Source: an uncultured Clostridia bacterium
Lineage (GTDB): Bacteria; Bacillota; Clostridia; TANB77; CAG-508
Direction of reading: 5' to 3'
Assembly: GCA_934122085.1 (NCBI GenBank)
Contig: CAKOVS010000003.1
Location: 17,734-81,733 of the forward strand
Length of the DNA stretch: 64,000 nt
Part shown: positions 1 through 64,000 of the stretch, one piece after another
Position numbering within the stretch: the first letter of the stretch is position 1
Layout: each line of letters starts with the position of its first letter
Notes under the pieces: generated by a model
Databases searched by the model: none
Told to the model about the DNA's origin: nothing
Seen by the model: only the letters and a program-made list of their open reading frames with translations
Position numbers and translations under genes: made by a program

Positions 1-2504
1 TCTACTGTATCTTTCTCTTTTCCTTTACCTTTTGCTAAAATATTTGTTGATATTACTTGTCTTCCATCAACTATTTCTTCAATGTTCCATATTCCAAAAT
101 ATTCAGCTTTTTCATCTGTTGTATCTACAAATTCTAATCCGTCAGGCAAATGATCTTTTATTTCTGCAGCATATCCATCTGTTTCTCCTGCATTATATAC
201 TCTTATTGTATATAGTACATAATCTCCTGGTTCTACAATTAATGGAGTTTTGTTGCTTGGACTCCAATCACATTTTATTTTTCTATCATTAATTTCATTA
301 CTTGCATCTTTTTCAATTGTTATTTTAGGGGCTCTGATATATGTACCATCAGACTTCTTAGTATCTGTTAAATATTCGCCATCTTCTATTTTTTCGTCTT
401 TACTTACTGCTGATATAAATTTTACTAACTCTAAATCAAAAGATTTTTTTACTGGTTTTATAACTAATTTTTCAAAATCATCATCATCTTGTTCTCCTTT
501 ATAGAAATACTCATCGTCACCTAACTCGTTTTTGTTTTCTATACTTCCTTTGTAGTCTTCCATATTATCTTTATTAACTTTTGGTGATGAACTTGGTGAT
601 GAATCTCTATCTGTTACATCGTTTCCACTTGAGTCTTTAGCTCCTGATATCCATGCAACATTTGTTAATACTTTTTCCTTTTCACTATCAGCAACTTGAG
701 TTACTTCACATTTAAAAGTTAATGTTTCATAATCTAATCCATCTTTTTCTGAATAAGCTTTTAAACTTTGTGCAGGATTATCTTTCGTATTTACAATATC
801 AAATACTATTGAATTTGCTGGTGCATTTGCTGTTCTAACTTGTTCTACACCAAGTGTAATTTTATATTGATTTTTTTCTTTTCCATCTTTTCCTATTGAT
901 TTTATTATTGCTGGATTTGAATTTGATGCAATTAATCCTGTTGGTAATTGATCTATAATTTGACTTGCATATCCATCAATATCCCCTTCGTTATATATTG
1001 TTATTGAATATGTTATAACATCTTTTTCTTTAACTTCTACTGGTTTCTTTCTATGATTGTATGTTGCTGTTGTTCCTGTTTTCAATGTGTTTTCGTCAAC
1101 TTTTGGATTTCTTGATGGTAAATCTAAATCTGTTAATTTTTTTCCATTTACTTCTATTATGTATTTACGTAATGCTAAATCAAATTCTGTATACTCTGCT
1201 GTTAATTCTGTTTCTATTGTTTCAGGTGTTCTTGTTATTTCAACTAAAGGTTGTTCTCCATCTAAAGTTATTCTATTTTCTGTTTCTGTTCCTTTTAACC
1301 ATAATGTTTTCTTTGTTTCTGTATTTGTAATATTAAATGAAATTTTTATTGTTTTTCCATTTGTTGATGGAACTTTTATATAAAATCCTTCTGTATTTCC
1401 TATGTAATCCGTTATTTTTTTGTTTTGCTCTTCTCCGTTTGAATTTGAAATTTTATAATCAGCTATTTCTTTTCCGTCTTTATCTGTTACTTTTAATTCT
1501 ATTTGTGAAGATATATTATTTGTTCCATTTAATTTTATTGGTCCTAATATATAATTTTCTTCAACTTTTTTTATTCCAATACTATATTTGTTATCTGCTA
1601 TTTTTGTTAATCCTTCTGTATTTATATTTACAGGAGTCTTTGTTGTATTGTATTCATTTGCTCCTTCATTTGCTGATTTTATTAAACTTTTATACAATAA
1701 ATCTGACTCTACTTTTCTTCTTTCTTCATTTGTTCCTTCTCCAATGCTTGCTTGTGTAGTCCAATTATCATCTGTTATCTTTAACCAAAGCCCAGTTTCT
1801 GAATTTACTTTATTATATCTCTCAAAATTTGTTGTATCATCATGAATTATATAATTTGTGAAATACCATATTGCCATTTTTTGAATTGCTATTATATCTT
1901 CATCAGTTAATGTATCTCCCATTATACTAGAATCACCAACTGCTTTTAGTTTTTTTAAATATTCTTCTTTATTTGTAGTTCCAGGAATATATGCATTATC
2001 TAATATCCATAATAATTGATTATATGCTCCTTTTTCTGGAGTTAATAAATCTTTTATTATACTCTCACTTGTGTCTTGAGTAGTACTTGTACTTGTACTT
2101 TTACTAAGATTATTTAATTTTTTCAATATCTCTTCACGTTGTTTTTCTAAATCATATGATAAATTATATTCAACTATATTTGTTTCATTTCCAGTATTAC
2201 TTACCCATGAGTTTCCATACTCTGCTTTTATACAATATAAATTTCTTGGGTTTGTTACCTTGTCTGTTACATTATTTGTGTTATATTGATTAATCTCCCA
2301 TATATAATTTCCACTAGATTCTGTTGGATCTCCAACTCCATAACCTATATTTTTTCCATTAACATTTTTCGACTTTCCTAAGTTTATATAAATTGGTTTT
2401 TCTGCTACTGTTGCAAAACTTCCAATTTGACTTACTAATAGTCCAAAAACTATACTAAAAAACATAATAAAAGCTATTAAAAATTTAAAAATTTTCTTGT
2501 TCAT
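1..2504 (-). CDS. Large secreted surface adhesin with N-terminal thioester (TED-like) domain; partial, C-terminus lies beyond the window start
   Basis: Reverse-strand frame stays open from the ATG at 2504 (RBS GGAAAGGAAAAA upstream) to position 1; the ORF track does not list it because no stop lies inside the window. N-terminus MNKKIFKFLIAFIMFFSIVFG is a signal peptide. Motifs 'NLYCIKAEYG' and 'QKMAIWYFT' resemble the Cys and Gln signature blocks of Gram-positive thioester domains; repetitive downstream domains; only spurious Leu/Phe-rich antisense ORFs on the + strand. Confidence 0.55.
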   Translation of the reverse strand, partial: MNKKIFKFLIAFIMFFSIVFGLLVSQIGSFATVAEKPIYINLGKSKNVNGKNIGYGVGDPTESSGNYIWEINQYNTNNVTDKVTNPRNLYCIKAEYGNSWVSNTGNETNIVEYNLSYDLEKQREEILKKLNNLSKSTSTSTTQDTSESIIKDLLTPEKGAYNQLLWILDNAYIPGTTNKEEYLKKLKAVGDSSIMGDTLTDEDIIAIQKMAIWYFTNYIIHDDTTNFERYNKVNSETGLWLKITDDNWTTQASIGEGTNEERRKVESDLLYKSLIKSANEGANEYNTTKTPVNINTEGLTKIADNKYSIGIKKVEENYILGPIKLNGTNNISSQIELKVTDKDGKEIADYKISNSNGEEQNKKITDYIGNTEGFYIKVPSTNGKTIKISFNITNTETKKTLWLKGTETENRITLDGEQPLVEITRTPETIETELTAEYTEFDLALRKYIIEVNGKKLTDLDLPSRNPKVDENTLKTGTTATYNHRKKPVEVKEKDVITYSITIYNEGDIDGYASQIIDQLPTGLIASNSNPAIIKSIGKDGKEKNQYKITLGVEQVRTANAPANSIVFDIVNTKDNPAQSLKAYSEKDGLDYETLTFKCEVTQVADSEKEKVLTNVAWISGAKDSSGNDVTDRDSSPSSSPKVNKDNMEDYKGSIENKNELGDDEYFYKGEQDDDDFEKLVIKPVKKSFDLELVKFISAVSKDEKIEDGEYLTDTKKSDGTYIRAPKITIEKDASNEINDRKIKCDWSPSNKTPLIVEPGDYVLYTIRVYNAGETDGYAAEIKDHLPDGLEFVDTTDEKAEYFGIWNIEEIVDGRQVISTNILAKGKGKEKDTV

Positions 2505-2677
2505 TTTATTTTTCCTTTCCACTTTTATAATTCATATTTTAAACATTTATACAATTTATATTGTACTATTTTATGTTTTAAAAGTCAATTAAAAATACTT
2601 ATTTTTTCACATTTATTAAATATTATTCATATAATAATTAATAAAACATATATTTTAATAAATTGGAGTGTGATAAT

Positions 2678-3154
2678 ATGTCAAATAATATAGATGATAT
2701 GCTTAACAATGTAAAAAATATGGTTAATACCGGAAATATTCCATCAGAAATTCAACAAATGCTGAATAATATGAAGTCTTCGAATTTAAACAATAATTCA
2801 TCTCAAAATTCAAATTTCCAAAATATGGACATAAATAATATTTTAAACCAGGTTTCACCTGAAATGATTAACAATTTAAGTTCTATGCTTAATTCTAATT
2901 CTTCTAACTCTTCAAATAGCGAAAATTCTTCTAACAAAAATAATTTTAATTTAGATATGAATACTATTTTAAAAATGAAATCAATTATGGAAAATATGAA
3001 TAATAAAAATGATCCTAGAGCCAATTTATTGTATTCATTAAAACCATATTTAAGAGATAGTAAAAAAAATAAAGTGGATCAATATGTAAATATGCTAAAT
3101 ATTAGTAAAATTGCGGATCTTATGAATAAACCTAATAATGATAAAAAAGATTAG
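2678..3154 (+). CDS. Asn/Ser-rich low-complexity hypothetical protein
   Basis: ORF track 2663..3154; GGAG 9 nt upstream of the ATG at 2678; strongly N/S-biased composition (NNNSSQNSN, SNSSNSSNSENSSN). Confidence 0.4.
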   Translation: MSNNIDDMLNNVKNMVNTGNIPSEIQQMLNNMKSSNLNNNSSQNSNFQNMDINNILNQVSPEMINNLSSMLNSNSSNSSNSENSSNKNNFNLDMNTILKMKSIMENMNNKNDPRANLLYSLKPYLRDSKKNKVDQYVNMLNISKIADLMNKPNNDKKD

Positions 3155-3181
3155 TTTTTTACTATCCTAGGAGGACTTTAT

Positions 3182-3544
3182 ATGCAAAACTTTTACAGAA
3201 ATTCTTCACCTTTTTTCTATAATAATATTTATAGAAAAAGTTTTATTTCCAAAAACTATAGGCCTTTTTCTTTTTTCCCTAATTTTTCAGAGAATCAAAA
3301 TAGTAATAATTTTCCAAAAAGGCCTCCTAATGAAAAACAAAATTTTTTTACTGATTCTGATAAAGCATCAAATATTTTCAATCAACAAAATCTTCCTCCA
3401 AATAAAGATTTTGTTTTAGATTTATTTGGATTAAAATTATATTTTGATGATGTTCTTATTTTAAGCTTAATTTTTTTCTTATACAAAGAAGATGTTAAAG
3501 ATGAAGGTTTGTTTCTTTCTCTTGTTTTACTACTTATAAGTTAA
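3182..3544 (+). CDS. Hypothetical protein (Pro/Phe/Asn-rich N-terminus, hydrophobic C-terminus)
   Basis: ORF track; strong RBS 'ctaggagga' 7 nt before the ATG. Confidence 0.4.
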   Translation: MQNFYRNSSPFFYNNIYRKSFISKNYRPFSFFPNFSENQNSNNFPKRPPNEKQNFFTDSDKASNIFNQQNLPPNKDFVLDLFGLKLYFDDVLILSLIFFLYKEDVKDEGLFLSLVLLLIS

Positions 3545-3678
3545 TTAAAACTTTATATGTAATAGTAATTATTTACATTCATATAATTATTCTGTACGGG
3601 AAAATCACCTACTAGGAGATTTTTCCTACATAATAAAAAAAGAAAGACTAGATTTTGACATCTTTTCTTTCCTTTTTC

Positions 3679-4293
3679 TTACCATTTTTCTATTTCTATC
3701 TTATCATTTTTCACACATATATATGCTCTATTAACATTTGAATCTTCAACTCTATCAATTTCTCTTACAATATTAGAAATTCTTACTTGTACTGCTTCTA
3801 GATTTCCAGCTGTAATTATAGCATCTTTGTTTCCCTTTGCTCCCGCATGCGCCAATCCTCTTAGATTTCCTTGAACAATTATATTATCACCTGCAATAAC
3901 TTCTGCTCCAGCATTAACATCCCCTATAATTATAACAGTCCCTTTTGCTTCAATTTTTTGTCCTGATCTTACAGATCCCTTATGAAAAATAGTATATGAA
4001 TTTTCTATTTTTTCCTTGTAACTTCTTACAATACTATGTAATCCAAGACTTGTTGGAGTATCAAAATTTATCTTTACATCTAAATATTGTTTAACAAATT
4101 CTTGTATATTTTGTAGTTCTTTATCTGATAAAATTTTTCCAGAAAATCTAATTGGTATTTTTTCTTCTTGATACAATTTAGTTAGTTCTGGCATTTTTAT
4201 CTTTAGTTCTTCTATAATTTCTTCTTCTGTTGCATTATCTTCAATTTTTACTAGTGTTTCTTCTTTTTTTAGGTTTATGCTAATACAACTCAT
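3679..4293 (-). CDS. minC: Septum site-determining protein MinC
   Basis: C-terminal beta-helix repeats (GSVRSGQKIEAKGTVIIIGDVNAGAEVIAGDNIIVQGNLRG) typical of MinC. The listed ORF start is TTG overlapping a GGAGG; true start taken as ATG (MSCISI) 8 nt after GGAGG. Last gene of the mre cluster. Confidence 0.8.
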   Translation of the reverse strand: MSCISINLKKEETLVKIEDNATEEEIIEELKIKMPELTKLYQEEKIPIRFSGKILSDKELQNIQEFVKQYLDVKINFDTPTSLGLHSIVRSYKEKIENSYTIFHKGSVRSGQKIEAKGTVIIIGDVNAGAEVIAGDNIIVQGNLRGLAHAGAKGNKDAIITAGNLEAVQVRISNIVREIDRVEDSNVNRAYICVKNDKIEIEKW

Positions 4294-4319
4294 TAAATTT
4301 TCCTCCAAAATTATAACTT

Positions 4320-6440
4320 TTATCTTATTTGCTCTACATATGGTACAGCAGACAAGCTTTCACTTATTTCTTCAGCTACATTCATACCAAAATATTGTGT
4401 TAATACATCTCTTGCTACTTCAGCAGCATAATTTCCATGTCCACCATTTTCTATCATTACGGCTATAGCTACTTCAGGATTATCAAATGGTGCAAAACAT
4501 ACAAACCATGCATTTACTATATTGCTTTGTGCTGTCTCAGCAGAACCAGTTTTTCCAGCAACTTCTACAATAAAATTTTTAAATATATTATATGCAGTTC
4601 CTCCAGCCTCACTTGTCGCCATTCTCATTCCTTCTTTTGCTATTTCTATGCTTTCTGCATTTATTTCTATTCCATCATCTTGATTTGTTATTCCTAGCTT
4701 ATTGTTTACAAAATTTCTAATTTCTTCCTGAGATACTTCTGTTCTATCAGTATTCAAAATAGATTTAACTATTGTTGGTTGTACAACAGTTCCTCCATTA
4801 GCTATTGATGAAATATATTTTGCAATTTGAATTGGTGTAAAACTATTATCACCTTGCCCTATTGCTGCACTTAAAGTATCTCCTGGTCCCCATCCATCTT
4901 TTCTTTGAGCTAATGTTCCTGTTTTCTCACTTGGTAGTTCTATTCCTGTTAATTTTCCTAAACCAAAATGTAGAGCATATCTTGCTATTGCATCAATTCC
5001 CATTCTATCTCCAGCTTCATAAAAGAAATAATTGCAAGAATGTTGAAGTGCTTGCGTTACATTTAAATACCCATGTCCTCTATGATAATTCGTATAGTAC
5101 CAACATTTTCTTGGTGGATAATATTTTGTATAAACACCTGTATCATTGATTTTTTCTTTTGATGTTATTGCACCTGTTTCAAGTCCTGCAATTGCTGTTA
5201 TCATTTTATATACAGAACCTGGTTCATACGTTCCTTGTATTGCTTTATTTAATAATGGATGTGTTTCACTATCATTCATATAATTCCATTTATCTGATTC
5301 TAATTTTCCTACAAACCATTGTGGATCATATGAAGGATAACTTGCCATTGCTAAAACTTCTCCAGTATTTACGTTCATAACTACTGCTGCTCCACCTTTT
5401 GCATCATAAACTTGAGAAAATCCACCACTTCTAATTTTTTCTACACAACTTGCTAATGCTTCTTGTGTAACTGATTGTAATGTTGAATCTATTGTTAACA
5501 TTATATTACTTCCTGCAACTGCTTCTTTTGTTACATTTTCACCTGTTATTGTTCCATCTACAGACATTTCAACTTGTTTTTGACCATTTGTTCCTTTTAA
5601 ATATTCTTCAAACATAGATTCTATTCCTGTTTTTCCAATAATATCATCCATGTCATATTTATCTTTTCTTTGTTGATATTCTTCATCACTTATTGTTCTT
5701 GTATATCCAATTACATGTGCTGCTAATGCTCCATTATTATACACTCTTTCAGCGGTTGTATCCATACTTATTCCAGGAAATTCACCATTTCTTTCATTTA
5801 TTTGTGCTACAACTGTATCATTTACATCTTTTGAAATTGTTATTGGTTTTGTTGCACTATATCCTGTTGTTGTTATTAAATATCTTATTGAAATTATTTT
5901 TCTTATATCTTCAATATTATCTGTTGAAATTTGATATTTAGATTTAAATTTATAAAATGCTTCCTCTGCTGTTGCATTTTCTGAAAGTTTATATTTCTTT
6001 TTCCATTTTTCTAATGTACTATCTGATATAGTATATTCAAAAGGTGATATTTTTACTGGAAATGTATCTGAATATGTGGCTTGTTGTTCATTTAATAAAT
6101 TAACTAATTTTAATATTGCTGTATTTAATTCTTCATCAGATACATTTGTTTTATATATTTCAACATTATTAACTGCTCTAATTCCTGCCAATTCTGTTCC
6201 AGATCTATCTAAAATAGTTCCTCTAACAGAATCTATTTTACTTATTCTTGAAAGTCTTGTATTCGATTGTTGTCTATAGCTTTCACCATGTACTACTTGT
6301 AAGTTGAATAATTGAGCAATAAGAATTATCCCAATCGCATATACAAATATTATTATTATATTAAATCTAAAATTAACTTGTTTTACTCCAATTTCTTGTT
6401 CCCATGATGTATCTTTATCAAAGCTAATTCTTTTGTTCAA
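4320..6440 (-). CDS. mrdA: Class B penicillin-binding protein (PBP2-type transpeptidase of the rod-shape cluster)
   Basis: N-terminal TM anchor; transpeptidase motifs SVYK (SxxK), SCN (SxN), KTGSA (KTG); directly follows mreD. Confidence 0.85.
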   Translation of the reverse strand: MNKRISFDKDTSWEQEIGVKQVNFRFNIIIIFVYAIGIILIAQLFNLQVVHGESYRQQSNTRLSRISKIDSVRGTILDRSGTELAGIRAVNNVEIYKTNVSDEELNTAILKLVNLLNEQQATYSDTFPVKISPFEYTISDSTLEKWKKKYKLSENATAEEAFYKFKSKYQISTDNIEDIRKIISIRYLITTTGYSATKPITISKDVNDTVVAQINERNGEFPGISMDTTAERVYNNGALAAHVIGYTRTISDEEYQQRKDKYDMDDIIGKTGIESMFEEYLKGTNGQKQVEMSVDGTITGENVTKEAVAGSNIMLTIDSTLQSVTQEALASCVEKIRSGGFSQVYDAKGGAAVVMNVNTGEVLAMASYPSYDPQWFVGKLESDKWNYMNDSETHPLLNKAIQGTYEPGSVYKMITAIAGLETGAITSKEKINDTGVYTKYYPPRKCWYYTNYHRGHGYLNVTQALQHSCNYFFYEAGDRMGIDAIARYALHFGLGKLTGIELPSEKTGTLAQRKDGWGPGDTLSAAIGQGDNSFTPIQIAKYISSIANGGTVVQPTIVKSILNTDRTEVSQEEIRNFVNNKLGITNQDDGIEINAESIEIAKEGMRMATSEAGGTAYNIFKNFIVEVAGKTGSAETAQSNIVNAWFVCFAPFDNPEVAIAVMIENGGHGNYAAEVARDVLTQYFGMNVAEEISESLSAVPYVEQIR

Positions 6441-6459
6441 TTTTTCACCTTCTTTCTAA

Positions 6460-6993
6460 CTAAAAATATCTTGTTAAAATTTTATCTCCTTTTATTTCGC
6501 TTTCTACTTCATATCCGAAATTTTTTATAATTGGATATATAATTATTATTACAAGGATATTATATATTGTTTCAATTGCTAAGATTTTCAAGAATGGAAA
6601 TATTTCCACACTAACCTGAAAAAATATTATTTGAAAAATATATAATAATATTTCATATACAACTGTACAAAATGCTCCTATAAGTAAAATTACAATCCTA
6701 CTATCTTTTGAAAAATTTTTATCAAATGCTCCTCCAATAATTCCGACAATTGCTAAACATATTGAAGTTATTCCAATATGTTTTCCAATCCATAAATCCA
6801 TAAAAATTCCATATATTATTCCATATATTATTCCTCTACTTCTTCCAATAAATAGTCCTATGAAAAGCACTAATATTATTATTATATTAGGTTTTACTCC
6901 TGCTATTGTAAATTTTACAAAAAATAAAGATTGTATCAAATAGATAAATATAAACACGAAAATTAAAGATATATATATTAATGCTTTTTTCAT
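6460..6993 (-). CDS. mreD: Rod shape-determining protein MreD
   Basis: 177-aa polytopic membrane protein immediately downstream of mreC. Confidence 0.7.
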   Translation of the reverse strand: MKKALIYISLIFVFIFIYLIQSLFFVKFTIAGVKPNIIIILVLFIGLFIGRSRGIIYGIIYGIFMDLWIGKHIGITSICLAIVGIIGGAFDKNFSKDSRIVILLIGAFCTVVYEILLYIFQIIFFQVSVEIFPFLKILAIETIYNILVIIIIYPIIKNFGYEVESEIKGDKILTRYF

Positions 6994-7011
6994 GTATAAA
7001 ACTCTCTTTCA

Positions 7012-7842
7012 TTATTTTATTATTACAAGTACTGTTTCTAGTTTGTTAAAATCTACGGCTGTTTCTATTACAGCATATGAATCAATTCTGTTTGTTCCTG
7101 TTTCAACTTTTTTTATTCTTCCAACATGTATTCCTTTTGTATAGATTCCTCCCATTCCTGATGTTTCTACACTATCACCTTGGATTACATTTGAACCAAT
7201 TTTTAAATTTGTTGCTTTTAATGTTGATTCACTTTCTATTGTTCCTTTACAAGTCATTACTTCTCTTGTTGTACTGGCTAAACAACTCGTAGAACTTGCA
7301 CTATCTACTATTGTTTGAATCTTTGCTGTTGTTGCTGTTGTTGATACAATATATCCCACAAGTCCTTCATTAGCAATAACTGTCATATTTTCTTTTATCC
7401 CATTTTCTGATCCTGTATTTATTACTAGTGTTTTTGAATAGTTACTTATGTCTCTTGATATAATTGTACCTGGGACAGTTGTATATTCTCCATATTTTTC
7501 AGCTAAATTTAATTGTTGTTTTAACTGTTCATTTTCTGTTTTCATTACTTCAAATTCTCTTAAACTTTTTTCAAGTTCACTATTTTTTTGTTTTAGTTCT
7601 TCATTTTCTGTTTTGAGTTCATTTACATTTTCAAAAAATTTATCATTATTATTTATTTTATTTTTCAAATATGTTAAACCATTTTGAATTGGTACAATAA
7701 CAACATTTGCAAAATTTTCAATTGTAGATATATTTTCAGTATTCCTATTTGTAAATACAACAAGTAACACTAATATAATTATTGTTATAATTACTCCTAT
7801 TACTCCACTTTTGCTATTTCTTTCCATACAAATTCCTTTCAA
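7012..7842 (-). CDS. mreC: Rod shape-determining protein MreC
   Basis: N-terminal TM, long coiled-coil (ENEELKQKNSELEKSLREFEVMKTENEQLKQQL), C-terminal beta-rich domain; between mreB and mreD. Confidence 0.8.
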   Translation of the reverse strand: MKGICMERNSKSGVIGVIITIIILVLLVVFTNRNTENISTIENFANVVIVPIQNGLTYLKNKINNNDKFFENVNELKTENEELKQKNSELEKSLREFEVMKTENEQLKQQLNLAEKYGEYTTVPGTIISRDISNYSKTLVINTGSENGIKENMTVIANEGLVGYIVSTTATTAKIQTIVDSASSTSCLASTTREVMTCKGTIESESTLKATNLKIGSNVIQGDSVETSGMGGIYTKGIHVGRIKKVETGTNRIDSYAVIETAVDFNKLETVLVIIK

Positions 7843-7845
7843 AGA

Positions 7846-8874
7846 TTATCTCTTCCTTGCATTTTTTAGTACCGTTTTTAATTTATCTATTTCTTGTAAT
7901 GTTTTTCCTGTTCCTCTTACTACACATTCTAATGGATCTTCCGCAACATATGTTGGCATTCCTGTTTCCATACTAATAAGCTTATCCAAGTTTTGAACCA
8001 AAGCTCCTCCACCTGATAACATTATTCCTTTTTCCATAATATCTGAAGCTAATTCCGGTGGTGTTTTTTCTAATGTTATTTTTACCACTTCAACAATCTG
8101 AGCAATTGAATCTTTTATAGCTTCTTCTACCTGTCCTGATGTAATTATTTCTGTTGCTGGTAATCCTGTTGTAAGATCTCTTCCTTTAATTTTCATACTC
8201 ATTTGTGACATTAAAGGTAATGCACATCCTAATTCTTTTTTTATGTTTTCAGCTGTTGTTTCTCCTATTGCTAAATTTAACTCTCTTTTTACATAGTTTA
8301 TAATATCTTCATTAAGTTCATCTCCTGCAATTCTTATTGAATTACTTAATACTATTCCTCCTAAAGATATTACTGCAACTTCTGTTGTTCCTCCACCAAT
8401 ATCAACTATAATATTTCCACTTGGTTGTTCAATTTCTATTCCTGCCCCAATAGCAGCTGCCATTGGTTCTTCAATCAAATAAACTTCTTTTGCTCCTGCT
8501 CGTATTATTGTTTCCTCAACTGCTCTTTCTTCTACTTCAGTAATTCCTGATGGTACTCCTACAATCACTCTTGGCCTTATTGCATTATATTTTCTACATA
8601 CTTTATCCATTATCCTTTTTAATAATAACTTCGTTGCAGTAAAATCTGCAATAACACCATCCTTTAAAGGTCTTATTGCACTTATTTCTTTTGGTGTTCT
8701 TCCTAACATTTCTTTAGCTTCATTTCCTATTGCTATGACATTACCTGTTTGGTTTTCGATTGCTATAACTGCTGGTTCTCTATATACAACTCCTTTTCCA
8801 TTTAATGTAACTAAAATATTTGCAGTTCCTAAATCTATTCCTATATCTCTAGATTTTAATGATAAAAAACTCAT
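7846..8874 (-). CDS. mreB: Rod shape-determining actin-like protein MreB
   Basis: MSFLSLKSRDIGIDLGTANILV... actin-fold phosphate-1 motif; start chosen at the third ATG after GGAAGGA. Confidence 0.9.
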   Translation of the reverse strand: MSFLSLKSRDIGIDLGTANILVTLNGKGVVYREPAVIAIENQTGNVIAIGNEAKEMLGRTPKEISAIRPLKDGVIADFTATKLLLKRIMDKVCRKYNAIRPRVIVGVPSGITEVEERAVEETIIRAGAKEVYLIEEPMAAAIGAGIEIEQPSGNIIVDIGGGTTEVAVISLGGIVLSNSIRIAGDELNEDIINYVKRELNLAIGETTAENIKKELGCALPLMSQMSMKIKGRDLTTGLPATEIITSGQVEEAIKDSIAQIVEVVKITLEKTPPELASDIMEKGIMLSGGGALVQNLDKLISMETGMPTYVAEDPLECVVRGTGKTLQEIDKLKTVLKNARKR

Positions 8875-8898
8875 TTTCCCCATTCCTTCCAAATGTTT

Positions 8899-9603
8899 TT
8901 ATATATTATCTACACCTATTTTTGAAAAAATACTAATATAATTATTTCCTCCAATTATTATATGATCAATTAAATTTATTCCTAATATTGCAGAAGCTTT
9001 TTTTACTTCTCTTGTAAATTCAATATCATTTTTACTTGGTGTTACGTCACCTGATGGATGATTATGTACAAGTATAATTTGCATTGCCTGTACTTTAACT
9101 GCTTCATTAAGTACATCTTTTATACTTGCTTTTACAAAATTTCCGCATCCTTTTGCTATATCTTTAATCTTTAATAATTTATTTTTATTTCCAAGTATTA
9201 CCACTTTTAATATCTCTTGTTTTTCAAATCTCATTTCTTCAAATAGTATATCTACAACATCACTGGGTTTACTAATTATTATGTTTTTGTAATTGTCTAT
9301 CGAATTCATTCTTGACGCTAATTCACATGTTGCTTTTATTTGAATTGCCTTTACTTTTCCAATTCCTTTTATTTTTTTTAATTCTTCAATTGTTATTTCT
9401 CTTAAAAAATTCAGATTATTTCTATCTTGATTTTCATTTAATAATAAAATTTTTTGCGCTAATTGTACTGATGTTTCTTCTCTCGTTCCACTTTTTATTA
9501 TTATTGCTAATAACTCTGCATTTGTTAAATTTTTTTCTCCATATTGTTCTAATTTTTCATATGGTCTTTCCGTTACTGGTAAATTTTTCATTTTAATTGG
9601 CAT
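8899..9603 (-). CDS. radC: RadC-like JAB/MPN domain protein
   Basis: N-terminal HhH motif, C-terminal 'HNHPSGDVTPSKNDIEFT' JAMM motif; conserved position upstream of mreB. Confidence 0.85.
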   Translation of the reverse strand: MPIKMKNLPVTERPYEKLEQYGEKNLTNAELLAIIIKSGTREETSVQLAQKILLLNENQDRNNLNFLREITIEELKKIKGIGKVKAIQIKATCELASRMNSIDNYKNIIISKPSDVVDILFEEMRFEKQEILKVVILGNKNKLLKIKDIAKGCGNFVKASIKDVLNEAVKVQAMQIILVHNHPSGDVTPSKNDIEFTREVKKASAILGINLIDHIIIGGNNYISIFSKIGVDNI

Positions 9604-9848
9604 GTTATATTCTTCCTTTCTTTTTTATTTTATGTATTTGTCATACCAATTCTCTTTTATATTTCCTTACGGAACCCCCTATTATTGTGTTATCATTATA
9701 CATTGCTTTTTAGTTTTTTTCAAGTATTATTTTATAAATTTAAAACTCTTTTCTACCTTATTCTAGAAATCTTGTATACCTGGTAAATATTGTTTCTTTA
9801 AAAATATTTTTATTCATTGTATAATATAAATATATTGGAGGTTTCTAT

Positions 9849-10337
9849 ATGAAATTTGAAAAAATAAATGATACTAAAATAAAAATATTTTTTTCTTTTG
9901 AAGATTTGAATAAGAATAATATTTCAAAAAAAATATTATTTTCAAATAATACATTTTCACAAAATTTTATCCAATCTGTCCTAAAATTAGCTGAACAAAA
10001 TCTTAATTTTAAGATTGAAGATGAAAATATTTTAATTAAAATTTTAAATTATAATGATGGTTATGTTTTTACTATTACAAAAATTGATTCTAATTTCATA
10101 AAAAATATTGGAAATAATGTTTTTTATAAATTTAATAATTTTGATGATTTCTTAGATTTTTGTACATATGTAAAAAATATGAATTGGTCTGTTTTTGAAT
10201 CATTTTCTTTATTTTTACTAAAAAATACTTATTATTTACACTCATTTAGTAAGTTTTCTAATAATTTAGATAGTATTCTTTGTGAATTTAGCACAAAAAA
10301 AGATTTTTCTTCACGGATTTTTGGGAATTCTAAATGA
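9849..10337 (+). CDS. MecA-like adaptor protein (short form)
   Basis: N-terminus MKFEKINDTKIKIFFSFEDL parallels MecA MEIERINEHTVKFYMSYGDI; 162 aa, shorter than canonical MecA. Confidence 0.45.
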   Translation: MKFEKINDTKIKIFFSFEDLNKNNISKKILFSNNTFSQNFIQSVLKLAEQNLNFKIEDENILIKILNYNDGYVFTITKIDSNFIKNIGNNVFYKFNNFDDFLDFCTYVKNMNWSVFESFSLFLLKNTYYLHSFSKFSNNLDSILCEFSTKKDFSSRIFGNSK

Positions 10338-10607
10338 ATATGGAAAAAATATTTTTATTACTGATGCTATTAATGAATGTATAAATACATTTGATTTATA
10401 ATAATTTAAAATTTTACATATTACTTTTTTAACCAATTTGTGTTTTCAACTACTAGAGCAAATAAGAAAAGTTTCCAATTTTTCTTTGATTTGTTCTCGT
10501 CAAATTTAAGTTTCAGAGCTAAGTGATAAAATCTCGAAGAGCTAACGATTGTAGCTTTTATATACTAGGAAGTTCAGAGAACTTTCCTACTATATAAAAA
10601 AATCGAA

Positions 10608-10652
10608 GGAATAATTTTGAAGTTACTTTTTCGGTAACTTAAAAGTTATTCC
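10608..10652. terminator. Bidirectional intrinsic terminator hairpin between convergent genes
   Basis: ggaataattttgaagttac-tttttcg-gtaacttaaaagttattcc, a perfect long stem with T-rich flanks. Confidence 0.5.
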
Positions 10653-10660
10653 TTTGACTT

Positions 10661-11650
10661 TTAATATACATAATTTTGTGGATTATATGCAACTCCATTT
10701 ACTCTTATTTCTAAGTGCAAATGTGGTCCTGTACTATTTCCAGTTGAACCTACTGCTGCTATTGTTTCTCCTTGGCTTACCTTGTCACCAACATTAGCAT
10801 ATAATTTGCTACAATGTCCATAATAAGTTTCTATTCCATTCCCATGTGAAATTACTATCATTTTTCCATATGCACTCTTAGTTCCTGAAAAAGTTACTAC
10901 TCCTGATGCTGCTGCTTTTATCGGAGTTCCTGTTGATGCTGCAATATCTAAGCCTGTGTGAGCTCCAGATCTAACTCTACTAATAGAACCAAATCTTGAT
11001 GTTATTGTTCCTGAAATTGGTCTTATTAAATTTAATCCAATCCCTATACTTTGATATGATAAATTGGCAGATGTATTTACTTTTCCAGATTTTTTTGCTA
11101 CTTTAGGTACTTCTACTTTTTTTATGTACAAATTTGCTACAACAGTTTCTACATCTGAAAATTCTTCTAAATTTGTTTCGTATATTTCTGTTATTACTAT
11201 TTCATCTGCATTTGTGCTTTCTTTTTCTTTTAGTTTATTTACAATTTCTTCTGCTGATGCAAAATCTTTTACATATGCCTTAATTTCTTCACCAATTGAA
11301 ATTGCATAATAATTATAATATGTAATGCCTTGCTTTTTTACGGATTCAAATATTTCATCATCATTTGTTATTATATTTCTCTTTAATAAGCACATTTTAT
11401 ATTCTGGCATTGCTTCAATTTGAACAAATGCAACATTTTCCTGTCCATCTCCATTTTCCATGTATTTATTTATCTCGGCTTGTAATTTACTTTTGTCTTT
11501 GCTATATCCTATTTGTTCTCCATTTAGTGATACACTATATATTGGTTTAAAAAATAAAGCTACTGCACAGATTATTAATAATATAGAAATCACTAAAAGT
11601 ATTGTAAGTTTCATTGTTTTTCTTGCTAATACTAGTATTTTTTTTATCAT
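10661..11650 (-). CDS. M23-family (LytM) peptidoglycan metalloendopeptidase, membrane-anchored
   Basis: N-terminal TM; HTGLDIAASTGTPIKAA ... GPHLHLEIR (HxxxD and HxH zinc motifs). Confidence 0.8.
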   Translation of the reverse strand: MIKKILVLARKTMKLTILLVISILLIICAVALFFKPIYSVSLNGEQIGYSKDKSKLQAEINKYMENGDGQENVAFVQIEAMPEYKMCLLKRNIITNDDEIFESVKKQGITYYNYYAISIGEEIKAYVKDFASAEEIVNKLKEKESTNADEIVITEIYETNLEEFSDVETVVANLYIKKVEVPKVAKKSGKVNTSANLSYQSIGIGLNLIRPISGTITSRFGSISRVRSGAHTGLDIAASTGTPIKAAASGVVTFSGTKSAYGKMIVISHGNGIETYYGHCSKLYANVGDKVSQGETIAAVGSTGNSTGPHLHLEIRVNGVAYNPQNYVY

Positions 11651-11942
11651 TAATTTTTCTCCTGTTCATTTTTTATTATTTATTTAGAATTTTTTTATAT
11701 TTTATATTATTTTTATTGATTTTGGCAATTTTCCTTATTTGCCATTTTTATGATATATCTTTTCATTTTCTCTTTTATTATCTTTTTTTCTTTTGTTTTC
11801 TCATTTTTATATTTTTTATAAAACAATTTGATGGAGTTGCACTTTGGGCTCTCCCAATTTAAATTTTTGACCAAAAGAAGAAAACCTTAAATGCCTAGTA
11901 ATTATAGCTATTATATCATAAAACTTTCCTAGTATATAAAAT

Positions 11943-11975
11943 AAGATTCAAGTTTCCGTAGGGATTTTGAATCTT
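11943..11975 (-). terminator. Intrinsic terminator downstream of the CotF-like gene
   Basis: aagattcaa-gtttccgtagggatttt-gaatctt hairpin followed by a T-rich run on the minus strand. Confidence 0.4.
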
Positions 11976-11982
11976 ATTTAAA

Positions 11983-12225
11983 CTATTGAATTTGTTTTTT
12001 CAAATTATCAATTTCTTTAATTTCTGCTTTTGCAGAATGATTTGAATATCCTTTCAAATTTGCTATTTTAACTAAATCATATTGCAAACTTTCTTCATTA
12101 TTTCTTATTTGTTGTATTATTTGTCTTAATCCTATATTATCACATTCACATATTGCATTTTGATAGTTTTTTATACTTAACTTTAAATCTTGGATAACAT
12201 CATTTATCATTGTTTTTTCTTCCAT
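11983..12225 (-). CDS. Small CotF-like (spore coat protein F family) protein
   Basis: 80 aa; pattern ...YQNAICECDNIGLRQIIQQIRNNEESLQYDL resembles the coat F domain. Confidence 0.4.
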   Translation of the reverse strand: MEEKTMINDVIQDLKLSIKNYQNAICECDNIGLRQIIQQIRNNEESLQYDLVKIANLKGYSNHSAKAEIKEIDNLKKQIQ

Positions 12226-12248
12226 CTTTATATTATACCTTTCATATA

Positions 12249-12437
12249 CTAATTATTAACAAAACTCATAAGTACTTGTTTAATATTTAATGCATCTTGT
12301 AATATATTGTTAAATATCTGCTGTACTTGCAAATCTTGTATTTGTGATAAATATGTGCTTATTTTTTGATATTTCATATCGTTTAAGAAAATTATTTGCC
12401 TTATATATTCTAGTTCCAATTTTGTTAAATCTGGCAT
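12249..12437 (-). CDS. Small CotF-like protein (second gene of the pair)
   Basis: 62 aa; adjacent to and co-oriented with the previous gene; similar helical pattern. Confidence 0.3.
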   Translation of the reverse strand: MPDLTKLELEYIRQIIFLNDMKYQKISTYLSQIQDLQVQQIFNNILQDALNIKQVLMSFVNN

Positions 12438-12525
12438 TTTTAATTCCTTTCATAATTAAATATTTTTTGTTTATTATTTGTATGTTTTCTATATTTATAC
12501 TATACATAAAATGCAATTTCGATTT

Positions 12526-13578
12526 TTATAATATTTTTCCTCCACCAACTACAATATCATCAATATAAAATACTGCTGATTGACCTGGTGTAAGTGCTCT
12601 TTGTGGTTCGTCAAATTCTATTTTTATATAATCTCCATTTTGAAGAATTGTTGCTTTTGCGACTTTTGATGAATATCTTGTTTTAACATCAACTTTAATT
12701 GGTTCTTTTATTTCATCAAATAATAACAAATTTATTTCTCCTATTGTTATTTCTTTTTTATATAATTCATTTTCTTCACCAACAATTACTTCATTTTTCT
12801 TTGGATTAAATCCTATAACAAATAATGGTGCTTTATAAGATATTCCCAATCCTTTTCTTTGCCCAATTGTATAATTATATAATCCTGTATGTTTTCCTAA
12901 AATTTCGCCTTTTGCTGTTACTATATTTCCAACTTTAGGTTTTATATCTGAATTGTTTTCCAAAAATTTCTTGTAATTTCCATCTGGTACAAAGCATATG
13001 TCTTCACTATCAGGTTTATTTGCAACTTTTAAATTATTTTCTCTTGCAATTTCTCTTATTTGTTCTTTGTTTTCAAAATCAGCAAGAGGAAATAATACAT
13101 GTTCAATTAATTCTTTTGGAATATTCCATAGAACATAGCTTTGATCTTTTTTCCCAGCATTTGATTTTTTTAATACCCATCTGCCATATTTTTCACTATA
13201 TTCTGTTTTGGCATAATGTCCTGTTGCTATATATTCACAACCTAATTCTTTTGCCTTTTCCCACATATATCCAAATTTCATATATTTATTACATTCTATA
13301 CATGGATTTGGTGTTTTACAATTTGAATAACAATCTATAAAATCTTGTATTACGCATTTTTTAAATAATGTTTTACAGTCATCTGTAATATGTGGAATAC
13401 CAATTGAATTACATACATTTTTGGCATCTATATATGTACTTATATTACAACAACTACTTCCTGCAAATAATTCTAGTGTCATTCCTATTGGATCATATCC
13501 ATTTTGTTTTAAAAGTAATGCTGATACACTACTATCTACTCCGCCACTCATTCCTAATAATACTTTTTTATTTTCCAT
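12526..13578 (-). CDS. mnmA: tRNA 2-thiouridine(34) synthase MnmA
   Basis: PP-loop VLLGMSGGVDSSVSALLL; catalytic Cys residues; classic position downstream of the cysteine desulfurase/scaffold pair. Confidence 0.9.
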   Translation of the reverse strand: MENKKVLLGMSGGVDSSVSALLLKQNGYDPIGMTLELFAGSSCCNISTYIDAKNVCNSIGIPHITDDCKTLFKKCVIQDFIDCYSNCKTPNPCIECNKYMKFGYMWEKAKELGCEYIATGHYAKTEYSEKYGRWVLKKSNAGKKDQSYVLWNIPKELIEHVLFPLADFENKEQIREIARENNLKVANKPDSEDICFVPDGNYKKFLENNSDIKPKVGNIVTAKGEILGKHTGLYNYTIGQRKGLGISYKAPLFVIGFNPKKNEVIVGEENELYKKEITIGEINLLLFDEIKEPIKVDVKTRYSSKVAKATILQNGDYIKIEFDEPQRALTPGQSAVFYIDDIVVGGGKIL

Positions 13579-13597
13579 TTCATTTTCCTTTTTATAA

Positions 13598-14065
13598 TTA
13601 ATGGCAACAATTTATTGTTCCTTTTCCATTTTCATCATTTTTATTTAACATATCTTCTAATGTATGCCATGCAAGTAATGCACATTTTACTCTTGCAGGC
13701 ATATTTGATACATTTTTAAATGCTATTGCATCTTCTAATTTTTTTAATTGTTCTTCATCTGTTATTTCTCTTTTTATCATTTCTATAAATGTTTTTATAA
13801 TTTCTTTTGCTTCTTCAATCGTTTTACCTCTTAAAGTATCTATCATTATAGATGTTGAAGCTTGTGAAATTGCACATCCATGTCCTGAAAATGCCATATC
13901 TTCAATTTTATCTCCATTTAATTTTAGTTCTAGTGTTATTTCATCTCCACAATTTGGATTATGGCCAATTTCTGAATAATCTGCATTTTCTAGCTTCTTT
14001 TTATTATATGAATTCATACTATGTTCCATTATTAAGTCATTATATACATCTGTTAAATCTTCCAT
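13598..14065 (-). CDS. sufU: SufU/IscU-type Fe-S cluster scaffold / sulfur acceptor
   Basis: NPNCGDEITLELKL ... GHGCAISQAS ... LLAWHTLE conserved Cys/His ligands. Confidence 0.8.
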   Translation of the reverse strand: MEDLTDVYNDLIMEHSMNSYNKKKLENADYSEIGHNPNCGDEITLELKLNGDKIEDMAFSGHGCAISQASTSIMIDTLRGKTIEEAKEIIKTFIEMIKREITDEEQLKKLEDAIAFKNVSNMPARVKCALLAWHTLEDMLNKNDENGKGTINCCH

Positions 14066-14079
14066 TTTTTAGCCTTTCT

Positions 14080-15300
14080 TTATTTTATAAATTTTTTAAA
14101 CATATCATAAGCTTTATTTAAAGCATGTACAAGTCTATCTACATCTTCTTTTGTATTATAAAAATAAAAACTTGCTCTACATGTTGAATCAATTCCTAAA
14201 AATCTCATAAGTGGTTGTGCACAATGATTTCCAGAACGCACACATACACCTTCTGAATCTAATATACTGGCTACATCATGTGGATGCACTCCTTTTATAT
14301 TAAATGAAATTACACTTGAATGATTTTTTTCATTTGGAGTCATATATAATGTTAAATAATCTAATTTTGATAATTCTTGTCTTGCATATGCTAATACATC
14401 ATTTTCTAACTCTTGCATTTTGTCATATCCCAAATTTTGAATGTAATCAATTGCAGCACCTAATCCTACAACACCTTCTACATTTTGTGTCCCAGCTTCA
14501 AATTTATTTGGTAATGGTGCATATGTTGTTTCTTGTTCATATACATATTCAATCATATCTCCACCCATTAAAAATGGTGTCATTTTATTTAAGATTTCTC
14601 TTTTTCCATATAATACCCCAATTCCAAGAGGTGCTAACATTTTATGTCCTGAAAATACTAAAAAATCTGCATCTAAATCTTGTACATCTATTTTCATATG
14701 TGGAATGCTTTGTGATGCATCAACAATTACTATTGCTCCTTTTTTGTGTGCATATTTGATTATTTTTTTTACATTATTAATTGTTCCTAAAACATTTGAA
14801 ACATGTGCTATTCCAACTATTTTTGTTCTATCTGTGATTTTTGTTTCAATTTCTTCATCTGAAAGTTCGAATTCTTCATTAATATACATATAATTTAATT
14901 TACTTTCAGTTGCTTTTGTTACTTTTTGCCATGGTACTAAATTTGAATGATGTTCCATTATAGATATAACAACTTCATCATCTTTTTTTAAATTATCCAT
15001 TCCATATGAATATGCTATTAAGTTTAAACTTTCTGTTGCATTTTTTGAAAAAATTATTTCTTCTGGATGTTTCGCATTAATAAATTTCGCAATCTTTTGT
15101 CTTGTACTTTCATAAGCTTCTGTTGCTTCAATACTTAATGTGTAAGCTCCTCTATGTGGATTTGCGTTATTTTTTTTATAAAATTCTTCTATTGCATTTA
15201 TTACTTGTATTGGCTTTTGAGTTGTAGCTCCACTATCTAAATATGCTATATTACGATTTTCTAATAGTGGAAAATCTTTTTTTATATTTTCAACATTCAT
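14080..15300 (-). CDS. sufS: Cysteine desulfurase SufS (group II)
   Basis: PLP motif SGHKMLAPLGIGVLYG and active-site loop RSGNHCAQP; N-terminus KKDFPLLENRNIAYLDSGATTQKP. Start reassigned to ATG at 15300 (AAAGGA 8 nt upstream); the longer listed ORF extension overlaps a + strand sORF. Confidence 0.85.
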   Translation of the reverse strand: MNVENIKKDFPLLENRNIAYLDSGATTQKPIQVINAIEEFYKKNNANPHRGAYTLSIEATEAYESTRQKIAKFINAKHPEEIIFSKNATESLNLIAYSYGMDNLKKDDEVVISIMEHHSNLVPWQKVTKATESKLNYMYINEEFELSDEEIETKITDRTKIVGIAHVSNVLGTINNVKKIIKYAHKKGAIVIVDASQSIPHMKIDVQDLDADFLVFSGHKMLAPLGIGVLYGKREILNKMTPFLMGGDMIEYVYEQETTYAPLPNKFEAGTQNVEGVVGLGAAIDYIQNLGYDKMQELENDVLAYARQELSKLDYLTLYMTPNEKNHSSVISFNIKGVHPHDVASILDSEGVCVRSGNHCAQPLMRFLGIDSTCRASFYFYNTKEDVDRLVHALNKAYDMFKKFIK

Positions 15301-15384
15301 TTTTGCAATCCTTTCTTTGACTTTTTTTCCTATTAGTGATATAATAAAGGTTGACCGAATTTTTTTAATTCTGGAGGGTTTTAT

Positions 15385-15564
15385 ATGAACATTATGCATT
15401 ATATCACAGCAGACTTCAACTTTGCCCTAATGCTTTTAGGGCTGATGTTGACTGGTATTGGATTTTGGTGTATGTCTGATAGACATCATTTCTTCTTATT
15501 CCACCTTCTTGGTGGTTTATCGTTGATTGGCTTCGGAATTCCAATTTTACTTCTTGCAATATAA
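15385..15564 (+). CDS. Unannotated 59-aa small membrane protein (2 predicted TM helices), antisense to the suf operon
   Basis: Strong RBS GGAGGG 7 nt before ATG; MNIMHYITADFNFALMLLGLMLTGIGFWCMSDRHHFFLFHLLGGLSLIGFGIPILLLAI; followed immediately by an intrinsic terminator; below the 60-aa ORF-track cutoff. Confidence 0.45.
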   Translation: MNIMHYITADFNFALMLLGLMLTGIGFWCMSDRHHFFLFHLLGGLSLIGFGIPILLLAI

Positions 15565-15574
15565 TTTTTGTTCA

Positions 15575-15610
15575 CTCCCAATCTTGCAGTGCGAGATTGG
15601 GAGCTTTTTT
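15575..15610 (+). terminator. Intrinsic terminator for the 59-aa ORF
   Basis: ctcccaatct-tgcagtgcg-agattgggag stem-loop followed by TTTTTT. Confidence 0.55.
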
Positions 15611-16655
15611 AATCTAGCTTTTTATCAATCTCTTTTAATATCACATTTTTTAATTCTTCATCATTTATTCTATCAATTATTTTTTGAAAATTAGCTTTAA
15701 CAATTAATTTCACAGCTTCTTTATAACTTAATCCTCTAGTCATTAAATAAAATAATTGTTTCATATCAACTTTTCCAGATGCTGTTGAATGATTTCCTTC
15801 GACATCTTCTTCTGTACATAAAAGCATTGGCAATGCTATTGATTTTGCTTTATTTGATAATAGCATACAATATTCATTTTCATTACCTTTTGACTTTTTA
15901 GCACCTTTTTTGAAATCAATTGTTCCTTTAAAGTTTTTCTTTGCAGAATCTTTTAGAGTTCCTTGAACATCAATGTCTATATTAGTCTTTTTTCCTCTTA
16001 ATTCTGTAATATAATTAATATCTTTTATTTGATTATCTATTCCTAAATATATAGATTTTAAATCATTTTCAGCATTATCACCTATAATATTAGAATAATA
16101 ATTTGATATACTCGTTTTTCCACCAATATCAATAATTGTATATTTTACATTTGAATTTTCTTCCAATTTATTTTCTATTGCTTCAAAATTCTCTGATTGT
16201 TCATTTAATAAATTTACAATTGTTATATCCAATTTAGATTTTGCATTTGCTATTGTTCTTATAATTCCATTATGGAAACACTTCTTACTTGTATTTGATA
16301 TATATTCTATTATTATATTTGTATCTCCATTTGCAATAATTTCTATTTGATTTATCAAATTAAAGTTTTCATCATCAAATATATATTTAATTCTAATATT
16401 TTCTTTTTTGTTTCCTGTTTGAATTCTTATTTTATTATTGGCTGTTTCATAATTTAATTCTTCTAAAATTTTACCAGTTCCATATGTTAATGCTTGATTT
16501 GTTGTTTGATTATCAATCATGCTTCCATTATTAATAATCTCTACATTTTTAAATTCAGCAATCTTTTCTGGCATTTCTAATTCAATTTCAATATTGTTTA
16601 TTAAAAAATTTCTTGCTGTTCTTACTGGTGTATCATTTACTCTTAATTTTTCCAT
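15609..16655 (-). CDS. sufD: Fe-S cluster assembly protein SufD
   Basis: C-terminal beta-helix region shared with SufB; sits between sufB and sufS. Confidence 0.75.
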   Translation of the reverse strand: MEKLRVNDTPVRTARNFLINNIEIELEMPEKIAEFKNVEIINNGSMIDNQTTNQALTYGTGKILEELNYETANNKIRIQTGNKKENIRIKYIFDDENFNLINQIEIIANGDTNIIIEYISNTSKKCFHNGIIRTIANAKSKLDITIVNLLNEQSENFEAIENKLEENSNVKYTIIDIGGKTSISNYYSNIIGDNAENDLKSIYLGIDNQIKDINYITELRGKKTNIDIDVQGTLKDSAKKNFKGTIDFKKGAKKSKGNENEYCMLLSNKAKSIALPMLLCTEEDVEGNHSTASGKVDMKQLFYLMTRGLSYKEAVKLIVKANFQKIIDRINDEELKNVILKEIDKKLD

Positions 16656-18055
16656 TATCCGATTGCCCCCTCTAACTCTAGATTTATCAAATTATTCATT
16701 TCAACTGCATACTCTACCGGTAATTCTTTTGAAATAGGATATGCAAATCCTCTTACTATCATTGCTTTTGCATCTTCTTCTGACAGTCCTCTTGACATTA
16801 AATAAAATATTGCTTTATCACTTATTTTTCCTATTTTGGCTTCGTGTGAAAACTCTACTTCATCTGTTCTAATATCATTTACAGGTATTGTATCAGATCT
16901 TGAAATATCATCTAACATTAATGATTCACAACTTACACTACATTTTGAATTTTTTGCATTTTCATTTATTCTTACTAATGCTCTATAAGTACATGCTCCT
17001 CCATCTTTTGAAATTGATTTTGAATTTACTACTGATGATGTGTTTGGAGCATTATGAATTACCTTAAATCCTGTATCTAAGTTTTGTCCTCCACCTGCAA
17101 ATGTGATTCCTGTATATTCTGTTTTTGCATTTTCACCATTTAATATACTCATTGGATATAACATAGAAATTTTTGAACCAAATGAACCTGTTACCCAATC
17201 TATTTGTGCATTTTTTCCTACTATTGCTTTTTTAGTATTTAGGTTCATCATATTTTTTGACCAATTTTCTATTGTTGAATATCTTAAATATGCATTATCT
17301 TTTACATATAATTCTACACATCCTGCGTGTAAATTTACCTTATTATATTTTGGAGCTGAACATCCTTCTATAAAATGTAAGCTTGCTCCTTCATCAACTA
17401 TTATTAATGTATGTTCAAATTGTCCTGATTCTGGAGAATTTAATCTAAAATATGATTGTAATGGTATATCTAATTTTACTCCTTTTGGTACATATACAAA
17501 TGATCCTCCAGACCATACTGCTGCATGTAATGCAACAAATTTATGGTCACTTATTGGTACACATTTCATAAAATGTTCTTTTACTATTTTTGGATAATCT
17601 CTTACAGCTGATTCCATATCTGTATAGATTACTCCTTGTTTTATTAAATCTTCTTTCATGCTATGATATACTACTTCTGAATCATATTGTGCTCCTACTC
17701 CTGCTAATGAAGTCTTTTCTGCTTCTGGTATTCCTAATTTATCAAATGTGTCTTTTATCTCATCTGGCACATCTTCCCATGAACTATTTAGATTTGTTTT
17801 TGGTTTTACATATGTTGCTATTTCATCCATTTTCAATTCTGATAAATCTGGTCCCCATGTTGGAAGCTCTAATTTTTCGTACATTTCTAATGCTTTTAGT
17901 CTAATTTCTAACATCCAATCTGGTTCATTTTTTCTTTTTGATATTTCTTCAACTATTTGTCTGCTTAAACCTTTTTGCATTTTAAATTCATAGTCATCTT
18001 TATTTTTTATATCATATATATTTCTATCTATCTCATTTACCTGTGTTTTTGACAT
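16655..18055 (-). CDS. sufB: Fe-S cluster assembly protein SufB
   Basis: Highly conserved SufB core (GGGQNLDTGFKVIHNAPNTSS ...); start set at ATG 18055 (AAAGGAAA RBS) just after the sufC stop. Confidence 0.85.
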   Translation of the reverse strand: MSKTQVNEIDRNIYDIKNKDDYEFKMQKGLSRQIVEEISKRKNEPDWMLEIRLKALEMYEKLELPTWGPDLSELKMDEIATYVKPKTNLNSSWEDVPDEIKDTFDKLGIPEAEKTSLAGVGAQYDSEVVYHSMKEDLIKQGVIYTDMESAVRDYPKIVKEHFMKCVPISDHKFVALHAAVWSGGSFVYVPKGVKLDIPLQSYFRLNSPESGQFEHTLIIVDEGASLHFIEGCSAPKYNKVNLHAGCVELYVKDNAYLRYSTIENWSKNMMNLNTKKAIVGKNAQIDWVTGSFGSKISMLYPMSILNGENAKTEYTGITFAGGGQNLDTGFKVIHNAPNTSSVVNSKSISKDGGACTYRALVRINENAKNSKCSVSCESLMLDDISRSDTIPVNDIRTDEVEFSHEAKIGKISDKAIFYLMSRGLSEEDAKAMIVRGFAYPISKELPVEYAVEMNNLINLELEGAIG

Positions 18056-18068
18056 ATAGATTTCCTTT

Positions 18069-18809
18069 CTATTTTTTATATTGTGCATATCCTGTTTCTT
18101 CAATTTGTTCTGCTAATTCTGCTGTTGATGTTTTTACAATTTGTCCATTTACTAAAACATGTACATAATCAACTTTTAGATGATTTAATATTCTTGTATT
18201 ATGTGTTATTATTAAAACTGCATTATCATCATTTTTGAACATTTCAATTCCTTTTGAAACTATTTTTATAGCATCAACATCTAATCCTGAATCTGTTTCA
18301 TCTAAGATTGCTAATTTTGGATTTAATACAAGCATTTGTAATATTTCATTCTTCTTTTTTTCTCCTCCAGAAAATCCAACATTTAAGTTTCTTTCAATTA
18401 GTTTTGGATTCATGTTTAATTCTTCTGAATATTTTTTTACAGTATCTCTAAATTCAAATACTTTTACTGGTTTTTCAGTAATTTTATTTTTTGCGTATTT
18501 TAAAAAGTTCATTGTTGAAATTCCAGGTATTTCTTCTGGCAATTGAAATGACATAAATATTCCTTTTTTGGCTATTTTATCTGTACTTAAATCATTTATA
18601 TTTTCACCTTCAAATTCAACAGTTCCTCTTGTTTTTGTATATTCTGGATTATTTAAAATAACATTTGCAAGTGTTGATTTTCCTGCACCATTTGGTCCCA
18701 TTATTACATGTACTTCTCCTTTATTTATTTTCAAGTTTAAACCTTTTAAAATCTCTTTTTCTCCTGCATTTACATGTAAATCTTTTATTTCTAATAACTC
18801 TTTACTCAT
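18069..18809 (-). CDS. sufC: Fe-S cluster assembly ATPase SufC
   Basis: Walker A GPNGAGKST, ABC signature FSGGEKKK, Walker B LAILDETDSGLD. Confidence 0.9.
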   Translation of the reverse strand: MSKELLEIKDLHVNAGEKEILKGLNLKINKGEVHVIMGPNGAGKSTLANVILNNPEYTKTRGTVEFEGENINDLSTDKIAKKGIFMSFQLPEEIPGISTMNFLKYAKNKITEKPVKVFEFRDTVKKYSEELNMNPKLIERNLNVGFSGGEKKKNEILQMLVLNPKLAILDETDSGLDVDAIKIVSKGIEMFKNDDNAVLIITHNTRILNHLKVDYVHVLVNGQIVKTSTAELAEQIEETGYAQYKK

Positions 18810-18830
18810 TTTTATTATTCCTTCCTTTTA

Positions 18831-19298
18831 TTAATTTTGCATATCATTACTTTTCTTCGTTTTTGCTCTTTTTACACAACATCTACATTTTTCTTGATTT
18901 ATATCATAATTGCAATTTAATTCTCTTAATCCTAAAACATTATGTACATATTTGGCTAATTTATTTATTGTTTCATCTGTTGTTACTAATTTTATTTTTT
19001 CTGCCTCATCTTTTGCAGATTGTTCATCTAAATCTAATACATCTTTTAAAAACAAATAAACAATGTCATATGCTTCTAAAATTTTTTGTGCCAAATTTTC
19101 TCCTTGTTCTGTTAATTCTATTGTTCCATATGTTTCGTATTTTACTAATTTTTCTTCTTTTAAATTATTTAGTGCTTTATTTACACTTGGTTTCGTACAA
19201 TTCATTTTGTTCGCAATGTCTGTTACTCTAATATTTCCATTTTGTTTTTTTAATACATACATTGTTTTTAAATATTCTTCTGAAGTTTTAGTTATCAT
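18831..19298 (-). CDS. DtxR/MntR-family metal-dependent transcriptional regulator with Cys-rich C-terminal tail
   Basis: N-terminal wHTH (EEYLKTMYVLKKQNGNIRVTDIANKMNCTKPSVNKAL), dimerisation/metal domain, unusual C-terminal CNYDINQEKCRCC; first gene of the suf operon; RBS AAGGAG. Confidence 0.75.
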   Translation of the reverse strand: MITKTSEEYLKTMYVLKKQNGNIRVTDIANKMNCTKPSVNKALNNLKEEKLVKYETYGTIELTEQGENLAQKILEAYDIVYLFLKDVLDLDEQSAKDEAEKIKLVTTDETINKLAKYVHNVLGLRELNCNYDINQEKCRCCVKRAKTKKSNDMQN

Positions 19299-19328
19299 AT
19301 TTTCTCCTTCTTTTCAACTCTTAATCTC

Positions 19329-19350
19329 TTTGTTAACTACGGCTAACATT
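19329..19350. promoter_or_regulatory. Candidate DtxR-family operator upstream of the regulator-suf operon
   Basis: TTGTTAACTACGGCTAACATTA resembles the IdeR/DtxR box TTAGGTTAGGCTAACCTAA (about 13/19); about 30 bp upstream of the regulator start. Confidence 0.2.
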
Positions 19351-19447
19351 ATACTATACATTATGGAAATTTGTCAATATTTTTTATAATATTACCATTT
19401 ATAATATTACAAGAAAAAAAGGAACTATAAACAAGTCCCTTTCCATA

Positions 19448-20893
19448 TTATTTACATTCTTCATAACTATTTACTAAAAATTCATTTTTTCCATCAAATT
19501 TAATCATTAAAACTTTTGTATAATTTTCAACACTTGGTTTTCCTATCTCTTCTATTATTAAACTTGCTTTATGCTTTCTTAAGGTATCAAACGTATTCAT
19601 AAATCCCATTCCAGTACCACCTTCAGTTGAATATGTTGTAACTGGTTTCTTTCCAAGATTGTCTAATGTTTCTTTTTTGAATTCTACTCCAGAATCATAA
19701 ATGTATAATCCATATATTCCATCTATATTTCCTAATTTTACCAAAATACTTTTGTTTATATTATCTGTATGGTTTACTGCTATTATTGCATCTTTTATAT
19801 GGTCTGCTAATAAAGTTTCTAACTCTTCCTTAGAAATTAAATTATTGATCATGTAATGTATATTTCCCTTTAGTACTAGTGTAAATTCTATTTTATATTT
19901 TTGACATTCTGCCTGCATACATTTTAACATATCATCTATTATTGTAACTCCTGTTTTATCTAATTCTATTATTTCTTTTTCATCATAAATATCATTTTTT
20001 AGTTTTTCTAACCTTTCTTTTATTTCCGTAGCATCTTCTGTGCTTATTTCTGTTTTTGTTAATAATTCTGATAATTTATATTCTAATGATTTTTGTTTAT
20101 GTACTATCGTGTGTCTTTTCTTACTTATTCTAATATTTTCTGCTTCTAGTTCTGCAATTTCTTTTTTCTTGTTTTCTAATTCTTCTTTTGTTTCTTTTAA
20201 GTCTTTTATTAACATTTTTTGTTTGTAATATAATTGTAAAGATTTTTGGATAGTTATGAGCATTAAGACTAGAAAAATTATAAAAATGCAAAATGAGTTA
20301 TTAGTCGAAAGTCTATTTCTATTGTAAAACACAACACCTATACCTAAAATGCCTACACTAATACTTAATATAAGAACATCTATATATTCATTAGAAAATT
20401 TATCTTGTAGAGAAACTATACCATATTTAAATTTTTTTACGTCTAATACTTGTTTTAATAATATTAAATAAATAAACATTATCACAATAAAATTTATGTA
20501 ATCATTTATATTCCTTAATATTATTTTGTTTATAAAAAAACTTAAAATTAAAGAAATAAAATAGATTGCATAGCAAAAAGCTATACTAATAGTAGTTAAA
20601 AATATATTATATCCTATATTTCTTTTAGTTATTAATGTTGATATACAACTCATTGAAAAAACAAAAAATACAGTACTATTAAGAAAATTAGTTTTATAAT
20701 TAATTAATTCTATAACTGGTGCTAAAATAATTAGACATATATATCCTAAAATTTTATTAACTGAAAAAATTTCTTTATCATTTATAATTTTTAGAATTAT
20801 AAATTGAGTAGAAAAAACAAATAATAATTTTCTAACTATATTCACAATAATGACACTGTCAATATTCATTACTTTTCTCGTATAATCAATCAT
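19448..20893 (-). CDS. Orphan membrane sensor histidine kinase (multi-TM N-terminus, coiled-coil, C-terminal GHKL ATPase)
   Basis: About 6 TM helices, coiled-coil KETKEELENKKKEIAELEAENIR, C-terminal ATP-lid TEGGTGMGF; resembles AgrC/LytS-type (HPK10-like) kinases. Confidence 0.7.
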   Translation of the reverse strand: MIDYTRKVMNIDSVIIVNIVRKLLFVFSTQFIILKIINDKEIFSVNKILGYICLIILAPVIELINYKTNFLNSTVFFVFSMSCISTLITKRNIGYNIFLTTISIAFCYAIYFISLILSFFINKIILRNINDYINFIVIMFIYLILLKQVLDVKKFKYGIVSLQDKFSNEYIDVLILSISVGILGIGVVFYNRNRLSTNNSFCIFIIFLVLMLITIQKSLQLYYKQKMLIKDLKETKEELENKKKEIAELEAENIRISKKRHTIVHKQKSLEYKLSELLTKTEISTEDATEIKERLEKLKNDIYDEKEIIELDKTGVTIIDDMLKCMQAECQKYKIEFTLVLKGNIHYMINNLISKEELETLLADHIKDAIIAVNHTDNINKSILVKLGNIDGIYGLYIYDSGVEFKKETLDNLGKKPVTTYSTEGGTGMGFMNTFDTLRKHKASLIIEEIGKPSVENYTKVLMIKFDGKNEFLVNSYEECK

Positions 20894-21086
20894 ATAGAAA
20901 TATTAATCTATAATTGATTATTTCCTTTCTTTTAAATTTTGATATATTATACTTCACTATGTATAATATATTTAATACACTGCAGATTTGTTTCTATTAC
21001 TTTACAGCCATTTTTATGGACTGATCAAATGAAACTAACACCATAGATTTTTCTTTTATTCTTTCATTATATCCTAAAATAAAAAA

Positions 21087-21122
21087 ATAAGCAATATAAG
21101 AAATTTCTTACACTGCTTATTG
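21087..21122 (-). terminator. Intrinsic terminator immediately after the Trp-rich sORF
   Basis: Minus-strand aataagcagtgtaagaaatttcttatattgcttatt followed by TTTTTTTATTTT. Confidence 0.5.
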
Positions 21123-21127
21123 GCTTT

Positions 21128-21178
21128 TTAGCCCCACCATTTTCCAATCCAATCCATTAATTCATCCCACCAGTCCAT
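21128..21178 (-). CDS. 16-codon Trp-rich sORF (MDWWDELMDWIGKWWG): candidate leader or signalling peptide
   Basis: SD AAAAGGTGGTGA 6 nt upstream of ATG; 5 Trp in 16 residues including two WW pairs; terminator hairpins directly downstream; lies between the Spo0A-like RR and the orphan kinase. Confidence 0.35.
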   Translation of the reverse strand: MDWWDELMDWIGKWWG

Positions 21179-21448
21179 TCTCTTTCACCACCTTTTTATC
21201 TTTTGTGCTCGATCCATCATGTTTTTGATATAATCAAAATATCATTCTAAGTCTTGATACAAGTGATTTTGGGTGATAGAGAATATATAAATAATTTGGT
21301 AATTTTTAAATTTTATTAGTTATTTTTTTGGAATTTTATTCCAATTTTTATTTTATTTACAGATTGTGTAAATTTTCTTACTTTAAACATTTATTTTTCT
21401 AGATTTTCAGTTTTTTTCAAAAAATACTATTTGTTACTATTTTTGAAA

Positions 21449-21490
21449 GCAAAAAAAAAAAAACTGATCTATAAAAATCAGTTCTTTTTA
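21449..21490. terminator. Bidirectional terminator after the response regulator gene
   Basis: A13-aactgat-ctataaaa-atcagtt-cttttt. Confidence 0.5.
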
Positions 21491-22279
21491 TATCATTTCT
21501 TTTACTTTATCTTTATAATAATAAATAAACTCCATTGGTGTTGGTACTCCTGTTTCATAATTAACTCTTGCCGTATAATACTTAGTCAAATCTTCAATTG
21601 GAGTAACCCTCCATGCATGGAAAATTGCATTTTGTATTCCATTAGTAATTGTCGTTGCAGACCTTTTATGCAAATTAGATAAATATTGAATCAAATTAGA
21701 ACTAGCACCTTCATTTTCAATTAAATATAAAATTGCATCATGAATATATGCTTTTCCTTTTAGTTTTGATGTTATACCAACAAGCTCTAATTCTTTATTT
21801 ATACAACTAGAAATTTTACTTTTTTCATCTTTCAATGTATCTTCCACAGATTTCTTTTCCTCTATAGTCAAATCTGCTTTTCTCATATTTATGAAATGAT
21901 TTAATACTAAATTAGCTGAATATTTTGGATGATCTTTATATAATATAAAATCAACACCATTCCTATGTAAAATATCATATGTTCTTTTTGAATTTACATG
22001 TGTTGTTACTATAACTATTGGATCACAATTTAAATTCAAAGCTTTTAAATCTGTTATGAAACTCAATGCATCTGCATTACCCGTTGAACTATTATTTAAT
22101 TCTAAATCTAAAATAATTCCTTCTGGTTTTAAATTTCTAGCATATCTTAATCCATCAATGTCAGAATCTGTTACTGCCACTATTTCTATATCTTTCCTCA
22201 TTTTGGCACAACTTATAAAATTATTGCAATCATTAATATCATCTTCTATAATTAAAATTTTCATAGGTTTCACTTCCAT
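21488..22279 (-). CDS. Response regulator with Spo0A-type C-terminal DNA-binding domain (Spo0A paralog)
   Basis: N-terminal receiver (MKILIIEDD ... IILDLEL); C-terminus GITSKLKGKAYIHDAILYLIEN...TTITNGIQNAIFHAWRV...VPTPMEFIYYY aligns with the Spo0A_C block (GVPAHIKGYLYLREAI...TTASRVERAIRHAIEVAW...KPTNSEFIAMV), but the recognition helix is diverged. Confidence 0.6.
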   Translation of the reverse strand: MEVKPMKILIIEDDINDCNNFISCAKMRKDIEIVAVTDSDIDGLRYARNLKPEGIILDLELNNSSTGNADALSFITDLKALNLNCDPIVIVTTHVNSKRTYDILHRNGVDFILYKDHPKYSANLVLNHFINMRKADLTIEEKKSVEDTLKDEKSKISSCINKELELVGITSKLKGKAYIHDAILYLIENEGASSNLIQYLSNLHKRSATTITNGIQNAIFHAWRVTPIEDLTKYYTARVNYETGVPTPMEFIYYYKDKVKEMI

Positions 22280-22338
22280 ATTTCTTCATTCCTTTCTGTT
22301 TATTTGACTTTTAGTTATAATATATCATATTTTCTAGG

Positions 22339-22366
22339 AAAATCGTATATTCGATGATACGATTTT
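22339..22366. promoter_or_regulatory. Perfect 10-bp inverted repeat in the divergent RR/dGTPase promoter region
   Basis: aaaatcgtat-attcgatg-atacgatttt. Confidence 0.25.
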
Positions 22367-22514
22367 TTGGATAGGCTTTTTGTTAATATATTTATAAGTA
22401 TTTAAATTTATTTTTATATAGATTTTTTTATTTTTTTATTATATAATCAGTTATATAGTTTATAGGAATTTTTCCCTAATAAAAACTTAAATATATTACA
22501 AAAGGATTGATTTT

Positions 22515-23717
22515 ATGAAAAAATTTATAAATGAAAAAGCTGATATTAATAATCCGAAATGGAATAATTTAATACATAGAGAAAAAGAAATTTATAAGAG
22601 AGAAAATGATTTAAGAAGTGATTTTGAACGAGATTACAATAGAATTTTACATTCCAATGCTTATAAAAGAATGAAGCACAAAACTCAAGTATTTTTTTCA
22701 CCTACCAGTGATCATATTTGTACAAGAATGGAACATGTTAGCCATGTTGATTCTATTAGCTACACTATTGCTAATACATTAGGTTTAAATACAGAGTTAA
22801 CTAAAGCTATTGCTATTGGGCATGATTTAGGCCATGCACCCTTTGGTCACCAAGGAGAAAGAATTTTATCTGAAATATCAAAAAAATATATTGGAGATTC
22901 TTTTTGGCATGAAAAAAATGGTGTTAACATTGTTGATAATATTGAATTATTAGAAGATTGTAATTCTAATTTTGAAAACATGAATTTAACCTATGCTGTT
23001 AGAGATGGTATTATTTCACACTGTGGTGAAATTGATGAAAATTGTATAAAACCTCGAAATGATTATATTGATTTAAGCAATTATACTTATCCTAATCAAT
23101 ATAGCCCTTATACTTGGGAAGGTTGTGTAGTAAAAATTTCTGATAAAATTTCTTATATAATTCGTGATATTGAAGATGCAATATATTTACATATTATTGA
23201 TAATCATTTAGATGAACTTTACGATTTATTAAAATATGATAGAGCTCAAAAGATTAATAATTCTAATATTATTAATACTTTAATTTATGATATTTGTTCA
23301 AATTCTTCACCTGAAAATGGTCTTCGTTTTTCTGATGAAAATTTGAAATTATTAAATGATATTAAAAAGTTTAATTATGAACATATTTATTTTAACAAAC
23401 ATCTTCAATATCCTTTTGATTATTTTAGGCTTGTTATTAATCAGATTTTTAATGTTTTGGCTGAATGTTATGATAATGAAAATACTTTGGAGAAATTGAA
23501 TTCTATTAAGGTTTTCTATCCTGTTCTTATTTCTAGTTTTGTTGATTGGATTAAGAAGTATTGGAATTTGACTGATAGGTCTGATTCTAATTTGAAAAAT
23601 AAAGTTGTTTTTGATATGTCTGTTTCTATGGATTTTTATAAGGCTATTATTTATTATATTTCTGGTATGACTGATAATTTTGCTATTAGCTGTTATAATG
23701 AGATTATTGGGTTTTAG
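22515..23717 (+). CDS. dGTP triphosphohydrolase-like HD-domain protein
   Basis: HD motif IGHDLGHAPFGHQGE, N-terminal YNRILHSNAYKRMKHKTQVF typical of the Dgt family. Confidence 0.75.
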   Translation: MKKFINEKADINNPKWNNLIHREKEIYKRENDLRSDFERDYNRILHSNAYKRMKHKTQVFFSPTSDHICTRMEHVSHVDSISYTIANTLGLNTELTKAIAIGHDLGHAPFGHQGERILSEISKKYIGDSFWHEKNGVNIVDNIELLEDCNSNFENMNLTYAVRDGIISHCGEIDENCIKPRNDYIDLSNYTYPNQYSPYTWEGCVVKISDKISYIIRDIEDAIYLHIIDNHLDELYDLLKYDRAQKINNSNIINTLIYDICSNSSPENGLRFSDENLKLLNDIKKFNYEHIYFNKHLQYPFDYFRLVINQIFNVLAECYDNENTLEKLNSIKVFYPVLISSFVDWIKKYWNLTDRSDSNLKNKVVFDMSVSMDFYKAIIYYISGMTDNFAISCYNEIIGF

Positions 23718-23862
23718 TTTTTTACTAATTATAAGAAGTAATTGTGTTTTCTCATATTACTTCTTATTTTAATTTTTATAACCTTTTATATTAATACTTT
23801 TTCTTTTTGTAAACCAGCATTTGATACAAATGATTATTACAATTCATAATACCCGTAATGAT

Positions 23863-25409
23863 ATTCACATTCTAATATATTTAAATTAATATCTTCTCTT
23901 GCTTTCTCTATTATCTTCTTGAAATTATATTTACATTCTAATATATTTAAATTAATATTTGTTTAATATAACATCAAAGAATGAAGCCACTCCCATTTAC
24001 ATTCTAATATATTTAAATTAATATCTGCCATCTCCAGAAGCAAAACAGCTTCTTTCAAAATTTACATTCTAATATATTTAAATTAATATAAAAATATTTA
24101 AATGAATGGTGTATACTTTTAAATGATTTACATTCTAATATATTTAAATTAATATGGGATTTCATTACCCACTACCTGCTCTTTTTCTCATTTATTTACA
24201 TTCTAATATATTTAAATTAATATTGCAAAAGTATCACCTTCAAGCATTTCTTGTTGAACATTTACATTCTAATATATTTAAATTAATATGTTTCTGTGTC
24301 TTTTAAATATTTTACATTTACGATATTTACATTCTAATATATTTAAATTAATATGCAAACAAGTATTGTCCACATCGAACTTTAGACCTATTTACATTCT
24401 AATATATTTAAATTAATATATGTTAAAATCAATAGTAACTGCCGAGATATTAGGATTTACATTCTAATATATTTAAATTAATATTTAATGCATTGAAAGA
24501 TTTGAAAAAACTTTATATATTTACATTCTAATATATTTAAATTAATATAAAAGCATTATCGTGCTTGGAGAAGCCAGCCTTAAAAATTTACATTCTAATA
24601 TATTTAAATTAATATCATGGAAAAACACTTGCAGGAATATTGGCAATAATAGGATTTACATTCTAATATATTTAAATTAATATCCCATAAAAAATCCCAT
24701 CATTTTTATTTAAAAATTCCATTTACATTCTAATATATTTAAATTAATATCTTCTGCTTTTTTTATCATATTTTTAAATTCTTTATTTACATTCTAATAT
24801 ATTTAAATTAATATGACGATACAATGAAATGCAGTATTTGCAGTAATTATATTTACATTCTAATATATTTAAATTAATATCTAATATTAACATCTTCCAA
24901 AAAATTATTTATTTCATTTACATTCTAATATATTTAAATTAATATTGTTCTACCATTTAATAATTTAATTAATCCAACAACATTTACATTCTAATATATT
25001 TAAATTAATATAACTCCAAGCTCATGTGCTACACCTTTGGAATCTTTATTTACATTCTAATATATTTAAATTAATATGATCTGCAAGCATTATTTATAAT
25101 TTCCATAAAACTTGAATTTACATTCTAATATATTTAAATTAATATAGAAATGGAAAATTATTTAAACAAAACCATTTAAAATTTACATTCTAATATATTT
25201 AAATTAATATCTTTACATACCAAGCCATACCAAGACACGCAACAACATTTACATTCTAATATATTTAAATTAATATTGCACATCTAAACCAGCACTAGCT
25301 GATACTTCGCTATTTACATTCTAATATATTTAAATTAATATTCAAATATTATTTCTGCATTGTATACTCCACCTAAAATATTTACATTCTAATATATTTA
25401 AATTAATAT
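23863..25409 (-). CRISPR. CRISPR array: 24 repeats of 30 bp (ATTTACATTCTAATATATTTAAATTAATAT on +; reads ...GAATGTAAAT in transcription direction), 23 spacers of 34-38 bp
   Basis: Counted directly; first repeat at 23863 is degenerate (attCaCatt...), consistent with a leader-distal position; cas2-proximal end at 25409. Confidence 0.95.
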
Positions 25410-25594
25410 AGGACTTTATTAAAGCCTTAAACCAAGCATGTTTCATCTTAAAATTCTGTCCATCTCATATTATAATAACACAAAACATTTAAAAAATCTA
25501 TATTTCTCGTTCATGTCCTTTATTCTTCTAATTTTCATAATCTGTCCATAACCATATAATTTAGCAATATTATAGATCGACAGATTTTTCAAAT
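25410..25594 (-). promoter_or_regulatory. CRISPR leader (AT-rich) between cas2 and the first repeat
   Basis: 185-bp AT-rich noncoding stretch; the degenerate repeat lies at the opposite end. Confidence 0.4.
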
Positions 25595-25879
25595 TTACAA
25601 AAAATTATCTGTTTTATCATCTTCAATCATACCAAGAAACTCTTTTTCCATCCAATGTTGATTTCTACTTTTAAACAAAATCACACTATCCTTACTTTCT
25701 CTAATATACCTATCCAATTCAGTTTTCAGCTTAATAGCCTGTGAATTTAATAACTCTCCTTCAAAAACAGAATTCTGAATATGTACCAAATACTTTTTAC
25801 ATGTCTTAAAAACATTTCTCAATACCTTTTGTCCTTCTTTATCTTCTAAATTTATATCATAAACTAAAATAACATACAT
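25595..25879 (-). CDS. cas2: Cas2
   Basis: MYVILVYDI... small Cas2 fold; overlaps the cas1 stop. Confidence 0.85.
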   Translation of the reverse strand: MYVILVYDINLEDKEGQKVLRNVFKTCKKYLVHIQNSVFEGELLNSQAIKLKTELDRYIRESKDSVILFKSRNQHWMEKEFLGMIEDDKTDNFL

Positions 25880-25880
25880 A

Positions 25881-26873
25881 TTACCACCACATTTTAAAAC
25901 CTTCATATTCTTCATCTTCAAGCAAATGTTTAATTAATTTATATACCTCTAATCTCATCAAATATTCATAACTCACTTCTCTGTCCAATTTTTTATGCTT
26001 AATTTTAGTTTGTAATCTCAAATCAATTTCTCTTGTTATATTTTTTCGTGCTTCATCTTTTATATAAATAAAATTAAGACCTTCCTCAAAATCTTTTTCA
26101 GTTATCTGCCTTTTATTTAACATAGAAAAAATTAATCTGTCTGCTATAATTGGTTTGAAAATTTCAGCAATATCTAAACACAATGAGAATCTCCTTTCAG
26201 ATGGCTCATGTAAATAGCTTATAGTAGGATTTAGCTGTGTCTTATAGATTTCACTTAAAACTCTTGTATATATAATTGTATTAACATACGAAATCAACGA
26301 ATTTATTGCATTATCTGGAGGATTTTTTACTCTTTTTTCAAAAGCTATATCCTGATTAATTATAATATTCCATGAATCATAATAAACCTTTCTAATATTT
26401 CCTTCTATTCCCATTAATTCCGGCACATCTTTACACAATTTTATTTGCTTTCTTAAAAAATCTATCTCTTTCATATAATCTTTTAAGTCTTTTCCTCTAT
26501 TATTATAATAAGTTAAATTTCTATAAATATTATATGATGCCGCTTCTATAAAGGCTTTTGCAATATCTAATCTTTTTTCTTTATCATTATAATGTTCAAC
26601 TTGTTTTATTAATAGTTTTCCAGATACAAGAGATTCTTTCGGATAATATGTTCCTGTATAAAATCCATAATAATTAAAAAAATGCACATTTATACCAAAC
26701 TGAGATAAAAAGTTTAATAGACTCGTATTAAAATCAAGTTCTGTCATAACATATATATCATCCACTCGTTCTATAGGTATACTCTTCTTAGTATTATCTT
26801 TATATACTATTTCTAATGTATTATCTTTTCTTTGAAGCCTCCCACTTTTGTATAAATAATATGATTGTTTCAT
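25881..26873 (-). CDS. cas1: Cas1
   Basis: About 330 aa; start MKQSYYLYKSG with AAAGGAA RBS; position between cas4 and cas2. Confidence 0.9.
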   Translation of the reverse strand: MKQSYYLYKSGRLQRKDNTLEIVYKDNTKKSIPIERVDDIYVMTELDFNTSLLNFLSQFGINVHFFNYYGFYTGTYYPKESLVSGKLLIKQVEHYNDKEKRLDIAKAFIEAASYNIYRNLTYYNNRGKDLKDYMKEIDFLRKQIKLCKDVPELMGIEGNIRKVYYDSWNIIINQDIAFEKRVKNPPDNAINSLISYVNTIIYTRVLSEIYKTQLNPTISYLHEPSERRFSLCLDIAEIFKPIIADRLIFSMLNKRQITEKDFEEGLNFIYIKDEARKNITREIDLRLQTKIKHKKLDREVSYEYLMRLEVYKLIKHLLEDEEYEGFKMWW

Positions 26874-26900
26874 TTTTAACAATTCCTTTCTATACACTTT

Positions 26901-27389
26901 TTATACATAGCATAAATCAAAGTAAGAACATTTCTTACAAATCTTTGAATCTATAGCTTTAAGAGGCTTGTCCTGTTCTACAATATTTTCTATGCCTATA
27001 ACAACATTTTTTAATACTTCTCTATCTTCATCTTCTAAAATAATTTTTTTCGTTTCTCTTAATAGTGGAAAATCAATTTCCGCTTTGATATTTTTTATTC
27101 CTTTTTGTTCTAAATAATACATATAATATTTTAATTGCCATATTCCAGCTTCTTCAATTGATTTTGTTTTCTTGACTTCATGTAATACTGCACCATTATT
27201 TATAAAATCTATATTTATAGTATTGTCTATTAAAATGCCTTTCTTTTCTCTGCTATATGTTGTTTCATCTATTATCTTTCCAATTTGTACCAATTCACTA
27301 TTTTGTTCCATATTTATTTGATTTGCAAAATACCATAATCTTCGCTCACATATAAAATAATAATAAACCATTATTCCTGTAATATTCAT
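26901..27389 (-). CDS. cas4: Cas4 (RecB-like nuclease with Fe-S Cys cluster)
   Basis: N-terminal Cys (YYFICERR) plus C-terminal CKKCSYFDLC. Confidence 0.85.
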   Translation of the reverse strand: MNITGIMVYYYFICERRLWYFANQINMEQNSELVQIGKIIDETTYSREKKGILIDNTINIDFINNGAVLHEVKKTKSIEEAGIWQLKYYMYYLEQKGIKNIKAEIDFPLLRETKKIILEDEDREVLKNVVIGIENIVEQDKPLKAIDSKICKKCSYFDLCYV

Positions 27390-27401
27390 ACAATCCTCCT
27401 A

Positions 27402-29594
27402 TTACAATTCTCGCGAATCTATTGAATAACCTTCATCAGCTTCTAAAAGAAGTCCAATTTCTTTATCATATTTTGTATCAATAATATATTTTCCTCTTAT
27501 ATAAGGACATTCTGTTATAAAATTGCCCAATTTCCACTTATTTTTACTATTGATTGATATAAATAATTTATCAATCTTTCTCTTCAATTCATATTTTTTC
27601 TTCTTTTCTTTTTCATTTTCATATTCAGCAAATAAATCCAGATTTTCATCATAAATAATCTTTGGTATTACATCTATATTATCAATATTTCTTAAAATAT
27701 GTTGAGCATCTTTTTTACTAGTATCATAATCAATAATGTTATCTAATATTTTAAATGCCTCTTTAAATTTTTTATAAAATTCTGTTCCTTGTAACATTTC
27801 TTTTGAATATAATTTATCAACTAAATCAATTTTTACCTTTTCCTGTAATATTGCTCCATTATATGGTCTTAATAGTTCTATACTTTTTTCATATATTTCT
27901 TCATCATATATATACCCAACTCCACTTGTGTCTTTGATATATATTTTTACATTCGGAATGTTTTCACAATATTCTCTACTTCTATAACATCTTCCTAATC
28001 TTTGGAATAAACTATCTAATGAAGACATTTCTGTATATAACATATCAAAATCAATATCTAATGATGCTTCAACAATTTGTGTTGTTATCCATATTCCAGC
28101 TTCATCTCTATTTTTAGAAAATTCTTTTATATTTCTTTCTTTTTCACTTCTATCTGATTGTATAAACCTTGAATGCAATAAATTAACATTTTGAACATCT
28201 TCATCTTTTAATTTTTGATATATTTCAATTGCTTTATTTATTGTATTTACAATTATTAATACCTTTTTATTCTTAGAGTTCTCTTTTATTTCTTCTAAAT
28301 CTTCTTCTATTCCTGAATCCACTAATTGAATTTTATGTCTTATTGTATCTTTTATAAATTCATCATATTCAAACTTTATTCCCATTTCTTCTAGCTTTTC
28401 TTTATATATTCTAGGAAGTGTTGCTGTCATTACCATAAATTTTCCATTTAAATTATTTATCATTTGTAAGCCTTTTAAAATAACTGCTACTATTTCAGGT
28501 GAATATGCTTGAATTTCATCAATTACTACTTTTGAATAACTTAATGTTGCATATATTTTTTCATATCCTCTATATTTAAATACAAATGGAAAAATTTGAT
28601 CTATTGTACATGTTGTAATTTTTTCATACAAATTTCGTGCTTGTTCTATTTTTTCAAATTCATTTTCTTCATTTTTATCATCTAAATAATCTATTGCTGT
28701 TGAGTGTAATAATCCAACATGCTCATATCCTATTGTTTCTTTTATCCTGTCATATATTGCATTTATACTTATTCTTAATGGTAATGTAAAAAAGGTTTTA
28801 TCATGATTACTCCAAAGTAATGCTCCTTCTGTTTTTCCCATACCAGTTGAACCAATTACTATAACATTTTTATTTTGATTTGCTTTTGCAAATTGTTGTA
28901 AATCATTTGGTTCAAAATCTTGTTTCTTCATAAATTCTTCTACGAATTTTGAAATTTCATTTTTTGTCTCATCTTCAACTGGTATCCAAGCAGAACTACA
29001 GTGATCCAATCTATGTAACAATCCTTTCATTATACAATAATCTTTATATATGTCATCAAATTCAGTTATTCTAGCTTGTCCTTCTACCATTCCTAAATAT
29101 GTTGTTTTTAATTCTGGTACTTTGATTTGTAATTCATTCTCTATTTTTTCAATATTAGGTTCAATATCTTCATTTATTATTTCACTTAATAATTGTTCAT
29201 CTATATGTATTATATTTTCTCTTTCATGATGATAGTAAATTGCTTGATATACCAATTTTCTTTCTGTTTTTGTTAATTCATATTCTTTATAGGGTACAAA
29301 CATTGGAGATATTTGTTCATGCTTTATTTGCTCATTATTAAATTTTGTAACCAATAGTGGTTCTCCTATTGCTTTTCTTATTACATTTTGAAAACCTGAA
29401 TAAACTTTTCCTGCATCATGATATTTACATATTATTTCCATTAGTTGCCAAAATCTATCTTCTGGCATATCTATTACTTGTACTATTTTCGCACCATAAG
29501 TTCTTTTTAAAATTTCAAGATTCTCTAATAATTTATCAGTATGTTCTTTTATTGTTTCTATTGGATTTGATTTTGCATAATATTTATAATTCAT
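27402..29594 (-). CDS. cas3: Cas3 (HD nuclease fused to SF2 helicase)
   Basis: HD motif (KYHDAGK), Walker A GSTGMGKTE, DExH VIDEIQ; start MNYKYYAKS with AAAGGA RBS. Confidence 0.9.
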   Translation of the reverse strand: MNYKYYAKSNPIETIKEHTDKLLENLEILKRTYGAKIVQVIDMPEDRFWQLMEIICKYHDAGKVYSGFQNVIRKAIGEPLLVTKFNNEQIKHEQISPMFVPYKEYELTKTERKLVYQAIYYHHERENIIHIDEQLLSEIINEDIEPNIEKIENELQIKVPELKTTYLGMVEGQARITEFDDIYKDYCIMKGLLHRLDHCSSAWIPVEDETKNEISKFVEEFMKKQDFEPNDLQQFAKANQNKNVIVIGSTGMGKTEGALLWSNHDKTFFTLPLRISINAIYDRIKETIGYEHVGLLHSTAIDYLDDKNEENEFEKIEQARNLYEKITTCTIDQIFPFVFKYRGYEKIYATLSYSKVVIDEIQAYSPEIVAVILKGLQMINNLNGKFMVMTATLPRIYKEKLEEMGIKFEYDEFIKDTIRHKIQLVDSGIEEDLEEIKENSKNKKVLIIVNTINKAIEIYQKLKDEDVQNVNLLHSRFIQSDRSEKERNIKEFSKNRDEAGIWITTQIVEASLDIDFDMLYTEMSSLDSLFQRLGRCYRSREYCENIPNVKIYIKDTSGVGYIYDEEIYEKSIELLRPYNGAILQEKVKIDLVDKLYSKEMLQGTEFYKKFKEAFKILDNIIDYDTSKKDAQHILRNIDNIDVIPKIIYDENLDLFAEYENEKEKKKKYELKRKIDKLFISINSKNKWKLGNFITECPYIRGKYIIDTKYDKEIGLLLEADEGYSIDSREL

Positions 29595-30249
29595 TTTGAA
29601 TCCTTTCACTATAAAAATAAATATTGTCTCCATCTTCATCTTGTAATATTTCTTCTATATGTTGATTTGTATACTTTTCAACATATTTGACATTAACTTT
29701 ATTCCATTTTCTAATATTATCTTGTATTTTATATGTTGTATTTAATCTATAATTAATTCCATTAACTTCATTATCTATCCATTCTGGTACATAAGCATTT
29801 TCTTTTATTTCTGGTTCTTCGACCTCATTAACATCTCCTAGAATTTTTATCGAATCAATCCTTACGATATCTTCATTTCTCCCTAATGTAAATGTTTCTG
29901 TTCCATTAATTATATTTTGATAAATTTTATCAATTATTTCATCTTCTGCTTGTACATGAATAATTAAATTAACATCTAACAACTGATGAACATTTCTAGG
30001 CATTGATGTTACTTTATCTTTTCCTTTATACATTCTTAAATTTTGATAATTACTAAATATCCCTTCATAACTTCCTTGTACAGATATACTCATTGGAAAA
30101 TATTCTCCTGGCTGGGCCTGAAGAATTTTATGAAACATTCCTATTATTGTTGAATATGGTGGCAATGGATATGTTTCAGCAACTTTAGTTGCGAATGGCT
30201 TTTTATAGCATGCTGTTTCTTGGTATAGTTTTAGTTTTAAAATTTTCAT
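29584..30249 (-). CDS. cas5: Cas5 (type I-B)
   Basis: MKILKLKLYQETACYKKPF... RAMP glycine-rich segment; gene position. Confidence 0.75.
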   Translation of the reverse strand: MKILKLKLYQETACYKKPFATKVAETYPLPPYSTIIGMFHKILQAQPGEYFPMSISVQGSYEGIFSNYQNLRMYKGKDKVTSMPRNVHQLLDVNLIIHVQAEDEIIDKIYQNIINGTETFTLGRNEDIVRIDSIKILGDVNEVEEPEIKENAYVPEWIDNEVNGINYRLNTTYKIQDNIRKWNKVNVKYVEKYTNQHIEEILQDEDGDNIYFYSERIQNEL

Positions 30250-30267
30250 TTATACCAATCCTTTCTT

Positions 30268-31176
30268 TTATGCTTTGTAATATTCAGTTACTTTTTCTTT
30301 TAAGTCTTTGAAAAATTCTTCTATATTTTTTGTTTTTCCTTCAAAAATTTCTTCTATTTCTTTTTCATTCTTGAATATGTTTTTTAACATACCTACTTTT
30401 GTGTCATCTAAAATTGATTTATCTCCAATTGTTAAGGTTGTTGTATCTTTTAACATTTCTTTATCAATACTGAATTCACCATTTTTTCCATTTAATTTTA
30501 TTCTTCCTAAAAAGAATGGTGAATTTATGTCATACATTCCTCCAATTACAAATACTGGGCTTAAGTTTTCTTCTCTTCCTCTTATTTCTCTATTTAATAT
30601 TTTTACTATATCTAATAATTGATTTACTCTTTCTGTTTTTTCTTCATTTGATAATTCTATTTCTTCATCTTTTCCTATTTTTTCTAAGTCTATTGTTATT
30701 GTATATGTATAATAACTTAAGTGTTGTTCAACATTTGCAAGGTTTGGAAATTCATTAATTCTATCTGCCAATCCCTTGTTATTTAAAAAATCCATATCAC
30801 TTTTATAATCTTCTAATGATATTGCATTACTTAATCTAACTGCTGCACTTCTGATATTTGAACCATCATTTTTTGCTGTTTTCATATACCCGAAAAGATC
30901 CATCTCTTGAGAATCTTGAATTGTAAACTTATCATCAAATTGAATTGTTCCTTTATCTTTATTTACAACTTGTAAATTCCAATTAAATAATTTATTTCCA
31001 AGTCTTACTATGTCATATCTTAATGCTTGTCTAGAAGCATATGTATAAACACTTCCATCTCCTCTTGTTAATTTTTTTAATTCAGATATATTTCCTATTC
31101 CTTCCCCATAATTTAAACTTTGACCTTTAAATACTAGAGTAATTGATAATCCTTTTTTATTTTTTATATTATCCAT
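30268..31176 (-). CDS. cas7: Cas7 (type I-B, Csh2/Cst2 family)
   Basis: ITLVFKGQSLNYGEG... typical Cas7 N-terminus; about 300 aa. Confidence 0.75.
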   Translation of the reverse strand: MDNIKNKKGLSITLVFKGQSLNYGEGIGNISELKKLTRGDGSVYTYASRQALRYDIVRLGNKLFNWNLQVVNKDKGTIQFDDKFTIQDSQEMDLFGYMKTAKNDGSNIRSAAVRLSNAISLEDYKSDMDFLNNKGLADRINEFPNLANVEQHLSYYTYTITIDLEKIGKDEEIELSNEEKTERVNQLLDIVKILNREIRGREENLSPVFVIGGMYDINSPFFLGRIKLNGKNGEFSIDKEMLKDTTTLTIGDKSILDDTKVGMLKNIFKNEKEIEEIFEGKTKNIEEFFKDLKEKVTEYYKA

Positions 31177-33013
31177 TTATTTTTTCCTCCTCTTTTTTCT
31201 CATATTTATTAGATATTAATCCTGCTAAAAAACTATGTCCTATTGATTCAAAATCTAATCCTGTAGTCTGCATAGTTTCTATAAAAATTGGTGATACATC
31301 TTTTCCCATTGCCATATGTAATCTTATTACAATATCCATAAATTCTTTTTTATTTCCTGCTTTTATGCTATTTAGCATTTTATATGTATATCCATCAAGT
31401 TTGTTGTCTTCACCTTTATTTTTTAATTCTGAGTGAATTTGAACTCCTAAATTATAAATAACATATAATTTGTCATTATTTTTCTTAATATCTTCCACTT
31501 CTTTTCCCTCCTTTTTTAAAGTATTTAATATCATTCTTATTTGTGTTGCTAAAAATGAATTATAACCATTTTTCTTTTCACCTTTTAACATTTCATCTCT
31601 TATCCTGTCATTAATTATATATTTTATATCTTTATTTTTCATAATATAGTCAACTATTTGTAGTCTATATCTGTAATCCCATATTTTTGATAATGTTTTT
31701 TCAGCATATTGTGTAAAAAATATTGACATGTATCTTTTTATATTAAAATATTCAATCCTGCTATATGCTCCATATTCAGCTTCAATTTCTACAACAAATA
31801 TGTTTTCTAATTGCCACATACTTACCTGTTTATCTTGTTCTACAATATCTAATATTAATTCTGAATAAGGATTTTCATTTCTATTTTCATATTTTGATTT
31901 ATTTCCAAAATTAATATTTGTTTTATATAATCTATCTATTCCAGTATCATAATTTACAAAACTTAGTAGTTGTTTTTCTCTATATTCTCCATTTTCTTTT
32001 ATTGTTTTTGTTATTGTTGTCATTCCTGCTGGTATACAAAATAAAATTAATTTACATACATCACATATTGGCATATTTACATTTTGATTCCAAAAGAAAT
32101 TTCTAGCATTATCACTACTTATAGCAAGTGGCACAAAGTTTCCTTCTGAATAATTTGTTGTCAATCCTATTTCATTTTCACACATACAACATCTTTTTAT
32201 TACTTTTTCTTTTAAATATTTTTGGATATCTTCTATTGTCTTTGATTTATCAATATAGTCTTTTATTATTTTTGAATAGATTTTTTCTATATCTTGTGTA
32301 ATATTGCCTTCTTTTGAATTTTCTATATATTCTTTTATTTGTTCAATACTATACTCATTTTGAATAATACCATTAATAAAACCTGTTTCCACAATATTGC
32401 TTACATAATCTTTATGCATAACTTCTTGTTGTTCTTCATAAGATAATGCTGTTTTAACTACATTTAGAAAACTCGGTTGGCCATAATATGTATTACTTAA
32501 GATACTTTTAAATAAATTTAATGTTAATCTTTTATTTATATTGTCTTTTTCTATATTTGAAATCAATTTTTCTTTTATTTCTATAATTTCTTGTTTTGTA
32601 TTTACTTTATCAATTTGTTCATATTGTTCTTTCATTTCTTCATATATAATTTCGTCAATTTTTTTAATTTTACCTAATTGTTTTTTTATCGTGTCTTTAA
32701 TATATTTTTTATTTGATTTTATCTTATCTTTTCGCTCTTTTTCCTTATCTTTATCCTCAAACTCAACTTCTATATTATTTTCCAAATAATCAAATAAACT
32801 CTTGGTTCTAGTTTTTACACTTTCTGCAACATTATATTTTTTGAAAAAATAATTAAAATAATATTTGTGAAAATTTCTTAAATTTTCTGTATCAAACTCA
32901 ATATAATTATTTTTTCTAATCGCAAATTCATCATCATTATCTTCAAGAATTCTTAAAAATCCCACGATTCCAGCATTATAAAACCAATCATTTAAGTATA
33001 CTTTTATCTTCAA
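31169..33013 (-). CDS. cas8b: Cas8b (type I-B large subunit)
   Basis: 614 aa with Cys cluster CCMCENEIG ... CDVCKLILFC; located between cas6 and cas7. Confidence 0.7.
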   Translation of the reverse strand: MKIKVYLNDWFYNAGIVGFLRILEDNDDEFAIRKNNYIEFDTENLRNFHKYYFNYFFKKYNVAESVKTRTKSLFDYLENNIEVEFEDKDKEKERKDKIKSNKKYIKDTIKKQLGKIKKIDEIIYEEMKEQYEQIDKVNTKQEIIEIKEKLISNIEKDNINKRLTLNLFKSILSNTYYGQPSFLNVVKTALSYEEQQEVMHKDYVSNIVETGFINGIIQNEYSIEQIKEYIENSKEGNITQDIEKIYSKIIKDYIDKSKTIEDIQKYLKEKVIKRCCMCENEIGLTTNYSEGNFVPLAISSDNARNFFWNQNVNMPICDVCKLILFCIPAGMTTITKTIKENGEYREKQLLSFVNYDTGIDRLYKTNINFGNKSKYENRNENPYSELILDIVEQDKQVSMWQLENIFVVEIEAEYGAYSRIEYFNIKRYMSIFFTQYAEKTLSKIWDYRYRLQIVDYIMKNKDIKYIINDRIRDEMLKGEKKNGYNSFLATQIRMILNTLKKEGKEVEDIKKNNDKLYVIYNLGVQIHSELKNKGEDNKLDGYTYKMLNSIKAGNKKEFMDIVIRLHMAMGKDVSPIFIETMQTTGLDFESIGHSFLAGLISNKYEKKEEEKING

Positions 33014-33027
33014 TTTTGCACCTCCTT

Positions 33028-33741
33028 TTAAACAATTTGGAACATCCCAAATCCTGCACTATGTTTACTTCCTATCCCTGCTTTATATAAATAACTTAAG
33101 AGTTCTATATCTCCTTCTAATGCAAAAATTCCTGTTGAACATTCTATTTGTTTTTCATAAAATTTTATAATTACTTTTTTTGCTTTAATTGGAGTAATTT
33201 TTAGTGTATCTACTGATTCTAATGGAATATTTGTTATTTTCAATTGTTCTTTAACATTCATTTTTAATGTTTCTTCAAATCTTTCATTCTCAAAAGAATA
33301 ATAATAGTCTTTGTTTTCTTCTCTTTTGCGAACACATAATGGAGATTGAAATTTTATAACTATTTTATTATCTTTAATTTCTTTTTCTGGTATAAGTACA
33401 ATATTTTGTAATGCCCACGAATTCTGATTAATAGAAAATTTCTTGTTTTTTTGATGATTAAATGCATTGTATATCGTAATTGCTGTTTCATAATTTTCTA
33501 TTGTCATATTCATTTCAAATCTTTTGTCTTCTAGTATTATTTCTTGCCCATTAATTTGTGGTTGCCTAAAGAAAATAGAAAAAGCATAAGGTTTTATAAT
33601 ATTATCTTTCTGGTTATAGTACTTCTTAAATTCATTTTCACTATATTCAGATAATGACAATTTTATAAAACTGATTATGCTTCTTCTATAATCAATTGGC
33701 ATTTTTTCATTTTCTAATGTAAAATATAATTTCATTCTCAT
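33028..33741 (-). CDS. cas6: Cas6 (crRNA endoribonuclease)
   Basis: C-terminal glycine-rich loop GIGSKHSAGFGMFQIV; start MRMKLYF after AGGAGGTG. Confidence 0.8.
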   Translation of the reverse strand: MRMKLYFTLENEKMPIDYRRSIISFIKLSLSEYSENEFKKYYNQKDNIIKPYAFSIFFRQPQINGQEIILEDKRFEMNMTIENYETAITIYNAFNHQKNKKFSINQNSWALQNIVLIPEKEIKDNKIVIKFQSPLCVRKREENKDYYYSFENERFEETLKMNVKEQLKITNIPLESVDTLKITPIKAKKVIIKFYEKQIECSTGIFALEGDIELLSYLYKAGIGSKHSAGFGMFQIV

Positions 33742-33974
33742 ATTTTTCACCTCCTTGTATACAAACTTATTTAAGCTTCCTACATTAAAGTAATTATCGT
33801 ACGACATGTATACAAATTATTAACTTTGTTAAATTTTAATCTATATAAATGTAAATTACTGTAATATTAAAATTCGACAAATTGCACCTTCTTTATACCA
33901 TATTTTACATTTTTTTACAAGTATTTTTATTGCTTTTTGCTTATTCTTTTCCAATATTAGGAAAATAGCATACA

Positions 33975-34008
33975 AAAAAGCACTACATTTTGCTATATAG
34001 TGCTTTTT
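33975..34008. terminator. Bidirectional intrinsic terminator
   Basis: aaaaagcacta-cattttgctata-tagtgcttttt. Confidence 0.55.
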
Positions 34009-34010
34009 AA

Positions 34011-35105
34011 TTATTTTTCCTTTGCAATAACATTAAAAATATGCCAATGTTTCATATTTCCAAGACCTGTTAAGCCTTCTTTTTCTACTTCATTAAACTT
34101 AATAATATCAAACTCATCAAATAAATTTAGTACCTGCTCTTTTGTAAAAAATGTCATATTAGATTCAGCATTATTCCAAGAATCATTTATTCCAAAAAAA
34201 TTCCCAACAAAATAACCATCTTTACATATATTTTTCTTTATAGTTTTCCACATTTCATCAAATTCCTGTTTATGACAAAAAGATAAACTGTAATTAGCCA
34301 CAATTAAATCTACTTCTTCTAATTGCATATTTTCAAAATTTCGTTTTTGAAATTCAAATCTTTTCATTTCATCAGAACTTAATCTTTTTGAAATTCTTTC
34401 TTTTATATTTTCTTTATCAATTGCAGTAACACTCCATCCATTTTTTATTAAATAAACTGTATCATTTCCAGCTCCGCAACCTATATCAATTGCCTTACCA
34501 GTAATATTTTTCACATTCTCTATAAAATACTTTACATTTTTCCTTGGAATATTTGATTCTGTATTATCATAATATTTTTCTGACTTTTTCTTTTTTAAAA
34601 TTCCAACTGCTATTTTATATTCTTCCTTTCCAAAATCAATTGTTGGAACAATTTCATTATTATTATACATATTTATAAATTGTTTAATTGTAACCCATTT
34701 AGCCTCTGTTGCCTCTCCATCCGGAAATGTAATCTCATTTATAGAAATATTTCTTTGAAATATCCATAAATCCTTAAAATCTGGTACTTTTTTATCTCTC
34801 TTGACTTCTTTCAAAAAGGTAGCATCTTTTTCTGAGAATATTATTCCTAATTCCTCTTTTAACTCTCTTAAAATTCCTTCCAAGCTAGTTTCTCCTGCTA
34901 ATATTGAACCACCATTACATTCCCAGAGTCCTCCATATTTCTTCCAAGAAGCTCTTTTACTTATCAATATTTCGTATTTTGAATTAAAAATTATTCCAGT
35001 TACGACAATATGATATTCTCCATCTTTAAATTCGTATCCATCTCTTTCTGCTAACTTACCTGTTTTATTTCGATTTTCATCATATATATCCCAAAATTCT
35101 GCCAT
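34011..35105 (-). CDS. Nudix hydrolase fused to class I SAM-dependent methyltransferase
   Basis: Nudix box GGSILAGETSLEGILRELKEELGI; C-terminal MTase motif I IDIGCGAGNDTVYL; start MAEFWDIYDENRNKTG after GAGGAG. Confidence 0.7.
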   Translation of the reverse strand: MAEFWDIYDENRNKTGKLAERDGYEFKDGEYHIVVTGIIFNSKYEILISKRASWKKYGGLWECNGGSILAGETSLEGILRELKEELGIIFSEKDATFLKEVKRDKKVPDFKDLWIFQRNISINEITFPDGEATEAKWVTIKQFINMYNNNEIVPTIDFGKEEYKIAVGILKKKKSEKYYDNTESNIPRKNVKYFIENVKNITGKAIDIGCGAGNDTVYLIKNGWSVTAIDKENIKERISKRLSSDEMKRFEFQKRNFENMQLEEVDLIVANYSLSFCHKQEFDEMWKTIKKNICKDGYFVGNFFGINDSWNNAESNMTFFTKEQVLNLFDEFDIIKFNEVEKEGLTGLGNMKHWHIFNVIAKEK

Positions 35106-35150
35106 AATTCTCCTCATTTCTTTCATCATAGTTTAAGTTTTATAAAAAAA

Positions 35151-35621
35151 TTAAATGTCTTTATTAATTTTGTGAACAGGAAATTTATTTTCTTTTAATA
35201 CACTTTTTATTGATGGTGGAAGTAATGGATATTCATCAATTTTAGAAATGTCTAACCATTCATATTTAAGCCAATCCTCTCCTTCAATATTTTTTAAAGT
35301 ATACTCTATTTTTTTATCTTCCTCATCAACAAATTCTGCTTTATGTACAAATAATATTTCATGATATTTAGAACCTTTCATTTCAAAAAAATTCTCTATT
35401 GTTGTAACATATCCAATAACCTCTATTTTTTTGCCTAATTCTTCCATAACTTCTCTTTTTACTGTAGTTTCTGAGTCCTCTCCAATTTTGACTCTTCCTC
35501 CCATTAAAGCATAATGATTGGAATTCACATTTCTATGCACTAAAATCTTTCCATTATGTTCAATTATTACTGTAGCCCTCACATTTAATTTGTAATCTTC
35601 AACATCAATAGTTAAGTCCAT
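35151..35621 (-). CDS. Nudix hydrolase
   Basis: Nudix box GGRVKIGEDSETTVKREVMEELG. Confidence 0.75.
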   Translation of the reverse strand: MDLTIDVEDYKLNVRATVIIEHNGKILVHRNVNSNHYALMGGRVKIGEDSETTVKREVMEELGKKIEVIGYVTTIENFFEMKGSKYHEILFVHKAEFVDEEDKKIEYTLKNIEGEDWLKYEWLDISKIDEYPLLPPSIKSVLKENKFPVHKINKDI

Positions 35622-35695
35622 CTTTTTACACTCCTTTTCTTTATTTTTATATCACAAATATCCACAAAAATTGCACTATTTGTGGATATTTATTA

Positions 35696-36670
35696 CTAAT
35701 TTTGATAATTAATATGCTCACCTTTTATTAATGGATATCTAATAAGACTCTCTCCATCTAAATTTTCTTTGTGCATATCAACTGCTGTAATTTGATGATT
35801 ATCATAAGTTGTATAATAATATATTCCTTTAGTTGCATTACAACATGATGTATAAATTGTAATTTCATATTTTCCATCATCTAATTGGCAACAACCTCTT
35901 TGCTGATCAACTGAATTAAGTATATGGAAAAATTGACTTACACTCTCATTTTCATCTTCACCAGATACAGAATTCATTTTTACAAATGCTACTCTAACAA
36001 ATCTTGATTGTGATGATAAATCCCCTGGAAGCCCTATTGCTCCCATTCCTCTACTATATTGTTGCAATTCTAGATTTTGTGCAAAAGAATTCTTTGATGA
36101 TTTGTTAGATAAATTCATATAATTATTTAAAGCAAATAATTGCTTATCAAATGGTGGATTATTTGTTAATACTCCTACTGGATTATCATATACTTTGATT
36201 CCATCTCTCACCGCTTCTACAGTTATAGACTCCTCTGAATCTGAAATAATCCAATGCAATTGTGCTAATGGTAATTGAGCACTAAATGGAACATTTAGTA
36301 AATTAATTTTTTCAATTAACCTTTTTGCTTCTTTTGTTGTAGCACATTGGCTTAAAATCCATGGAATAAATTCAAATTGTGCAATATTATCTTTTTCTTG
36401 TTGTGGTTCATTATAATGAGCATTACCAACAAAATTTAATCCTGCTATTCCTAATCCTTTTTCATTTATTGCATCATAATATAATGGATAATTATCAGCT
36501 ACATAAGCCATTCCTATTATTGCATAATGATTTGTTATTGATTCTTTATTTCTAAAATTAAATTGATAATTTCTTGGTGTTATTGCTATTTCTTCATTAT
36601 AAGAAAACTCATAATCTAATGTTCTCCCAAAATAGAAGTCTTTTGTTTTATATGTTGTTGCAGTACACAT
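35696..36670 (-). CDS. Ntn-hydrolase of the choloylglycine hydrolase / penicillin V acylase family
   Basis: MCTATTYKTKDFYFGRTLDYEFS: nucleophile Cys directly after the initiator Met; about 325 aa. Confidence 0.75.
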   Translation of the reverse strand: MCTATTYKTKDFYFGRTLDYEFSYNEEIAITPRNYQFNFRNKESITNHYAIIGMAYVADNYPLYYDAINEKGLGIAGLNFVGNAHYNEPQQEKDNIAQFEFIPWILSQCATTKEAKRLIEKINLLNVPFSAQLPLAQLHWIISDSEESITVEAVRDGIKVYDNPVGVLTNNPPFDKQLFALNNYMNLSNKSSKNSFAQNLELQQYSRGMGAIGLPGDLSSQSRFVRVAFVKMNSVSGEDENESVSQFFHILNSVDQQRGCCQLDDGKYEITIYTSCCNATKGIYYYTTYDNHQITAVDMHKENLDGESLIRYPLIKGEHINYQN

Positions 36671-36858
36671 ATTTCCTCCTTGTATAATATATTTTTTGGT
36701 TAAAGTCTCCCCCACATTCATATTATTTCTTAATTAAACTTTTTTATAATTATAACATTCTTTTTGTTTTTGTAAAATAAAATATTGTAAATTTTAGTAA
36801 CAAAAATAGATCTAATATTGTAATTAACTTACTGGATATTAGGTCTATTTTGCTTTTA

Positions 36859-37530
36859 TTATTTATTAAAATCATCAAACTCTAAATCATCAAATGGAAT
36901 ATTTTCAATTTCTTCTATTTCATTTTCGTCATTTAAAGTTAATTTAAATACTTCTGGTGAATTTATTCTTTTATCAAATACTACTTTGCCTTTAAAGCTT
37001 AATTTTAGTTCTCTATTGGGTGTTACTTTTTCTAATTTACACCATTTTAATAAGAAATACATTATTGCATAATCATGTGCAAATATTGCTATTCTTTTTC
37101 CTTTATTTTGACTAACAACTTCTTGGAATGCTTCATTTACTCTTTCTCTTACTTCAGCTTGGCTTTCTCCTCCTTCTGTTTTGAAATTTTCGTCTTCATA
37201 TTGTCTTGTATACCAATCTGGATATTCTTTATCATTTGGCTTTCCTACTCTTTTTTCATCAAATCTTTCATCTATATTTGCTTTTAAATGTTGTTTTTCT
37301 AATAGATACTTTGCTGTTTGTAATGTTCTTACACAATTGCTTGTATATACTACATCTATGTTTTGCAATTCTTCTTCATTGCTTAGTATTTCTGCTCTTT
37401 TTTCTCCTGTTACACTTAATATTATTTTTTCACTTCTTAATACTTTGTCTTGACTTGTTTTCCAACTTTCTATTACGTCTTTTGTATTGATTCTTACTGA
37501 GTGTCTTATTAAATATACTGTTGTTTTCAT
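36859..37530 (-). CDS. Histidine phosphatase (phosphoglycerate mutase-like) family protein
   Basis: N-terminal LIRHS catalytic motif, C-terminal AHDYAI histidine. Confidence 0.65.
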   Translation of the reverse strand: MKTTVYLIRHSVRINTKDVIESWKTSQDKVLRSEKIILSVTGEKRAEILSNEEELQNIDVVYTSNCVRTLQTAKYLLEKQHLKANIDERFDEKRVGKPNDKEYPDWYTRQYEDENFKTEGGESQAEVRERVNEAFQEVVSQNKGKRIAIFAHDYAIMYFLLKWCKLEKVTPNRELKLSFKGKVVFDKRINSPEVFKLTLNDENEIEEIENIPFDDLEFDDFNK

Positions 37531-37639
37531 GATATCATTGTATGAGATATTTAATACTTAAATACACCATACACTCCTTTCTTCATTTTTTATCGTTTTT
37601 ATTATATCTCAAATATATTATATTTTCAAGCAAAAATTA

Positions 37640-39103
37640 TTAAATGACTTCATTTAATAATACTCGTCCTCTTGAATCAAGTTTTACTAGCTGACTATTA
37701 ATTGCAATTGTTTGTAATTCTAACATCTTCTGCATTACTGTCTCCACACTAATATCAAATATTTGAGCTATTTTTTCTAATCCTTTTTCTCTGTTATCTA
37801 TCAATATATCTGAATATCTTTTTAATACTTCATAAAATTCTCTATGTTGATCTGTTATATCTTCACTACTTAATAATGTATCTGTATTACTATTTTCAAA
37901 TACGTCTTGTGGATTATATGTATTATCTTCAATTATATCTAGTAAATCAAAATAACCATCTGTTGTTTGTTGAATAAGACTTATTTCAAATTTATTTTTT
38001 GATAAATAATTAAACATTGCGTATTTTATGCCTTTCATAAGGACATTTATTACTAAATTTTGATCATAAGATAAATTGGTTTCAATTTTTCCACCATTCT
38101 CTATTAATTTTAAGTATACTTCTTGTTTTAAGTCTTCAAAATTGTTTAATCTTCCGTACATTTGAGCTATCACAATAGCCAATTTCTCAATTGTTTTATC
38201 TTTTGCAAAATATATTTTTTCGATTAATTCGTTACTTATTTGCTTTTGTTTTCCTAAATATATTTTTCCGTCTGAAATATTAAATACTTTTCGAGTTAAT
38301 TCTGGATTTTTCTTGTTTCCAATTATTTCTTTTATAAATGTATTTATTCCAATATTATATTCTTTACAAATATCCATTATCTCTTCTGTTGAATAATCTC
38401 TGTCTCCGAATTTGCTTAAATTTTCTATATCTATTTTCAATAAATCTGCTTTTACTTTATCTTTTTGTGAAATTTCTTTAAGTTTTACCTCTTTTCCATT
38501 TATTAATTCTCCATATTGTTTTTGATTAAGACCTAATGATTCTTTTATTTGATAGTCTGTATACCCTTTATCTTCTTTGGCTTTTTTCACTTCTTTAGGA
38601 GTTATAATCTTGTCATTTTTTATATCTTTTATTATATCATTTCTTATATTTATTTTATCTTGATAATCAAAAATCTTATTTTTTATTCTTTTTATTTTTC
38701 CATTCAATATCTTTATATATTTTTCTGCACTTATATCTAGTATTTTCATTAATCTAATATCGTCTGTTATATATTTTCTCATTTCTTTTATGTCTTCTGT
38801 AATTAAATATTCATTCTTTATATACTGTTTTAATATTTTTCGTTCTTCTGGCTTATATCTAATTCTATTATTATTTATGTTTGTACAAAGTCTACATATA
38901 AAATAACATTTTTCGCCTTTTCTTAATTTGGCATATGTATTTTTTGGGATTCCTAAACATTTTTTTAGTTCTTGTATAGTTATTCTTGTGTTTTCTAGTA
39001 TTTGATATATTGTTTCAGATGTTACTTTTTCTTCATCTTTTATCCTATAGTTTTGAATAATGTTTTCTAATACATACGATTTTCCATCCATTTTATTTTC
39101 CAT
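37640..39103 (-). CDS. Large protein with several HTH-like segments, possibly sigma-70-like C-terminus
   Basis: Repeated Kx-HTH-like stretches (TIQELKKCLGIPKNTYAKLRKGE; DISAEKYIKILNGK; LEKIAQIFDISVETVMQKMLEL); no firm family assignment. Confidence 0.3.
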   Translation of the reverse strand: MENKMDGKSYVLENIIQNYRIKDEEKVTSETIYQILENTRITIQELKKCLGIPKNTYAKLRKGEKCYFICRLCTNINNNRIRYKPEERKILKQYIKNEYLITEDIKEMRKYITDDIRLMKILDISAEKYIKILNGKIKRIKNKIFDYQDKINIRNDIIKDIKNDKIITPKEVKKAKEDKGYTDYQIKESLGLNQKQYGELINGKEVKLKEISQKDKVKADLLKIDIENLSKFGDRDYSTEEIMDICKEYNIGINTFIKEIIGNKKNPELTRKVFNISDGKIYLGKQKQISNELIEKIYFAKDKTIEKLAIVIAQMYGRLNNFEDLKQEVYLKLIENGGKIETNLSYDQNLVINVLMKGIKYAMFNYLSKNKFEISLIQQTTDGYFDLLDIIEDNTYNPQDVFENSNTDTLLSSEDITDQHREFYEVLKRYSDILIDNREKGLEKIAQIFDISVETVMQKMLELQTIAINSQLVKLDSRGRVLLNEVI

Positions 39104-39372
39104 TCCTTTCTTGCTTATCTAAATGCTACACATTATAAAGAAAGATTTTTTTTCAAACTATTTTCCTCTTTAAAATTCAAAAAGATACCTTTAGTTTTGT
39201 CTAAAAGTATCTCTTTTGATTTTCTTTTGGAATTTTTTTTATTTTAATTTAATTGCATTTTTATCTTATACTATTTATGTATAGTAGTCAATCATTGTTT
39301 TGTTTGTTTAATTTTTATGCTTTTTGTGTGTATTTTTTGTATTTATTGTATTGTTGTTAGCCAATTTATTTT

Positions 39373-39783
39373 TTATATTATTATTCCATTTGTATGATCT
39401 ATTTCATGTTGGATTATTTCTGCAATAAATCCATTATATTTTCCGTGTTGTTTATTGAAATTTATGTCCATATATTCTACTTCAATTTCTTTATATCTTT
39501 TGCATTTTCTTTCTCCGATTAATGATAGACATCCCTCTTCTGTTTGATATTCTTCTTTTTTATTTGTTATAATTGGATTTATCATTATAAAGTCATATAT
39601 TCCTCCTGATATACAGATTATTGCTTTATTATATCCTATCATGTTTGCTGCTAGCCCTACACATCTGTCTTTGTTTGCTTTTAGTGTGTCTAGCAGGTCT
39701 TGTGCTATATATTTGTCTTTTTCTGTTGCTTTTTCTGATTTTTGTGATAGGAACATTATGTCTTTTACTATGTTTTTTACCAT
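39373..39783 (-). CDS. def: Peptide deformylase (short form)
   Basis: Motifs GLAANMIG, EGCLS, HEIDH. Confidence 0.7.
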   Translation of the reverse strand: MVKNIVKDIMFLSQKSEKATEKDKYIAQDLLDTLKANKDRCVGLAANMIGYNKAIICISGGIYDFIMINPIITNKKEEYQTEEGCLSLIGERKCKRYKEIEVEYMDINFNKQHGKYNGFIAEIIQHEIDHTNGIII

Positions 39784-39870
39784 TTTATATTTTGATCCTT
39801 TCTTGCTATTGGAGTTTGGAATTAATTTGACTAAGATTCACGCTCTCACTTGCATTGCTAAAATTTTTTG

Positions 39871-40482
39871 TTAATACTTCTTAGGTCTATTTTCACTTTT
39901 TTTATTTAATATTTTATCTAGTTCTATTTCTGCTTTTTTTACGAAATAGTTATCTGTATAAATTGGTATTCCTATTTCATTCACTTTTTGAATTAATTTT
40001 TCTATAGTATTTAGCTCCTCTGTTTCCTCTATTTCTATTAACTTGTCACCATTATTTATATTTTTAATTGCTAATTCAAATCCGTCTTTTTCATATACTA
40101 TATCCTCTTCTTTTATATTCATAATTTCTTCATATCCTATTGCTTTTAATAACTTTTTTGCGTCTTCTATATTTAAAATGTTACAGTTAATGGATTCTTG
40201 ATTTAATATATTTCCATTTTCATCAATATTTTTTATTTTATATGTTATTAGTTTTGTTCTTTTATTTGAAGTTTTTCCTATAATATCTCTTACTAATATT
40301 GCTTTCGATAAAATGTCTCTTGTACTTAGTTTATCTAGTTCTATTTCTTTTGGTATGAAATATGTGTCGTCCATTGAGAATTGTCTTATTTTTTTGAATC
40401 CTTTTTCTTCTATTATTTTATAGAATTCGCTCAATTGACATTTTATTTTTATTGTTATTTCATTACTTGTTTTTTGGTTCAT
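39871..40482 (-). CDS. CYTH-like domain protein (triphosphate tunnel metalloenzyme / class IV adenylyl cyclase-like)
   Basis: N-terminal EITIKIKCQL matches the ExExK start of CYTH domains; about 200 aa. Confidence 0.4.
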   Translation of the reverse strand: MNQKTSNEITIKIKCQLSEFYKIIEEKGFKKIRQFSMDDTYFIPKEIELDKLSTRDILSKAILVRDIIGKTSNKRTKLITYKIKNIDENGNILNQESINCNILNIEDAKKLLKAIGYEEIMNIKEEDIVYEKDGFELAIKNINNGDKLIEIEETEELNTIEKLIQKVNEIGIPIYTDNYFVKKAEIELDKILNKKSENRPKKY

Positions 40483-40795
40483 AGTTTTTCTCCTATTTTT
40501 TCTTTTTATTATAACACTTTTGGTGATAATTGGGAATAGTTTTTTGAACTGATTTGTTTGTTAGTTAAGCTTGTTTTATTATTTGTTTGAATAGAATTTA
40601 AGAATATAGGCCTTCGGGTTATGAGAATTTGATTGTGATTTTTGAGAAATTTTGTTAACTTGAGTTTTTATTAGTTTTAATAGGGTTAGAGCAAATTGGT
40701 AAGATTATGAAATCGGTTAAATTTTGTGGTTTTTTTGCAATGATTGTCCCAAATTTGTCCCCAAAAATTTTTAATAAAAATGGAGGTTTTTACAA

Positions 40796-41097
40796 TGAAA
40801 ATTTGTGATATTTTAAATAATAATGAAAGTGAAAATTTCTTAAAGGAATGGTTAGAATTTAGAGAAGAGAAATTATCTCGTATGGATGAAAATGATCAAA
40901 AGCATTTAATTAATTTTGATGATTATTCTGAAAATATTTTAAATAATGTTTCTAGTGAGAATTACAACTATTTTTCTAAAAAATTAGATTTTATCTATGA
41001 GGATTTTATGGAGTATTGTTCTTATTGGAATGATAAGTATTATATGAGTGGATTTAGTGATGCTATTAAGTTGATTGTTAGTGGGTTGAAGTTATAA
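40796..41097 (+). CDS. Acidic hypothetical protein
   Basis: GGAGG 8 nt upstream of ATG (MKICDIL...); followed by a strong terminator. Confidence 0.4.
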
Positions 41098-41109
41098 TTT
41101 AGTATAATA

Positions 41110-41158
41110 AAAAGTGTGAAAATGACTTTCTTAAGGAAATGTTATTTTTCGCACTTTT
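41110..41158. terminator. Bidirectional long-stem terminator
   Basis: aaaagtgtgaaaat ... atttttcgcactttt, 14-bp stem. Confidence 0.5.
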
Positions 41159-41189
41159 TACTATTATATATACATATGCTATAACGTTC

Positions 41190-42526
41190 TCAGCTTTTTC
41201 TAAATATTAAAGTAGTTTCTGTCTGAATTGAATAAACAGGTTTGTTATTTTTTAAACGTGAAATTTTAGATGCAATTCTTTTTGAAGGAATATTCCTATC
41301 AAAATCATAAATTCGTTTTAATTTTAGTGTAGATAATAATTCTGACAAAATTAAATCAAATCGAACTACTTCTCCATTTACTCTCCTATTTCCTATGGTA
41401 AAAATAGCATATTTATCTTTTTTTAGAACTCTTGATAATTCAACACAAGAATTATAAAAATCTATATAAAAACTAGCTACTTTTCTAGCTTTATTTTTTT
41501 CTCCTGCCTTAACTAACGCATCAAATGTTGATGATAATGTTTTAGATTTTTTTAATATATTTGAATTGTATATTACATCTATAGAATAATTTGTTCCTCC
41601 AAGACTTTCTTTGTCAATTTCTGTTAATGTTTTTAGTATTGAATTATCCATATTGCTTTTTATATCATTAATATCAATCCAACGTAAAGGTAAAATAGAA
41701 AATTGTCCGTAAGTCACAGTTGTATGATTATCTCCATACGGAGGTGATGTTACAATCAAATCAACTGAGCAATCTCTAAACTTTCGCTTATCACTCATAA
41801 CTTTAATTGTATCGCCAAGATAAACTCGAGTTTTATTCTTTATATTAAAAGCTCTATATAAATTATCAAAACTATTAATGTCTTTTTCTAATTGTTTACT
41901 GAAATTTTTTATACAATCATACTGGAAACTCTCAATAATATTTTGTTTTTTTATGTGTAATTTAAAAGTCGATTTTTGAGAATTATTAGCTAGTCTTACA
42001 ATTTCTGCAAAAGCAAGCCAAAAAACTCTTCTATATAAAATATCATTTTCTTGCATAATACAATATCTGATTCTACTTAGTTGATGAATTATGTCATCAT
42101 TAAACCATTTATTAATTCCATCAAATTTAAAATCTTTAACATTTCTTGTATTATTAATTAGATTTAACAATTTATCTGATTTAACTCTTAGAAGAGAAAT
42201 AGAAATCTTAGTTGTCCTAACTAAAGTCATTAAGTATGCTAAAGGATTTATGTCGATACCAATTGTATCTAAATTTCTACAAAGTCCCTCTATTAATATA
42301 GTTCCTGACCCCATATATGGATCAAAAATATTTTTTATGCTAGAATCATTTTGCAGTACAATATTTATAAGTTCTGCTTGCATATCTGGTACCATTTTAG
42401 CTGGGTAAGAGTGTGCATAGTAAATTGAGTCTTTAGAATTTAAATTTTTAAAGTCCCAATAGGTTTCTTCTTCTTGCTTTTTTTTCTTAATATAATTTAT
42501 TATATTTTTATCAGCTAAATTCATAA
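41190..42526 (-). CDS. Orphan DNA methyltransferase (amino-MTase, N6-adenine/N4-cytosine)
   Basis: Motif I DPYMGSGTILIEG and motif IV VTSPPYGDNHTT; no cognate REase adjacent; start MNLADKN after GGAGG. Confidence 0.75.
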
Positions 42527-42645
42527 CATACCTCCTCTGTTTATAATAATACAATAAAAAATAAAAAATGTAAATTAATTTCATAAATTTGTAAAAAAAA
42601 TATATACATGATATAATAAGACAAATAATAAAAATGGAGGAAGTT

Positions 42646-45036
42646 ATGGATAAAACAAAATTATTAAACTTATCTATTTCTACAAGAATTATTTCTCAAT
42701 TAGGAGAACAACTTATATCAGACGAATTAGTGGCACTTATGGAATTAATTAAAAATGCATATGATGCGGATGCAACTAAAGTTACAATAAAGGTTGATAC
42801 AAAAGCTGAAACATCACACGGTATTGGAATGATAAAGATAGAAGATAACGGAAATGGAATGACACCATCTATTATTGAAAATAGTTTTTTAAGAATATCT
42901 ACAGGATTTAAGGAAGAATATAAAATTTCACCTTACTTTAAAAGACTAGTTCTTGGAAAAAAAGGTTTAGGAAGATTAGCCTTTAATAGATTAGGAAAAT
43001 ATATAAATGTATATACTACTCCTAGAGTAGACAGAATCAGTGATGAGTTAGTAGGCAATTTAGAGGGATTTAACGAGTTCAAACTTTTTGTTGATTGGGA
43101 GAGTTTATATGTAGATCAAGATTTTAATAAAATACAGGCAACCTTAGAAAGGCATATTAATCCAGAACCAACTTATGGAACGAAAATACAAATTTTAGGA
43201 ATTAAAAATACAAATTTCTGGAAGTTGGATAAAACTCAAAGGCAAAGATTAAAAAATGAAATATTTGGAATGATAAATCCTTTTACCAAGAACAAGGAAA
43301 GTAGATTCGAAATATATTTATATATTGATGGTGAGAAGTTTACCACAGAAGAACTAGATGAAGATTTAATTAGAAAAATAAGTGATGTTAGCGCTAACTT
43401 TAATCTAAATTCAAATTGGATATTATCTTTAGATATAAATAGAAAAGAAAAATATATTAATAATAGAATTGTAAGTACTAAAAAGAATAGAGAAAATGCA
43501 TCAACTAAATTAGTTTTACAGGAAAAAAATATTGATCCTAAAATATATAATATCCATTATGAAATTGACTTAAAAAACTCAAAAGAAATAAGAAGCATAC
43601 TTCCAAAAGTTGGAGATATTACATTTAGTACCAAAAATAATGAATTATGTTTTCCAGGAATTTTAAGTGGGGCTATTTATGCTACTGACTTAGGAAATAA
43701 AAAAGAAATTATAAAAAATCTAAATGCTGATAATATTAAAACAAATAGTGATTTTGATAATTTGTGGGAGCAAGCAAATGGAATATTTGTATTTAGAAAT
43801 GAATTTAGAATACTACCATATGGAAAAAATGATTGGTTAGATTTTACAAAAATGAGTCAAAGATTAAAAAGTAATATTTATAAAGAGCATACTATAGCTG
43901 GCTATATTAATTTAGATGGTGAAACTAGTGAAAACTTAGAAGAACAAACTAATAGGCAAGGATTTATTGAAGATGAATATGGAAACAACTTCTTTAAAAT
44001 TATTAAAGATATAATTGCTGTTACTTTGGTTAATGAAGACATTAAATTAAGAGATGGATTTGACTTAAAAACAAAAGAGGAAAAAGGATTTTTATACTCT
44101 AAAAATAATATGATAAAGTATAAAATGGAAATTTCGCAAGAGAAACAAAAAGAAAATAAGAAGGAAGAATTAAAAATATCAATCAATAATTTAAAGGCTA
44201 ATACAAGTAATATTGCTGAAATAGAAAATATATCACATATAACTGATGAGTTCTTTAAATTAGATTCAAAGGTGGAAAAAAAGAATGAACAAGAAAGGGA
44301 AATTTTACAAAGGCAAATAGATGAAATAAAAGAAATTGCCCCAATGGTTGGTCAAGCAATTATAATCGAGTCAATGACTCATGAATTAAATAGAATAGAA
44401 GGAAATATTAAGCAATATTCAAAAAATAGTTTAGATATTGCTTATGAGTTGGATGATACTTTTAATGGTAAAAATAAGTTAATTAATAATCAACATTCTA
44501 TTATAGATGAGACTGTATTTATGAGGGCACAATTAAATCATTTAGAGCCTACATACAGAAGTCAAAAAAATACTGTGGAAAATATAGATATCAAAAAACT
44601 TTTAGAGGAATCTTATAAAACTGATGGTCCTATGGCAATAAAAGCAAAAAATAGCAATATTGATGTACAAATATCAGGAAAAAATTTTACTATAAAAGCA
44701 AATAGAGGATATATTATTACTATATTTGATAATTTATTTTTAAATTCATTACATTGGATTAATTATGAGGAAGTTAATAAAAAAGAAATATTAATACACA
44801 TAGATGAAAAAGGTTATATTTATTTTTGGGATACAGGAAATGGAATTCATCCAGATATAGAAGATTCTTTATTTAATCCTTTTACTACAATGAAGAAAAA
44901 TGGAAGAGGTTTAGGTTTATATATAGTAACTGAATTACTAAGTCAAATGAATTCAACGATTGAACTAGATGAAGATAGAAAAAACGGAAGATTATACAAA
45001 TTTAAGATTAATTTAAGTAATTTATTGGAGGATTAG
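42646..45036 (+). CDS. Cytoplasmic fusion protein: N-terminal GHKL (HATPase_c_3, MORC/MutL-like) ATPase + C-terminal histidine kinase core (HisKA + HATPase_c)
   Basis: N-terminus LMELIKNAYDADATKV...IEDNGNGM...GKKGLGRLAF (Bergerat fold); C-terminus H-box MTHELNRIEGNI, N-box FDNLFLNSLHW, G1 DTGNGI, G2 GRGLGLYI; no TM segments; GGAGG RBS. Confidence 0.6.
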   Translation: MDKTKLLNLSISTRIISQLGEQLISDELVALMELIKNAYDADATKVTIKVDTKAETSHGIGMIKIEDNGNGMTPSIIENSFLRISTGFKEEYKISPYFKRLVLGKKGLGRLAFNRLGKYINVYTTPRVDRISDELVGNLEGFNEFKLFVDWESLYVDQDFNKIQATLERHINPEPTYGTKIQILGIKNTNFWKLDKTQRQRLKNEIFGMINPFTKNKESRFEIYLYIDGEKFTTEELDEDLIRKISDVSANFNLNSNWILSLDINRKEKYINNRIVSTKKNRENASTKLVLQEKNIDPKIYNIHYEIDLKNSKEIRSILPKVGDITFSTKNNELCFPGILSGAIYATDLGNKKEIIKNLNADNIKTNSDFDNLWEQANGIFVFRNEFRILPYGKNDWLDFTKMSQRLKSNIYKEHTIAGYINLDGETSENLEEQTNRQGFIEDEYGNNFFKIIKDIIAVTLVNEDIKLRDGFDLKTKEEKGFLYSKNNMIKYKMEISQEKQKENKKEELKISINNLKANTSNIAEIENISHITDEFFKLDSKVEKKNEQEREILQRQIDEIKEIAPMVGQAIIIESMTHELNRIEGNIKQYSKNSLDIAYELDDTFNGKNKLINNQHSIIDETVFMRAQLNHLEPTYRSQKNTVENIDIKKLLEESYKTDGPMAIKAKNSNIDVQISGKNFTIKANRGYIITIFDNLFLNSLHWINYEEVNKKEILIHIDEKGYIYFWDTGNGIHPDIEDSLFNPFTTMKKNGRGLGLYIVTELLSQMNSTIELDEDRKNGRLYKFKINLSNLLED

Positions 45037-46869
45037 ATGGAAAACGAAAATATAGAACAAATTAAACAAAAATTAGCATTTATGAATATTAATAAAATAA
45101 TCTCTATAGATAATGAATGGTCTCAAAATAATAATATAGACTTAAGCAAAGATATAATAGATTTTATCGAAGAACTACATCCAAAAAATGAGAAAGAACT
45201 CTTACGTAAAATATCTAATAAAGGCTACTTAACTTTAAAAAATGCATATGATGATAATGATGAAGAATTAATAAAACTGATAAATTCAAAAAATGATATG
45301 CAAAATCAATTACCACCCCATTTAGAAAAATTAGATAAAATTTTAGAAGCATTACAATTAAAAGGAATAGCTGTAGATAAAATAGATAAATACAAACCAT
45401 CTATTTTCCAAAAGTATAATACGGAAAATTGTCTTTTTATTCTTGATAAGGAAATGGATGAAGTTAGTAATAAAGATATTATTAAAGAAAGTATTCCAAA
45501 TATAATAGAAGAATCGGATAAAAATGGTGTAAATCATTTAATAATTGTATATTCAAGTAATATAAGCGATGAATATGTAAATAACTCAAAAAAATTAGCC
45601 TATGTACAACAAAGAATAACATCTCCTGGAAAGAGTAATTTTTATATTTATAAAATGTTTGCAATAGAAAAAAATCTAGATACAAAATTGGATCAAGAGC
45701 TAAATTCAAAAATATCAGATTGTATTTATGGTGATGCTTTATATCACTATATGGTATTAGAAAAGAGCAAAACAGATAAAATTTATGATTCAATTTGTGA
45801 AATAGATAATGAGGAAATATCAAGAATATCAGAGGAGAATTTTATAGAAGGAAATAATATTACTGATAGTATTAATACTATCAAAAAGGCTATAACAAAA
45901 ATGCATGAAAATGAACAATTTGATAAAGAAAAAAATATACTAGAAAAATTTAATTTTTATCAAAAAGATAAAATCAAAAATTTCGTTTCACATAATAGTA
46001 CATTAACAACAAATAGTCAATATAGAAAATATCGTGAATCTCAGGATATAGAATTTGTAGAAAATATATTGCAAAGCAATATATCAATTTGGGAAAATAT
46101 AGATTATTCTGTTAACAAATTTTATAAAGACATATCTACAGGAGATATATTTAAAACAAAATTACTAAAAGAGAATAAAGAACAATATCTACTAATTATA
46201 GAAAATGCGTGCGATTGTATACTTCGAAGTCAAAAAAATATAAATGATATATCAAGAAAAAATAAAACTGGAAGTATAAAGGTATTATTATTAGAAAAAT
46301 ATGATATAATAGAATCAGAGAAAAAACAAATAGCTAAACAATTTGGCAATGGAGAAATTATTTTTCCTATAAAAGAACATAAAACTTATTATTTAAAGAA
46401 CACTGGAAAAGTTTTTTCAATTCCAGAATTTTTATTAGATTTATGTACCCTAAACGAAAAAGGTAAATGTTTAACAAATTATAGTAAGGAAATAATACAA
46501 AAATATAAAAATTATTATTTTGAAAAGTATATGGACATGCCACAAACAATTGAAAAGATAGAAAATTTCAAAAAATATTTACTAATAGATAATTCCCATA
46601 TAAAGAAAGGATTAGAATTGCAAGAAGAATCAGAAGAAAATATTATAAAACCATTTCAAATAGAGAAAGATAAAGATGGAAATCCATGTATGGAACGAAT
46701 AGGAAGATTAGACTATAATATTACTTTAAGAGTATGTCAGAAAAACTACTATGAAATAGAAAAACAAATATTTAATACATTTGAGAGTCAAGGAATTCTT
46801 AATAAATTGAAAGGACAACAAAAAACTACAATTGCTTCTATAGAAAAAATATTTGGAATAAAAAAGTGA
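45037..46869 (+). CDS. 610-aa hypothetical protein, likely translationally coupled to the upstream GHKL-kinase gene
   Basis: Start codon overlaps the upstream stop (GATTAGATGG); no recognisable motifs; Cys pair CDC...C. Confidence 0.4.
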   Translation: MENENIEQIKQKLAFMNINKIISIDNEWSQNNNIDLSKDIIDFIEELHPKNEKELLRKISNKGYLTLKNAYDDNDEELIKLINSKNDMQNQLPPHLEKLDKILEALQLKGIAVDKIDKYKPSIFQKYNTENCLFILDKEMDEVSNKDIIKESIPNIIEESDKNGVNHLIIVYSSNISDEYVNNSKKLAYVQQRITSPGKSNFYIYKMFAIEKNLDTKLDQELNSKISDCIYGDALYHYMVLEKSKTDKIYDSICEIDNEEISRISEENFIEGNNITDSINTIKKAITKMHENEQFDKEKNILEKFNFYQKDKIKNFVSHNSTLTTNSQYRKYRESQDIEFVENILQSNISIWENIDYSVNKFYKDISTGDIFKTKLLKENKEQYLLIIENACDCILRSQKNINDISRKNKTGSIKVLLLEKYDIIESEKKQIAKQFGNGEIIFPIKEHKTYYLKNTGKVFSIPEFLLDLCTLNEKGKCLTNYSKEIIQKYKNYYFEKYMDMPQTIEKIENFKKYLLIDNSHIKKGLELQEESEENIIKPFQIEKDKDGNPCMERIGRLDYNITLRVCQKNYYEIEKQIFNTFESQGILNKLKGQQKTTIASIEKIFGIKK

Positions 46870-46954
46870 TTTTTACTTGTTTTTTTAAGCGAACTAATAT
46901 GAAGTGAACCCAAATTATTAGACAAAAAAGTTTAATAAGGAGGGTTCATTTTCT

Positions 46955-47467
46955 ATGTCAAAATATTCAAATGAGTTAAAATTAAAAGTTGCAAAATATT
47001 GTGTAGAACAATATCATGGATATTCAGATGCAGCAAAATATTTTAATATTCCAAGCGAGACTACAGTATATCAATGGGTTAGGAGATATAAAGAAAAAGG
47101 AGTAGCAGGATTATTAAAAAACAAAAAAACTTCATATAGTGGAGAATTTAAACAAGATGTGGTAGAATATATGCATAAAAACCATTTATCAGCAACAGAA
47201 ACAGCTATAAAATTTAATTTAGCCAATCATACTATAGTATTAAAATGGGAACGTATATATTATGAGGAAGGGCCACAAGCATTGTTTAGAGAACGACGTG
47301 GTAGAAATAAAAATATGAGTTCTAAACCAAGAAAAAAGAAATTATCTAAAGAAAATAAAGAAGATTTAATAGAAGAAGTTCAAAGATTAAGAATGGAAAA
47401 TGCATACTTAAAAAAATTGCAAGCCTTAATTCAGGAAAGGACAAAGCCAAAACAAGAGAAAAAGTAA
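46955..47467 (+). CDS. IS3-family transposase OrfA (HTH + leucine zipper)
   Basis: HTH N-terminus, LRMENAYLKKLQALIQE zipper. Confidence 0.8.
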   Translation: MSKYSNELKLKVAKYCVEQYHGYSDAAKYFNIPSETTVYQWVRRYKEKGVAGLLKNKKTSYSGEFKQDVVEYMHKNHLSATETAIKFNLANHTIVLKWERIYYEEGPQALFRERRGRNKNMSSKPRKKKLSKENKEDLIEEVQRLRMENAYLKKLQALIQERTKPKQEKK

Positions 47468-47508
47468 TAGTAATAGATGAATTAAGGCATGAATTTAAAT
47501 TAGAGACT

Positions 47509-48312
47509 TTGTTAAAGTTTGCAGAAGTAAAAAGGAGTACTTTTTATTATCAATTAAATAGAATGCAAGTACCAGATAAATACAAAGAAATAAAAGAACA
47601 AATAACATCTATATATCACGAAAATAAAGGAAGATATGGTTATAGAAGAATTACATTAGAACTTCATAATAGAGGATTTATAATTAACCACAAAACAGTT
47701 ATAAGATTAATGAGAGATTTAGGATTACAATGTTTTATTAGAGTTCAAAAATATAAATCTTATAAAGGTGAAATAGGAAAAATATGTGATAATCTTCTAA
47801 ATAGAGAATTTGAAGCTGAAGAACCAAATCAAAAATGGGTTACAGATGTAACAGAATTTAAAGTACATAACGAAAAACTGTATTTATCACCTATAGTAGA
47901 TTTATTTAATGGAGAAGTAATTAGTTTTAACTTATCAAGACATCCGGTATTCGCACAAGTAGTAGATATGTTAGAAAAAGCTTTTAATAAAATACCAGAT
48001 AATACAAATTTGATATTACATTCAGATCAAGGATGGCAGTATCAGATGAAGCAATATCAACACTTATTAAAAGAAAAAGGCATTAGGCAAAGTATGTCAA
48101 GAAAAGGTAATTGTTTAGATAATTCATTAGCAGAGAATTTCTTTGGTTTATTAAAATCAGAATTATTTTATATGAAAGATTATAAAACGATAGAAGAATT
48201 AGAAAAAGATATAATAGAATATATAGATTATTATAATAATAAAAGGATAAAAGGCAAACTAAAAGGAATGAGCCCTGTTCAATACAGAACTCACTCCTTA
48301 GAAGTTGCTTAG
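47509..48312 (+). CDS. IS3-family transposase OrfB (DDE integrase core)
   Basis: ...VSRSTFYY-like start, DDE residues (VTDVTEF ... HSDQGWQY ... NSLAENFF); open -1 frame extends back to the A7 slip site. Confidence 0.8.
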   Translation: MLKFAEVKRSTFYYQLNRMQVPDKYKEIKEQITSIYHENKGRYGYRRITLELHNRGFIINHKTVIRLMRDLGLQCFIRVQKYKSYKGEIGKICDNLLNREFEAEEPNQKWVTDVTEFKVHNEKLYLSPIVDLFNGEVISFNLSRHPVFAQVVDMLEKAFNKIPDNTNLILHSDQGWQYQMKQYQHLLKEKGIRQSMSRKGNCLDNSLAENFFGLLKSELFYMKDYKTIEELEKDIIEYIDYYNNKRIKGKLKGMSPVQYRTHSLEVA

Positions 48313-48398
48313 TACCTAATCAAAAAATGTCCAATTTTTTGGGTTCAGTACATAACTCGCCTTTTTATATAAGAAATAACTACTGTAATTTTTCACAT

Positions 48399-50162
48399 CT
48401 AATTATTTTCTAAATCAAATATTAGTTTTTTTAAATCAATAATATAGATTGGCGTTGCTTGATTTGAATAATTTAAAATATAATTAGTTTCTGGTAATAT
48501 CATTTCATTTTCTTTGAACAAATTAGATTTATTAATTGTTGTTAAAGATATATCTGCTTTATTCATTTCTTGAATATCTGTATCATTCACGTCCCAACAA
48601 ACAATGTAATCTATTTCATTTGCATATTTTTCGTTGTTTTCAAAATCTCTAATTATATTTCTTAGATGTGATTTAAATTCTATGCATATAAAATGATTAT
48701 TATATTCTGCATAAAGATCATACTTTTCTCTATATCCTGATATTATTGGTTTAACCTTATCTATTTTTCCCATTCCTACAAGTTCATAAAAAATTGCTGC
48801 TACACTTGCCTCTTGCTCAGATGGTAATTTTTTAAAATTAATTATTGAATTATTTAATGCTGGCAAACTATCAATTTTCATTTTTATTTCATCTCTATCC
48901 CAAATTGGATTATTGTCTATATCTGGTTCTCCTGCAACATACTTTGAAATGTATTTTGTATAATCACTAAATATTTCTTTTGCATATTTTTTATAAATAT
49001 TTTTGATACTTCCATTTATTGATTTTCTTCCTATATCAAATTTTAGCATATCATCTTCAAAAATCATAAATAAATTTGGCCAATATCCAGTTTTACCTGT
49101 AAGTGGAGGCTCGATTATAATTCCTGTTGGCATTCCTTTTACTGATGTGTATATCCCTGATTGATGTGTTGTGAAAAATTTATCTTGTAAAATGTCTTCA
49201 TTGTCTATATCATTTTCATCTAATAATCCATCTTTGCACGAAATCTTTTTCCATAATGTTCTTTGTGGTACATAACATGTCCAAAATTTTATTGTTCTCA
49301 CATTGTTATGTTTATATTCACCCATTTTATATATAATTTTATTTTTTAATTTATTTCTTTTTTCCTGATCTGATGATGTTGGATTTTCTTTTAGCCATTT
49401 TTTAAAAACTTCTAAATCAAACAAATCCTTTTTTTCCAAACTTTCTGTAGGTATCCAATATTTATATTCCAATTTTTCTTCCTTGGTATTTTCAGCTAAA
49501 TCAGTATATATCAATGTAACATCAATATTTGAATTATTATCAAATAAGTTCAAAACATTTCCAATAGCAGTTTTAGTCCTTATTACATACTTTATAGAAT
49601 TAAAATCTAATTCAAATAATTGCTGATTTTCAATCCCTTCAACACATATATCTGTTCCTATGAATCCTTCTTTATTTTCTGAAGATAAATTTAAGCAAAA
49701 ATCTTCATCACTATCACTATTCTTCCATGTTTTTGCTCCAGGTATTTTTACTACAAATTTTTCAGTAGATTTATCAGTTGTTGTCTTCATAATAAAATTG
49801 TCACTCGAAAACAAAACAAATTTTAGTCCTACTCCTTTTTCTCCAATTGTTTCTTTATCATCTTCTTTATCAGTAGAAAATGGTGTTAATAAAACTGGTA
49901 TTTTTTCCTTTTCTATCCCTATTCCCGTATCAATAACTTGTATTGATCTTTTATGAGCATTAATAATTATTTTTATGCTCCCCTTTCTTTCTTCCGTTTT
50001 ATTAATTGCATCTACACTATTTTGAACCAATTCAGCAATTATATCCCAAAAGTTATTATAGCTATCTTCTATCCCCTTTATGCTTTTCCTTATAATAAAG
50101 TTATTAGGCATTAAAAATGGTATTTTTTCAGTATCCATAATATTTACTATTTCCCCTTTCAA
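48399..50162 (-). CDS. MORC-like GHKL ATPase with C-terminal restriction-endonuclease-fold (DUF3883-like) domain
   Basis: ELVQNSVDAI ... IDTGIGI ... GEKGVGLKF Bergerat motifs; C-terminal D...(ICIEFK) PD-(D/E)xK-like pattern. Confidence 0.6.
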   Translation of the reverse strand: MKGEIVNIMDTEKIPFLMPNNFIIRKSIKGIEDSYNNFWDIIAELVQNSVDAINKTEERKGSIKIIINAHKRSIQVIDTGIGIEKEKIPVLLTPFSTDKEDDKETIGEKGVGLKFVLFSSDNFIMKTTTDKSTEKFVVKIPGAKTWKNSDSDEDFCLNLSSENKEGFIGTDICVEGIENQQLFELDFNSIKYVIRTKTAIGNVLNLFDNNSNIDVTLIYTDLAENTKEEKLEYKYWIPTESLEKKDLFDLEVFKKWLKENPTSSDQEKRNKLKNKIIYKMGEYKHNNVRTIKFWTCYVPQRTLWKKISCKDGLLDENDIDNEDILQDKFFTTHQSGIYTSVKGMPTGIIIEPPLTGKTGYWPNLFMIFEDDMLKFDIGRKSINGSIKNIYKKYAKEIFSDYTKYISKYVAGEPDIDNNPIWDRDEIKMKIDSLPALNNSIINFKKLPSEQEASVAAIFYELVGMGKIDKVKPIISGYREKYDLYAEYNNHFICIEFKSHLRNIIRDFENNEKYANEIDYIVCWDVNDTDIQEMNKADISLTTINKSNLFKENEMILPETNYILNYSNQATPIYIIDLKKLIFDLENN

Positions 50163-50173
50163 TTTCGTTTATT

Positions 50174-51568
50174 TCAATTTTCTATCAAATAATAATCTTT
50201 TAAATCCTTTTCAGATATATCCAATCCTTTTTCATGTAATAATTCTTTTCTTTTTAAATATAGATTGTGCAATGCTGGTTTCCTTTCAACATCTTCGCCT
50301 AAGTGTACTAATCTATGACAATGTGGACACAATGTTACATAATTTTCAACAACTTCTATGCTATTTTCAAAATCATTTCCAACTGCTCTAGGAATCAAAT
50401 GGTGTACTTCCACATAATTTTTATGTGATTCTTTGCTTGTAAAATATTGACATCCATAAAAATCTTCCAGCTCACATCTGTAGTTACTATTAACTTTAGC
50501 AAGTTTTTTCAATACAGTACTTACTCTGTTGTATTTTTCAACTGCATACATATCAGTATCGTCTATTTTTTCATTTAAGTCTACATCTTGTTCATTAACT
50601 TCTTTTTCATCTCTAAAGTTTAAAGAATACTGTATGATATCAAATAATTCTTCATATATAAGTTTGTACACTGCTTCATGATCTGCTATAAAACTTTTTA
50701 TTTTCTCTATATCAATATTTATATATATTTCATTATATCTGAATAGTGCATAATCTATAAAATCTTCATAGTTTTTATATGAATTGTTTAGTAAAATAAG
50801 AGAAAAATATTGTATTTTCGCATTATCAACTAATGTGGATTTTACATATGAACCTGTTGATTTATATTTATATGATATTGTACATGTTTCTTCTTTTGTA
50901 ATTTCTCTATTTCTAGGTCGACTTTGCACATATTCTTTTAATTCTTTCTTTTCAGCATCGCTTGCATTAATAAACATTTGTAAAAAATCAATGTCTTCAA
51001 AATCTTTATAAAAGGAATCAAAGTATAAGTAATCATTCATAAATATTTCTTCTGTACCAATATCGCAACTATCAATAAAGTTTTTTAAGATACTTATATA
51101 TTTTTCTTTACTTACACCTCTTTTTTCCATAAAGTTTACAATTTCATTGCTTCTTACATCTATATAATTAGGAATATTAGCAAAATATCCATTTAGAATT
51201 GTTAAATATATAAGTATCCAACGCTCTTCTTTTGAAAAATCACTATCTAACATATCACCAAAGGCTAATCCTTTTTTATTTCTATAATATTTGTTTGATG
51301 CCCTAGAAAAAATTTTTGATTTTAACATATTAACTGTATGCTGTTTTTCTTTTTCTTCCCCATGATTTTCATGATGAATCCATTGGTCTCTTCCTATATT
51401 TTCAATTTCTTTAAAAACATCATAACCTGTCTCAAATACCCATAAATTTCTATAATTTGTATTTAAAAAATATAGTATTTTTCCATTTGAATTTTCACCT
51501 GTAGAACAATAAGCATCATACCATCTATTATTTCTACATAAATCTTTATATATATCTACTAAATTCAT
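50174..51568 (-). CDS. HNH nuclease-domain protein (paralog 1)
   Basis: C-terminus CELEDFYGCQYF...HHLIPRAVGNDFENSIEVVENYVTLCPHCHRLVH = HNH with two Cys pairs. Confidence 0.7.
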   Translation of the reverse strand: MNLVDIYKDLCRNNRWYDAYCSTGENSNGKILYFLNTNYRNLWVFETGYDVFKEIENIGRDQWIHHENHGEEKEKQHTVNMLKSKIFSRASNKYYRNKKGLAFGDMLDSDFSKEERWILIYLTILNGYFANIPNYIDVRSNEIVNFMEKRGVSKEKYISILKNFIDSCDIGTEEIFMNDYLYFDSFYKDFEDIDFLQMFINASDAEKKELKEYVQSRPRNREITKEETCTISYKYKSTGSYVKSTLVDNAKIQYFSLILLNNSYKNYEDFIDYALFRYNEIYINIDIEKIKSFIADHEAVYKLIYEELFDIIQYSLNFRDEKEVNEQDVDLNEKIDDTDMYAVEKYNRVSTVLKKLAKVNSNYRCELEDFYGCQYFTSKESHKNYVEVHHLIPRAVGNDFENSIEVVENYVTLCPHCHRLVHLGEDVERKPALHNLYLKRKELLHEKGLDISEKDLKDYYLIEN

Positions 51569-51643
51569 CTTTTTTCCCCCGTTAATATTGTATCATACAT
51601 TATATAAAAAATAAATAAAAGAGGAAAATGTTTCCCCTTTTAT

Positions 51644-53107
51644 TTATTCTTCAATATTATAATAATCTTTTAATTCTTTAAGCTTTATATTAATCCCTTT
51701 TGACACTAATTGTTCTTTTCTCTTTGAAAATAAATATTCAATATCTCTTACTCTATCTTCGTCTTTTGCATGATGCAGCCTTCTGTGGCAATTAGGACAT
51801 AACGCAACAAGGTTAGCAATAACATCTATACTATTTTCGAAATCATTACTGAATTCCATTTGTACAAGATGATGTGCTTCTAAGAAATTTTTATTAGATG
51901 CTTTTGATGTGAAATATTGACATTTATTTCTATCACCTAGTTCGCAAAGATATCCTGATCTTCTTTTAGCAGTTTCCTTTTTTAATGAACTGCTTTTGCA
52001 TTTTTTTATTTCTTCAAATTCGTTTTCTCCTATATCAGTTCTTGGTTCTGGGCCTTCAACCTCTGAAAACGAATTGATTTCATTTTCGCTAATTACATCT
52101 TCTATATTATTTTCTTTACTAATGTTTAACACATTATAATATATATCTTGAAATATATCTCTATTACCATCTATAATACTTCTTACCAAAGCTCTATTAT
52201 AATTTTCTATTTTCTCATAACTCTCTAAAATAATATCTATAAAATTATTAAATGAAACCTCTCCAATATTTCTTAAATTTTCAGAAATATACAATGTTTT
52301 AGCATCATCTATCAACATGTTTTTATCGTAATTTCCTTGATTAGGAATTTTCTGGAATTTTTTAGCTATTATACATTGATTTTCTTTTTCTCCATTGTTC
52401 CAATTAAATCTTATATACGAATATAATTCCATTTTTTCTTCAGCAGAAGCTTTAATATATTCTGGTATAAAATTTATACTATATCCTTTTTTATTATATG
52501 GTTTAAAAAAAGATTCAAAATATACAAAATCATATTTTAATAATTCTTCAAAATCTCTATCTTGGCTTTCAATTATTTTTTTTGCTGTTTCTATAATTAT
52601 ATCTTCTGTTAATCCCTGCTCTATTAAAGTATCGATAATTTCAAAACTTTTATTTATAATGTAATTTACTTTAACATCAAAATATGCATCTAATAAAAGA
52701 ATATATGATAAAATCCATATATCTTTTTCTTTTAAGTCTCTATTATTTAATATTTTTTCTATAAATAATCCTTTAGGATTAGGAAAATATAAATCTTCCT
52801 CATCTACATTTTTTCTGTTAAATATTTTTGCTTGTCTCATTCTAGTTGTATATATTTTATGTTGTTTTTGTTTATATGAACTATTTTTAGGCCATTCGCT
52901 ACTTTTTAATCCTGCAACAGATTTGAATTTTTTATAATCATTAATAAAACTTATATTATATCTAAAATTTGTGTTTCTAAACCAATATACGTTTCCTAAT
53001 GGTTTAATTCCTAGTCCTTTTATTTTTTTTGTAGTTCCACACCTTGAATACAAACTATAAATTTTAGAATCTTCAGACATTTTTTTATAATATTCCAAAA
53101 TAGTCAT
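51644..53107 (-). CDS. HNH nuclease-domain protein (paralog 2)
   Basis: CELGDRNKCQYF...HHLVQMEFSNDFENSIDVIANLVALCPNCHRRLHH; N-terminal region also homologous to paralog 1. Confidence 0.7.
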   Translation of the reverse strand: MTILEYYKKMSEDSKIYSLYSRCGTTKKIKGLGIKPLGNVYWFRNTNFRYNISFINDYKKFKSVAGLKSSEWPKNSSYKQKQHKIYTTRMRQAKIFNRKNVDEEDLYFPNPKGLFIEKILNNRDLKEKDIWILSYILLLDAYFDVKVNYIINKSFEIIDTLIEQGLTEDIIIETAKKIIESQDRDFEELLKYDFVYFESFFKPYNKKGYSINFIPEYIKASAEEKMELYSYIRFNWNNGEKENQCIIAKKFQKIPNQGNYDKNMLIDDAKTLYISENLRNIGEVSFNNFIDIILESYEKIENYNRALVRSIIDGNRDIFQDIYYNVLNISKENNIEDVISENEINSFSEVEGPEPRTDIGENEFEEIKKCKSSSLKKETAKRRSGYLCELGDRNKCQYFTSKASNKNFLEAHHLVQMEFSNDFENSIDVIANLVALCPNCHRRLHHAKDEDRVRDIEYLFSKRKEQLVSKGINIKLKELKDYYNIEE

Positions 53108-53110
53108 AAA

Positions 53111-54130
53111 TTATTCCTCCACCTTACAAACAAATAATCTTTCTTTATGTTTGTCTAAATTTGTTTTTCCTGAATTAAAAAATTTATAATCTGTTTCATA
53201 AACGCTTACTTTTCCCTTTTTTTCAAGTATTTGCATCATATCATTATATGTTATTGAATTTACAGATGATGTACTTTTTGCTTCATATGTGTTATTATAT
53301 GATACAATAATATATTTAGCATTAATATTTTCTATCAAATCTGTGAACACTGTTTTTGCATTTGCCTTACAGTATTCACTCATTATATTTTTTCTTTCCA
53401 TTTTTTTGGCTTTATTATATACTTTTGGTTTTTTCCATTGTGCAACATTTTCTAATAAATGATAAAAATTAGCATATTGTCTAGCATTATATGGCGGATC
53501 TATATACATTACATCTACTTTTATTTTTCTAACTAAACTATTAGCATCTTCATTATAAATATGCGAATTTGAATTATATAATTTAATATTTAAATTACTT
53601 ATTTGTAAGTTCTTATATTCAGGTTCTTTATTTAAAAAACTTTCATAGTGACCCACTGTATTAGATATTCTATCCATTGAATATAATAAACATGATATTA
53701 AAATATAGTATTCTCTATCATTAATTTCTTTATTTAAATATCTATTTTCAATATCTTCCCTAACATATCCAATTTTTTTAGCATCTTTATAATGATAATA
53801 ATTTCCACTAAAGTTATCAGAAAAATAATTATCCTGTATTTTTTCAACATCTATTCTATTATAGTCATCTATAATTTTTATAATTTTTTCTTCCTCATAT
53901 TTTTCGTTACTTAACAATGCTTTATATATAACAAAATTTGAGAACAATAAATCATTAACGTATATTTCTTTGCCTTTATTCAAAAAGTATTCTGCAACAA
54001 CTCCTGTCCCTGAAAACACATCTCCAAAGGTACAGAATCTTATTTTCTCTTTTTTTATGGTATCATCTATAAATTTTAAAAGTTTACTTTTATTTCCTAT
54101 ATATCTTCTATTTTCTATATTTAGTCCCAA
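53111..54130 (-). CDS. Dam-like (D12 class) N6-adenine DNA methyltransferase
   Basis: YIGNKSKLL ... FGDVFSGTGVV (motif I) ... MYIDPPYNA (motif IV). Confidence 0.8.
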   Translation of the reverse strand: MGLNIENRRYIGNKSKLLKFIDDTIKKEKIRFCTFGDVFSGTGVVAEYFLNKGKEIYVNDLLFSNFVIYKALLSNEKYEEEKIIKIIDDYNRIDVEKIQDNYFSDNFSGNYYHYKDAKKIGYVREDIENRYLNKEINDREYYILISCLLYSMDRISNTVGHYESFLNKEPEYKNLQISNLNIKLYNSNSHIYNEDANSLVRKIKVDVMYIDPPYNARQYANFYHLLENVAQWKKPKVYNKAKKMERKNIMSEYCKANAKTVFTDLIENINAKYIIVSYNNTYEAKSTSSVNSITYNDMMQILEKKGKVSVYETDYKFFNSGKTNLDKHKERLFVCKVEE

Positions 54131-54132
54131 CT

Positions 54133-55086
54133 TTATTCCTCCACTTTGTAATTTGTAATTAGTACTTCTTCTTCTAATCCATCTCTATTCTTTTTATTAT
54201 AACTAGCTGATCTATAATGATATTCTATTTCATTTATAAAGTATTTATCTTTATTCTTTTCTAGCCAGTTATATAAAATTTCATTTTTTATATTTAATTT
54301 TTTCTTTTGTAATACATTTGATAAAGCAAATTTTATTCCTTTTTTGTTTAATTTATCTAACAGATTTAATAATTCTCTTTCTTCTTTTTCATTCCATCCT
54401 GCATTTTCATTATATACTGCATCAGTAATAAGGTAAGGAGGATCAGCATATACAAATTCCACTTCTTTTAGGTCTTTAATGTCTATTTTCTTAAAATCTT
54501 TACAGACGAATTCAATTTTCTTTTCTTTACATATATCAATATATTTTTTTAATTTTTCTCTGTTATTCTTATTCATGTCTGTCTTGCCTACTGGTAAATT
54601 AAACTCACCTTTTGAATTAAATCTAATATCATTATTAAAAGCGTAAACCATAAGTAAATATAGATATAAATTTGCCTTATCTGTTTTTTTATCCTTTAGT
54701 TTATTGTAATCATTTTTTAATCGATTATATCCTTCAAAATTATATTTTTTTAATCCATTATTTCCTTCTACATATTGTCTATAATATGAATAACCATATT
54801 TATATGAATTTGATAATCCATACTTTTCAATTAATGTATCTATCTTGTTTATTAAAGTTGAATAATCTTGTTTTTTTAAAAACATAAGTAAATTTATTAC
54901 TTTAGGATTATTATCTATAGCAATAATTTCTTCTGCAATAAGATTTATCGCAACAGTAGCTCCTCCTGTAAATAAGTCAACACATTTATTTACATTTTTA
55001 GGGAAACATTTAATAAACTGTGGTAAAATTCTGTATTTATTTCCTGTGTAATTTATTGGTGATTTACAAACTTGTGCTAAACACAT
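54133..55086 (-). CDS. Dam-like (D12 class) N6-adenine DNA methyltransferase (second)
   Basis: YTGNKYRIL ... VDLFTGGATVAINL ... VYADPPYLIT. Confidence 0.8.
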   Translation of the reverse strand: MCLAQVCKSPINYTGNKYRILPQFIKCFPKNVNKCVDLFTGGATVAINLIAEEIIAIDNNPKVINLLMFLKKQDYSTLINKIDTLIEKYGLSNSYKYGYSYYRQYVEGNNGLKKYNFEGYNRLKNDYNKLKDKKTDKANLYLYLLMVYAFNNDIRFNSKGEFNLPVGKTDMNKNNREKLKKYIDICKEKKIEFVCKDFKKIDIKDLKEVEFVYADPPYLITDAVYNENAGWNEKEERELLNLLDKLNKKGIKFALSNVLQKKKLNIKNEILYNWLEKNKDKYFINEIEYHYRSASYNKKNRDGLEEEVLITNYKVEE

Positions 55087-55087
55087 A

Positions 55088-55315
55088 TTATTTTTTCTCC
55101 TTCTTTTTATTTTCATATTGCATTACATCTTGTATATTGCAATTTAAATATTTGCATATTTTATCTATTACAACCAATGATACTATTTTGTCTGAATTTA
55201 ATTTTGCCATAGTTGCAGAAGATATCTGCAAAATATCTTTTAATTCCCCACATGATAAATCTTTATCAATTAATAATTTTCGTAACGGCTTATAAGATAT
55301 CATTTTGCCCCCCAA
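55088..55315 (-). CDS. XRE-family HTH protein (candidate R-M controller / C-protein)
   Basis: 75 aa, LSCGELKDILQISSATMAKLNSDKIVSLVVIDKICKYLNCNIQDV; immediately upstream of the MTase genes. Confidence 0.6.
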   Translation of the reverse strand: MGGKMISYKPLRKLLIDKDLSCGELKDILQISSATMAKLNSDKIVSLVVIDKICKYLNCNIQDVMQYENKKKEKK

Positions 55316-55483
55316 TCTATATTTAATATCCTAAAGTTTTTATTTATTTTCTTATATTTTTTATTTTAATACTAAATTATTATTTTGTAAAGGCTTATTT
55401 TTATTTAAGATATAAAATATACATACGTAATAAAGGGATTGGGATTTCATCCCATTGAATAGAATTTGAGCAAAGCAGAAATT

Positions 55484-55571
55484 TCGGTCTCCCAATTTCA
55501 GTGCTTGCTGGGACAAGAAATCATTTTTTCGGTCTCCCAAATTCATTGCTTGCTAGGACAAAAAATTGACT
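55484..55571. repeat. Two tandem imperfect ~44-bp direct repeats, each containing a near-palindrome (tcccaa...ttggga-like)
   Basis: tttcggtctcccaatttcagtgcttgctgggacaagaaatca / ttttcggtctcccaaattcattgcttgctaggacaaaaaattga; lies between the replication module and the R-M block. Confidence 0.5.
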
Positions 55572-55637
55572 ATATTGATTTTTTTATGCATCATTTTAGG
55601 TACATTAATTATTCCTTTTAATGTTCTAATAGGACAG

Positions 55638-55676
55638 AAAAAAGTACCTGGATTAGAAAAATCCAGGTACTTTTTA
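55638..55676. terminator. Bidirectional perfect hairpin terminator
   Basis: aaaaagtacctggatt-agaaaa-aatccaggtacttttt. Confidence 0.55.
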
Positions 55677-55678
55677 TT

Positions 55679-55999
55679 TTATAATTCGATTTCTTTTAGC
55701 TTATGATCTCTTCTAGAAAAGTTTAATTGTTTTATTTTATTGTTCATCATTTTGTTGGTTATAATTTTACATGGCACCTCTTTAAGTCCTATAATTTTTG
55801 CAATAGTAAATGTATTTAAACAATTATATAGCATATAATATTCTCCTATTTTAGTAACAAGAAATGGTTTTTTAATTCCATCCCTTTTTATTCTTAGTGA
55901 CCAATTTTCATAAAAATCACTATCTTTTGGTTTAAATTCTTCGTCTCCTATTTTAATTTTTTCTACAGGTATATTTTTTGTTTCTATTCCTTTTATCAT
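55679..55999 (-). CDS. ParB/Srx-like N-terminal domain protein
   Basis: IPVEKIKIGDE...IKKPFLVTKIGEYYMLYNC pattern. Confidence 0.4.
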   Translation of the reverse strand: MIKGIETKNIPVEKIKIGDEEFKPKDSDFYENWSLRIKRDGIKKPFLVTKIGEYYMLYNCLNTFTIAKIIGLKEVPCKIITNKMMNNKIKQLNFSRRDHKLKEIEL

Positions 56000-56090
56000 A
56001 AATTATTCCTCTCTTTCTATTTACTTTTTTTATTTTTTATATTAAAATATATTTAACTTGATGGGGTTAGTATTTTTAAGTTTGCCGACT

Positions 56091-56906
56091 TTATACTAAC
56101 TCTTTTTTCATGTTTTTTAGTTTTATTCCAAAGCACATCTGATACAATTTTGATATTATTGCATCTACTAAATCTGGATCTTTACTATAACTAAATCTTT
56201 CAATTAATCCCTGTTTATTAAACCTTGTTGTTATGATTATTGGTAACCCATTTTCATATCTATTCTGAATTATTGTGTATAATTTTTCTAATGCCCAGTT
56301 ACTTATTTTCTCTGTTCCTAAATCATCAATTATAAGCATATCTGCATTTGAATAAATCTCTATTAATTCATTTTCTGATTTAGTATTGTTCTCATAAGTT
56401 TCTCTTATTCTGTCCAATAGGTTAGTTAATCTCTCCATTAAAACTATTTTATCATTCTCTATTAATTTGTTTGCAATAGCTGCTGCTAAATGTGTTTTAC
56501 CTACATCTGACTTGCCCATTATTATCAGACTATCAGGTTTCATTGTATCTTTATTTTTATTGATATAATCATTTACAACATCTAACACATACTTATTACT
56601 TGAATCAAAATAAAAGTTTTCTAGGTTCATTTCTTGTAATTTTCTGCCTATATAATTTTGTTTGTAGATTGTATTTATAATATTTCTAATTCTATTTCTT
56701 TTTTGCTGTTCGCATTCTTTATTGTCTATTTCTTTCCAATACTCTTTAGATTTACTACAATCACATCTTTCATATTCAATACTATCTTCAGAAATATTTA
56801 CATATAGATAATCAATTCCTATTGGTCGTAATTCTTTACCACAAAATTCACACTTTTTGAATCTATTGTGTATAACTTCATCATAATTTGTACTTTCTGA
56901 ATCCAT
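56091..56906 (-). CDS. DnaC/IstB-like replicative helicase loader ATPase with N-terminal zinc ribbon
   Basis: CEFCGKEL...CDCSKS; Walker A GKSDVGKTHLAAAIA; Walker B LIIDDLG. Confidence 0.75.
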   Translation of the reverse strand: MDSESTNYDEVIHNRFKKCEFCGKELRPIGIDYLYVNISEDSIEYERCDCSKSKEYWKEIDNKECEQQKRNRIRNIINTIYKQNYIGRKLQEMNLENFYFDSSNKYVLDVVNDYINKNKDTMKPDSLIIMGKSDVGKTHLAAAIANKLIENDKIVLMERLTNLLDRIRETYENNTKSENELIEIYSNADMLIIDDLGTEKISNWALEKLYTIIQNRYENGLPIIITTRFNKQGLIERFSYSKDPDLVDAIISKLYQMCFGIKLKNMKKELV

Positions 56907-57405
56907 TGTTTTCCTCCTCTCCTATATTTTCTTCTTTTCTTATTTCTTTTGTTATCTTTTCTTCTTTTTTCTCTTCTGTTGCGTTACGTGACGTTACTGT
57001 AACGTTACTTTTTTCACTTTCATTTTTCAATTTTTCACGATATTTTCTTTGTCTTTCACTATTCTTTGATAGATAATCTTCATGTCTATCAAGGCTTTGA
57101 TACTTGTTCCAGTTTTTTATAACAAATACATTCTCTTCCTTTTTAAGCATTTCTAATTCTAGAAGTTTTTCCAATATTTTGCTCATTTTTTTCGAAGATT
57201 TTCCCATAATTTTCGAAAATTCTTTAATAGAAATAGGATTATTTCCAATTATTAATCTTCCACCATCTCCACATTCTACTGCTAATGATAATAATTGTAT
57301 CCATATTCTAAAATATGTATCTCCATCATTCAGGCTTAGAAGCAATTGGATTTTTCTATTACAGAAAATATTCTTTTCTAGTTTGAACCATTGAATATCA
57401 TACAT
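56881..57405 (-). CDS. Phage replisome organiser N-terminal domain protein (DnaD-like)
   Basis: MYDIQWFKLEKNIFCNRKIQLL matches the M.IQWFKL..NIFDDEKI start of phage replisome-organiser proteins; overlaps the dnaC-like start. Confidence 0.6.
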   Translation of the reverse strand: MYDIQWFKLEKNIFCNRKIQLLLSLNDGDTYFRIWIQLLSLAVECGDGGRLIIGNNPISIKEFSKIMGKSSKKMSKILEKLLELEMLKKEENVFVIKNWNKYQSLDRHEDYLSKNSERQRKYREKLKNESEKSNVTVTSRNATEEKKEEKITKEIRKEENIGEEENNGFRKYKL

Positions 57406-57432
57406 ATCCTCCTTTCCTCTCTTTCTATTTAA

Positions 57433-57633
57433 TTAGTAGTTAACTGATTCTTGTTCTTTAGAACTCAAATATTCATCTAATACTTGTACTCTAAACAAGA
57501 ATTTTCCACCAACTTTTGAGCCTGGTATTTCTTTTCTTCTTACTAATTGATTAATTAACCAGTAAGAAATTCCTAAATACTCTGCTGCTTCTTTCATTGT
57601 TAGTGTTGTCCTTTGTACTTTTTGTAGTTCCAT
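57433..57633 (-). CDS. Excisionase/MerR-family HTH DNA-binding protein
   Basis: LTMKEAAEYLGISYWLINQLVRRKEIPGSKVGGKFLF pattern (HTH_17). Confidence 0.55.
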   Translation of the reverse strand: MELQKVQRTTLTMKEAAEYLGISYWLINQLVRRKEIPGSKVGGKFLFRVQVLDEYLSSKEQESVNY

Positions 57634-57820
57634 ACAAATGCCTCCTTTCATTTATGTATTTGAATTGGCTAGCCATAGTTAACAAGTTTTATGAAGTTTT
57701 TCTTGTTAACTAATTGAATTTTACCACGCAATATGGTAAAATCCTACTAGATTAAGTGAATTCAGTTATCAAAACGAAACTTTTGGTTTTTTTATGATTT
57801 GTTAACAAAGGAGATTTGAT

Positions 57821-58471
57821 ATGGAAAGAAAGAATAAAATCGGTATTTCTTTTGCTTCTTCATGTTTTTCTCAAATATTCATTCATACTTCAGGAGCATA
57901 CTTAAGCAAACCTATCAGCAAAAATAATAATAAGTATTTTGCAAATTTAAGAAATGTTCCTCCTGATGAAAGATTTGGAAAATTAGTTCTAGAACTTGAG
58001 AAAGCTAATTCTGAATCAGAACGAGAAAAAATACTAAGTGAATTAAACGCAATTACTGAAATAGATAAGACAATTGAATCAAAGCCATTAACTTTTAAGG
58101 ATAATATTGAAAAATTAAAGGGTTATATTGTTTTCGAGCCAACTACTGCTGTTGAACATTATGATCTTTCTCTTTTAGATTTCATAAGTTATGATTTTGA
58201 TGTATTTAATGATTATTTATTGTTTTTTATAAATTTCTTTGATTATTTTATAGATAAATTAGATGATAAAGATATTAAGTATATTGAACTAGATACTTTA
58301 TACCCTGTAAAAGAAATAGTAGAATTAGCCCAAAAATATTATGATAAAGAAAAAGATAATTTAATATACTATCAAAATATTTTCAAAAAATGTATTAATT
58401 TTGTTTATGGTATTGATAATTCTTTTGACATGAAATATTTAACTTATAAACAAATATTTTTTTTTGTATAA
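57821..58471 (+). CDS. Hypothetical protein
   Basis: ORF track only. Confidence 0.3.
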   Translation: MERKNKIGISFASSCFSQIFIHTSGAYLSKPISKNNNKYFANLRNVPPDERFGKLVLELEKANSESEREKILSELNAITEIDKTIESKPLTFKDNIEKLKGYIVFEPTTAVEHYDLSLLDFISYDFDVFNDYLLFFINFFDYFIDKLDDKDIKYIELDTLYPVKEIVELAQKYYDKEKDNLIYYQNIFKKCINFVYGIDNSFDMKYLTYKQIFFFV

Positions 58472-59063
58472 TCAAATAAATCCAAATACTTTTTCAGAAT
58501 TTAAACAAGATTTTCATTCAACAGATTTATTAGATTATCAATATAGCAGTTTTCCTATACAAAAAGATCTTATTAAATTTTATGATGTTGATGCTTTAGT
58601 TTCTGCTATCGAAGAAGTAGATCCTACTGGAAGAAAACTTCATAGTCTTCAACAATTTGAAACTACTAATTTATTTACAAGTTTTTATATTACACTATTT
58701 AATGTAGTAGCAATAAATGATAAACTCATTAAAATATGTGGTAATTGTAAAAGATATTTTATAACACACAAAGAAACAGTAACTTATTGTGATAGAATTA
58801 TTGAAGACAAATTAACCTGTAAAGATATTGGAAATAGAGAATATCAAAAAAGGAAATTAGAAAATGACCCTACCTATGATAGATATAGAAAACTTGGAAG
58901 TAAAAAACAACTTAGACGTGATAGAAATCCAGAAATAGAAATATATAAACAAGATCTTGAACAATACAGAAAAATAGGAAAGCAAATGTATAAAGATTTT
59001 TACTCTGGTAAAATAACTCATGAAGAATTTGAGGAATGGGTAAATGAACAAGATAAAAAATAG
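58464..59063 (+). CDS. Hypothetical protein with Cys4 zinc-ribbon
   Basis: CGNCKRY...CDRI...C. Confidence 0.3.
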   Translation: MYNQINPNTFSEFKQDFHSTDLLDYQYSSFPIQKDLIKFYDVDALVSAIEEVDPTGRKLHSLQQFETTNLFTSFYITLFNVVAINDKLIKICGNCKRYFITHKETVTYCDRIIEDKLTCKDIGNREYQKRKLENDPTYDRYRKLGSKKQLRRDRNPEIEIYKQDLEQYRKIGKQMYKDFYSGKITHEEFEEWVNEQDKK

Positions 59064-59082
59064 GAGAAATTTTCTCCTATTT

Positions 59083-60399
59083 TTATTTTATTCTTACTAA
59101 TATTTCCTTGCTTTTGGCTATACACACTCCATTATTTACTACAAAGGCTTGAACCCAGTGAGTTCCCGTATATGATGTACTTTCGTGTCTACCATAGGAA
59201 TAAATATTTGATGTTTCAAATCCACCTCTTAAGCAATTATTTTCTTTTGCTTCTTCTCCAGTATTAACGACTTGCCAAAATATTTTAGTGTTACTTGAAA
59301 ATGCTGCTGCACCTACAACTGTAAAATCAATATTTACACTTTTATCTAATATACTATCTCCTTCTGGATTATAATCTATTAAATAATTATATCTATCATA
59401 GCACTTTACTTTAACATCTACTAATGAAATATTACTTCCTTCATACCAATCTGGCTTTGCTTTATAAGGTACATTAAAAAAACTATTATATTTGTCTTTT
59501 ATTGCTTCTAATAATGAATTGCTTGCCATTTGTTCCTTAGGAAATTCAGTACCAAGTATCTTTCTCCAACTTTCATTAGAACAATTATATTTTTCTAGCA
59601 TGTTTATATGATTTTCTAGTTTATTATAGAAATACTTAAAATCTTCAAACTCATAACAATCTGATAAATTATCTGTTAATATACCTGGATCTGCTATAAA
59701 TGGTTTTGTTCCATTTTCAATATAAGGTCTAAAAGTACTTACTATATTTTTCATGGTATTAAGTACAATGTCCTCATACGTATTATTACAATCATATAAA
59801 TTATCAGCAATAATTTTTTCAAGTGTTATTCCTTTCGGATATTTAATATTTTGGGGACAATTATTTTTTCTCCACCATTTAAAAATTTTTACTATTCTTA
59901 CAAATTTATCATGATTTTCTTGGTTAATTCTCGTACACCATTCTATATGACCTTTAGGATTTGTCCTTTTCCATTTTCCATCGTTCTTGTTTCCTATTTT
60001 ATACATTGAAAAAATCTTATCTTCTATCATTGGCACAACATCTATTTCTGTACCTTCCATTTCTATTCCTATTGATCTACTTTGTTTTTTTACATTATCG
60101 TATTTTTCTTTACAAACTTTGTATAATTCATCTAGTACTTCTTTTGAATCATATTGTTCTGTATAATTGGTTACTACAACAATATCAACATCTGTCTTTC
60201 CATCATATTTAGTTGGTCTAATACATGTATGCTTTGCATATGAACCAGTTAAAAATGTCTCTATTACTTTTTCTTTATATACATCATGAGATTCCAGAAA
60301 ACCTCTTAAATTTGTTTGTATACTCGAAACATATTTCTTGGTTGTTGGAGATGGTTCAATATTATGTAGAAACTCTTCAAAATCTTTTTCTTTACTCAT
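59083..60399 (-). CDS. Pol-beta-superfamily nucleotidyltransferase (SMODS/CD-NTase-like)
   Basis: GS...DVD pattern: TFLTGSYAKHTCIRPTKYDGKTDVDIVVV, then a third acidic residue (EIDVVPM); 438 aa. Confidence 0.5.
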   Translation of the reverse strand: MSKEKDFEEFLHNIEPSPTTKKYVSSIQTNLRGFLESHDVYKEKVIETFLTGSYAKHTCIRPTKYDGKTDVDIVVVTNYTEQYDSKEVLDELYKVCKEKYDNVKKQSRSIGIEMEGTEIDVVPMIEDKIFSMYKIGNKNDGKWKRTNPKGHIEWCTRINQENHDKFVRIVKIFKWWRKNNCPQNIKYPKGITLEKIIADNLYDCNNTYEDIVLNTMKNIVSTFRPYIENGTKPFIADPGILTDNLSDCYEFEDFKYFYNKLENHINMLEKYNCSNESWRKILGTEFPKEQMASNSLLEAIKDKYNSFFNVPYKAKPDWYEGSNISLVDVKVKCYDRYNYLIDYNPEGDSILDKSVNIDFTVVGAAAFSSNTKIFWQVVNTGEEAKENNCLRGGFETSNIYSYGRHESTSYTGTHWVQAFVVNNGVCIAKSKEILVRIK

Positions 60400-61147
60400 C
60401 TGTTCTAAAATCCTCCTCCGTATTAAAATTAAATGAATTTAATGCATTTGCATATTTTCTAATATCAATTGCAGCTACTGTTCCAATTTCATGTAATTCA
60501 TTATTAAGATTAAAGAATAACCCTAATATCGATTCATCTGCACTTGTTTTTTCAAATTCTATACTACCATCTTTCTTTTTTATACTAGTAAATGAATAAC
60601 CATTAATTGCACATCCCAAGTCGATATTCCTATTGTTTTTTAAATGATTAATAATTGTTTCATCATTTGCTATATCCATATTAGTAGCCAATATGATTCC
60701 TAATATATGTGTTAAATTTCTTCCTGCTGTTCTTCTTCCTGCACATGTCATACCTCTTGATGATCTTTTTAACTCTTTTACAGACTGAATTTTTTCATTA
60801 GCATATTCTATATTTCCTTTATCGATATTAGGTTTAACTTCAACAATAGCATAAATTGCTTCAGCTGGAATGAATTTTTCTCCTGTATTACTAACTAATA
60901 CAAAAGGTGAGTATAAAGCATCATAAATAATCAAATCAATTTGTTCACTTACATTTCCTTCATAGTCAATTACATATCCTTTATCCACTCCATATTTTCC
61001 TGGTAGTATTTCTTTAAGAAATTTTTTCCAACTTTCTTCAGAATTATCACCATTTCCTGTAGGATGTGGTATTGTTCCACTTTCTCCTAAAAATGCTGCT
61101 AATGTATTTTGCTTTGCAGCTAATAAATTATATAATTGATTTTTCAT
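60392..61147 (-). CDS. PD-(D/E)xK (restriction-endonuclease-fold) protein, candidate effector
   Basis: EQIDLIIYD ... AIYAIVEVK (D...E-x-K spacing about 27 aa); 251 aa; overlaps the NTase start by 8 nt. Confidence 0.4.
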   Translation of the reverse strand: MKNQLYNLLAAKQNTLAAFLGESGTIPHPTGNGDNSEESWKKFLKEILPGKYGVDKGYVIDYEGNVSEQIDLIIYDALYSPFVLVSNTGEKFIPAEAIYAIVEVKPNIDKGNIEYANEKIQSVKELKRSSRGMTCAGRRTAGRNLTHILGIILATNMDIANDETIINHLKNNRNIDLGCAINGYSFTSIKKKDGSIEFEKTSADESILGLFFNLNNELHEIGTVAAIDIRKYANALNSFNFNTEEDFRTDE

Positions 61148-61411
61148 CTTCTTTCCTCCTATAATAAAAAATAGTCTTAATTCCTTAAGACCATCTTATT
61201 CTAGTTGTTTCATTATAATATAACAGAACATATTGGTCCTCCTTTCCAGAACCAGACAAATGTTTCGTATTTACAAATGCAACAAATTGTATTATAATAT
61301 AAATGTATGTATGATCTGGGGAGATTAATATATACACTTATATTGGACCAACATTCGCTTGGTTCTTTTTTTTATTTAAGTTTGTTTTACGACTAACTCA
61401 TAAAAGTCAAT

Positions 61412-62701
61412 TTATTTTATTCCTTTTAAGAATTCATCTATTTGTTCTTTATTTGGTTGTACTATGATTTGCTCTTTTTTATATATAGTAGAGACTAAAG
61501 CATCTCCTTTTATTCTTTTTCCATCTACCTTTATGTTTGACATTTTCATAGCTTCAACATTCCCATCAATATTGTTTAATAGGTATATTGCATCTTGCTT
61601 AAATAATTTTTGATTTTCTTCATTTAAACAATCAAAAATTTCTGGTAAATTAGTAGTAAATAAAATTTGCGTTGCATTATTATCTAATTGCACAAATAAT
61701 CTTAATACTAAAAATATTAATTCTTTATGCATATTTAGCTCTATTTCATCAATTAATAAATTTCCATTTTTGTTTATTACATCTATTGCATTTAAAACCA
61801 AATTTAGGAACCTTTTTGTTCCAGTTGATAGGCTTTCTCTGGTTATACTTCCACCTGTTTTTAATTCATATATTAATTCTTCATTATCATTATCTGGTTT
61901 CATTTTAATACACTTTATTTTTGGATCAATTATTTTTACTATTGCTTCCATCAATTTTGAATTTTTTTTGTAAAATTTTATAAAGCTCATGTCTTCAATA
62001 AAATCTGGTATATCAATTCCTATAATATCAGAATTTTTAATATAATGTTTAAAAAATGTATTTATGTATTTGTATTTATATTCTAGAGATTCCTTATTTA
62101 TCATTTCTAAATCTAACATATTATCATGATATCTATTAATATAATATAATTGACATTCTGTTGTATTTTTTAAATCAAGAATATAGTCTTTTTCGTCATT
62201 GTAATTTTTTCTATATGAAAATTCTTCTTTAACGATTTTTCTATTTTTCCCATTCAATTGTAAAATGTAATTATAGTATCCCGTTAGCATTTCATCTTCT
62301 ATATACATTTCCACTTCAAGATATGTATCTTCTTCTGGCTTACTCACATTTTGAACCTCTATAACAACACTATTATTGATTTTTTCTATCATTTGGTTTA
62401 TTTGATCTTTATCATATTCCATATTTTTAATAAGATTTCTTATTTTTTTTCTTTCTTCTTTATAATCTAGAGTCATAATAGGTTCAAGCATTAAACTACC
62501 AAGTGTACCTAAAGCGTCAATAACTGTTGTTTTTCCACTTGCATTTCCTGCTAATATGCCAACAAGTTTGTTAATATAAATTCCATCATGCGTTTTATAT
62601 AAAGATATTTGTTCATCCTTTTTTCTACTTTTAGCTATAAAATCAAATTGTATCCTATTTAAAATACCTTCAAAATTTTCAATACATACTTTAGTAAACA
62701 T
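61412..62701 (-). CDS. ABC-type (AAA_21/AAA_15-like) ATPase of the kind found in abortive-infection/OLD/PARIS-type systems
   Basis: Walker A GNASGKTT, signature-like LSTGTKRFL, Walker B LLIDEIELNMH. Confidence 0.6.
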   Translation of the reverse strand: MFTKVCIENFEGILNRIQFDFIAKSRKKDEQISLYKTHDGIYINKLVGILAGNASGKTTVIDALGTLGSLMLEPIMTLDYKEERKKIRNLIKNMEYDKDQINQMIEKINNSVVIEVQNVSKPEEDTYLEVEMYIEDEMLTGYYNYILQLNGKNRKIVKEEFSYRKNYNDEKDYILDLKNTTECQLYYINRYHDNMLDLEMINKESLEYKYKYINTFFKHYIKNSDIIGIDIPDFIEDMSFIKFYKKNSKLMEAIVKIIDPKIKCIKMKPDNDNEELIYELKTGGSITRESLSTGTKRFLNLVLNAIDVINKNGNLLIDEIELNMHKELIFLVLRLFVQLDNNATQILFTTNLPEIFDCLNEENQKLFKQDAIYLLNNIDGNVEAMKMSNIKVDGKRIKGDALVSTIYKKEQIIVQPNKEQIDEFLKGIK

Positions 62702-62949
62702 TTGCTTACCTCCTGTGATGTATTATAATTTATTTTCTTGTTTTTGTCAATAGTTTATGCCTTATTTAGGCACAATTATTTATTTTTAGACATAATAATG
62801 CCTATCGTAGCTTGTTTATTCTTGTATTTATGCCTTTTTTAAGATTAACGGCTGGCTTTTGTTATCATTTTTTGTATAATTTATATTGTTAACAGATATA
62901 TTATTCTTCCTCCCACCCATAGGTATGCCTGAAAGGATGTGAAAAAGGT

Positions 62950-63974
62950 ATGTACATTGAAGGAAAATCTCTTAAATTTGAAGACTTTGTAGAAATATGG
63001 AAAAGAGATTATGGCGAAAAAGAATTAGCACCTTCAACATACAAAAGATATATTGGAATACTAGAAACTAGAATTATACCTTTCTTTAAGCATTTTCATG
63101 TTGATAAAATAAAACCAACAGATATAATGCAGTTCTACGACTTATTAAGTAAAGATACTCAAATAGTAAGAAGAAAAGACAACAATGGTAAAAAACAGGT
63201 AAACCACTTTCATCAAAAAATATTGTTGAACATCACAGACTTCTTCGTGCTATGTTACAAAAAGCAGTGTATTGGCAACTAATACTTTCAAATCCTGCAG
63301 AACGTGTTCAAGCACCTAAAACTAAAAAGCCTAAAAGAAAATACTATGATGATGAACAAAGTAAAATATTAGTTTCAAATTTAATGGATCTTTCTCAAGA
63401 ACAAATTAAATATAAAACTGCAATCATCTTAACAGTATTTACTGGAGTTAGACTTGGAGAGCTTATGGGATTAGAATGGAACGATATTAATTTCAATGAT
63501 GGAATTGTAAGCATTAATCGTTCTAGTCAGTATTTGGCAGACAAAGGTGTATTTACCAAAACACCTAAGACAGAAAGTTCTATTAGAGAAGTCGGAATAC
63601 CAGATTTCGTTGTTTCATTACTTGAAGAATATAAATCATGGTATGATGAACAAAAAGAGTTATATGGCGAATTATGGACTGATTCTAATAGGTTATTTGT
63701 ACAAGCAGATGGTAAGCCAATGCATCCTTCTACTATTAGTAAATGGTTTGTAAAATTTGTAGAACAAATAGGACTACCTGTAATTAACTTCCATGGGTTA
63801 AGGCACACAAATGCGACCTTACTCATAGCACAAAATATTGATGTTCCAATTGTAGCAGCAAGACTTGGACATGCACAGATTACAACAACGCTTAATTTTT
63901 ATGTGCATCCTATTATTGCACATAATAAAAAAGCAAGTTATGTTTTAGAAAACTTGCTACTACCAAGAAATTAG
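62950..63974 (+). pseudogene. Tyrosine recombinase/integrase interrupted by a frameshift in an A6 tract
   Basis: Two overlapping ORFs (62950..63282, 63252..63974). Adding one A at 63196-63201 gives a continuous integrase (...DNNGKKTGKPLSSKNIVEHHRLLRAMLQKAVYWQLI...); C-terminus HGLRHT...LGHAQITTTLNFYVH catalytic R/H/Y. Confidence 0.7.
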
Positions 63975-64000
63975 TTAAAAACTTTTTTCACTAAAGTCAT

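Follow-up and report, generated by a model that had tools for sequence, protein, structure and literature searches.

A candidate leaderless-peptide quorum-sensing two-component cassette with a Spo0A-type response regulator in uncultured Clostridia

Two open reading frames were verified on the minus strand of the window, that is, of the whole 64,000-nucleotide stretch of DNA analyzed in this study. One encodes a response regulator (positions 21488–22279, 263 aa) and the other a predicted membrane histidine kinase (19448–20893, 481 aa as called). As both genes are on the same strand with the regulator upstream, the convergent arrangement described in an earlier note on this DNA was incorrect. 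The gap of 594 nt between the genes contains a 16-codon ORF, MDWWDELMDWIGKWWG (21128–21178, minus strand), so that the order within the cassette is regulator, peptide gene, kinase. The small gene is monocistronic because a terminator lies directly 3′ of its ORF. An Rfam scan of positions 19300–22600 yielded nothing near threshold, and the gap therefore holds no known riboswitch or sRNA. The cassette is flanked by a divergent gene for an HD-domain phosphohydrolase and, 3′ of the kinase gene, by a gene for a DtxR-type repressor and by the suf operon. The kinase adjoins the regulator in nearly all loci compared, including relatives with 31–48% identity, which agrees with the earlier idea of a dedicated pair.

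The regulator consists of a receiver and a Spo0A_C-type DNA-binding domain. Residues 160–258 match Pfam Spo0A_C (PF08769) with 48.5 bits (cut-off 25) and cover profile positions 1–103 of 104; the HMM check proposed in the earlier note thus identified a genuine Spo0A_C domain. The AlphaFold2 (AF2) model (pLDDT 86) comprises a REC fold and a C-terminal domain of six helices located between residues 145 and 262 (pLDDT ~90). The Pfam Response_reg match was below threshold (23.8 bits, cut-off 30.2), and Foldseek retrieved REC domains with E-values down to 1e-8, including the Spo0A receivers 1qmp and 5wq0 at TM scores of 0.83–0.89. Residues D13, D58 (in GIILDLEL) and K115 are invariant across the family, and conservation is at least 90% at E12 and T93. 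With its acidic pocket, phospho-Asp, Thr, Lys and REC fold this part of the protein is a receiver domain, as had been claimed before. In a residue-level alignment to the Spo0A C-domains 1FC3 and 1LQ1, the recognition helix TTITNGIQNAIFHAW, which is invariant across the subfamily, stands opposite ASRVERAIRHAIEVAW. This alignment upheld the earlier observation that the helix has diverged from the invariant helix of Spo0A, which we take to be SRVERAIRHAIEVAW. The positions equivalent to Spo0A E213, R214 and R217, reportedly the residues that contact bases, are occupied by T, N and Q. The altered helix therefore suggests DNA targets unlike those of the canonical Spo0A regulon.

Upstream of the regulator gene, a conserved region (22311–22360, minus strand) with the motif ATATA(G/C)(T/G)ATTTT-N10-(T/A)TATG(G/A)TAT(A/T)TTA, composed of an extended −10 and a conserved upstream box, is the putative regulator promoter. 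It is kept in all orthologous loci, including those that have no kinase, and in the window a 0A-like CATCGAA sequence is located just upstream of it. An intrinsic terminator (21449–21485, minus strand; −13.5 kcal/mol, z = −5.2) with a T13 run behind it closes the gene.

Of the 51 subfamily loci in which the kinase is full-length, 50 have an ORF of 14–20 aa between the regulator and kinase genes, the sole exception being the second tandem cassette of locus L012. Such an ORF is also present in the three distant relatives examined, whose regulators are 39–48% identical. The products follow the pattern M-x-W-[WYF]-[DE]-x-[FL]-x-x-W-[ILVM]-x-[KRH]-W. The ORF in the window, with five Trp codons among its 16, would give a leaderless, Trp-rich, amphipathic peptide with an acidic N-terminus, a basic C-terminus and a net charge of about −3, which we propose to be a signaling ligand. 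The ORFs of 14–20 aa contain neither a conserved Cys nor a GG motif that would precede a mature part. The 20-aa peptide variants matched no family in NCBIfam or Pfam, and a full-text literature search on the peptide N-termini returned nothing relevant. An exporter or processing gene was not found in the cassette, nor an ABC exporter in its flanks. The statement that the locus has no agrB and agrD held for AgrB, of which no gene is present in the cassette, and had, with regard to agrD, overlooked the conserved ORF in the gap.

The peptide gene is preceded by a strong Shine-Dalgarno sequence, AAGGTGGTG (21186–21194, minus strand), 7 nt upstream of the ATG; virtually all loci share this sequence in the form AAAGGTGGTG. 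A further conserved element (21231–21280, minus strand) is a candidate promoter and regulator-binding region, and contains a CTATCAC box (21273–21279), an imperfect inverted repeat and TGATATTTT (21236–21244, extended −10-like). Candidate binding sites of the regulator are the CTATCAC box, RTGRTAT elements and TTCGNCA boxes, the last in some clades only; several family members carry tandem 0A-like boxes of this kind (TTCGNCA, 10-bp phase) upstream of the peptide gene. A hand-specified stem in the upstream region covaries across loci, with 26 double-change cells versus 6–14 in slid controls. In the window this stem is weak (−5.4 kcal/mol, z = −0.3), and RNAalifold predicted no consensus structure for the region. 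Immediately after the ORF follows an intrinsic terminator (21076–21121, minus strand) with a 16-bp stem and a T-run (−18.6 kcal/mol, z = −4.9).

The kinase probably starts at M9 (position 20869), because its homologues are 470–477 aa long. In the AF2 model, residues ~11–222 form seven transmembrane (TM) helices (pLDDT ~85), and a coiled coil follows the TM part. The cytoplasmic half carries the H-box SKKRHTIVHKQKS, the N-box ADHIKDAIIAxNH, the G1 motif YDSG and the G2 motif GGTGMGF. Residues H261, H265, N374, D400-x-G402 and G426-x-G428-x-G430 are invariant across 41 kinase homologues, in which the TM half is variable and the cytoplasmic half near-invariant. HMM scans did not place the protein above threshold in any curated histidine kinase family; the sole match was to HATPase_c, with a sub-threshold 16 bits (cut-off 26.4). 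A HATPase_c_5 match was not found for the window kinase, and a distant homologue reached 17 bits versus 22. The best PDB profile match was the catalytic domain of KinB (E = 0.004). Foldseek of the AF2 model against the PDB retrieved nothing below E = 0.35 and only chance 7-TM receptors, the catalytic part being modeled with low confidence (pLDDT below 50). Of the earlier assignment to an AgrC/LytS-type membrane kinase, the polytopic architecture with seven predicted TM helices was retained and the AgrC/LytS affiliation found no HMM support. The protein is a polytopic sensor of the 6–7 TM (HPK10/AgrC-type) kind and has no large extracytoplasmic domain. A terminator is predicted after the gene (19416–19444, minus strand).

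Comparison with other loci, all from metagenome assemblies, revealed a hypervariable block within the cassette. Relative to the same-species contig L018, this block extends over positions 20284–21159 (minus strand) and comprises the C-terminal two-thirds of the peptide ORF, the terminator, the 5′ region of the kinase gene and sensor codons 1 to ~203. DNA similarity within it was undetectable, whereas the flanks were 98.2–98.6% identical. Relative to a second same-species contig, L015, the similarity gap spans positions 21137–20473. Among same-species contigs, similarity is thus lost inside the peptide ORF and regained at kinase codon ~140–203, with DNA flanks 95–98% identical. The regulator is 100% (L015) and 99.2% (L018) identical, and the kinases share 97–98% identity in the cytoplasmic half versus 27–32% in the sensor half; the peptides differ. 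Three variants were distinguished in the species of the window and eight in another species.

Peptide identity was correlated with sensor identity when the cytoplasmic domain was controlled for (partial Mantel r = 0.71 and 0.66; 0 of 2000 permutations each), while the reverse control was weak (r = 0.12–0.15). Sensors associated with similar peptides were 45–50% identical across species, compared with 27–32% for different peptides within a species. This pattern is a trans-species polymorphism. The locus therefore has the features of the pherotype class, namely a hypervariable peptide and sensor module, a conserved background, several alleles per species and co-variation of peptide and sensor. 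Since peptide and sensor lie inside one recombination block, part of the co-variation could reflect hitch-hiking instead of functional co-evolution. The co-varying hypervariable module points to peptide pheromone signaling and not to a generic orphan-kinase route. The kinase had been called an orphan, a description that no longer fits a protein with its own peptide gene and a sensor domain that varies together with the peptide.

Based on these results, we propose, with a probability of roughly 0.65, that the locus is a leaderless-peptide quorum-sensing two-component cassette with a Spo0A-type output, whose regulator most likely belongs to a paralogous Spo0A_C family. In the proposed mechanism, the monocistronic gene would yield the leaderless amphipathic Trp-rich 16-mer, which may leave the cell through an exporter encoded outside the cassette. 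The co-variation suggests that the peptide binds the seven-helix sensor of its cognate kinase at or within the membrane. Conserved motifs and adjacency are consistent with autophosphorylation of the kinase on H261 (or H265) and with phosphotransfer to D58 in the regulator, which, once phosphorylated, would bind DNA via its Spo0A_C-type domain. A likely target is the peptide promoter, which would result in autoinduction. Peptide and sensor would form one exchangeable specificity module, with the regulator and the catalytic half of the kinase held constant. As with agr, comCDE/blp and comQXPA, strains of one species could therefore represent “pherotypes” that are distinct from one another.

The agr systems of Staphylococcus and the agr-like systems of Clostridia resemble the proposed cassette in having a polytopic 6–7 TM peptide-sensing kinase beside a small peptide gene, a hypervariable block of peptide and sensor next to a conserved kinase core and regulator, and several specificity groups within species that are shared across species. 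In contrast to agr, the cassette lacks AgrB, and its peptide has no conserved Cys from which a thiolactone could form and is the whole translation product of 14–20 aa. Moreover, its kinase has no HATPase_c_5 match, the output domain of its regulator is Spo0A_C instead of LytTR as in AgrA, and its genes are ordered regulator, peptide, kinase in separate transcription units. The ComCDE/BlpCHR/PlnABCD systems of streptococci and lactobacilli share a linear, unmodified, amphipathic peptide of ~17 aa, a 7-TM kinase, extensive pherotype polymorphism of the peptide and the N-terminal half of the receptor, and autoinduction, which is proposed for the cassette. However, their peptides have double-glycine leaders and a C39-peptidase ABC exporter, both absent from the cassette, and their regulators are of the LytTR type and not Spo0A_C. 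ComQXPA of Bacillus subtilis is similar with respect to its polymorphic peptide, multi-TM kinase sensor, conserved regulator, cross-species pherotypes and a signal in which Trp is essential, but ComX requires the prenyltransferase ComQ, for which the cassette has no gene, and ComA is a NarL/LuxR-type regulator. Clostridial Spo0A with its orphan kinases corresponds to the cassette in the REC and Spo0A_C architecture, overall length and direct wiring of kinase to regulator, which is predicted for the cassette. It differs in that the kinase of the cassette is encoded alongside a polymorphic peptide and in that the regulator falls short of the Spo0A equivalog model and is not beside spoIVB.

Sequence comparisons make it most likely that the regulator belongs to a large paralogous Spo0A_C family and is not the canonical sporulation master regulator. 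Against the NCBI Spo0A equivalog TIGR02875 it scored 64.4 bits (residues 5–260; cut-off 200), and its C-domain scored 22–23 bits against the Spo0A C-domains in the PDB. Regulators of this kind form at least 150 clusters (50% identity) above 109 bits. It is unlikely, though consistent with several observations, that the protein is instead the bona fide and only Spo0A of its lineage with a diverged helix, that the kinase is a sporulation kinase and that the peptide gates sporulation directly. In sister species, orthologues with ~70% identity stand alone in the core gene order pcrA-RR-Coat_F x2-M23 peptidase-MecA-RadC-MreBCD, one of them on a 1.55-Mb contig, and in the window this Coat_F/M23/MecA block is found at a distance of 10 kb. 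Relatives carry nearby gerQ and cwlJ-like genes (identified by eye, without HMM) and a SASP gene (Pfam), and the lineage therefore probably sporulates. Furthermore, a canonical spo0A was not found in ~0.8 Mb around family members, a biased sample centered on the regulator, and kinases phosphorylate clostridial Spo0A directly (PMC11210211).

The equivalog score argues against this alternative, as does an identity of ~23% to B. subtilis Spo0A, while the housekeeping proteins of the window are not unusually diverged (MreB and SufS scored 386 and 458 bits against their Bacillales orthologues). The helix residues that reportedly contact bases are replaced. Spo0A proper is encoded in a conserved spoIVB-spo0A neighborhood; spoIVB is not adjacent to the regulator, neither in the window nor at the sister-species loci, where pcrA and Coat_F are found. 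In addition, L012 has two tandem regulator copies, each with its own kinase, and the family occurs in varied accessory contexts alongside an XRE gene. The reading of the regulator as a Spo0A paralog in the earlier note is thus favored by the equivalog score, the changed helix and the large separate family, whereas the stand-alone core position in sister species would fit a master regulator. An only Spo0A would be compatible with the peptide-signaling mechanism, the difference being one of orthology and output.

The remaining alternatives concern the peptide. Like MgrB or SafA, it could act in cis as a subunit or modulator of the kinase in the membrane without being a secreted signal; the sensor would then diversify under some other pressure, for instance phages or bacteriocins that target its exposed loops, and the peptide would change with it so that binding is maintained. 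This would suit the absence of a leader, processing enzyme and exporter from the cassette and the amphipathic, interface-seeking character predicted from the peptide sequence, and co-variation requires a physical interaction only, not secretion. We consider it quite improbable, since the peptide gene is a transcription unit of its own, with a candidate promoter and terminators, and its translation is not coupled to that of the kinase, L012 combines two kinases with three peptide genes, and the many discrete alleles per species with trans-species lineages are typical of social recognition systems.

Still more doubtful is that the peptide acts chiefly as a membrane-active effector, similar to PSMs and delta-toxin or to leaderless bacteriocins, whose production is controlled by the two-component system, with self-recognition or immunity conferred by the variable membrane domain. 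Such a function would match a short, Trp-rich, amphipathic peptide that probably keeps its formyl-Met and has an acidic N-terminus and a basic C-terminus, and plantaricin A and some other pheromones are both signal and antimicrobial. However, known leaderless bacteriocins and PSMs are longer than 14–20 aa, cationic antimicrobial peptides differ from this peptide in net charge, immunity and transporter genes are absent, and it is specifically with the sensor half of a kinase that the peptide co-varies. Finally, a Trp-codon leader peptide for trp-type attenuation of read-through into the kinase gene, as the five Trp codons and a strong terminator within 6 nt might suggest, was rejected as highly implausible, because homologues replace Trp by Phe, Tyr, Met, Leu or Ile while retaining the D/E and K/R positions as well as the amphipathic pattern, an alternative pairing that could act as antiterminator was not observed, the gene that follows encodes a kinase and not Trp biosynthesis or transport, and the co-variation with the sensor domain would be left unexplained.

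If the quorum-sensing reading is correct, the cassette represents a new Gram-positive signaling architecture, which combines a leaderless peptide of 14–20 aa, ribosomally made and without a dedicated processing or export gene, with an unannotated 7-TM kinase and a Spo0A_C output. The 3–8 alleles per species would offer a ready specificity matrix for ligand-receptor recognition, and the allelic diversity within species suggests kin discrimination among uncultured gut commensals. Spo0A_C has been treated as uniquely diagnostic of Spo0A (PMC6136694), and surveys of metagenome-assembled genomes screen for sporulation potential first by the presence of spo0A (PMC11536998). A large Spo0A_C family responding to a different input would confound such sporulation calls. 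If the regulator controls sporulation, the transmission of gut anaerobes would be linked to strain-specific communication. As a tentative and rather doubtful extension, a Spo0A-type developmental regulator may be wired directly to a strain-specific leaderless pheromone receptor in widespread uncultured human-gut Clostridia, entry into sporulation or an equivalent developmental decision may be subject to kin-discriminating quorum sensing, and Spo0A_C may define a second family of regulators under peptide control instead of marking Spo0A alone.

Literature searches on Spo0A_C paralogues and Spo0A-like quorum sensing did not find a description of the cassette. The cassette family is large and unannotated: at E ≤ 0.001, 1637 regulator and 2434 kinase clusters were recovered from human-gut metagenomes, none of them named. 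For a scan of metagenomes a narrower regulator alignment was used, the diverse alignment A2 being too variable for pattern generation. Searches of plasmid and phage collections with the regulator (tblastn) gave weak partial matches only and thus no sign of a plasmid- or phage-borne cassette. Genomes of the lineage, which inhabits the human gut, are small (about 1.5 Mb, 25% G+C). The family usually has a divergent XRE-type HTH gene, which the clade of the window has lost, and L012 carries two tandem cassettes.

The regulator gene of the cassette (263 aa; 21488-22279) lies upstream of the kinase gene (481 aa as called; 19448-20893). Both are encoded on the minus strand and are co-directional, not convergent as described in an earlier note on this DNA, which apart from the orientation of the genes was largely right. 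Its reading of the regulator as a receiver joined to a Spo0A_C domain was borne out. Scoring with the Pfam Spo0A_C profile, which the note had proposed, gave 48.5 bits (cut-off 25) over nearly the entire profile, and in the AF2 model (pLDDT 86) a REC fold is joined to a C-domain of six helices. Foldseek searches with this model matched REC domains with E-values down to 1e-8, and the Spo0A receiver structures 1qmp and 5wq0 were among the nearest matches (TM 0.83-0.89). The Pfam Response_reg score was sub-threshold (23.8 vs 30.2 bits). All 38 family members compared carry D13, D58 and K115, and nearly all carry E12 and T93. The recognition helix had been called diverged, and phmmer indeed pairs TTITNGIQNAIFHAW of the regulator with ASRVERAIRHAIEVAW in the Spo0A C-domains 1FC3 and 1LQ1, at scores of just 22-23 bits. 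The residues that we take to be the base contacts of the Spo0A recognition helix are absent from the regulator helix.

Regulator and kinase genes are separated by 594 nt (G+C content of the window ~25%). The earlier note described the kinase as without agrB/agrD and missed a 16-codon ORF, MDWWDELMDWIGKWWG, in this gap (21128-21178, minus strand). Read along the minus strand, the gap begins with the regulator terminator (−13.5 kcal/mol, z = −5.2). An AT-rich stretch of ~250 nt comes next, then the Shine-Dalgarno sequence AAAGGTGGTG, spaced 7 nt from the peptide ORF, and the ORF itself, which a strong terminator (−18.6 kcal/mol, z = −4.9) follows immediately. An Rfam scan of the gap region returned no known RNA.

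Family scans of the window kinase yielded a HATPase_c match of 16 bits, which did not reach the cut-off, and no other Pfam or NCBIfam family. In an alignment of 41 kinase sequences H261/H265 are invariant (box sequence SKKRHTIVHKQKS), and the N-box, G1 (YDSG) and G2 (GGTGMGF) motifs are present. The AF2 model contains seven confident TM helices followed by a coiled coil; this topology agrees with the label "AgrC/LytS-type" assigned earlier and is the label's sole basis. The top PDB profile match was the catalytic domain of the sporulation kinase KinB (E = 0.004). Since the homologues (470-477 aa) begin at the equivalent of M9 (20869), the true product probably has 473 aa; no Shine-Dalgarno sequence precedes the called start at 20893. 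Kinase ORFs of deviating length occur in two of the metagenome loci, L095 (218 aa, truncated; 5293-5949) and L005 (687 aa; 7299-9362). These may represent a pseudogene and a fusion, and could be variants that have lost signaling.

The cassette is widespread among uncultured gut Clostridia. Database searches retrieved 1637 homologues of the regulator and 2434 of the kinase, all unnamed and the latter also without a precomputed Pfam domain; according to the genome records, they stem from MAGs of uncultured human-gut Clostridia. Among the 107 loci compared, an ORF of 14-20 aa lies between the regulator and a full-length kinase in 50 of 51 pairs of the close subfamily, and an intervening small ORF is also found in the lone truncated-kinase locus, L095. 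The one pair without it is the second tandem cassette of L012, the other cassette of which carries three peptide genes. All peptide ORFs of the subfamily are preceded by the same Shine-Dalgarno sequence and share the pattern M-x-W-[WYF]-[DE]-x-[FL]-x-x-W-[ILVM]-x-[KRH]-W, with 24 distinct peptide sequences. Three relatives with regulators 39-48% identical also possess a peptide ORF (MFEAYARFVQKWFGI, MSWWDELVDYLTKIFG and MWDLIDWIGKMLSYWA). In L022 (regulator 31% identical) no small ORF was found, and the regulator and kinase genes overlap. A gene for an XRE-type HTH protein (~117 aa; HTH_3, 24 bits) accompanies the cassette in 38 loci (L005, L007, L009, L012, L014, L051-L063, L083-L100, L106 and L107), comprising most loci outside the window's clade and including the distant L106 and L107. 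As a rule it is transcribed divergently from the regulator gene; in L051-L063 it is found between the regulator and peptide genes. The window and its close relatives lack it, as does the kinase-less locus type.

Peptide and sensor vary together as a module. Loci L015 and L018 belong to the window's species and share its synteny, a CRISPR-Cas insertion in the window aside. DNA identity between the window and L018 is 98.2% at 23724-21159 and 98.6% at 20284-17720, and no similarity was detectable between 21159 and 20284 for L018 or across 21137-20473 for L015. These boundaries delimit a block that runs from the interior of the peptide ORF to the end of the TM domain at kinase codon ~140-203. The regulators of L015 and L018 are 100% and 99.2% identical to that of the window, and the cytoplasmic kinase halves are 97-98% identical among the loci of this species, with sensor halves of just 27-32% identity and different peptides (MDWWDELMDWIGKWWG in the window, MDWWDAFVLWFKKWM in L015 and MDWYDAFLIWLRHWLG in L018). 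Another species harbors eight peptide/sensor variants with regulators 97-100% identical. Near-identical peptides from different species are paired with sensors of 45-50% identity, above the values for different variants within a species. Across 25-26 non-redundant loci, peptide identity correlated with sensor identity when the cytoplasmic domain was controlled for (partial Mantel r = 0.71 and 0.66; 0/2000 permutations), with r = 0.12-0.15 in the reciprocal control. Linkage adds to this correlation, because peptide and sensor share one recombination block, but the amphipathic pattern is strictly kept as the peptides vary, which speaks against pure hitch-hiking. Specificity groups in agr, comCDE/blp and comQXPA bear this same signature. 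We estimate the probability that peptide and kinase are ligand and receptor at about 0.65.

The gene set, motifs, conserved adjacency and allelic structure are direct observations. In the mechanism that we propose, the peptide would be released via an exporter encoded outside the cassette and would bind the 7-TM sensor at or in the membrane; the kinase would then phosphorylate D58 of the regulator, which would activate its targets, including the peptide promoter. Functionally nearest are agr, ComCDE/Blp/Pln and ComQXPA. Unlike these systems, the cassette contains no leader, processing or modifying enzyme, or exporter, its kinase belongs to no curated family, its output domain is Spo0A_C instead of a LytTR or NarL type, and an XRE-type partner gene is usual in its family. 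A description of the cassette was not found in the literature searched, and we regard it as a new variant of peptide-pherotype two-component signaling with Spo0A-type output.

A CTATCAC box and an extended −10-like element, TG(G/A)TAT(T)TT, occur upstream of the peptide gene in all loci. Between them lies a covarying stem-loop: 74.6% of cells are paired and double changes number 26, against 31-49% and 6-14, respectively, in slid controls. It resembles a terminator with a T-run, is situated between the CTATCAC box and the peptide ribosome-binding site (6847-6880 in L009, 21236-21270 in the window), and is strong in most clades (−18 kcal/mol in L009) and decayed in the window. Attenuator, 5' stabilizer and operator are candidate roles. 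In L007, L009, L010, L012 and L107, two perfect 0A-type boxes (TTCGNCA; background density 0.16 per kb) precede the peptide gene 10 bp apart, the phasing of tandem Spo0A sites; in the distant L107 both read TTCGACA. The window's clade has no perfect 0A-type boxes. Either the family still recognizes 0A-like boxes with its altered helix, or the cassette is under the control of a canonical Spo0A in those genomes. In L083 and L084 the regulator gene is preceded by a single perfect Spo0A box (TGNCGAA / TTCGNCA).

In the literature searched, the Spo0A_C domain is regarded as unique to Spo0A (PMC6136694), and spo0A serves as a sporulation marker for MAGs (PMC11536998). In our assessment the regulator is probably a Spo0A paralog. 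That it is instead the only Spo0A of a lineage that probably sporulates seems unlikely, despite the position of its orthologues in sister species. There the regulators (~70% identical) are solitary genes, unaccompanied by kinase, peptide or XRE genes, in the order pcrA-RR-Coat_F x2-M23 peptidase-MecA-RadC-MreBCD (one example on a 1.55-Mb contig). The Coat_F/M23/MecA/RadC/MreBCD block also occurs in the window, 10 kb downstream, and together these positions make the regulator a retained core gene in a lineage that probably sporulates. However, the regulator scores 64 bits against the NCBI Spo0A equivalog model (cut-off 200) and is ~23% identical to the B. subtilis Spo0A sequence used as query, whereas Bacillales orthologues are matched at 386 bits by MreB and at 458 bits by SufS of the window, and the lineage is thus not hyper-divergent in general. 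The breadth of the family (379 clusters at 50% identity, E ≤ 1e-10; best 150 all >109 bits), helices nearer to that of Spo0A in farther members (for example DASVERAMQNAI), the tandem duplicates in L012 and the varied genomic contexts likewise argue for a paralog. In the window, 11983-12437 encodes an 80-aa protein with a Coat_F domain (55 bits) together with a partner of 62 aa; this pair, which hints at spore formation by the lineage, directly follows the orthologous regulator in sister species (L003, L067, L072 and L103).

Beside the cassette, the window contains a type I-B CRISPR-Cas locus (24150-25450 and 25595-33807) with cas6, a cas8b-like CXXC gene, cas7/DevR, cas5, cas3, cas4, cas1, cas2 and an array with the 30-nt repeat ATTTACATTCTAATATATTTAAATTAATAT. 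The whole block is absent from L015 and L018, in which the HD gene adjoins the NUDIX genes, and is therefore a strain-variable insertion immediately beside the cassette. An island of defense and mobile-element genes (~41000-64000) comprises DNA methyltransferases (41190-42584 and 53111-55116), two GHKL ATPases (42634-45036 and 48399-50162), an IS element (46955-48312), two HNH proteins (50174-53107), a phage replisome organizer with an IstB-like ATPase (56091-57405), a SMODS + AGS_C CBASS-like cyclase (59083-60399), DUF6602, an AAA_21 protein and a phage integrase (63252-63974). A gene of the choloylglycine (bile salt) hydrolase family (35696-36721; CBAH, 363 bits) is consistent with a gut habitat.

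Follow-up and report, generated by a model that had tools for sequence, protein, structure and literature searches.

Integrated mobile elements at tRNA-linked hot spots concentrate defence systems, and their content varies by strain (Botelho 2023, PMC10201445; PMC10121019). The ICEs and integrative mobilizable elements (IMEs) of Faecalibacterium carry 86 putative anti-phage systems in 47 classes (PMC12084326). Here we analysed a 64,000-nt stretch of DNA from an uncultured Clostridia bacterium of the gut (the window). We consider it likely that the sequence from window position 40611 to ~64279 is a single integrated mobile element of 23.7 kb, IME-like and belonging to a tyrosine-integrase family that recombines at the anticodon loop of tRNA-Met(CAU). 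The first-pass annotation had proposed a ~23-kb integrative element with anti-phage cargo, and this is borne out, since the integrase and backbone recur beside tRNA sequence in 80 other loci.

Compared by features alone, the element is similar to the gut Firmicutes IMEs with PF03432 (MOBP7-type) relaxases in its tyrosine integrase and tRNA-gene integration (PMC12084326). It also resembles the Faecalibacterium IMEs in its small backbone without conjugative pore genes, in having relatives with a PF03432 relaxase, and in the abundance and diversity of anti-phage cargo (PMC12084326). In contrast to those IMEs, the window copy has no relaxase and its integrase is broken, the present backbone has a replisome organiser and a DnaC-like loader, with a ParB-like protein and 40-nt repeats in one sub-lineage, and the hosts are uncultured low-GC Clostridia. 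General defence hot spots (PMC10201445, PMC10121019) differ in that the site here, occupied in 44 of 44 contigs, is a tRNA remnant of 15 nt, and in that a single backbone family holds the cargo in two defined slots. Phage-inducible chromosomal islands (PICI/SaPI) similarly combine a terminal integrase with divergent regulatory genes and a replication module, and carry accessory or defence genes, but the present family has no packaging module, has organiser/DnaC-type replication proteins instead of a primase-helicase, and includes relatives with relaxases. Many family members have TnpV-like genes at their ends, as in the Tn4451/Tn4453-type clostridial mobilizable transposons, which also share the Mob relaxase seen in relatives. 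The Tn4451 recombinase is a large serine recombinase (TnpX), whereas the present family has a tyrosine integrase and a tRNA site.

The element is arranged as follows, with positions counted from the first nucleotide of the window and related loci given L numbers.

40611..40625, plus strand: left attachment-site remnant CCTTCGGGTTATGAG, the sole match in the window (shuffles expect 0.02 with up to two mismatches)
40626..41097, plus strand: left arm and terminal gene orf117; arm 89% identical to L052 DNA after its tRNA fragment
41098..55420, no single strand: cargo slot 1, 14.3 kb; limits from the L003 breakpoint and the start of L010/L005 homology at 55421-55433
55421..59070, no single strand: central backbone; DNA 93% identical to L010 and L005
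59071..62856, minus strand: cargo slot 2, 3.8 kb; limits by blastn against L005, L010 and L084
62857..63974, plus strand: integrase promoter region and tyrosine integrase pseudogene (gene 62950-63974; PF14659 and PF00589)
63975..64000, no strand: start of the integrase-proximal arm, which continues past the window edge

The left boundary, predicted at 40.5-41.2 kb, was located at the remnant CCTTCGGGTTATGAG, whose 15 nt are the reverse complement of the 3' strand of the tRNA-Met anticodon stem plus the anticodon loop. The terminal gene orf117 (ATG at 40795, ~100 aa) is without a family match, and most related elements have an orf117-like gene immediately inward of the att core. Strain L003 departs from the window sequence at 41077. 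The right end was expected outside the window, with a tRNA as the suggested target of a search beyond 64000. The window is identical to a 171-kb Hadza gut contig, which gave 10 kb past the window end. The right att is a 40-nt tRNA-Met 3' half, 265 nt beyond the integrase stop, running from the anticodon loop to the CCA end with the tRNA sense on the minus strand. It was read at 10988-11028 of L004, which matches the window exactly across 10,749 nt, and extrapolates to 64239-64279, that is, 239-279 nt past the window end. It ends ...CCTTCGGGTTA and is followed by unrelated DNA. This right junction is atypical: it reads CGGGTTA|AAAA versus CGGGTTATGAG in most relatives, ends 4 nt before the usual core and is without a tRNA 5' half. 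Further right, where an intact tRNA-Met would be expected, none was found in 9.7 kb. The left remnant is just 15 nt long, and the ends of the element have just an 11-nt direct repeat in common, CCTTCGGGTTA, present in the left remnant and the right att.

The same chromosomal flank was found in 44 contigs (13 + 31), all of which diverge exactly after the ATGAG core (ATAAG/ACGAG variants in three) into about a dozen element types, or arm classes. Most of these types were shown to differ in the defence genes that they carry. Elements at this site are thus replaced from strain to strain, and the entire segment does not show conserved synteny without flanking repeats. The annotated cargo of the first 13 contigs includes an Avs-like STAND protein, an Mrr/SLFN helicase, R-M systems, a McrBC-like system, a type II CBASS and an OLD-family ATPase; the other 31, metagenome contigs, were checked for backbone genes only. 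None of the 44 contigs has an empty site or a circular form, so that integration is read from the junction structure rather than observed. One alternative is a fixed chromosomal defence hot spot, in which cargo swaps by homologous recombination between conserved flanks and the integrase, Xis and replication genes are relics that do not contribute to the variation. Such swapping is at odds with strains that diverge exactly after the anticodon-loop core, not variably within flanking genes, and with the variation of whole backbones beyond the cargo, since arm classes differ and their orf117 proteins are just 29-48% identical.

Relatives of the integrase were identified in 80 gut MAG loci, at 70-89% identity and mostly over the full 341 aa. 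The integrase is apparently intact in most of them, which also speaks against relics at a fixed hot spot. In nearly all of these loci tRNA-Met sequence follows the integrase at a distance of 215-350 nt, and an intact tRNA-Met is present in at least 15. A common backbone of 5.5 kb consists of orf117, the two cargo slots, the ParB-like protein, DnaC, the replisome organiser, the Xis-HTH, unk216/DUF6076 and the integrase, with backbone genes present in 43-52 of the 80 loci. In L054 and L111, complete or tandem elements run att, orf117, cargo, backbone, integrase, att. The att sequence between tandem copies is a further point against the fixed hot spot. In the window, the central backbone contains the following features.

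55482-55566: two conserved 40-nt repeats, kept in 9 other loci, L005 to L076
55679-55999, minus strand: ParB-like 106-aa gene; weak NCBIfam match to SbnI (E 7e-4)
56091-56906, minus strand: DnaC/IstB-like loader (profile search)
56881-57405, minus strand: replisome organiser, Phage_rep_org_N (profile search)
57433-57651, minus strand: Xis-type HTH, HTH_17/Tn916-Xis (profile search)
57821-59063, plus strand: unk216 and DUF6076 genes, divergent from the Xis-HTH/replication operon; one fused gene in L095

The loader and organiser agree with the phage-type replication module proposed in the first-pass annotation. Its "ParB-like" label for the 106-aa protein is unsupported as stated, the basis being the SbnI match; the protein had no Pfam, PHROG or PADLOC match. 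Of its iteron-like repeats, what we found was modest TRF matches (scores 42-63) within the replisome-organiser gene, at 56928-57009 and 57166-57221, and the conserved 40-nt pair listed above.

A MobA/VirD2 relaxase (PF03432) is encoded directly after DnaC in ~27 related loci, and no packaging genes were found in the relaxase-bearing relatives examined. This makes the family look like integrative mobilizable elements rather than phage satellites. Since many relatives encode this relaxase, they would be mobilizable: relaxase-bearing members would excise, replicate and be mobilized by the conjugation machinery of another element. The window copy belongs to a sub-lineage that has the small ParB-like protein and the conserved 40-nt repeats where others have the relaxase.

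These findings correct the earlier analogy to a phage-inducible chromosomal island. A PICI or other satellite would have its excision and replication induced by a helper phage and would be packaged in that phage's capsids. We regard this as quite improbable, although an integrase at one end, an Xis-type HTH divergent from the unk216/DUF6076 pair and a phage-type organiser and loader (PHROG matches) are consistent with it, defence cargo is known for satellites and one relative was found in an IMG/VR viral contig. Pfam and PHROG scans of the window copy revealed no terS, cpm, ppi, capsid, capsid-redirection or other packaging gene, the relatives examined have none either, and the relaxases point to conjugative mobilization. 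In addition, 23.7 kb exceeds typical PICIs, and among 50,697 phage records no integrase is more than 41% identical to the one here. The phage-type integrase, Xis and replication module would also fit a temperate prophage so decayed that its structural genes are gone. This is highly improbable: in the window element, Pfam and PHROG scans revealed neither whole genes nor fragments for virion structure, lysis or terminase; the 80 relatives have this compact backbone in common, and their examined flanks contain no phage structural genes; and a complete relative is as small as 8.4 kb.

Within the IME-like family, the window copy carries a damaged integrase. The gene is split into two ORFs, 62950-63282 and 63252-63974 (plus strand), with a frameshift at ~63194. 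The frameshift noted at first pass was confirmed against intact relatives as a 1-nt deletion in an A-run: GGTAAAAA-ACAGG versus GGTAAAAA[G/A]ACAGG. A profile scan of the ORFs of 100 aa or more found no relaxase domain, and family relaxases had no tblastn match in the extended sequence. Conjugative pore (T4SS) genes and the domains of an ICE conjugation module (VirB4, coupling protein, relaxase) were likewise absent from the ORFs scanned. The window copy looks to have lost its relaxase or never had one. Together, the missing relaxase, the integrase deletion and the damaged right junction suggest that the window copy is probably immobile and would have lost its mobility. The truncated 240-aa integrase ORF is present in 22 contigs. 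In the window's lineage, 20 of 22 contigs carry the same element; recent mobility of this copy is unsupported because the element is fixed there. An unchanged element, an integrase pseudogene and the 0 of 44 contigs with an empty site would suit the fixed hot spot described above. So would the cargo (e.g. AbiLi), which is 97-99% identical across species versus ~87% for the integrase protein and 85-93% for backbone DNA, a difference consistent with cassettes being exchanged by recombination inside the slots. Given the exact junctions and the intact integrases of most relatives, we judge the fixed hot spot unlikely.

Cargo slot 1 of the integrated element contains three units in the window and other defence genes in relatives.

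41190-42584, minus strand: N6_N4 MTase (profile search)
42634-45036, plus strand: GHKL800, 800 aa; BbrUII/HgiDII-REase-like GHKL N-terminus and histidine-kinase C-terminus
45037-46869, plus strand: unk610, 610 aa; without family match, receiver-like N-terminal domain
46900..48352, plus strand: IS3-family insertion sequence; rve and HTH domains (Pfam)
46955-47467, plus strand: IS3 orfA (Pfam)
47509-48312, plus strand: IS3 orfB (Pfam, rve)
48399..55315, minus strand: six-gene operon (profile search)
48399-50162, minus strand: GHKL587, 587 aa (profile search)
51644-53107 and 50174-51568, minus strand: two HNH paralogues, 34% identical to each other
54133-55116 and 53111-54130, minus strand: two D12 MTases (profile search)
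55088-55315, minus strand: HTH controller (profile search)

The N6_N4 MTase had been called an orphan and is part of a conserved three-gene module (41190..46869), which is kept intact even where unk610 homologues are just 29% and 40% identical. The C-terminus of GHKL800 matches HATPase_c and many histidine-kinase models. The AF2 model of unk610 (pLDDT 82.8) has a 5-stranded flavodoxin-like domain, with the invariant residues D25, D137, S173 and K212 at the ends of strands b1, b3, b4 and b5. No REC profile matched unk610, and Foldseek gave weak receiver and TIR matches only (E 0.05-0.5). We propose that the trio may be a rare methylation-linked module of a GHKL/histidine kinase and a receiver-like effector.

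The six-gene operon is putatively restriction-like, as judged from its gene content. Its two D12 MTases match the two halves of the fused 722-aa type II MTase model PDLC03292, and the HNH paralogues match generic HNH models only. The IS3 sits between two convergent genes. The insertion called at first pass is supported by its rve domains and its terminal inverted repeats, TGAAGTGAACCC and GGGTTCAGTACA, at ~46900 and ~48350, and there is a probable 3-bp ATA target duplication. It would be a later insertion into the island.

Cargo slot 2 contains two units in the window, and elsewhere a STAND NTPase (L095) or a DpnII/MboI REase (L054).

59083-60399, minus strand: CD-NTase, SMODS+AGS_C (PADLOC Cyclase E 2e-82)
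60392-61147, minus strand: NucC, DUF6602 (E 2e-69)
61412-62701, minus strand: AbiLi-like ATPase, AAA_21 (AbiLi E 5e-32)

The CD-NTase and NucC genes overlap in one operon. No Cap2/Cap3 or HORMA/TRIP13 gene is adjacent, the neighbours being DUF6076 and the AbiLi-like ATPase. Read from its genes, the pair is a predicted type I CBASS. It shares the CD-NTase and single effector with type I CBASS, and here the layout is of two genes, with NucC beside a cyclase fused to AGS-C. Descriptions of NucC usually concern HORMA/TRIP13 (type III) systems. A complete two-gene AbiL was considered for the neighbouring gene and rejected: the 265 nt downstream contain no ORF of at least 51 aa for an AbiLii partner, and the AbiLi-like ATPase stands alone.

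Almost all gene calls of the first-pass annotation were confirmed by our profile searches. Both cargo slots hold anti-phage systems in every member with annotated cargo, and about three quarters of the element is swappable anti-phage cargo, each system of which would act in defence. Collectively, these results suggest that the window copy may now be inherited vertically as a defence island, with five units of cargo: the trio of GHKL/histidine-kinase and receiver-like proteins, the two-MTase/two-HNH operon, the type I CBASS, the AbiLi-like ATPase and the IS3.

At the right end of the element, 40 nt (TGGTTGCGGGGGTAAGACTCGAACTTACGACCTTCGGGTT) at 64239-64278, 265 nt past the integrase stop, are, in reverse complement, the part of a tRNA that reaches from its anticodon loop to its CCA end. 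Positions beyond 64000 were extrapolated from L004, an overlapping 171,681-bp Hadza gut metagenome contig that matches the window with 0 mismatches in 10,749 nt and from which 9,974 nt beyond the window's end were taken. The tRNA piece, half a gene, was first spotted by eye: ARAGORN reported 0 tRNAs in the window or in L001-L004 (related or overlapping contigs), Rfam at gathering thresholds gave no matches, and the window holds no second copy of the 40-nt half. At the left end, the window has a single copy, at 40611-40625, of a 15-mer (CCTTCGGGTTATGAG) from the anticodon stem and loop of this tRNA (expectation in shuffles, 0.02 matches at up to 2 mismatches). The arm from 40626 onward is 89% identical to the DNA after the tRNA fragment in the related locus L052, where an orf117-like gene comes next, as it does in six other loci. 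Locus L054 has two elements in tandem, the second of which reads att, orf117, 5.7 kb of cargo, relaxase, TnpV, DnaC, replisome organiser and Xis. In L111 (oriented from the att core, 1-8700) the first element, of 8.4 kb, is complete; another orf117 follows, and with it a second element in tandem. Because of the left core, the likeness of the arm to L052 and these tandem and complete elements, we conclude that the element spans 40611-64279 (23.7 kb). The first-pass annotation had placed the left boundary near 40.5-41.2 kb and the right one beyond the window, and the core and the tRNA half show that both estimates were correct. An exact-repeat search (k >=12) between the two proposed ends found nothing meaningful; the true shared repeat is the 11-nt CCTTCGGGTTA.

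With the reconstructed 341-aa integrase as query, 80 genome loci, no two of them from the same species-level genome, gave relatives at 70-89% identity, most of them matching over full length. MAGs of uncultured gut Clostridia, such as Clostridium sp. CAG:571, CAG:567 and Candidatus Scatovivens, make up most of these genomes. Backbone genes were found again in 43-52 of the 80 loci; the backbone had no match among PLSDB plasmids, and phage integrases reached at most 41% identity to the element integrase. In nearly all 80 loci the same tRNA sequence is found, convergent with the integrase and 215-350 nt downstream of it; in at least 15 it belongs to a complete tRNA-Met(CAU) gene. In loci with an incomplete tRNA, identity usually stops in the anticodon loop, directly after ATGAG, or a few bases on, which would fit crossover by the integrase in the anticodon loop and later insertion of DNA beyond it. 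The integrase-proximal att of L111 consists of a variant of the 15-nt core only (CCTTAGAGTTATGAG), without the tRNA 3' half, which suggests that the short core is the minimal att.

The left chromosomal flank was compared in 13 contigs carrying the same or a 94%-identical CYTH gene and in 31 further gut-metagenome contigs with the same flank. The flank is kept up to the core in 44/44 contigs (the core ends ATGAG in most, ATAAG or ACGAG in three), and all 44 diverge directly after it, into about a dozen arm classes. No empty site was seen among the 44, nor did any of the 13 and 31 contigs have the tRNA 5' half directly after the core. Nearly all start with an orf117-like gene, sometimes preceded by a TnpV-like gene. 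Since these orf117-like genes are merely 29-48% identical to the window's, the comparison shows that strains differ in whole elements, not in cargo alone. These differences between strains exclude an ancestral segment kept in conserved synteny and agree with the mobile origin first proposed for this DNA. Cargo was annotated in the first 13 contigs, in which the genes adjoining orf117 vary from strain to strain.

Cargo beside orf117 in different strains
Avs-like STAND protein, Fic and UvrD-like helicase
AAA_21 ATPase, Mrr and SLFN-type helicase
two-MTase R-M system
McrBC-like system and two C5 MTases
type II CBASS with SAVED, and type I R-M system
OLD-type ATPase-Toprim

Comparison with four related loci (L003, L005, L010 and L084) set the limits of the backbone and of two cargo slots, which are filled differently in relatives.

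Backbone and cargo slots of the element
40626-41097, 55421-59070 and 62857-64279: backbone, ~5.5 kb in total
41098-55420: cargo slot 1, 14.3 kb
59071-62856: cargo slot 2, 3.8 kb
slot 1 in relatives: MmeI/Eco57I-type R-M system and T5orf172 helicase
slot 1 in relatives: RnlA/RnlB
slot 1 in relatives: MazG and PLD-ResIII-DUF3427 helicase
slot 2 in relatives: STAND NTPase or DpnII/MboI REase

The CBASS and AbiLi cargo of the window was found again in L084. The AbiLi-like protein (61412-62701; compared with L010 and L084) is 97-99% identical across species-level MAGs, far more alike than the integrase protein (~87%) or the backbone DNA (85-93%), and this points to recent exchange of cargo between elements. 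Scans with Pfam, PADLOC, PHROG and NCBIfam confirmed the first-pass gene list almost item by item. The type I CBASS pairs an AGS-C-fused CD-NTase with NucC, and the AbiLi-like ATPase is without an AbiLii partner. A six-gene operon encodes an HTH controller, two D12 MTases, which match the two halves of one fused MTase model, two HNH paralogues and a GHKL ATPase. The IS3, inserted between two convergent genes, has inverted repeats and probably a 3-bp duplication. At its right end (48352) the overlapping contig L002 (1-364) departs from the window into an HTH_19 gene and ends 364 nt on; the cause is either a true rearrangement mediated by the IS or an assembly join to another copy of it.

Directly after DnaC, about 27 relatives carry a 443-467-aa MobA/VirD2 relaxase (PF03432), often with TnpV, and neither packaging nor conjugative-pore genes were found in the relaxase-bearing relatives examined. 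Because relatives combine a relaxase with the absence of these genes, the family resembles integrative mobilizable elements (IMEs). IMEs with PF03432 (MOBP7) and many defence genes have been catalogued in Faecalibacterium (PMC12084326), and integrated elements carrying defence cargo are well documented (PMC10201445). The layout had been likened to a phage-inducible chromosomal island; we rejected this reading, since neither this copy nor the relatives examined have packaging genes and the family carries relaxases. A prophage was likewise rejected, there being no structural genes. In contrast to the relaxase-bearing relatives, the window copy and its closest relatives have a ParB-like protein and a 40-nt repeat instead of the relaxase. 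The 106-aa protein is followed by 1-2 copies of the repeat in the window and in L005, L007, L010, L013, L032, L043, L063 and L076. In the window, two direct 40-nt repeats (TTTCGGTCTCCCAATTTCAGTGCTTGCTGGGACAAGAAAT, 90% alike) lie at 55482-55566, downstream of the ParB-like gene, and 9 related loci keep one or two copies of the repeat. This region folds strongly as ssDNA (z -6.3) and may act as a binding site, origin or oriT; a 61-aa ORF overlapping the repeats is probably not a gene. The name ParB-like found no support beyond one weak SbnI match (E 7e-4), and the supposed iterons proved to be low-scoring tandem repeats within the replisome-organiser gene.

The integrase is split, as first read, by a single-base deletion in an A-run: the window has GGTAAAAA-ACAGG where ten relatives have GGTAAAAA[G/A]ACAGG or its in-frame equivalent. 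At least 22 contigs, from different samples, contain the shortened 240-aa ORF, and the lesion is therefore real and not an assembly error. The element is the same in 20/22 contigs of its lineage. Its right junction reads CGGGTTA|AAAATT, without the last four bases of the usual core and without the tRNA 5' half, and no relaxase was detectable anywhere in the extended sequence of this copy. The genes for replication and Xis are of full length, with 87-99% identity to the relatives' copies. From the frameshifted integrase, the defective right junction and the lack of a relaxase, we infer that the window copy is probably no longer able to excise or transfer by itself. In L010, from the closest sister species, the integrase (10001-11023) has a stop at codon 265 in a crude in-frame translation, and this copy may also be decaying.

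The G+C content is ~25% throughout the window, and the candidate region shows no compositional break. The genes around the element are as follows.

Chromosomal surroundings
23863-25409: array of a type I-B CRISPR-Cas system, left of the element; cas genes to 33.8 kb
after the CRISPR-Cas genes: NUDIX genes, bile-salt hydrolase, histidine phosphatase, large HTH protein
nearest the element on the left: peptide deformylase and CYTH-like gene, the latter ending at 40482
L004 11154-20723 (extrapolated 64405-73974), right of the element: 218-aa gene (no PADLOC match) and frameshifted Cu/Zn superoxide dismutase gene (Sod_Cu)
next rightward in L004: 530-aa HNH protein with DGQHR-like motif
further right in L004: apparently core genes Metallophos, NUDIX and Maf, 98% identical in L010
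rightmost in this stretch of L004: TnpV, RepA_N and AbiTii genes

The TnpV, RepA_N and AbiTii genes right of the Maf region suggest another mobile-element remnant. The CRISPR-Cas locus (23863-33807; 24 repeats and cas6 to cas2) is variable: a sister lineage (CYTH 94% identical) is without it and has an HD-domain gene abutting the NUDIX-methyltransferase gene. The window's 23 spacers gave 0 matches to all fetched elements. Just past the tRNA fragment, 20 nt at extrapolated 64302-64321 (L004 11051-11070) are 95% like the window's CRISPR repeat, with the common tail TTTAAATTAATAT; this may be chance in AT-rich DNA. Apart from this match, comparing the att zone with the whole sequence by short-word BLAST gave noise only. 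In L038 and L076, from two other species, homologues of the NUDIX genes at 34.0-35.6 kb of the window adjoin Maf to the right of the integrase. Maf lies at extrapolated 69.4 kb in the extended sequence of the window, and the whole 35.7-69.4 kb interval may thus be variable relative to these two genomes.

The MTase at 41.2 kb had been taken for an orphan but belongs to a conserved module of three genes, N6_N4 MTase, GHKL800 and unk610 (41190-46869), which remain together in L096 and L098, where unk610 is 29% and 40% identical. GHKL800 has an N-terminal GHKL region like that of the BbrUII/HgiDII restriction enzymes (E 2e-21, partial) and a C-terminal histidine-kinase module. Relatives of unk610 form only 17 protein clusters among 5.8 billion; the trio is absent from PADLOC 2.0 and NCBIfam, and a PDB sequence search with the unk610 profile gave no matches. 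The AF2 model of unk610 is confident (pLDDT 82.8) and has an N-terminal five-stranded flavodoxin-like domain, with the invariant D25, D137, S173 and K212 at the ends of strands 1, 3, 4 and 5. As modelled, this placement is the pattern of a receiver domain; Foldseek returned weak receiver and TIR matches only. For the backbone protein DUF6076, a literature search returned no papers, and its poor AF2 model (pLDDT 69, pTM 0.41) was left out of the fold search. Purely as a hypothesis, we propose a kinase-to-receiver relay inside a methylation-linked defence system, in which the receiver-like domain would be phosphorylated by the histidine kinase, itself fused to a GHKL module like that of restriction enzymes, and an effector would so be switched on. 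We consider it possible, though rather doubtful, that the trio is an undescribed anti-phage system, that the backbone defines an undescribed replicative tRNA-Met family with two defence slots, or both; such elements would replace one another at a site never found empty.

Collectively, the first observation is borne out, and the element is best seen as a decayed member, lacking a relaxase, of a widespread IME-like family that targets tRNA-Met and has two anti-phage slots. It is a known kind of thing and otherwise familiar; the family, like one cargo module, appears to be new to the resources searched. For this family, present in 80 genome loci that are mostly of uncultured gut Clostridia, the exact limits are now known, together with the target site and the make-up of the backbone, and defence cargo in those genomes can be found by position. 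From strain to strain, about a dozen different elements occupy a single 15-nt site; the cargo annotated spans many defence systems, and the site is a compact natural library for discovering such systems. The rare trio can be tested as a candidate for new signalling logic in defence against phages.

Follow-up and report, generated by a model that had tools for sequence, protein, structure and literature searches.

We identified in a 64,000-nucleotide stretch of DNA from an uncultured Clostridia bacterium (contig CAKOVS010000003.1; hereafter, the window) a cassette that we read, with a probability of about 0.55, as a mobile defence module of three genes resembling restriction-modification (R-M) systems. 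The module would join a DNA methyltransferase (MTase), a paraMORC-histidine-kinase fusion and a receiver (REC) protein with a fused output domain in a phosphorelay-gated relative of Ambrosia (AbrR-AbrA-AbrB-AbrC-AbrD), a validated anti-phage system of Pseudomonas aeruginosa (bioRxiv 10.1101/2025.09.30.679545). The sequence-only reading of this DNA had described a two-gene cassette beside an orphan MTase and considered its architecture a candidate for an undescribed system. The conserved unit has three genes, the MTase included; the architecture was published in 2021 (PMC8011034), and its relative Ambrosia has since been validated experimentally.

The kinase fusion and its MORC-like ATPase module

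The kinase-fusion gene lies at 42646-45036 on the + strand, which is also the strand of all its domains described below. Its open reading frame extends over 42634-45036, yet the start codon at 42646 has the ribosome-binding site GGAGGAAG ahead of it and yields a protein of 796 aa, one fewer than the 797 first given. The N-terminal domain (residues 1-200; 42646-43245) is a GHKL ATP-binding domain of the MORC/MutL type, which Pfam recognizes as HATPase_c_3 (residues 29-127, E 9e-18), and the residues that define it (E33, N37, D40, D67xGxG71 and G104xKGxGR110) are invariant across 79 relatives. The same region matches the N-terminus of the BbrUII/HgiDII restriction enzymes (NCBIfam NF050001, E 1.6e-21). 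Comparison of a moderately confident structure model (pLDDT 77, pTM 0.57) placed the protein closest to MORC3, SMCHD1 and MutL. The domain is followed by an alpha/beta region (residues ~201-500; 43246-44145) with the motifs FRxxFRILPYG..DW and EQTNR437QG, whose opening stretch can be aligned to the S5-like transducer of MORC/MutL ATPase modules. R437 is invariant in the 79 relatives and may sense the gamma-phosphate in the manner of the QTK loop of GyrB. No conserved acidic nuclease motif was found in this middle region across the relatives.

The rest of the protein is a histidine kinase. A long coiled coil leads into a DHp helical hairpin (residues ~501-640; 44146-44565) that carries the H-box MTH579E580LNRI, in which His579 (codon 44380-44382) is invariant in the 79 relatives. 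The catalytic (CA) domain (residues ~641-796; 44566-45036) ends at the TAG stop codon (45034-45036), matches Pfam HATPase_c (residues 691-789, E 1e-20) and resembles the CA domain of ThkA (1.2e-6 against PDB sequences). Its N box (N696/N700), G1 box (D729xGxG733) and G2 box (G753RGLGL) are invariant or nearly so among the 79 relatives, with N696, N700, D729, G731, G755 and G757 strictly conserved. The C-terminal ~260 residues align to kinase cores that include those of FixL, AtoS and PrsK, and the alignment covers the H-box (MTH579ELNRI against HELNQ). The Pfam matches, alignments and boxes bear out the earlier proposal of a MORC/MutL-type ATPase joined to a complete kinase core. The kinase fusion lacks membrane segments, as had been read, and so does its partner, with maximum 19-residue Kyte-Doolittle hydropathies of 0.88 (kinase fusion) and 0.52 (partner).

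The receiver-domain partner

The second gene (45037-46869, + strand; 610 aa) lies directly downstream, and its ATG abuts the TAG of the kinase fusion (45034-45039) rather than overlapping it, as had been claimed; both genes are real open reading frames. The partner has no match in Pfam, NCBIfam, PADLOC, PHROGs or PDB sequences, in agreement with its description as a protein without recognisable motifs, but structure modelling gives its N-terminal third a REC fold in which an Asp/Asp/Lys pocket is conserved. The search for a cryptic receiver that the sequence-only reading had suggested was positive, and its statement that no response regulator lies nearby does not hold: the partner itself is the response regulator. 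The REC domain (residues 1-215; 45037-45681, + strand) has ~65 helical residues inserted between beta1 and beta2, an acidic pocket at D25-N26, a predicted phospho-acceptor at D137 (codon 45445-45447) and, further along, S173 and K212. In a weak alignment (hhalign E 0.026), D137 is in register with D60 of AbrC, the REC protein of Ambrosia.

An all-helical linker (residues ~216-353; 45682-46095, + strand; AF2 secondary structure) with a conserved E271-G272 pair connects the receiver to a C-terminal domain (residues ~354-610; 46096-46869, + strand) that is conserved in ~200 homologues and is also found behind other N-termini. The domain carries the motifs D356-Y-x-x-N360, G369-D370-x-F, Q/N390-x-C392-D393-x3-R397, R407, L-D468-L-C470, G476 and R554-x-x-R557, and conservation among 65 partners is high at G369 (64/65), C392 (63/65), D370 (59/65) and R554 (58/65). 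It has no family match in Pfam, PADLOC or NCBIfam and no PDB match by sequence profile or by Foldseek, nor is it similar to the HNH nuclease AbrD of Ambrosia; these same comparisons (Foldseek against the PDB, PDB profile and AbrD) detected no similarity to any nuclease or other enzyme. We presume an effector role because of the position of the domain, its enzyme-like invariant Asp, Cys and Arg residues and the lack of another candidate effector.

The nature of the C-terminal domain also bears on the alternative that fares best, although we consider it unlikely: a purely regulatory two-component system, in which the phosphorylated partner would bind DNA through this domain and switch on the MTase or unlinked restriction genes. 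[quoted passage not shown] In the window, the promoter region from which the MTase gene and the kinase operon diverge would offer a possible regulatory target. However, neither the 610-aa partner nor any of 65 relatives yielded an HTH or wHTH domain, and the conserved Asp, Cys and several Arg residues look catalytic or ligand-binding, unlike a DNA-reading helix. Further, the conserved unit contains no separate nuclease gene to regulate, and the occurrence of the domain behind other N-termini is reminiscent of exchangeable effector modules.

A conserved and mobile three-gene unit

The third gene encodes a 444-aa DNA amino-methyltransferase of the N6-adenine or N4-cytosine type (41190-42524, - strand; motif I FDPYMGSGT, motif IV TSPPY) that matches N6_N4_Mtase in Pfam (E 5.5e-14) and MTase_II in PADLOC (5e-77); the end at 42526 given earlier does not leave a whole number of codons. 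The MTase is transcribed divergently from the kinase operon across an intergenic region of 121 bp (42525-42645). A promoter-like site with an extended -10 lies in it at 42589-42617, a match that is not significant in such AT-rich DNA (62 found against 51 expected). Downstream of the partner is an IS3-type element whose terminal inverted repeats span 46898-46924 and 48328-48354, in line with the insertion noted from the letters.

The MTase, kinase fusion and REC partner form a conserved unit across bacterial phyla and archaea. A genome scan recovered 521 relatives of the kinase fusion in Bacillota, Bacteroidota, Actinomycetota, Pseudomonadota, Acidobacteriota and archaea, and the complete trio was seen on six sibling contigs and one JGI contig, in Tissierella carlieri and on a B. 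cereus plasmid. Of the 74 loci with enough sequence, 64 have a tightly coupled open reading frame of 350 aa or longer behind the fusion. The upstream neighbour is in most loci a DNA MTase: 44/63 match N6_N4_Mtase, and others match C5, N6_Mtase, Eco57I or D12. No fourth gene is conserved in the related loci, the largest flank cluster comprising 5 of them.

The cassette is horizontally mobile: a 6.3-kb block (window ~40600-46900) recurs at 99.4% identity in metagenome contigs that have a right flank in common, other than that of the window, and left flanks unlike one another and unlike that of the window. A small open reading frame (40795-41097, + strand; 100 aa) travels within this block and was gene-called in 6/6 sibling contigs; it has no Pfam match and is possibly an accessory or regulatory gene. 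The neighbourhoods are defence-rich, with an SLFN-type helicase and MazG-like, AAA_15/21 and Abi_alpha genes at sibling loci and a paraMORC-HNH-Dam block elsewhere in the window. The defence reading made from the letters is supported, and the cassette is a mobile one. Mobility would also suit a non-immune role, either in epigenetic or DNA-maintenance signalling of a mobile element, for example by tying a cellular response to DNA methylation or replication stress, or as an addiction module that stabilises the element selfishly, as R-M systems can; MORC and MutL relatives do work in chromatin compaction and repair. We regard this role as improbable, given that the homologous Ambrosia blocks phage replication with every component required and that sporadic distribution over phyla and defence-island neighbourhoods are typical of immunity genes.

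Proposed mechanism and relation to known systems

The domains and their conserved key residues are observed, whereas we infer each functional step of the defence mechanism that follows. The N-terminal GHKL-transducer module would serve as an ATP-dependent sensor of invading or inappropriately (un)modified DNA, probably dimerising or clamping on DNA by analogy with MORC and MutL, and would control whether the C-terminal kinase domain autophosphorylates on His579. The phosphoryl group would then pass to Asp137 of the partner REC domain and release or activate the C-terminal domain, which may stand in for the separate AbrC tail and AbrD HNH nuclease of Ambrosia and is most likely DNA-acting (a nuclease or other DNA-directed enzyme). 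The linked MTase could supply the epigenetic mark that separates self from non-self or, as proposed for Ambrosia, mark DNA that is then attacked.

An ordinary Type II R-M system, with the 796-aa protein as a BbrUII/HgiDII-like endonuclease and the 610-aa protein as an accessory or specificity subunit, is very improbable: the NF050001 match, a PADLOC REase_II match (PDLC03419) to the window protein (2.9e-10) and 46/62 relatives, and the MTase adjoining the fusion in most loci would favour it, but the NF050001 homology covers the GHKL domain only (positions 2-209 of a 659-position model; 76 bits, far below the family cutoff of 550). The rest of the window protein, unlike the C-terminal half of the BbrUII/HgiDII enzymes, has the kinase core with its invariant phospho-His, and across 79 relatives the middle region shows no conserved acidic nuclease motif.

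Detocs is a two-component-like anti-phage system composed of a kinase, an Hpt protein and a REC-effector. It shares with the window cassette the use of His-Asp phosphorelay logic for defence and a receiver fused to an effector (presumed in the window), yet the cassette has no Hpt or phosphotransfer protein and Detocs is not known to have a MORC-like module or an MTase. PADLOC returned no Detocs match for the kinase fusion or its partner. The paraMORC ATPases of R-M operons (Iyer, Abhiman and Aravind, 2008; PMC2292703) resemble the fusion in their GHKL plus transducer module with intact ATP-binding motifs and in sharing mobile islands with DNA methylase genes. The described families pair with helicases, PD-(D/E)xK, HNH or TIR domains; a kinase core fused to the GHKL module and accompanied by a REC partner is not among them (PMC2292703).

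Also among the nearest known systems are the HEF_HK/Response_reg_2 elements associated with R-M systems (Bellieny-Rabelo, Pretorius and Moleleki, 2021; PMC8011034). HEF_HK has the same soluble architecture as the window kinase (N-terminal HATPase_c_3, DHp-like H-box, C-terminal HATPase_c) and likewise adjoins an MTase and a REC-like protein without other known domain; a paraMORC ancestry was proposed. Yet the HEF_HK model (Pfam PF19191) matches neither the window proteins nor any of the relatives tested (62/62 without a match), and Response_reg_2 (PF19192) matches 1/65 partners and not that of the window. The published set is mostly from Proteobacteria with C5-cytosine MTases, as opposed to mostly N6_N4 MTases here. 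That study was computational, with no experiments, and did not address the C-terminal domain of the partner.

On sequence comparison, we read the three-gene cassette as a widespread variant, or compact relative, of Ambrosia. The window kinase aligns with the 399 available residues of AbrB (1-399) at E 3e-22, with ELxKNAYDADA, FRVxPYG..DWL and QTNREG as common motifs, and nearly full length with the AbrB homologue of an Ambrosia-type locus of P. fluorescens (L086; E 1e-34), which also encodes AbrA (2e-64), AbrC (3.5e-23) and AbrD (2e-37). In both systems the genes for an MTase, for a soluble kinase of the form HATPase_c_3...HATPase_c and for a REC protein lie together, and the kinases have in common the GHKL Asn, FRxxPYG..DW, QTNR, the H-box and the CA boxes. 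The substitutions AbrB N40A (N37 in the window kinase), AbrC D60A, AbrA T72A and AbrD H60A each abolish phage defence (bioRxiv 10.1101/2025.09.30.679545), and by analogy with this homologue, at ~25% identity, we infer a defence function for the three-gene variant. Pre-methylation by AbrA gives phage no protection (same source), so the role of the MTase may not be classical self-protection. The window cassette differs in lacking the HNH nuclease (AbrD) and XRE regulator (AbrR) genes, in its divergently transcribed MTase of another family (N6_N4_Mtase/SPPY against N6_Mtase/NPPF in AbrA; BLASTP E 0.04) and in the size of its REC protein, 610 aa against 209 aa for AbrC, which includes an extension of ~390 aa with an uncharacterised conserved domain at its end. 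L086 is the single Ambrosia-type locus among the 80 nearest, and loci of the three-gene type have a much broader distribution.

The kinase fusion and its partner protein

On the + strand, an open reading frame (ORF) spans 42634-45036, and the ATG at 42646, with GGAGGAAG upstream, gives a 796-aa product (here, the kinase) that is the same protein as called in public assemblies. The TAG stop of the kinase gene (45034-45036) is followed directly by the ATG of a 610-aa ORF (45037-46869, +) encoding its partner, so that the genes abut; the sequence-only reading had claimed an overlap. Pfam models placed a HATPase_c_3 domain at residues 29-127 of the kinase and a HATPase_c domain at residues 691-789. 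Further, residues ~530-790, including the H-box MTH579ELNRI, aligned to FixL, AtoS, PrsK, ThkA and other kinase cores in NCBIfam and the PDB. Counting residue conservation in 79 kinase relatives from many phyla, we found invariant positions in the N-terminal GHKL ATP site (E33, N37, D40, D67xGxG71 and G104xKGxGR110), the middle region (R437, within the motif (E/D)QTNR(Q/E)G), the H-box (H579) and the N, G1 and G2 boxes (N696, N700, D729, G731, G755 and G757). The D729xGxG (G1) and G753RGLGL (G2) motifs are invariant or nearly so among these relatives. Neither the kinase nor the partner has a stretch hydrophobic enough for a membrane helix. Domain matches, core alignments, invariant motifs and hydropathy thus bear out the earlier description of a GHKL ATPase joined to a complete histidine-kinase core without a membrane segment, and establish its domain identities, conserved ATP sites and phospho-His. 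Partial relatives of the kinase (26-30% identity, 40-54% of the query) were also encoded by two unannotated human-faecal 'Bacteriophage sp.' contigs (MT838277.1 and MT837790.1), Yersinia phage P37 (MT239398.1) had a ~80-residue match to the GHKL N-terminus, and the PHROGs family phrog_6203 matched the N-terminal 280 residues.

The same reading had seen no recognisable motifs in the partner. This stood for the family libraries: the full-length protein had no match in Pfam, NCBIfam, PADLOC, PHROGs or PDB sequences, and the NCBIfam, PADLOC and PHROGs matches of the pair were at domain level and to the kinase only. It did not stand for the structure. A confident AlphaFold2 model (pLDDT 84, pTM 0.75; 17 homologues) folds residues ~20-215 into a (beta-alpha)5 domain, in which a helical insert of ~65 residues follows beta1, and carries a receiver (REC) signature, with D25-N26, D137, S173 and K212 at the ends of beta1, beta3, beta4 and beta5, respectively. 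Among 65 partners, D25 (61/65), D137 (63/65) and K212 (60/65) are kept and S173 is variable (Ser/Thr in 30/65). Two of the 65 reached the Pfam model Response_reg (best E 2.7e-8) and one reached Response_reg_2 (2e-4). On the modelled fold, the 610-aa partner is a predicted response regulator, itself carrying the D25/D137/K212 pocket, and the earlier statement that no response regulator lies nearby has to be withdrawn.

The receiver is followed by a helical region (residues 216-353) and by a mixed beta/alpha domain of ~240 aa (~354-595) with strongly conserved polar residues (D356, N360, G369-D370, C392-D393, R397, R407, D468, G476, R554 and R557). The conservation of these C-terminal motifs, like that of the receiver pocket, is shown. 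The domain had no match in family libraries, in PDB sequences searched with a profile or in the PDB searched with Foldseek, the best Foldseek match being a response regulator at a non-significant E of 0.025. Judged by sequence motif only, we rejected a PD-(D/E)xK nuclease-type motif (a Cys occupies the Lys position), a caspase-like QxC motif (no conserved His) and a CX5R phosphatase loop (CX4R is the spacing here). With a profile search of 1.8 billion representative proteins, we recovered 171 relatives, some of which carry the C-terminal domain behind different N-termini; ten proteins of this kind were without Pfam matches. A cluster look-up gave no name beyond 'hypothetical protein'. These searches define a conserved ~240-aa domain, with invariant D, C and R, for which no known fold relatives were found.

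The three-gene unit, its flanks and its distribution

Upstream of the kinase, on the opposite strand, lies the gene of a 444-aa DNA methyltransferase (MTase) (41190-42524, -); the end at 42526 claimed for it before is out of frame. A 100-aa ORF (40795-41097, +), convergent with the MTase gene, is predicted as a gene in each of the six sibling contigs from the gut. It had no family match and no HTH or XRE match; a regulator, an anti-toxin and an unrelated passenger are possible roles. The kinase protein occurs in identical form on many human-gut metagenome contigs, and six of them have the 100-aa ORF, MTase, kinase and partner as a constant block. BLASTN against these siblings delimited the shared block to ~40600-46900 of the window at 99.4% identity, the 100-aa ORF inside it. 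The left flank varies between the six contigs, and their right flank is common to them and differs from that of the window. The near-identity of the block within differing flanks indicates a mobile cassette of ~6.3 kb.

Downstream of the partner, an IS3-family element (~46900-48352) with 27-nt imperfect terminal inverted repeats (46898-46924 and 48328-48354) encodes orfA (46955-47467; HTH) and orfB (47509-48312; rve integrase core). The element starts at the very point where the window ceases to resemble the sibling contigs and may therefore have mediated the different right-hand junction of this genome. In the siblings (~14375-16590 of L001-L006), the right neighbours of the cassette are a 618-aa SLFN-g3 helicase-type protein and a MazG-like protein, followed in some contigs by two C5 MTases and a phage integrase, a defence-island or integrative-element context that is absent from the window. 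The left flank of the cassette in the window (35696-39783) has the appearance of ordinary chromosome, with genes for a choloylglycine (bile-salt) hydrolase family protein, a histidine phosphatase and a peptide deformylase, and the cassette lies at the edge of an island; the gene content of this flank is consistent with a gut Bacillota host. Beyond the IS3 element is a second GHKL-based, restriction-modification (R-M)-like block (48399-55116, -), with a 587-aa HATPase_c_3 protein (48399-50162) weakly matching PADLOC TmtA models, two large HNH-domain proteins (50174-51568 and 51644-53107) and two D12-class (Dam-like) MTases (53111-54130 and 54133-55116). Its composition resembles the paraMORC1 plus HNH operons of Iyer et al. 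(2008). A promoter and terminator scan was uninformative at the GC content of the window (~25%).

The linkage of the three genes extends well beyond the gut contigs. A JGI contig and Tissierella carlieri each have a kinase homologue (40-46% identity) between an N6_N4 MTase and a partner homologue of 601-633 aa, and on a Bacillus cereus megaplasmid (NZ_CP042875.1, 343175-349373) the order is kinase, partner, MTase, the RefSeq labels being 'ATP-binding protein', 'hypothetical protein' and 'DNA methyltransferase'. The trio was seen on ~0.5-Mb plasmids of both B. cereus and B. thuringiensis. A scan of one genome per species identified 521 kinase relatives, and we analysed the loci of the best 80 of the 521, representing Bacillota, Bacteroidota, Actinomycetota, Pseudomonadota, Acidobacteriota, Omnitrophota and several lineages of archaea. 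Of these loci, 74 had enough sequence downstream of the kinase, and in 64 of the 74 the kinase gene is tightly coupled to a following ORF of 350 aa or more; the downstream proteins have in common the REC triad and a GD...C motif. Partners of ~550-670 aa match the window-derived partner profile from end to end; of the ~400-aa class, roughly half match, over the C-terminal motifs only.

In most of these best 80 loci, the gene directly upstream of the kinase is a DNA MTase, with N6_N4_Mtase (44), C5 DNA_methylase (5), N6_Mtase (4), Eco57I (3) and D12 (10) families represented in partly overlapping counts among 63 upstream genes. The unit is therefore one of three genes and not, as had been proposed, a two-gene cassette beside an orphan MTase, and both its linkage and the mobility of the cassette are established. 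In more than 60 loci that we examined, no fourth gene, whether nuclease, helicase or regulator, was conserved, and the other flanking genes recur in five loci at most. The MTase family is exchangeable and the kinase and partner are constant, a pattern typical of modification-dependent self/non-self systems. Size classes co-vary across loci L034-L087 (for example, L042, L044, L050 and L066): kinases of ~815-870 aa go with partners of ~550-640 aa and those of ~740-750 aa with partners of ~400-440 aa, in which the REC triad and the GD...C...R motifs are retained without much of the intervening region. Short partners of 164-262 aa occur at a few loci (L067, L073, L076, L086 and L088), of which L086 is of the type of Ambrosia, an anti-phage system of Pseudomonas.

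A proposed phosphorelay mechanism

By analogy with MORC and MutL proteins, the MORC-like module of the kinase would be the sensor, probably DNA-directed and ATP-dependent. This module would control the autophosphorylation of H579 and the subsequent transfer to D137 of the partner, whose C-terminal domain would be activated by phosphorylation as an effector, taking here the place of the HNH nuclease that is a separate protein in Ambrosia. The MTase may protect self DNA or, as suggested for Ambrosia, introduce the mark against which the attack is directed. Chief among the alternatives is that the partner acts in transcription only, and the authors of the Ambrosia study propose that its kinase/REC pair controls transcription (10.1101/2025.09.30.679545). 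We rate this alternative lower because no DNA-binding domain is detectable in the partner and the conserved unit contains no other gene able to serve as effector. A classical Type II enzyme, as a PADLOC match of the kinase to the N-terminus only of REase_II might suggest, is unlikely, the likeness to BbrUII/HgiDII enzymes being confined to the GHKL domain.

At its fullest, the effector reading holds that the REC-fused C-terminal domain (~354-595; invariant Asp370, Cys392, Arg397 and Arg554) represents a new class of phospho-activated effector enzyme, a tentative proposal to which we give roughly one chance in three. The trio would then amount to a self-contained 'phosphorelay-gated restriction' system, with a His-Asp relay driven by a MORC-like DNA clamp and licensing the attack on DNA; it would occur in hundreds of species of bacteria and archaea, be much more widespread than Ambrosia and lie outside current defence catalogues. 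Should the model hold, the unit would represent a defence strategy only just glimpsed, in its minimal and most widespread form, and a His-Asp phosphorelay, not second messengers or direct contacts, would link a MORC-like DNA sensor to an effector. It also offers an experimentally accessible bacterial model for finding out what prokaryotic MORC/paraMORC ATPases sense, a question open since 2008 that bears on gene silencing by eukaryotic MORC proteins.

Relation to known systems

The sequence elements of a classical two-component phosphorelay are in the cassette (the H-box His, the N, G1 and G2 boxes, and the acidic pocket, Asp, variable Ser/Thr and Lys of a REC domain), with structural matches as well. 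Among defence catalogues, PADLOC-DB v2.0.0 (Detocs, Mza, Lamassu, BREX and others) gave no significant full-length component match and none for the partner; relatives had scattered weak matches to MzaB (4), PDC-M43B (3) and PDC-M60B/C (2). The system thus goes undetected by PADLOC-DB 2.0 and stands in public annotations under generic protein labels. MADS was rejected as an eight-gene operon with different mandatory components. The kinase shares with the prokaryotic MORC/paraMORC GHKL+S5 ATPases, which Iyer et al. (2008; PMC2292703) defined as parts of R-M operons, the GHKL domain, an S5-like transducer, intact ATP motifs and the R-M context.

The architecture, which the sequence-only reading did not recognise as that of any named system, had already been described computationally (Bellieny-Rabelo et al., 2021; PMC8011034). 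In that study, a soluble HATPase_c_3 + 'HEF_HK' + HATPase_c protein is linked to a 'Response_reg_2' protein without other domains in 91.6% of 644 regions, with an MTase upstream, and a paraMORC ancestry is proposed. The window has the same design: a soluble protein with HATPase_c_3, H-box and HATPase_c adjoining a REC-like protein and an MTase. The HEF_HK model (PF19191) did not match the window kinase at E <= 10, or any of 62 relatives at E <= 0.001, and the Response_reg_2 model (PF19192) did not match the window partner at E <= 10. For lack of these matches, we regard the window proteins and their relatives as a sister group of the same design, not as members.

The closest validated system is Ambrosia, which defends P. 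aeruginosa with five genes: AbrR, a HipB-like XRE regulator; AbrA, an N6 MTase; AbrB, a HATPase_c_3/HATPase_c kinase of 747 aa; AbrC, a REC protein of 209 aa; and AbrD, an HNH nuclease (2025 preprint; 10.1101/2025.09.30.679545). Each of the substitutions AbrB N40A, AbrC D60A, AbrA T72A and AbrD H60A abolishes phage defence, and phage pre-methylated by AbrA are unprotected (10.1101/2025.09.30.679545). Using the sequences in Table S1 of that study, we found that the window kinase matches AbrB(1-399) (BLASTP E 3e-22) with the same Pfam domains and N37 in the place of AbrB N40, and that it matches the AbrB homologue of a P. fluorescens locus (L086) over nearly its full length (E 1e-34). L086 is a true Ambrosia locus (AbrA 2e-64, AbrC 3.5e-23, AbrD 2e-37). 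Homology of the kinase to a component of a validated defence system is shown.

The other components gave weaker matches or none. The partner has a modelled REC fold and a conserved D137, and its profile aligns with AbrC in register (D137 with D60) but weakly (hhalign E 0.026), hhalign comparisons with the AbrC-like protein of L086 and with AbrC being not significant or weak, and the 610-aa partner has an unrelated extension compared with the 209 aa of AbrC. Its C-terminal domain has no similarity to AbrD. An MTase as such is present, but it is an N6_N4_Mtase with an SPPY motif, whereas AbrA is of the N6_Mtase/MmeI_Mtase type, and the two match only in the AdoMet motif (BLASTP E 0.04). Neither an HNH (AbrD) nor an XRE (AbrR) gene lies within the shared 6.3-kb cassette; the HNH genes of the window (50174-53107) lie past the IS3 element and belong to another block, and among 89 loci only L086 has an AbrD homologue.

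These comparisons divide the original suggestion of an undescribed defence system: the genes are real and of a defence-related lineage, but they are three, one of them encodes a predicted response regulator, and the architecture is published. The cassette belongs to the lineage of Ambrosia, the HEF_HK-Response_reg_2 pairs and the paraMORC R-M operons. What is new is a compact variant with a REC-fused domain outside known families; among the sampled loci, no other form appears to be as common or as widely distributed.

Follow-up and report, generated by a model that had tools for sequence, protein, structure and literature searches.

The block of six genes at positions 48399-55315 of the window, the 64,000-nt stretch of DNA from an uncultured Clostridia bacterium analysed here, probably consists of two independent defence units that adjoin each other on an integrative mobile element rich in defence genes. 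The first unit would be a Type II restriction-modification (R-M) cassette with an HTH gene, two methyltransferase (MTase) genes, M1 and M2, and one or two HNH nuclease genes, HNH1 and HNH2; the second, the GHKL protein, would be a self-contained single-gene ATPase-nuclease. All six ORFs were present as listed in the initial annotation, all on the minus strand, and profile searches bore out the domains assigned there; three start codons (in the HTH, M1 and GHKL genes) were revised using ribosome-binding sites and gene calls in homologous loci. The R-M reading held for the HTH gene, both MTase genes and both HNH genes. The proposal that GHKL, HNH and MTase proteins form one assembly, in which the ATPase would be a translocase or a sensor, did not survive the test which that annotation had itself suggested, as these genes are not co-conserved.

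M1 (54133..55086, minus strand, 317 aa) and M2 (53111..54130, minus strand, 339 aa) are D12-class N6-adenine DNA methyltransferases matching Pfam PF02086 with E 6e-31 and 4e-29, respectively; DPPY is accompanied by FTGGA in M1 and by FSGTG in M2. The two proteins show similarity at motif level only and are otherwise unrelated. Both had been called Dam-like. This description fits M1, which scored 137 bits against the TIGR00571 dam subfamily (cutoff 114.85) and has T4 Dam as its nearest solved structure (E 2e-35); it does not fit M2, which matched no solved structure.

Two PADLOC models of fused MTases were matched by M1 and M2, at E values between 1e-57 and 1e-93. In the 722-aa model PDLC03292, M2 aligned with positions 78-407 and M1 with positions 418-718; likewise, M2 matched the N-terminal half and M1 the C-terminal half of the 646-aa model PDLC03287. 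We take fused two-domain D12 adenine MTases of this kind to be of the FokI type. As in these fused enzymes, M1 and M2 provide two D12 domains, which is consistent with a separate MTase for each strand of an asymmetric site; the cassette differs in that the genes are separate and M1 precedes M2, the reverse of the order in the models. The match to two halves of fused models, a matter of MTase architecture alone, suggests that the target site is asymmetric, and M1 and M2 would each m6A-methylate one of its strands. M2 was found together with M1 in every cassette with upstream sequence available, and the MTases were 81-96% identical among the cassette loci. The sequence GGATG/CATCC occurs 42 times in the window (69 expected), a mild depletion that is not significant after multiple testing.

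HNH1 (51644..53107, minus strand), which starts 3 nt past M2, is a predicted restriction endonuclease of 487 aa with an N-terminal region of ∼370 aa followed by a C-terminal Cys4 HNH domain (HNH E 3e-5) that resembles the HNH domain of McrA (6ghc, E 4e-6). Its orthologues make up only 7 clusters among 5.8 billion proteins. The N-terminal region has no detectable relative beyond about ten protein clusters and, as far as sequence comparison can tell, is new; the predicted structure of HNH1 (pLDDT 57.6) was too poor for use. HNH2 (50174..51568, minus strand, 464 aa) is a paralog of HNH1 with 35% identity across the full length (E 4e-76) and all HNH residues intact. The Cys pair, HH, Asn residues and CPxCH are kept in all 11 HNH sequences compared (both paralogs and nine homologues). 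The earlier description of two paralogous proteins with a canonical HNH module stands. The HNH endonuclease would read the site via its N-terminal region and cut unmethylated DNA via its Cys4 HNH domain. HNH nucleases are known from Type IIS R-M systems such as MnlI (CCTC 7/6), HpyAV (CCTTC 6/5) and MboII (GAAGA 8/7), HNH being the second most common catalytic class among Type II enzymes (PMC4081073, which also covers heterodimeric restriction enzymes). The cassette shares with these systems a DNA-recognition region joined to an HNH (beta-beta-alpha-metal) cleavage domain as well as linked MTase genes; unlike them, it has an N-terminal region largely without relatives and two paralogous nucleases per MTase pair.

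Comparison with orthologues gave dN/dS of 0.04-0.17 for the MTase and HNH genes (0.15-0.17 for HNH1 and 0.05-0.08 for HNH2), indicating purifying selection. The HTH and GHKL genes are near-identical to their sole comparator, which makes dN/dS uninformative there.

The cassette occurs in several arrangements. The window and loci L014-16 have HTH-M1-M2-HNH1-HNH2-GHKL; L085 holds the 3′ part of this arrangement (the HNH1-HNH2-GHKL end), and L082 has HTH-M1-M2-HNH1-HNH2, followed by the contig end. The order is M1-M2-HNH1-HNH2-GmrSD in L013 and M2-HNH2-GmrSD in L086. Chromosomal loci L010-12, beside tyrS, have M1-M2-HNH1 only and L087 has HTH-M1-M2-HNH2 only; in these loci the place of the GHKL gene is empty. 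The HNH1-HNH2 tandem is present in the window, L013, L014-16 and L082-85. Homology with the window ends at the HNH2 stop codon in L013 and at the HNH1 stop codon in L010. Since the same MTase pair is accompanied by HNH1 alone, HNH2 alone or both, either paralog seems sufficient, and an obligate HNH1-HNH2 heterodimer appears unlikely. Of the two explanations offered in the initial annotation for the duplicated genes, a heteromeric enzyme is weakened by these single-nuclease cassettes, and two specificities are weakened by the retention of both MTases beside whichever single nuclease is present and by their match to the halves of fused models. Cassettes with a single nuclease were found on metagenome contigs, and a decayed form could be among them. 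The nuclease would exist in two paralogous versions, either of which could serve the same MTase pair alone, the window having both in tandem.

Directly past the HNH1 stop codon there is a terminator-like hairpin (51609..51649, minus strand) with a stem of 19 bp and a T run after it. The window copy, the only one folded, has a free energy of −19.5 kcal/mol (z −6.7), and none of 200 shuffled sequences was as stable; sequence matching this hairpin was found in all five aligned double cassettes. A −10-like element upstream of HNH2 (51587..51597, minus strand), with sequence TATGATACAAT in the window and TATGATAAAAT elsewhere, is kept in 8 of 8 aligned contexts, including HNH2-only cassettes with M2 upstream; we consider it a candidate HNH2 promoter. 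HNH1 would be translationally coupled to M2, with the terminator after it, and HNH2 would be transcribed from its own promoter.

The HTH gene (55088..55303, minus strand) encodes a 71-aa Cro/C1-type protein (HTH_26, E 1e-14); its start is the ATG at 55303, preceded by a GGGGGG ribosome-binding site. A promoter-like site, TTTACA-17-TAAAAT (55363..55391, minus strand), is a pattern match from a consensus scan and a candidate start of the HTH-M1-M2-HNH1 transcript. The gene accompanies the cassette in L014-16, L082 and L087. Homology between L010 and the window starts at 55162, inside the HTH gene towards its 3′ end, and we read the L010 portion as a probable truncated remnant. The HTH protein may serve the cassette as its controller (C) protein, and probably sets the timing of expression as such proteins do.

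The GHKL protein (48399..50138, minus strand; HATPase_c and HATPase_c_3, E about 1e-10) has a GHKL domain, an S5 transducer and, at its C-terminus, a PD-(D/E)xK-like domain with an E-D-ExK motif; the earlier assignment of a GHKL ATPase with a PD-(D/E)xK-like C-terminal region stands, apart from the length, revised from 587 to 579 aa. In the 579-aa numbering the predicted ATPase glutamate is E36 and the predicted nuclease lysine K489. The C-terminal domain had weak matches to CoiA_nuc (E 0.0014), DpnII-MboI (0.03), SduA_C (0.054) and RmuC (0.059), and a search of PDB sequences with its profile yielded no credible match. In its domains and motifs, the architecture matches two described types. 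One is paraMORC3, a GHKL+S5 protein with an E-D-ExK restriction-endonuclease fold, often stand-alone (Iyer, Abhiman and Aravind 2008, PMC2292703). By that description the GHKL protein shares with paraMORC3 intact ATP motifs, S5 and the C-terminal E-D-ExK, and its family has the same wide and patchy distribution in bacteria and archaea, often without a conserved neighbourhood; paraMORC3 was reported mainly in Proteobacteria and Bacteroidetes, whereas the branch considered here is also common in Firmicutes.

The other type is the Vibrio cholerae protein VcSduA, a GHKL-type (type I-D) Shedu described in 2025, which is a single GHKL + PD-(D/E)xK protein that protects against phage and loses protection on mutation of the ATPase (E27A) or the nuclease (K557A) (PMC12137116). 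VcSduA has the same succession of N-terminal GHKL ATPase, clamp-like middle domain and C-terminal PD-(D/E)xK nuclease, and is an independent defence gene, as the members of the stand-alone GHKL family appear to be. There are differences: the distance from the motif I Glu to the ExK Lys is ∼77 residues shorter in the GHKL protein than in VcSduA (E27 to K557), and the Shedu signature (DUF4263 / SduA_C) was not detected, with one weak match (E 0.054) among 18 C-terminal domains and none among 26 full-length proteins or 10 remote members; PADLOC Shedu models did not match the GHKL protein. By analogy with VcSduA and paraMORC3, ATP-driven dimerisation of GHKL+S5 would clamp DNA and gate the E-D-ExK nuclease against invading DNA.

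An exhaustive search (E<=1e-30) found GHKL relatives in 268 clusters (50% identity), and the family was located at 65 genome loci in many bacterial phyla and in archaea. More than 60 of these loci lie outside the cassettes, and in none of them was an HNH gene or a matching MTase gene found beside GHKL, one weak D12 MTase match in L024 (E 2e-6) excepted. No neighbour family common to independent GHKL loci was found, the neighbours varying from DUF4238, reverse transcriptase and DUF3644 to FokI-like and Eco57I-like R-M genes. The GHKL gene is best read as a stand-alone defence gene unrelated to the R-M cassette.

Several other readings have to be weighed against that of a cassette served by either nuclease. 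One that we regard as unlikely is that in double cassettes HNH1 and HNH2 form a heterodimer whose subunits cut one strand each at the asymmetric site, in the manner of BbvCI and Bpu10I but here with HNH active sites, single-nuclease cassettes being homodimeric ancestors or decayed forms. BbvCI and Bpu10I are heterodimeric Type IIT enzymes with PD-(D/E)xK sites and need both subunits; they share with the window two MTases, two paralogous nuclease genes and an asymmetric site (a predicted one in the window), but the cassette has HNH sites and natural versions with one nuclease only. Full-length paralogy at 35% identity, two intact active sites, purifying selection on both genes and the recurrent tandem are all consistent with a heterodimer, as is the presence of one active site per HNH domain, since a double-strand cut needs two. 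They are countered by the complete HNH1-only and HNH2-only cassettes with the same MTase pair (81-90% identity), and by the hairpin and separate promoter-like element between the genes. Moreover, dN between the window and L014 was 0.096 for HNH1 and 0.013 for HNH2 (HNH1 changing about four to seven times faster at non-synonymous positions), which is unexpected for tightly co-evolving subunits. A pair of interleaved R-M systems, one of M1 and HNH1 and the other of M2 and HNH2, each with a palindromic site of its own, would account for two MTases unrelated beyond motifs, two nucleases and the divergence of the nuclease N-terminal regions; we find this very improbable given that both MTases stay with HNH1 alone in L010, where they are under purifying selection (dN/dS 0.07), and with HNH2 alone in L087, and that M2-like and M1-like domains are fused in single MTase models, typical of asymmetric-site enzymes. 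It is extremely improbable that the HNH proteins are non-cognate neighbours of the MTases, whether homing endonucleases or McrA-like Type IV nucleases that depend on modification. Outside the family, the HNH domain does match best E. coli McrA, a Type IV model from PADLOC (E 3e-8) and MrcB-domain HNH proteins; however, this similarity is confined to the ∼80-aa catalytic domain, the HNH genes lie directly 3′ of M1-M2 in several genomic settings wherever upstream sequence is available (with the 3-nt spacing at HNH1), they interrupt no gene, and none of the loci showed an intron or intein context.

The notion that all six genes form one system, with the GHKL ATPase-nuclease working alongside the HNH enzymes as a sensor, a translocase or a DNA-looping motor, a role proposed for MORC and paraMORC proteins encoded in R-M operons, draws on the local arrangement. 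HNH2 and GHKL lie on the same strand with a gap of 35 nt and no terminator was found between them in the window, so the two genes are probably co-transcribed here; the same junction is present in L014-16 and, in more diverged form (GHKL 88%, HNH1 76% identity), in L085. In addition, paraMORC genes occur in R-M neighbourhoods, and some paraMORC1 genes are in predicted operons with HNH nucleases (PMC2292703). Still, such a system is very improbable: there is no conserved GHKL partner, and none of these HNH or MTase genes, in the independent loci, the GHKL place is taken by GmrSD or empty in other cassettes, the protein has a nuclease motif of its own and the architecturally equivalent VcSduA works alone.

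On the GHKL side of the block, an IS3-family insertion sequence outside the system (46897..48354, plus strand, ends approximate; orfA 46955-47467, orfB 47509-48312) marks the end of homology between the window and L014; the hairpin AAAAAGGCGAGAATTAATCTCGCCTTT is intact past the GHKL stop codon in L014, and the window copy breaks after GGCGAG at 48355. On the cassette side, L013 and L086 carry, directly after HNH2, a gene for a GmrSD-type (DUF262 / GmrSD_N) Type IV enzyme, a single-gene defence nuclease unrelated to the GHKL protein in fold and chemistry and relevant here only as evidence on this place. Its presence suggests that the place after HNH2 is a swappable slot, and the GHKL gene would adjoin the cassette because this slot receives defence cargo. 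Both units are fresh examples of already known kinds.

The six co-oriented ORFs named in the initial annotation are present on the minus strand at 48399-55315, and its domain calls were borne out by domain scans: an HTH protein, two D12-class adenine methyltransferases (MTases M1 and M2), two HNH proteins (HNH1 and HNH2) and a GHKL ATPase. The start codons of three genes (HTH, M1 and GHKL) were shifted on the strength of ribosome-binding sites and of the starts called for these genes in homologous loci. With these corrections the block, read along the minus strand, consists of a Cro/C1-type HTH gene (55088-55303; 71 aa; HTH_26, E 1e-14), M1 (54133-55086; 317 aa; PF02086, E 6e-31), M2 (PF02086, E 4e-29), HNH1 (51644-53107; 487 aa), HNH2 (464 aa) and the GHKL gene (48399-50138; 579 aa, originally a 587-aa ORF). 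Comparison of related loci upheld the earlier reading of the block as a restriction-modification (R-M) cassette, but not its reading as one GHKL+HNH+MTase assembly. As judged from sequence, the block comprises a putative Type II R-M cassette, in which two predicted HNH nucleases are interchangeable, and, 3′ of it, a GHKL-nuclease gene that would provide defence independently; both the cassette and the GHKL gene belong to already known kinds.

The homologous loci from other genomes and metagenomes carry the cassette genes in several arrangements. Chromosomal loci next to tyrS (L010-12) have M1-M2-HNH1 only, and locus L087 has HTH-M1-M2-HNH2 only. In L086 we found M2-HNH2-GmrSD, with the Type IV-type gene GmrSD in the GHKL position, and in L013 M1-M2-HNH1-HNH2-GmrSD. 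The order of the window, HTH-M1-M2-HNH1-HNH2-GHKL, is shared by L014-16 (L014 being the sister of the window's element); L085 has the 3′ part of this arrangement, while L082 has HTH-M1-M2-HNH1-HNH2 with the contig end next. Homology between L013 and the window ends at the HNH2 stop codon. That between L010 and the window extends from inside the HTH 3′ end to the HNH1 stop codon, and we read its starting point as a putative HTH remnant.

HNH1 or HNH2 is located directly 3′ of M1-M2 in every locus with upstream sequence, in several genomic settings; thus, as in Type II R-M systems, a nuclease gene adjoins the MTases and is co-conserved with them. In enzymes of the BbvCI/Bpu10I type both subunits are always encoded together, whereas here HNH1 occurs without HNH2 (L010-12) and HNH2 without HNH1 (L087 and L086). 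Either paralog can therefore be the sole nuclease beside the same MTase pair; this speaks against both an obligate heterodimer and a division into two separate M-R pairs. The heteromeric enzyme suggested in the initial annotation is made less likely by the single-nuclease cassettes, and its other suggestion, two specificities, by the occurrence of either paralog alone beside both MTases. HNH1 and HNH2 could be two self-sufficient nucleases with diverged recognition regions, restrained by one and the same pair of MTases. The two paralogs might differ in cut position or in resistance to different phage anti-restriction proteins.

Both MTases have intact catalytic motifs (FxGxG and DPPY) and score above the Pfam PF02086 cutoff. 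They have the DPPY motif alone in common and are not paralogs of each other. M2 matches the N-terminal half and M1 the C-terminal half of the fused PADLOC models PDLC03292 (722 aa) and PDLC03287 (646 aa), a pattern expected when each MTase marks one strand of an asymmetric site. Modification of such a site takes two MTase activities, separate or fused, which M1 and M2 would supply according to these half-model matches, strand specificity being predicted. The nearest solved structure to M1 is T4 Dam (E 2e-35); M2 had no match among solved structures. MTase identity among the cassette loci is 81-96%.

GATC is strongly depleted in the window (128 observed vs 262 expected under a Markov model, both strands counted) and GGATG/CATCC mildly (42 observed vs 69 expected). 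Since hundreds of words were tested in 64 kb with double-strand counting, word depletion was rejected as a guide and assigns no recognition site. CATG and AGCT are also depleted across the window; the scarcity of GATC, CATG and AGCT hints at other restriction pressure in the host.

HNH1 and HNH2 are paralogous over their whole length (35% identity, E 4e-76). The HNH1 family is very rare: among 5.8 billion proteins it comprises no more than seven orthologue clusters (74-99% identity) and three HNH2-type clusters; outside these clusters the match is limited to the ∼80-aa HNH domain of McrA-like proteins. Relaxed Pfam scans of 11 HNH proteins found no Pfam family in the ∼370-aa N-terminal region. 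The Cys pair, HH, Asn residues and CPxCH are kept in all 11 family members, and HNH is an established catalytic class among Type II and IIS enzymes (PMC4081073). Purifying selection acts on all the MTase and HNH genes compared (dN/dS 0.04-0.17). Assignment of the HNH proteins to homing endonucleases or to Type IV systems was rejected because their genes are strictly linked to the MTase pair. The quality of the HNH1 structure model (pLDDT 57.6, HNH domain below 35) did not permit fold searching. Between the window and L014, otherwise close elements, HNH1 (51644-53107 and 10001-11464, respectively) has 82% amino-acid identity, compared with 95-97% for M1, M2 and HNH2; its dN is 0.096 vs 0.013-0.024 for its neighbours, and the changes are gathered in the N-terminal 200 residues.

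The gaps between the first genes are short: 1 nt from the HTH stop codon to M1, 2 nt between M1 and M2 and 3 nt between M2 and HNH1. Directly 3′ of HNH1 is a 19-bp hairpin with a T run behind it (−19.5 kcal/mol, z −6.7). Past this hairpin we found a −10-like element, TATGATA(A/C)AAT, kept in 8/8 HNH2 contexts, HNH1-less cassettes included; its conservation suggests that HNH2 forms a module apart, served by a candidate promoter of its own.

The HTH gene heads the cassette in the window, L014-16, L082 and L087, as a small co-conserved gene of the kind that encodes C-proteins. Upstream of it, a search for a palindromic operator (C-box) yielded no more than imperfect, AT-rich inverted repeats and, ∼180-260 nt away, a direct repeat of 40 nt. 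The two copies of this repeat (55482-55566) are 90% identical with 45-nt spacing. L014 has an 88-nt stretch that overlaps the repeat and is found again, inverted, 3′ of the GHKL gene and before a 98-aa gene (7547-7626 and 15150-15235). The repeat region may be a shared operator/promoter region or a cassette boundary.

Could the GHKL gene and the cassette form a truly integrated system? No terminator was found in the 35-nt gap between HNH2 and GHKL, and the two genes are probably co-transcribed in the window. The HNH2-GHKL junction also recurs in the diverged locus L085, whose identity to the window is 88% in GHKL, 79% in HNH2 and 76% in HNH1. Both observations favour integration; the wider distribution of the GHKL gene speaks against it. 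Co-conservation with the HNH and MTase genes, on which the idea of one assembly depended, broke down: among 65 genome and 9 metagenome loci, only L014-16, which represent the window's own element, have these genes beside GHKL. Clustering of neighbours within 4 kb gave no family common to independent GHKL loci, and we regard an integrated system as very improbable. Elsewhere, GHKL neighbours include DUF4238, reverse transcriptase, DUF3644 and FokI-like and Eco57I-like R-M genes. We read these variable surroundings as defence islands; phage protection by a single gene would fit the stand-alone occurrence of GHKL.

The window and L014 are 99.8-100% identical in GHKL and the last ∼180 nt of HNH2, vs 76-97% in 250-nt windows of the MTase and HNH genes. 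This difference suggests that a recombination event took place recently, with its breakpoint near 50350; since that position is inside HNH2, the donor would have carried the same HNH2-GHKL junction. The linkage thus appears to be stable within one element lineage, from which functional dependence does not follow. Gene adjacency can mislead: once related loci are compared, the seeming GHKL+HNH+MTase super-system dissolves into a cassette and an unrelated single-gene nuclease.

The GHKL family includes 268 clusters (50% identity) at E≤1e-30 in an exhaustive search. The best 120 homologues listed are 41-100% identical, mostly 565-620 aa long, and include proteins of Firmicutes, Flavobacteria, Campylobacterota, Acidobacteria and archaea. 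The structure model of the GHKL protein is of good quality, with a pLDDT of 85.4. In the numbering of the 587-aa ORF, the ATP-binding motifs (E44, N48, D51, D78-x-G-x-G82 and G107-EKGVGL-113) are invariant in 34 sequences; an S5 (transducer) domain follows the GHKL domain, and the transducer lysine K380 is invariant in the family. Residues E451, D482, E495 and K497 of the C-terminal region are also invariant and make up an E-D-ExK motif in a predicted alpha-beta-beta-beta-alpha-beta core. Nuclease-domain matches are weak (CoiA_nuc 0.0014, DpnII-MboI 0.03, SduA_C 0.054, RmuC 0.059); we take all four families to belong to the PD-(D/E)xK superfamily. The restriction-endonuclease fold of this region is a prediction with weak family matches behind it. 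Its profile found one chance-level match among PDB sequences (an unrelated outer-membrane protein, E 2.3), and a search of the viral library with the C-terminal domain returned GHKL proteins only.

By published description, the same layout (ATP motifs, S5 and E-D-ExK motif) is found in paraMORC3, a family that a 2008 study defined by GHKL+S5 together with a restriction-endonuclease fold bearing an E-D-ExK motif, and described as often stand-alone (PMC2292703). The combination of GHKL with PD-(D/E)xK is also that of VcSduA of V. cholerae, a single-gene Shedu whose defence against T1-like phages depends on the ATPase residues as well as on those of the nuclease (PMC12137116). Unlike in Shedu, the signature domain DUF4263/SduA_C was not detected in the GHKL family: PF14082 reached 1/18 C-terminal domains (at E 0.054), 0/26 full-length members and 0/10 remote members, and PADLOC gave no SduA match in the GHKL protein. 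Since the Shedu domain was not detected, we liken the GHKL protein to VcSduA in the way it may work, by analogy of layout, and do not file it as Shedu.

The block lies on an integrative element that also has genes for an integrase, an excisionase-like HTH protein, a DnaC-like protein and a replication organiser. The stretch from the integrase to the replication genes (59083-62701) includes an AbiLi-like AAA_21 ATPase as well as a CBASS pair, made up of an SMODS/AGS_C cyclase and a NucC-like effector; in L014 the CBASS slot is taken by Thoeris (ThsB TIR and ThsA Macro; 1333-4014). This makes it the element's second slot for exchangeable defence genes. An IS3-family element (orfA and orfB; 46897-48354) is inserted in the terminator hairpin right after the GHKL stop codon; the hairpin is intact in L014. 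Past the IS3 element is a second GHKL-containing gene set (41190-46869). It encodes an 800-aa protein whose N-terminal HATPase_c_3 domain (weakly similar to BbrUII/HgiDII restriction enzymes, E 2e-21) is combined with an HATPase_c domain of histidine-kinase type at the C-terminus, an abutting 610-aa protein with no family match and, upstream and divergently transcribed, a 464-aa N6_N4 MTase. The set resembles paraMORC/two-component-like elements described beside R-M systems (PMC8011034), although HEF_HK and Response_reg_2 were not detected in it.

Two genes of the element are each broken up in the window into ORFs that overlap: the DUF6076 gene (57821-59063; 216+199 aa), a single 412-aa gene in L014, and the tyrosine integrase gene (62950-63974; 110+240 aa). 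We interpret the splits as frameshifts that reflect element decay or sequencing errors. The HNH2-only cassette of L087 ends (3825-4148) beside a sequence that, read by eye, resembles a tRNA/tmRNA 3′ end (…GGGGGATTCGAGTCTTACCCCCGCAACCA); such 3′ ends are typical integration sites. Rfam and tRNA scans of the window detected no RNA genes, and near-identical DNA was absent from the plasmid and phage collections with which the block was compared by megablast.

We suggest tentatively, rating it as possible though rather unlikely, that the HNH1/HNH2 tandem represents ‘two restriction enzymes, one methylation mark’ or the first HNH-based heterodimer and, separately, that the GHKL family is a large clade of single-gene defence proteins that went unrecognised in the present scans with PADLOC v2.0.0 and with the Shedu model of Pfam. 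The series of cassettes with HNH1 only, HNH2 only or both offers a clean comparison of why two nucleases should accompany one methylation pattern, and the cassette may recognise an asymmetric site with a specificity new to HNH restriction enzymes. The GHKL-nuclease family has the VcSduA layout, yet it is flagged by neither the Pfam nor the PADLOC Shedu models; the behaviour of one of its members would extend or limit the Shedu/paraMORC3 class.
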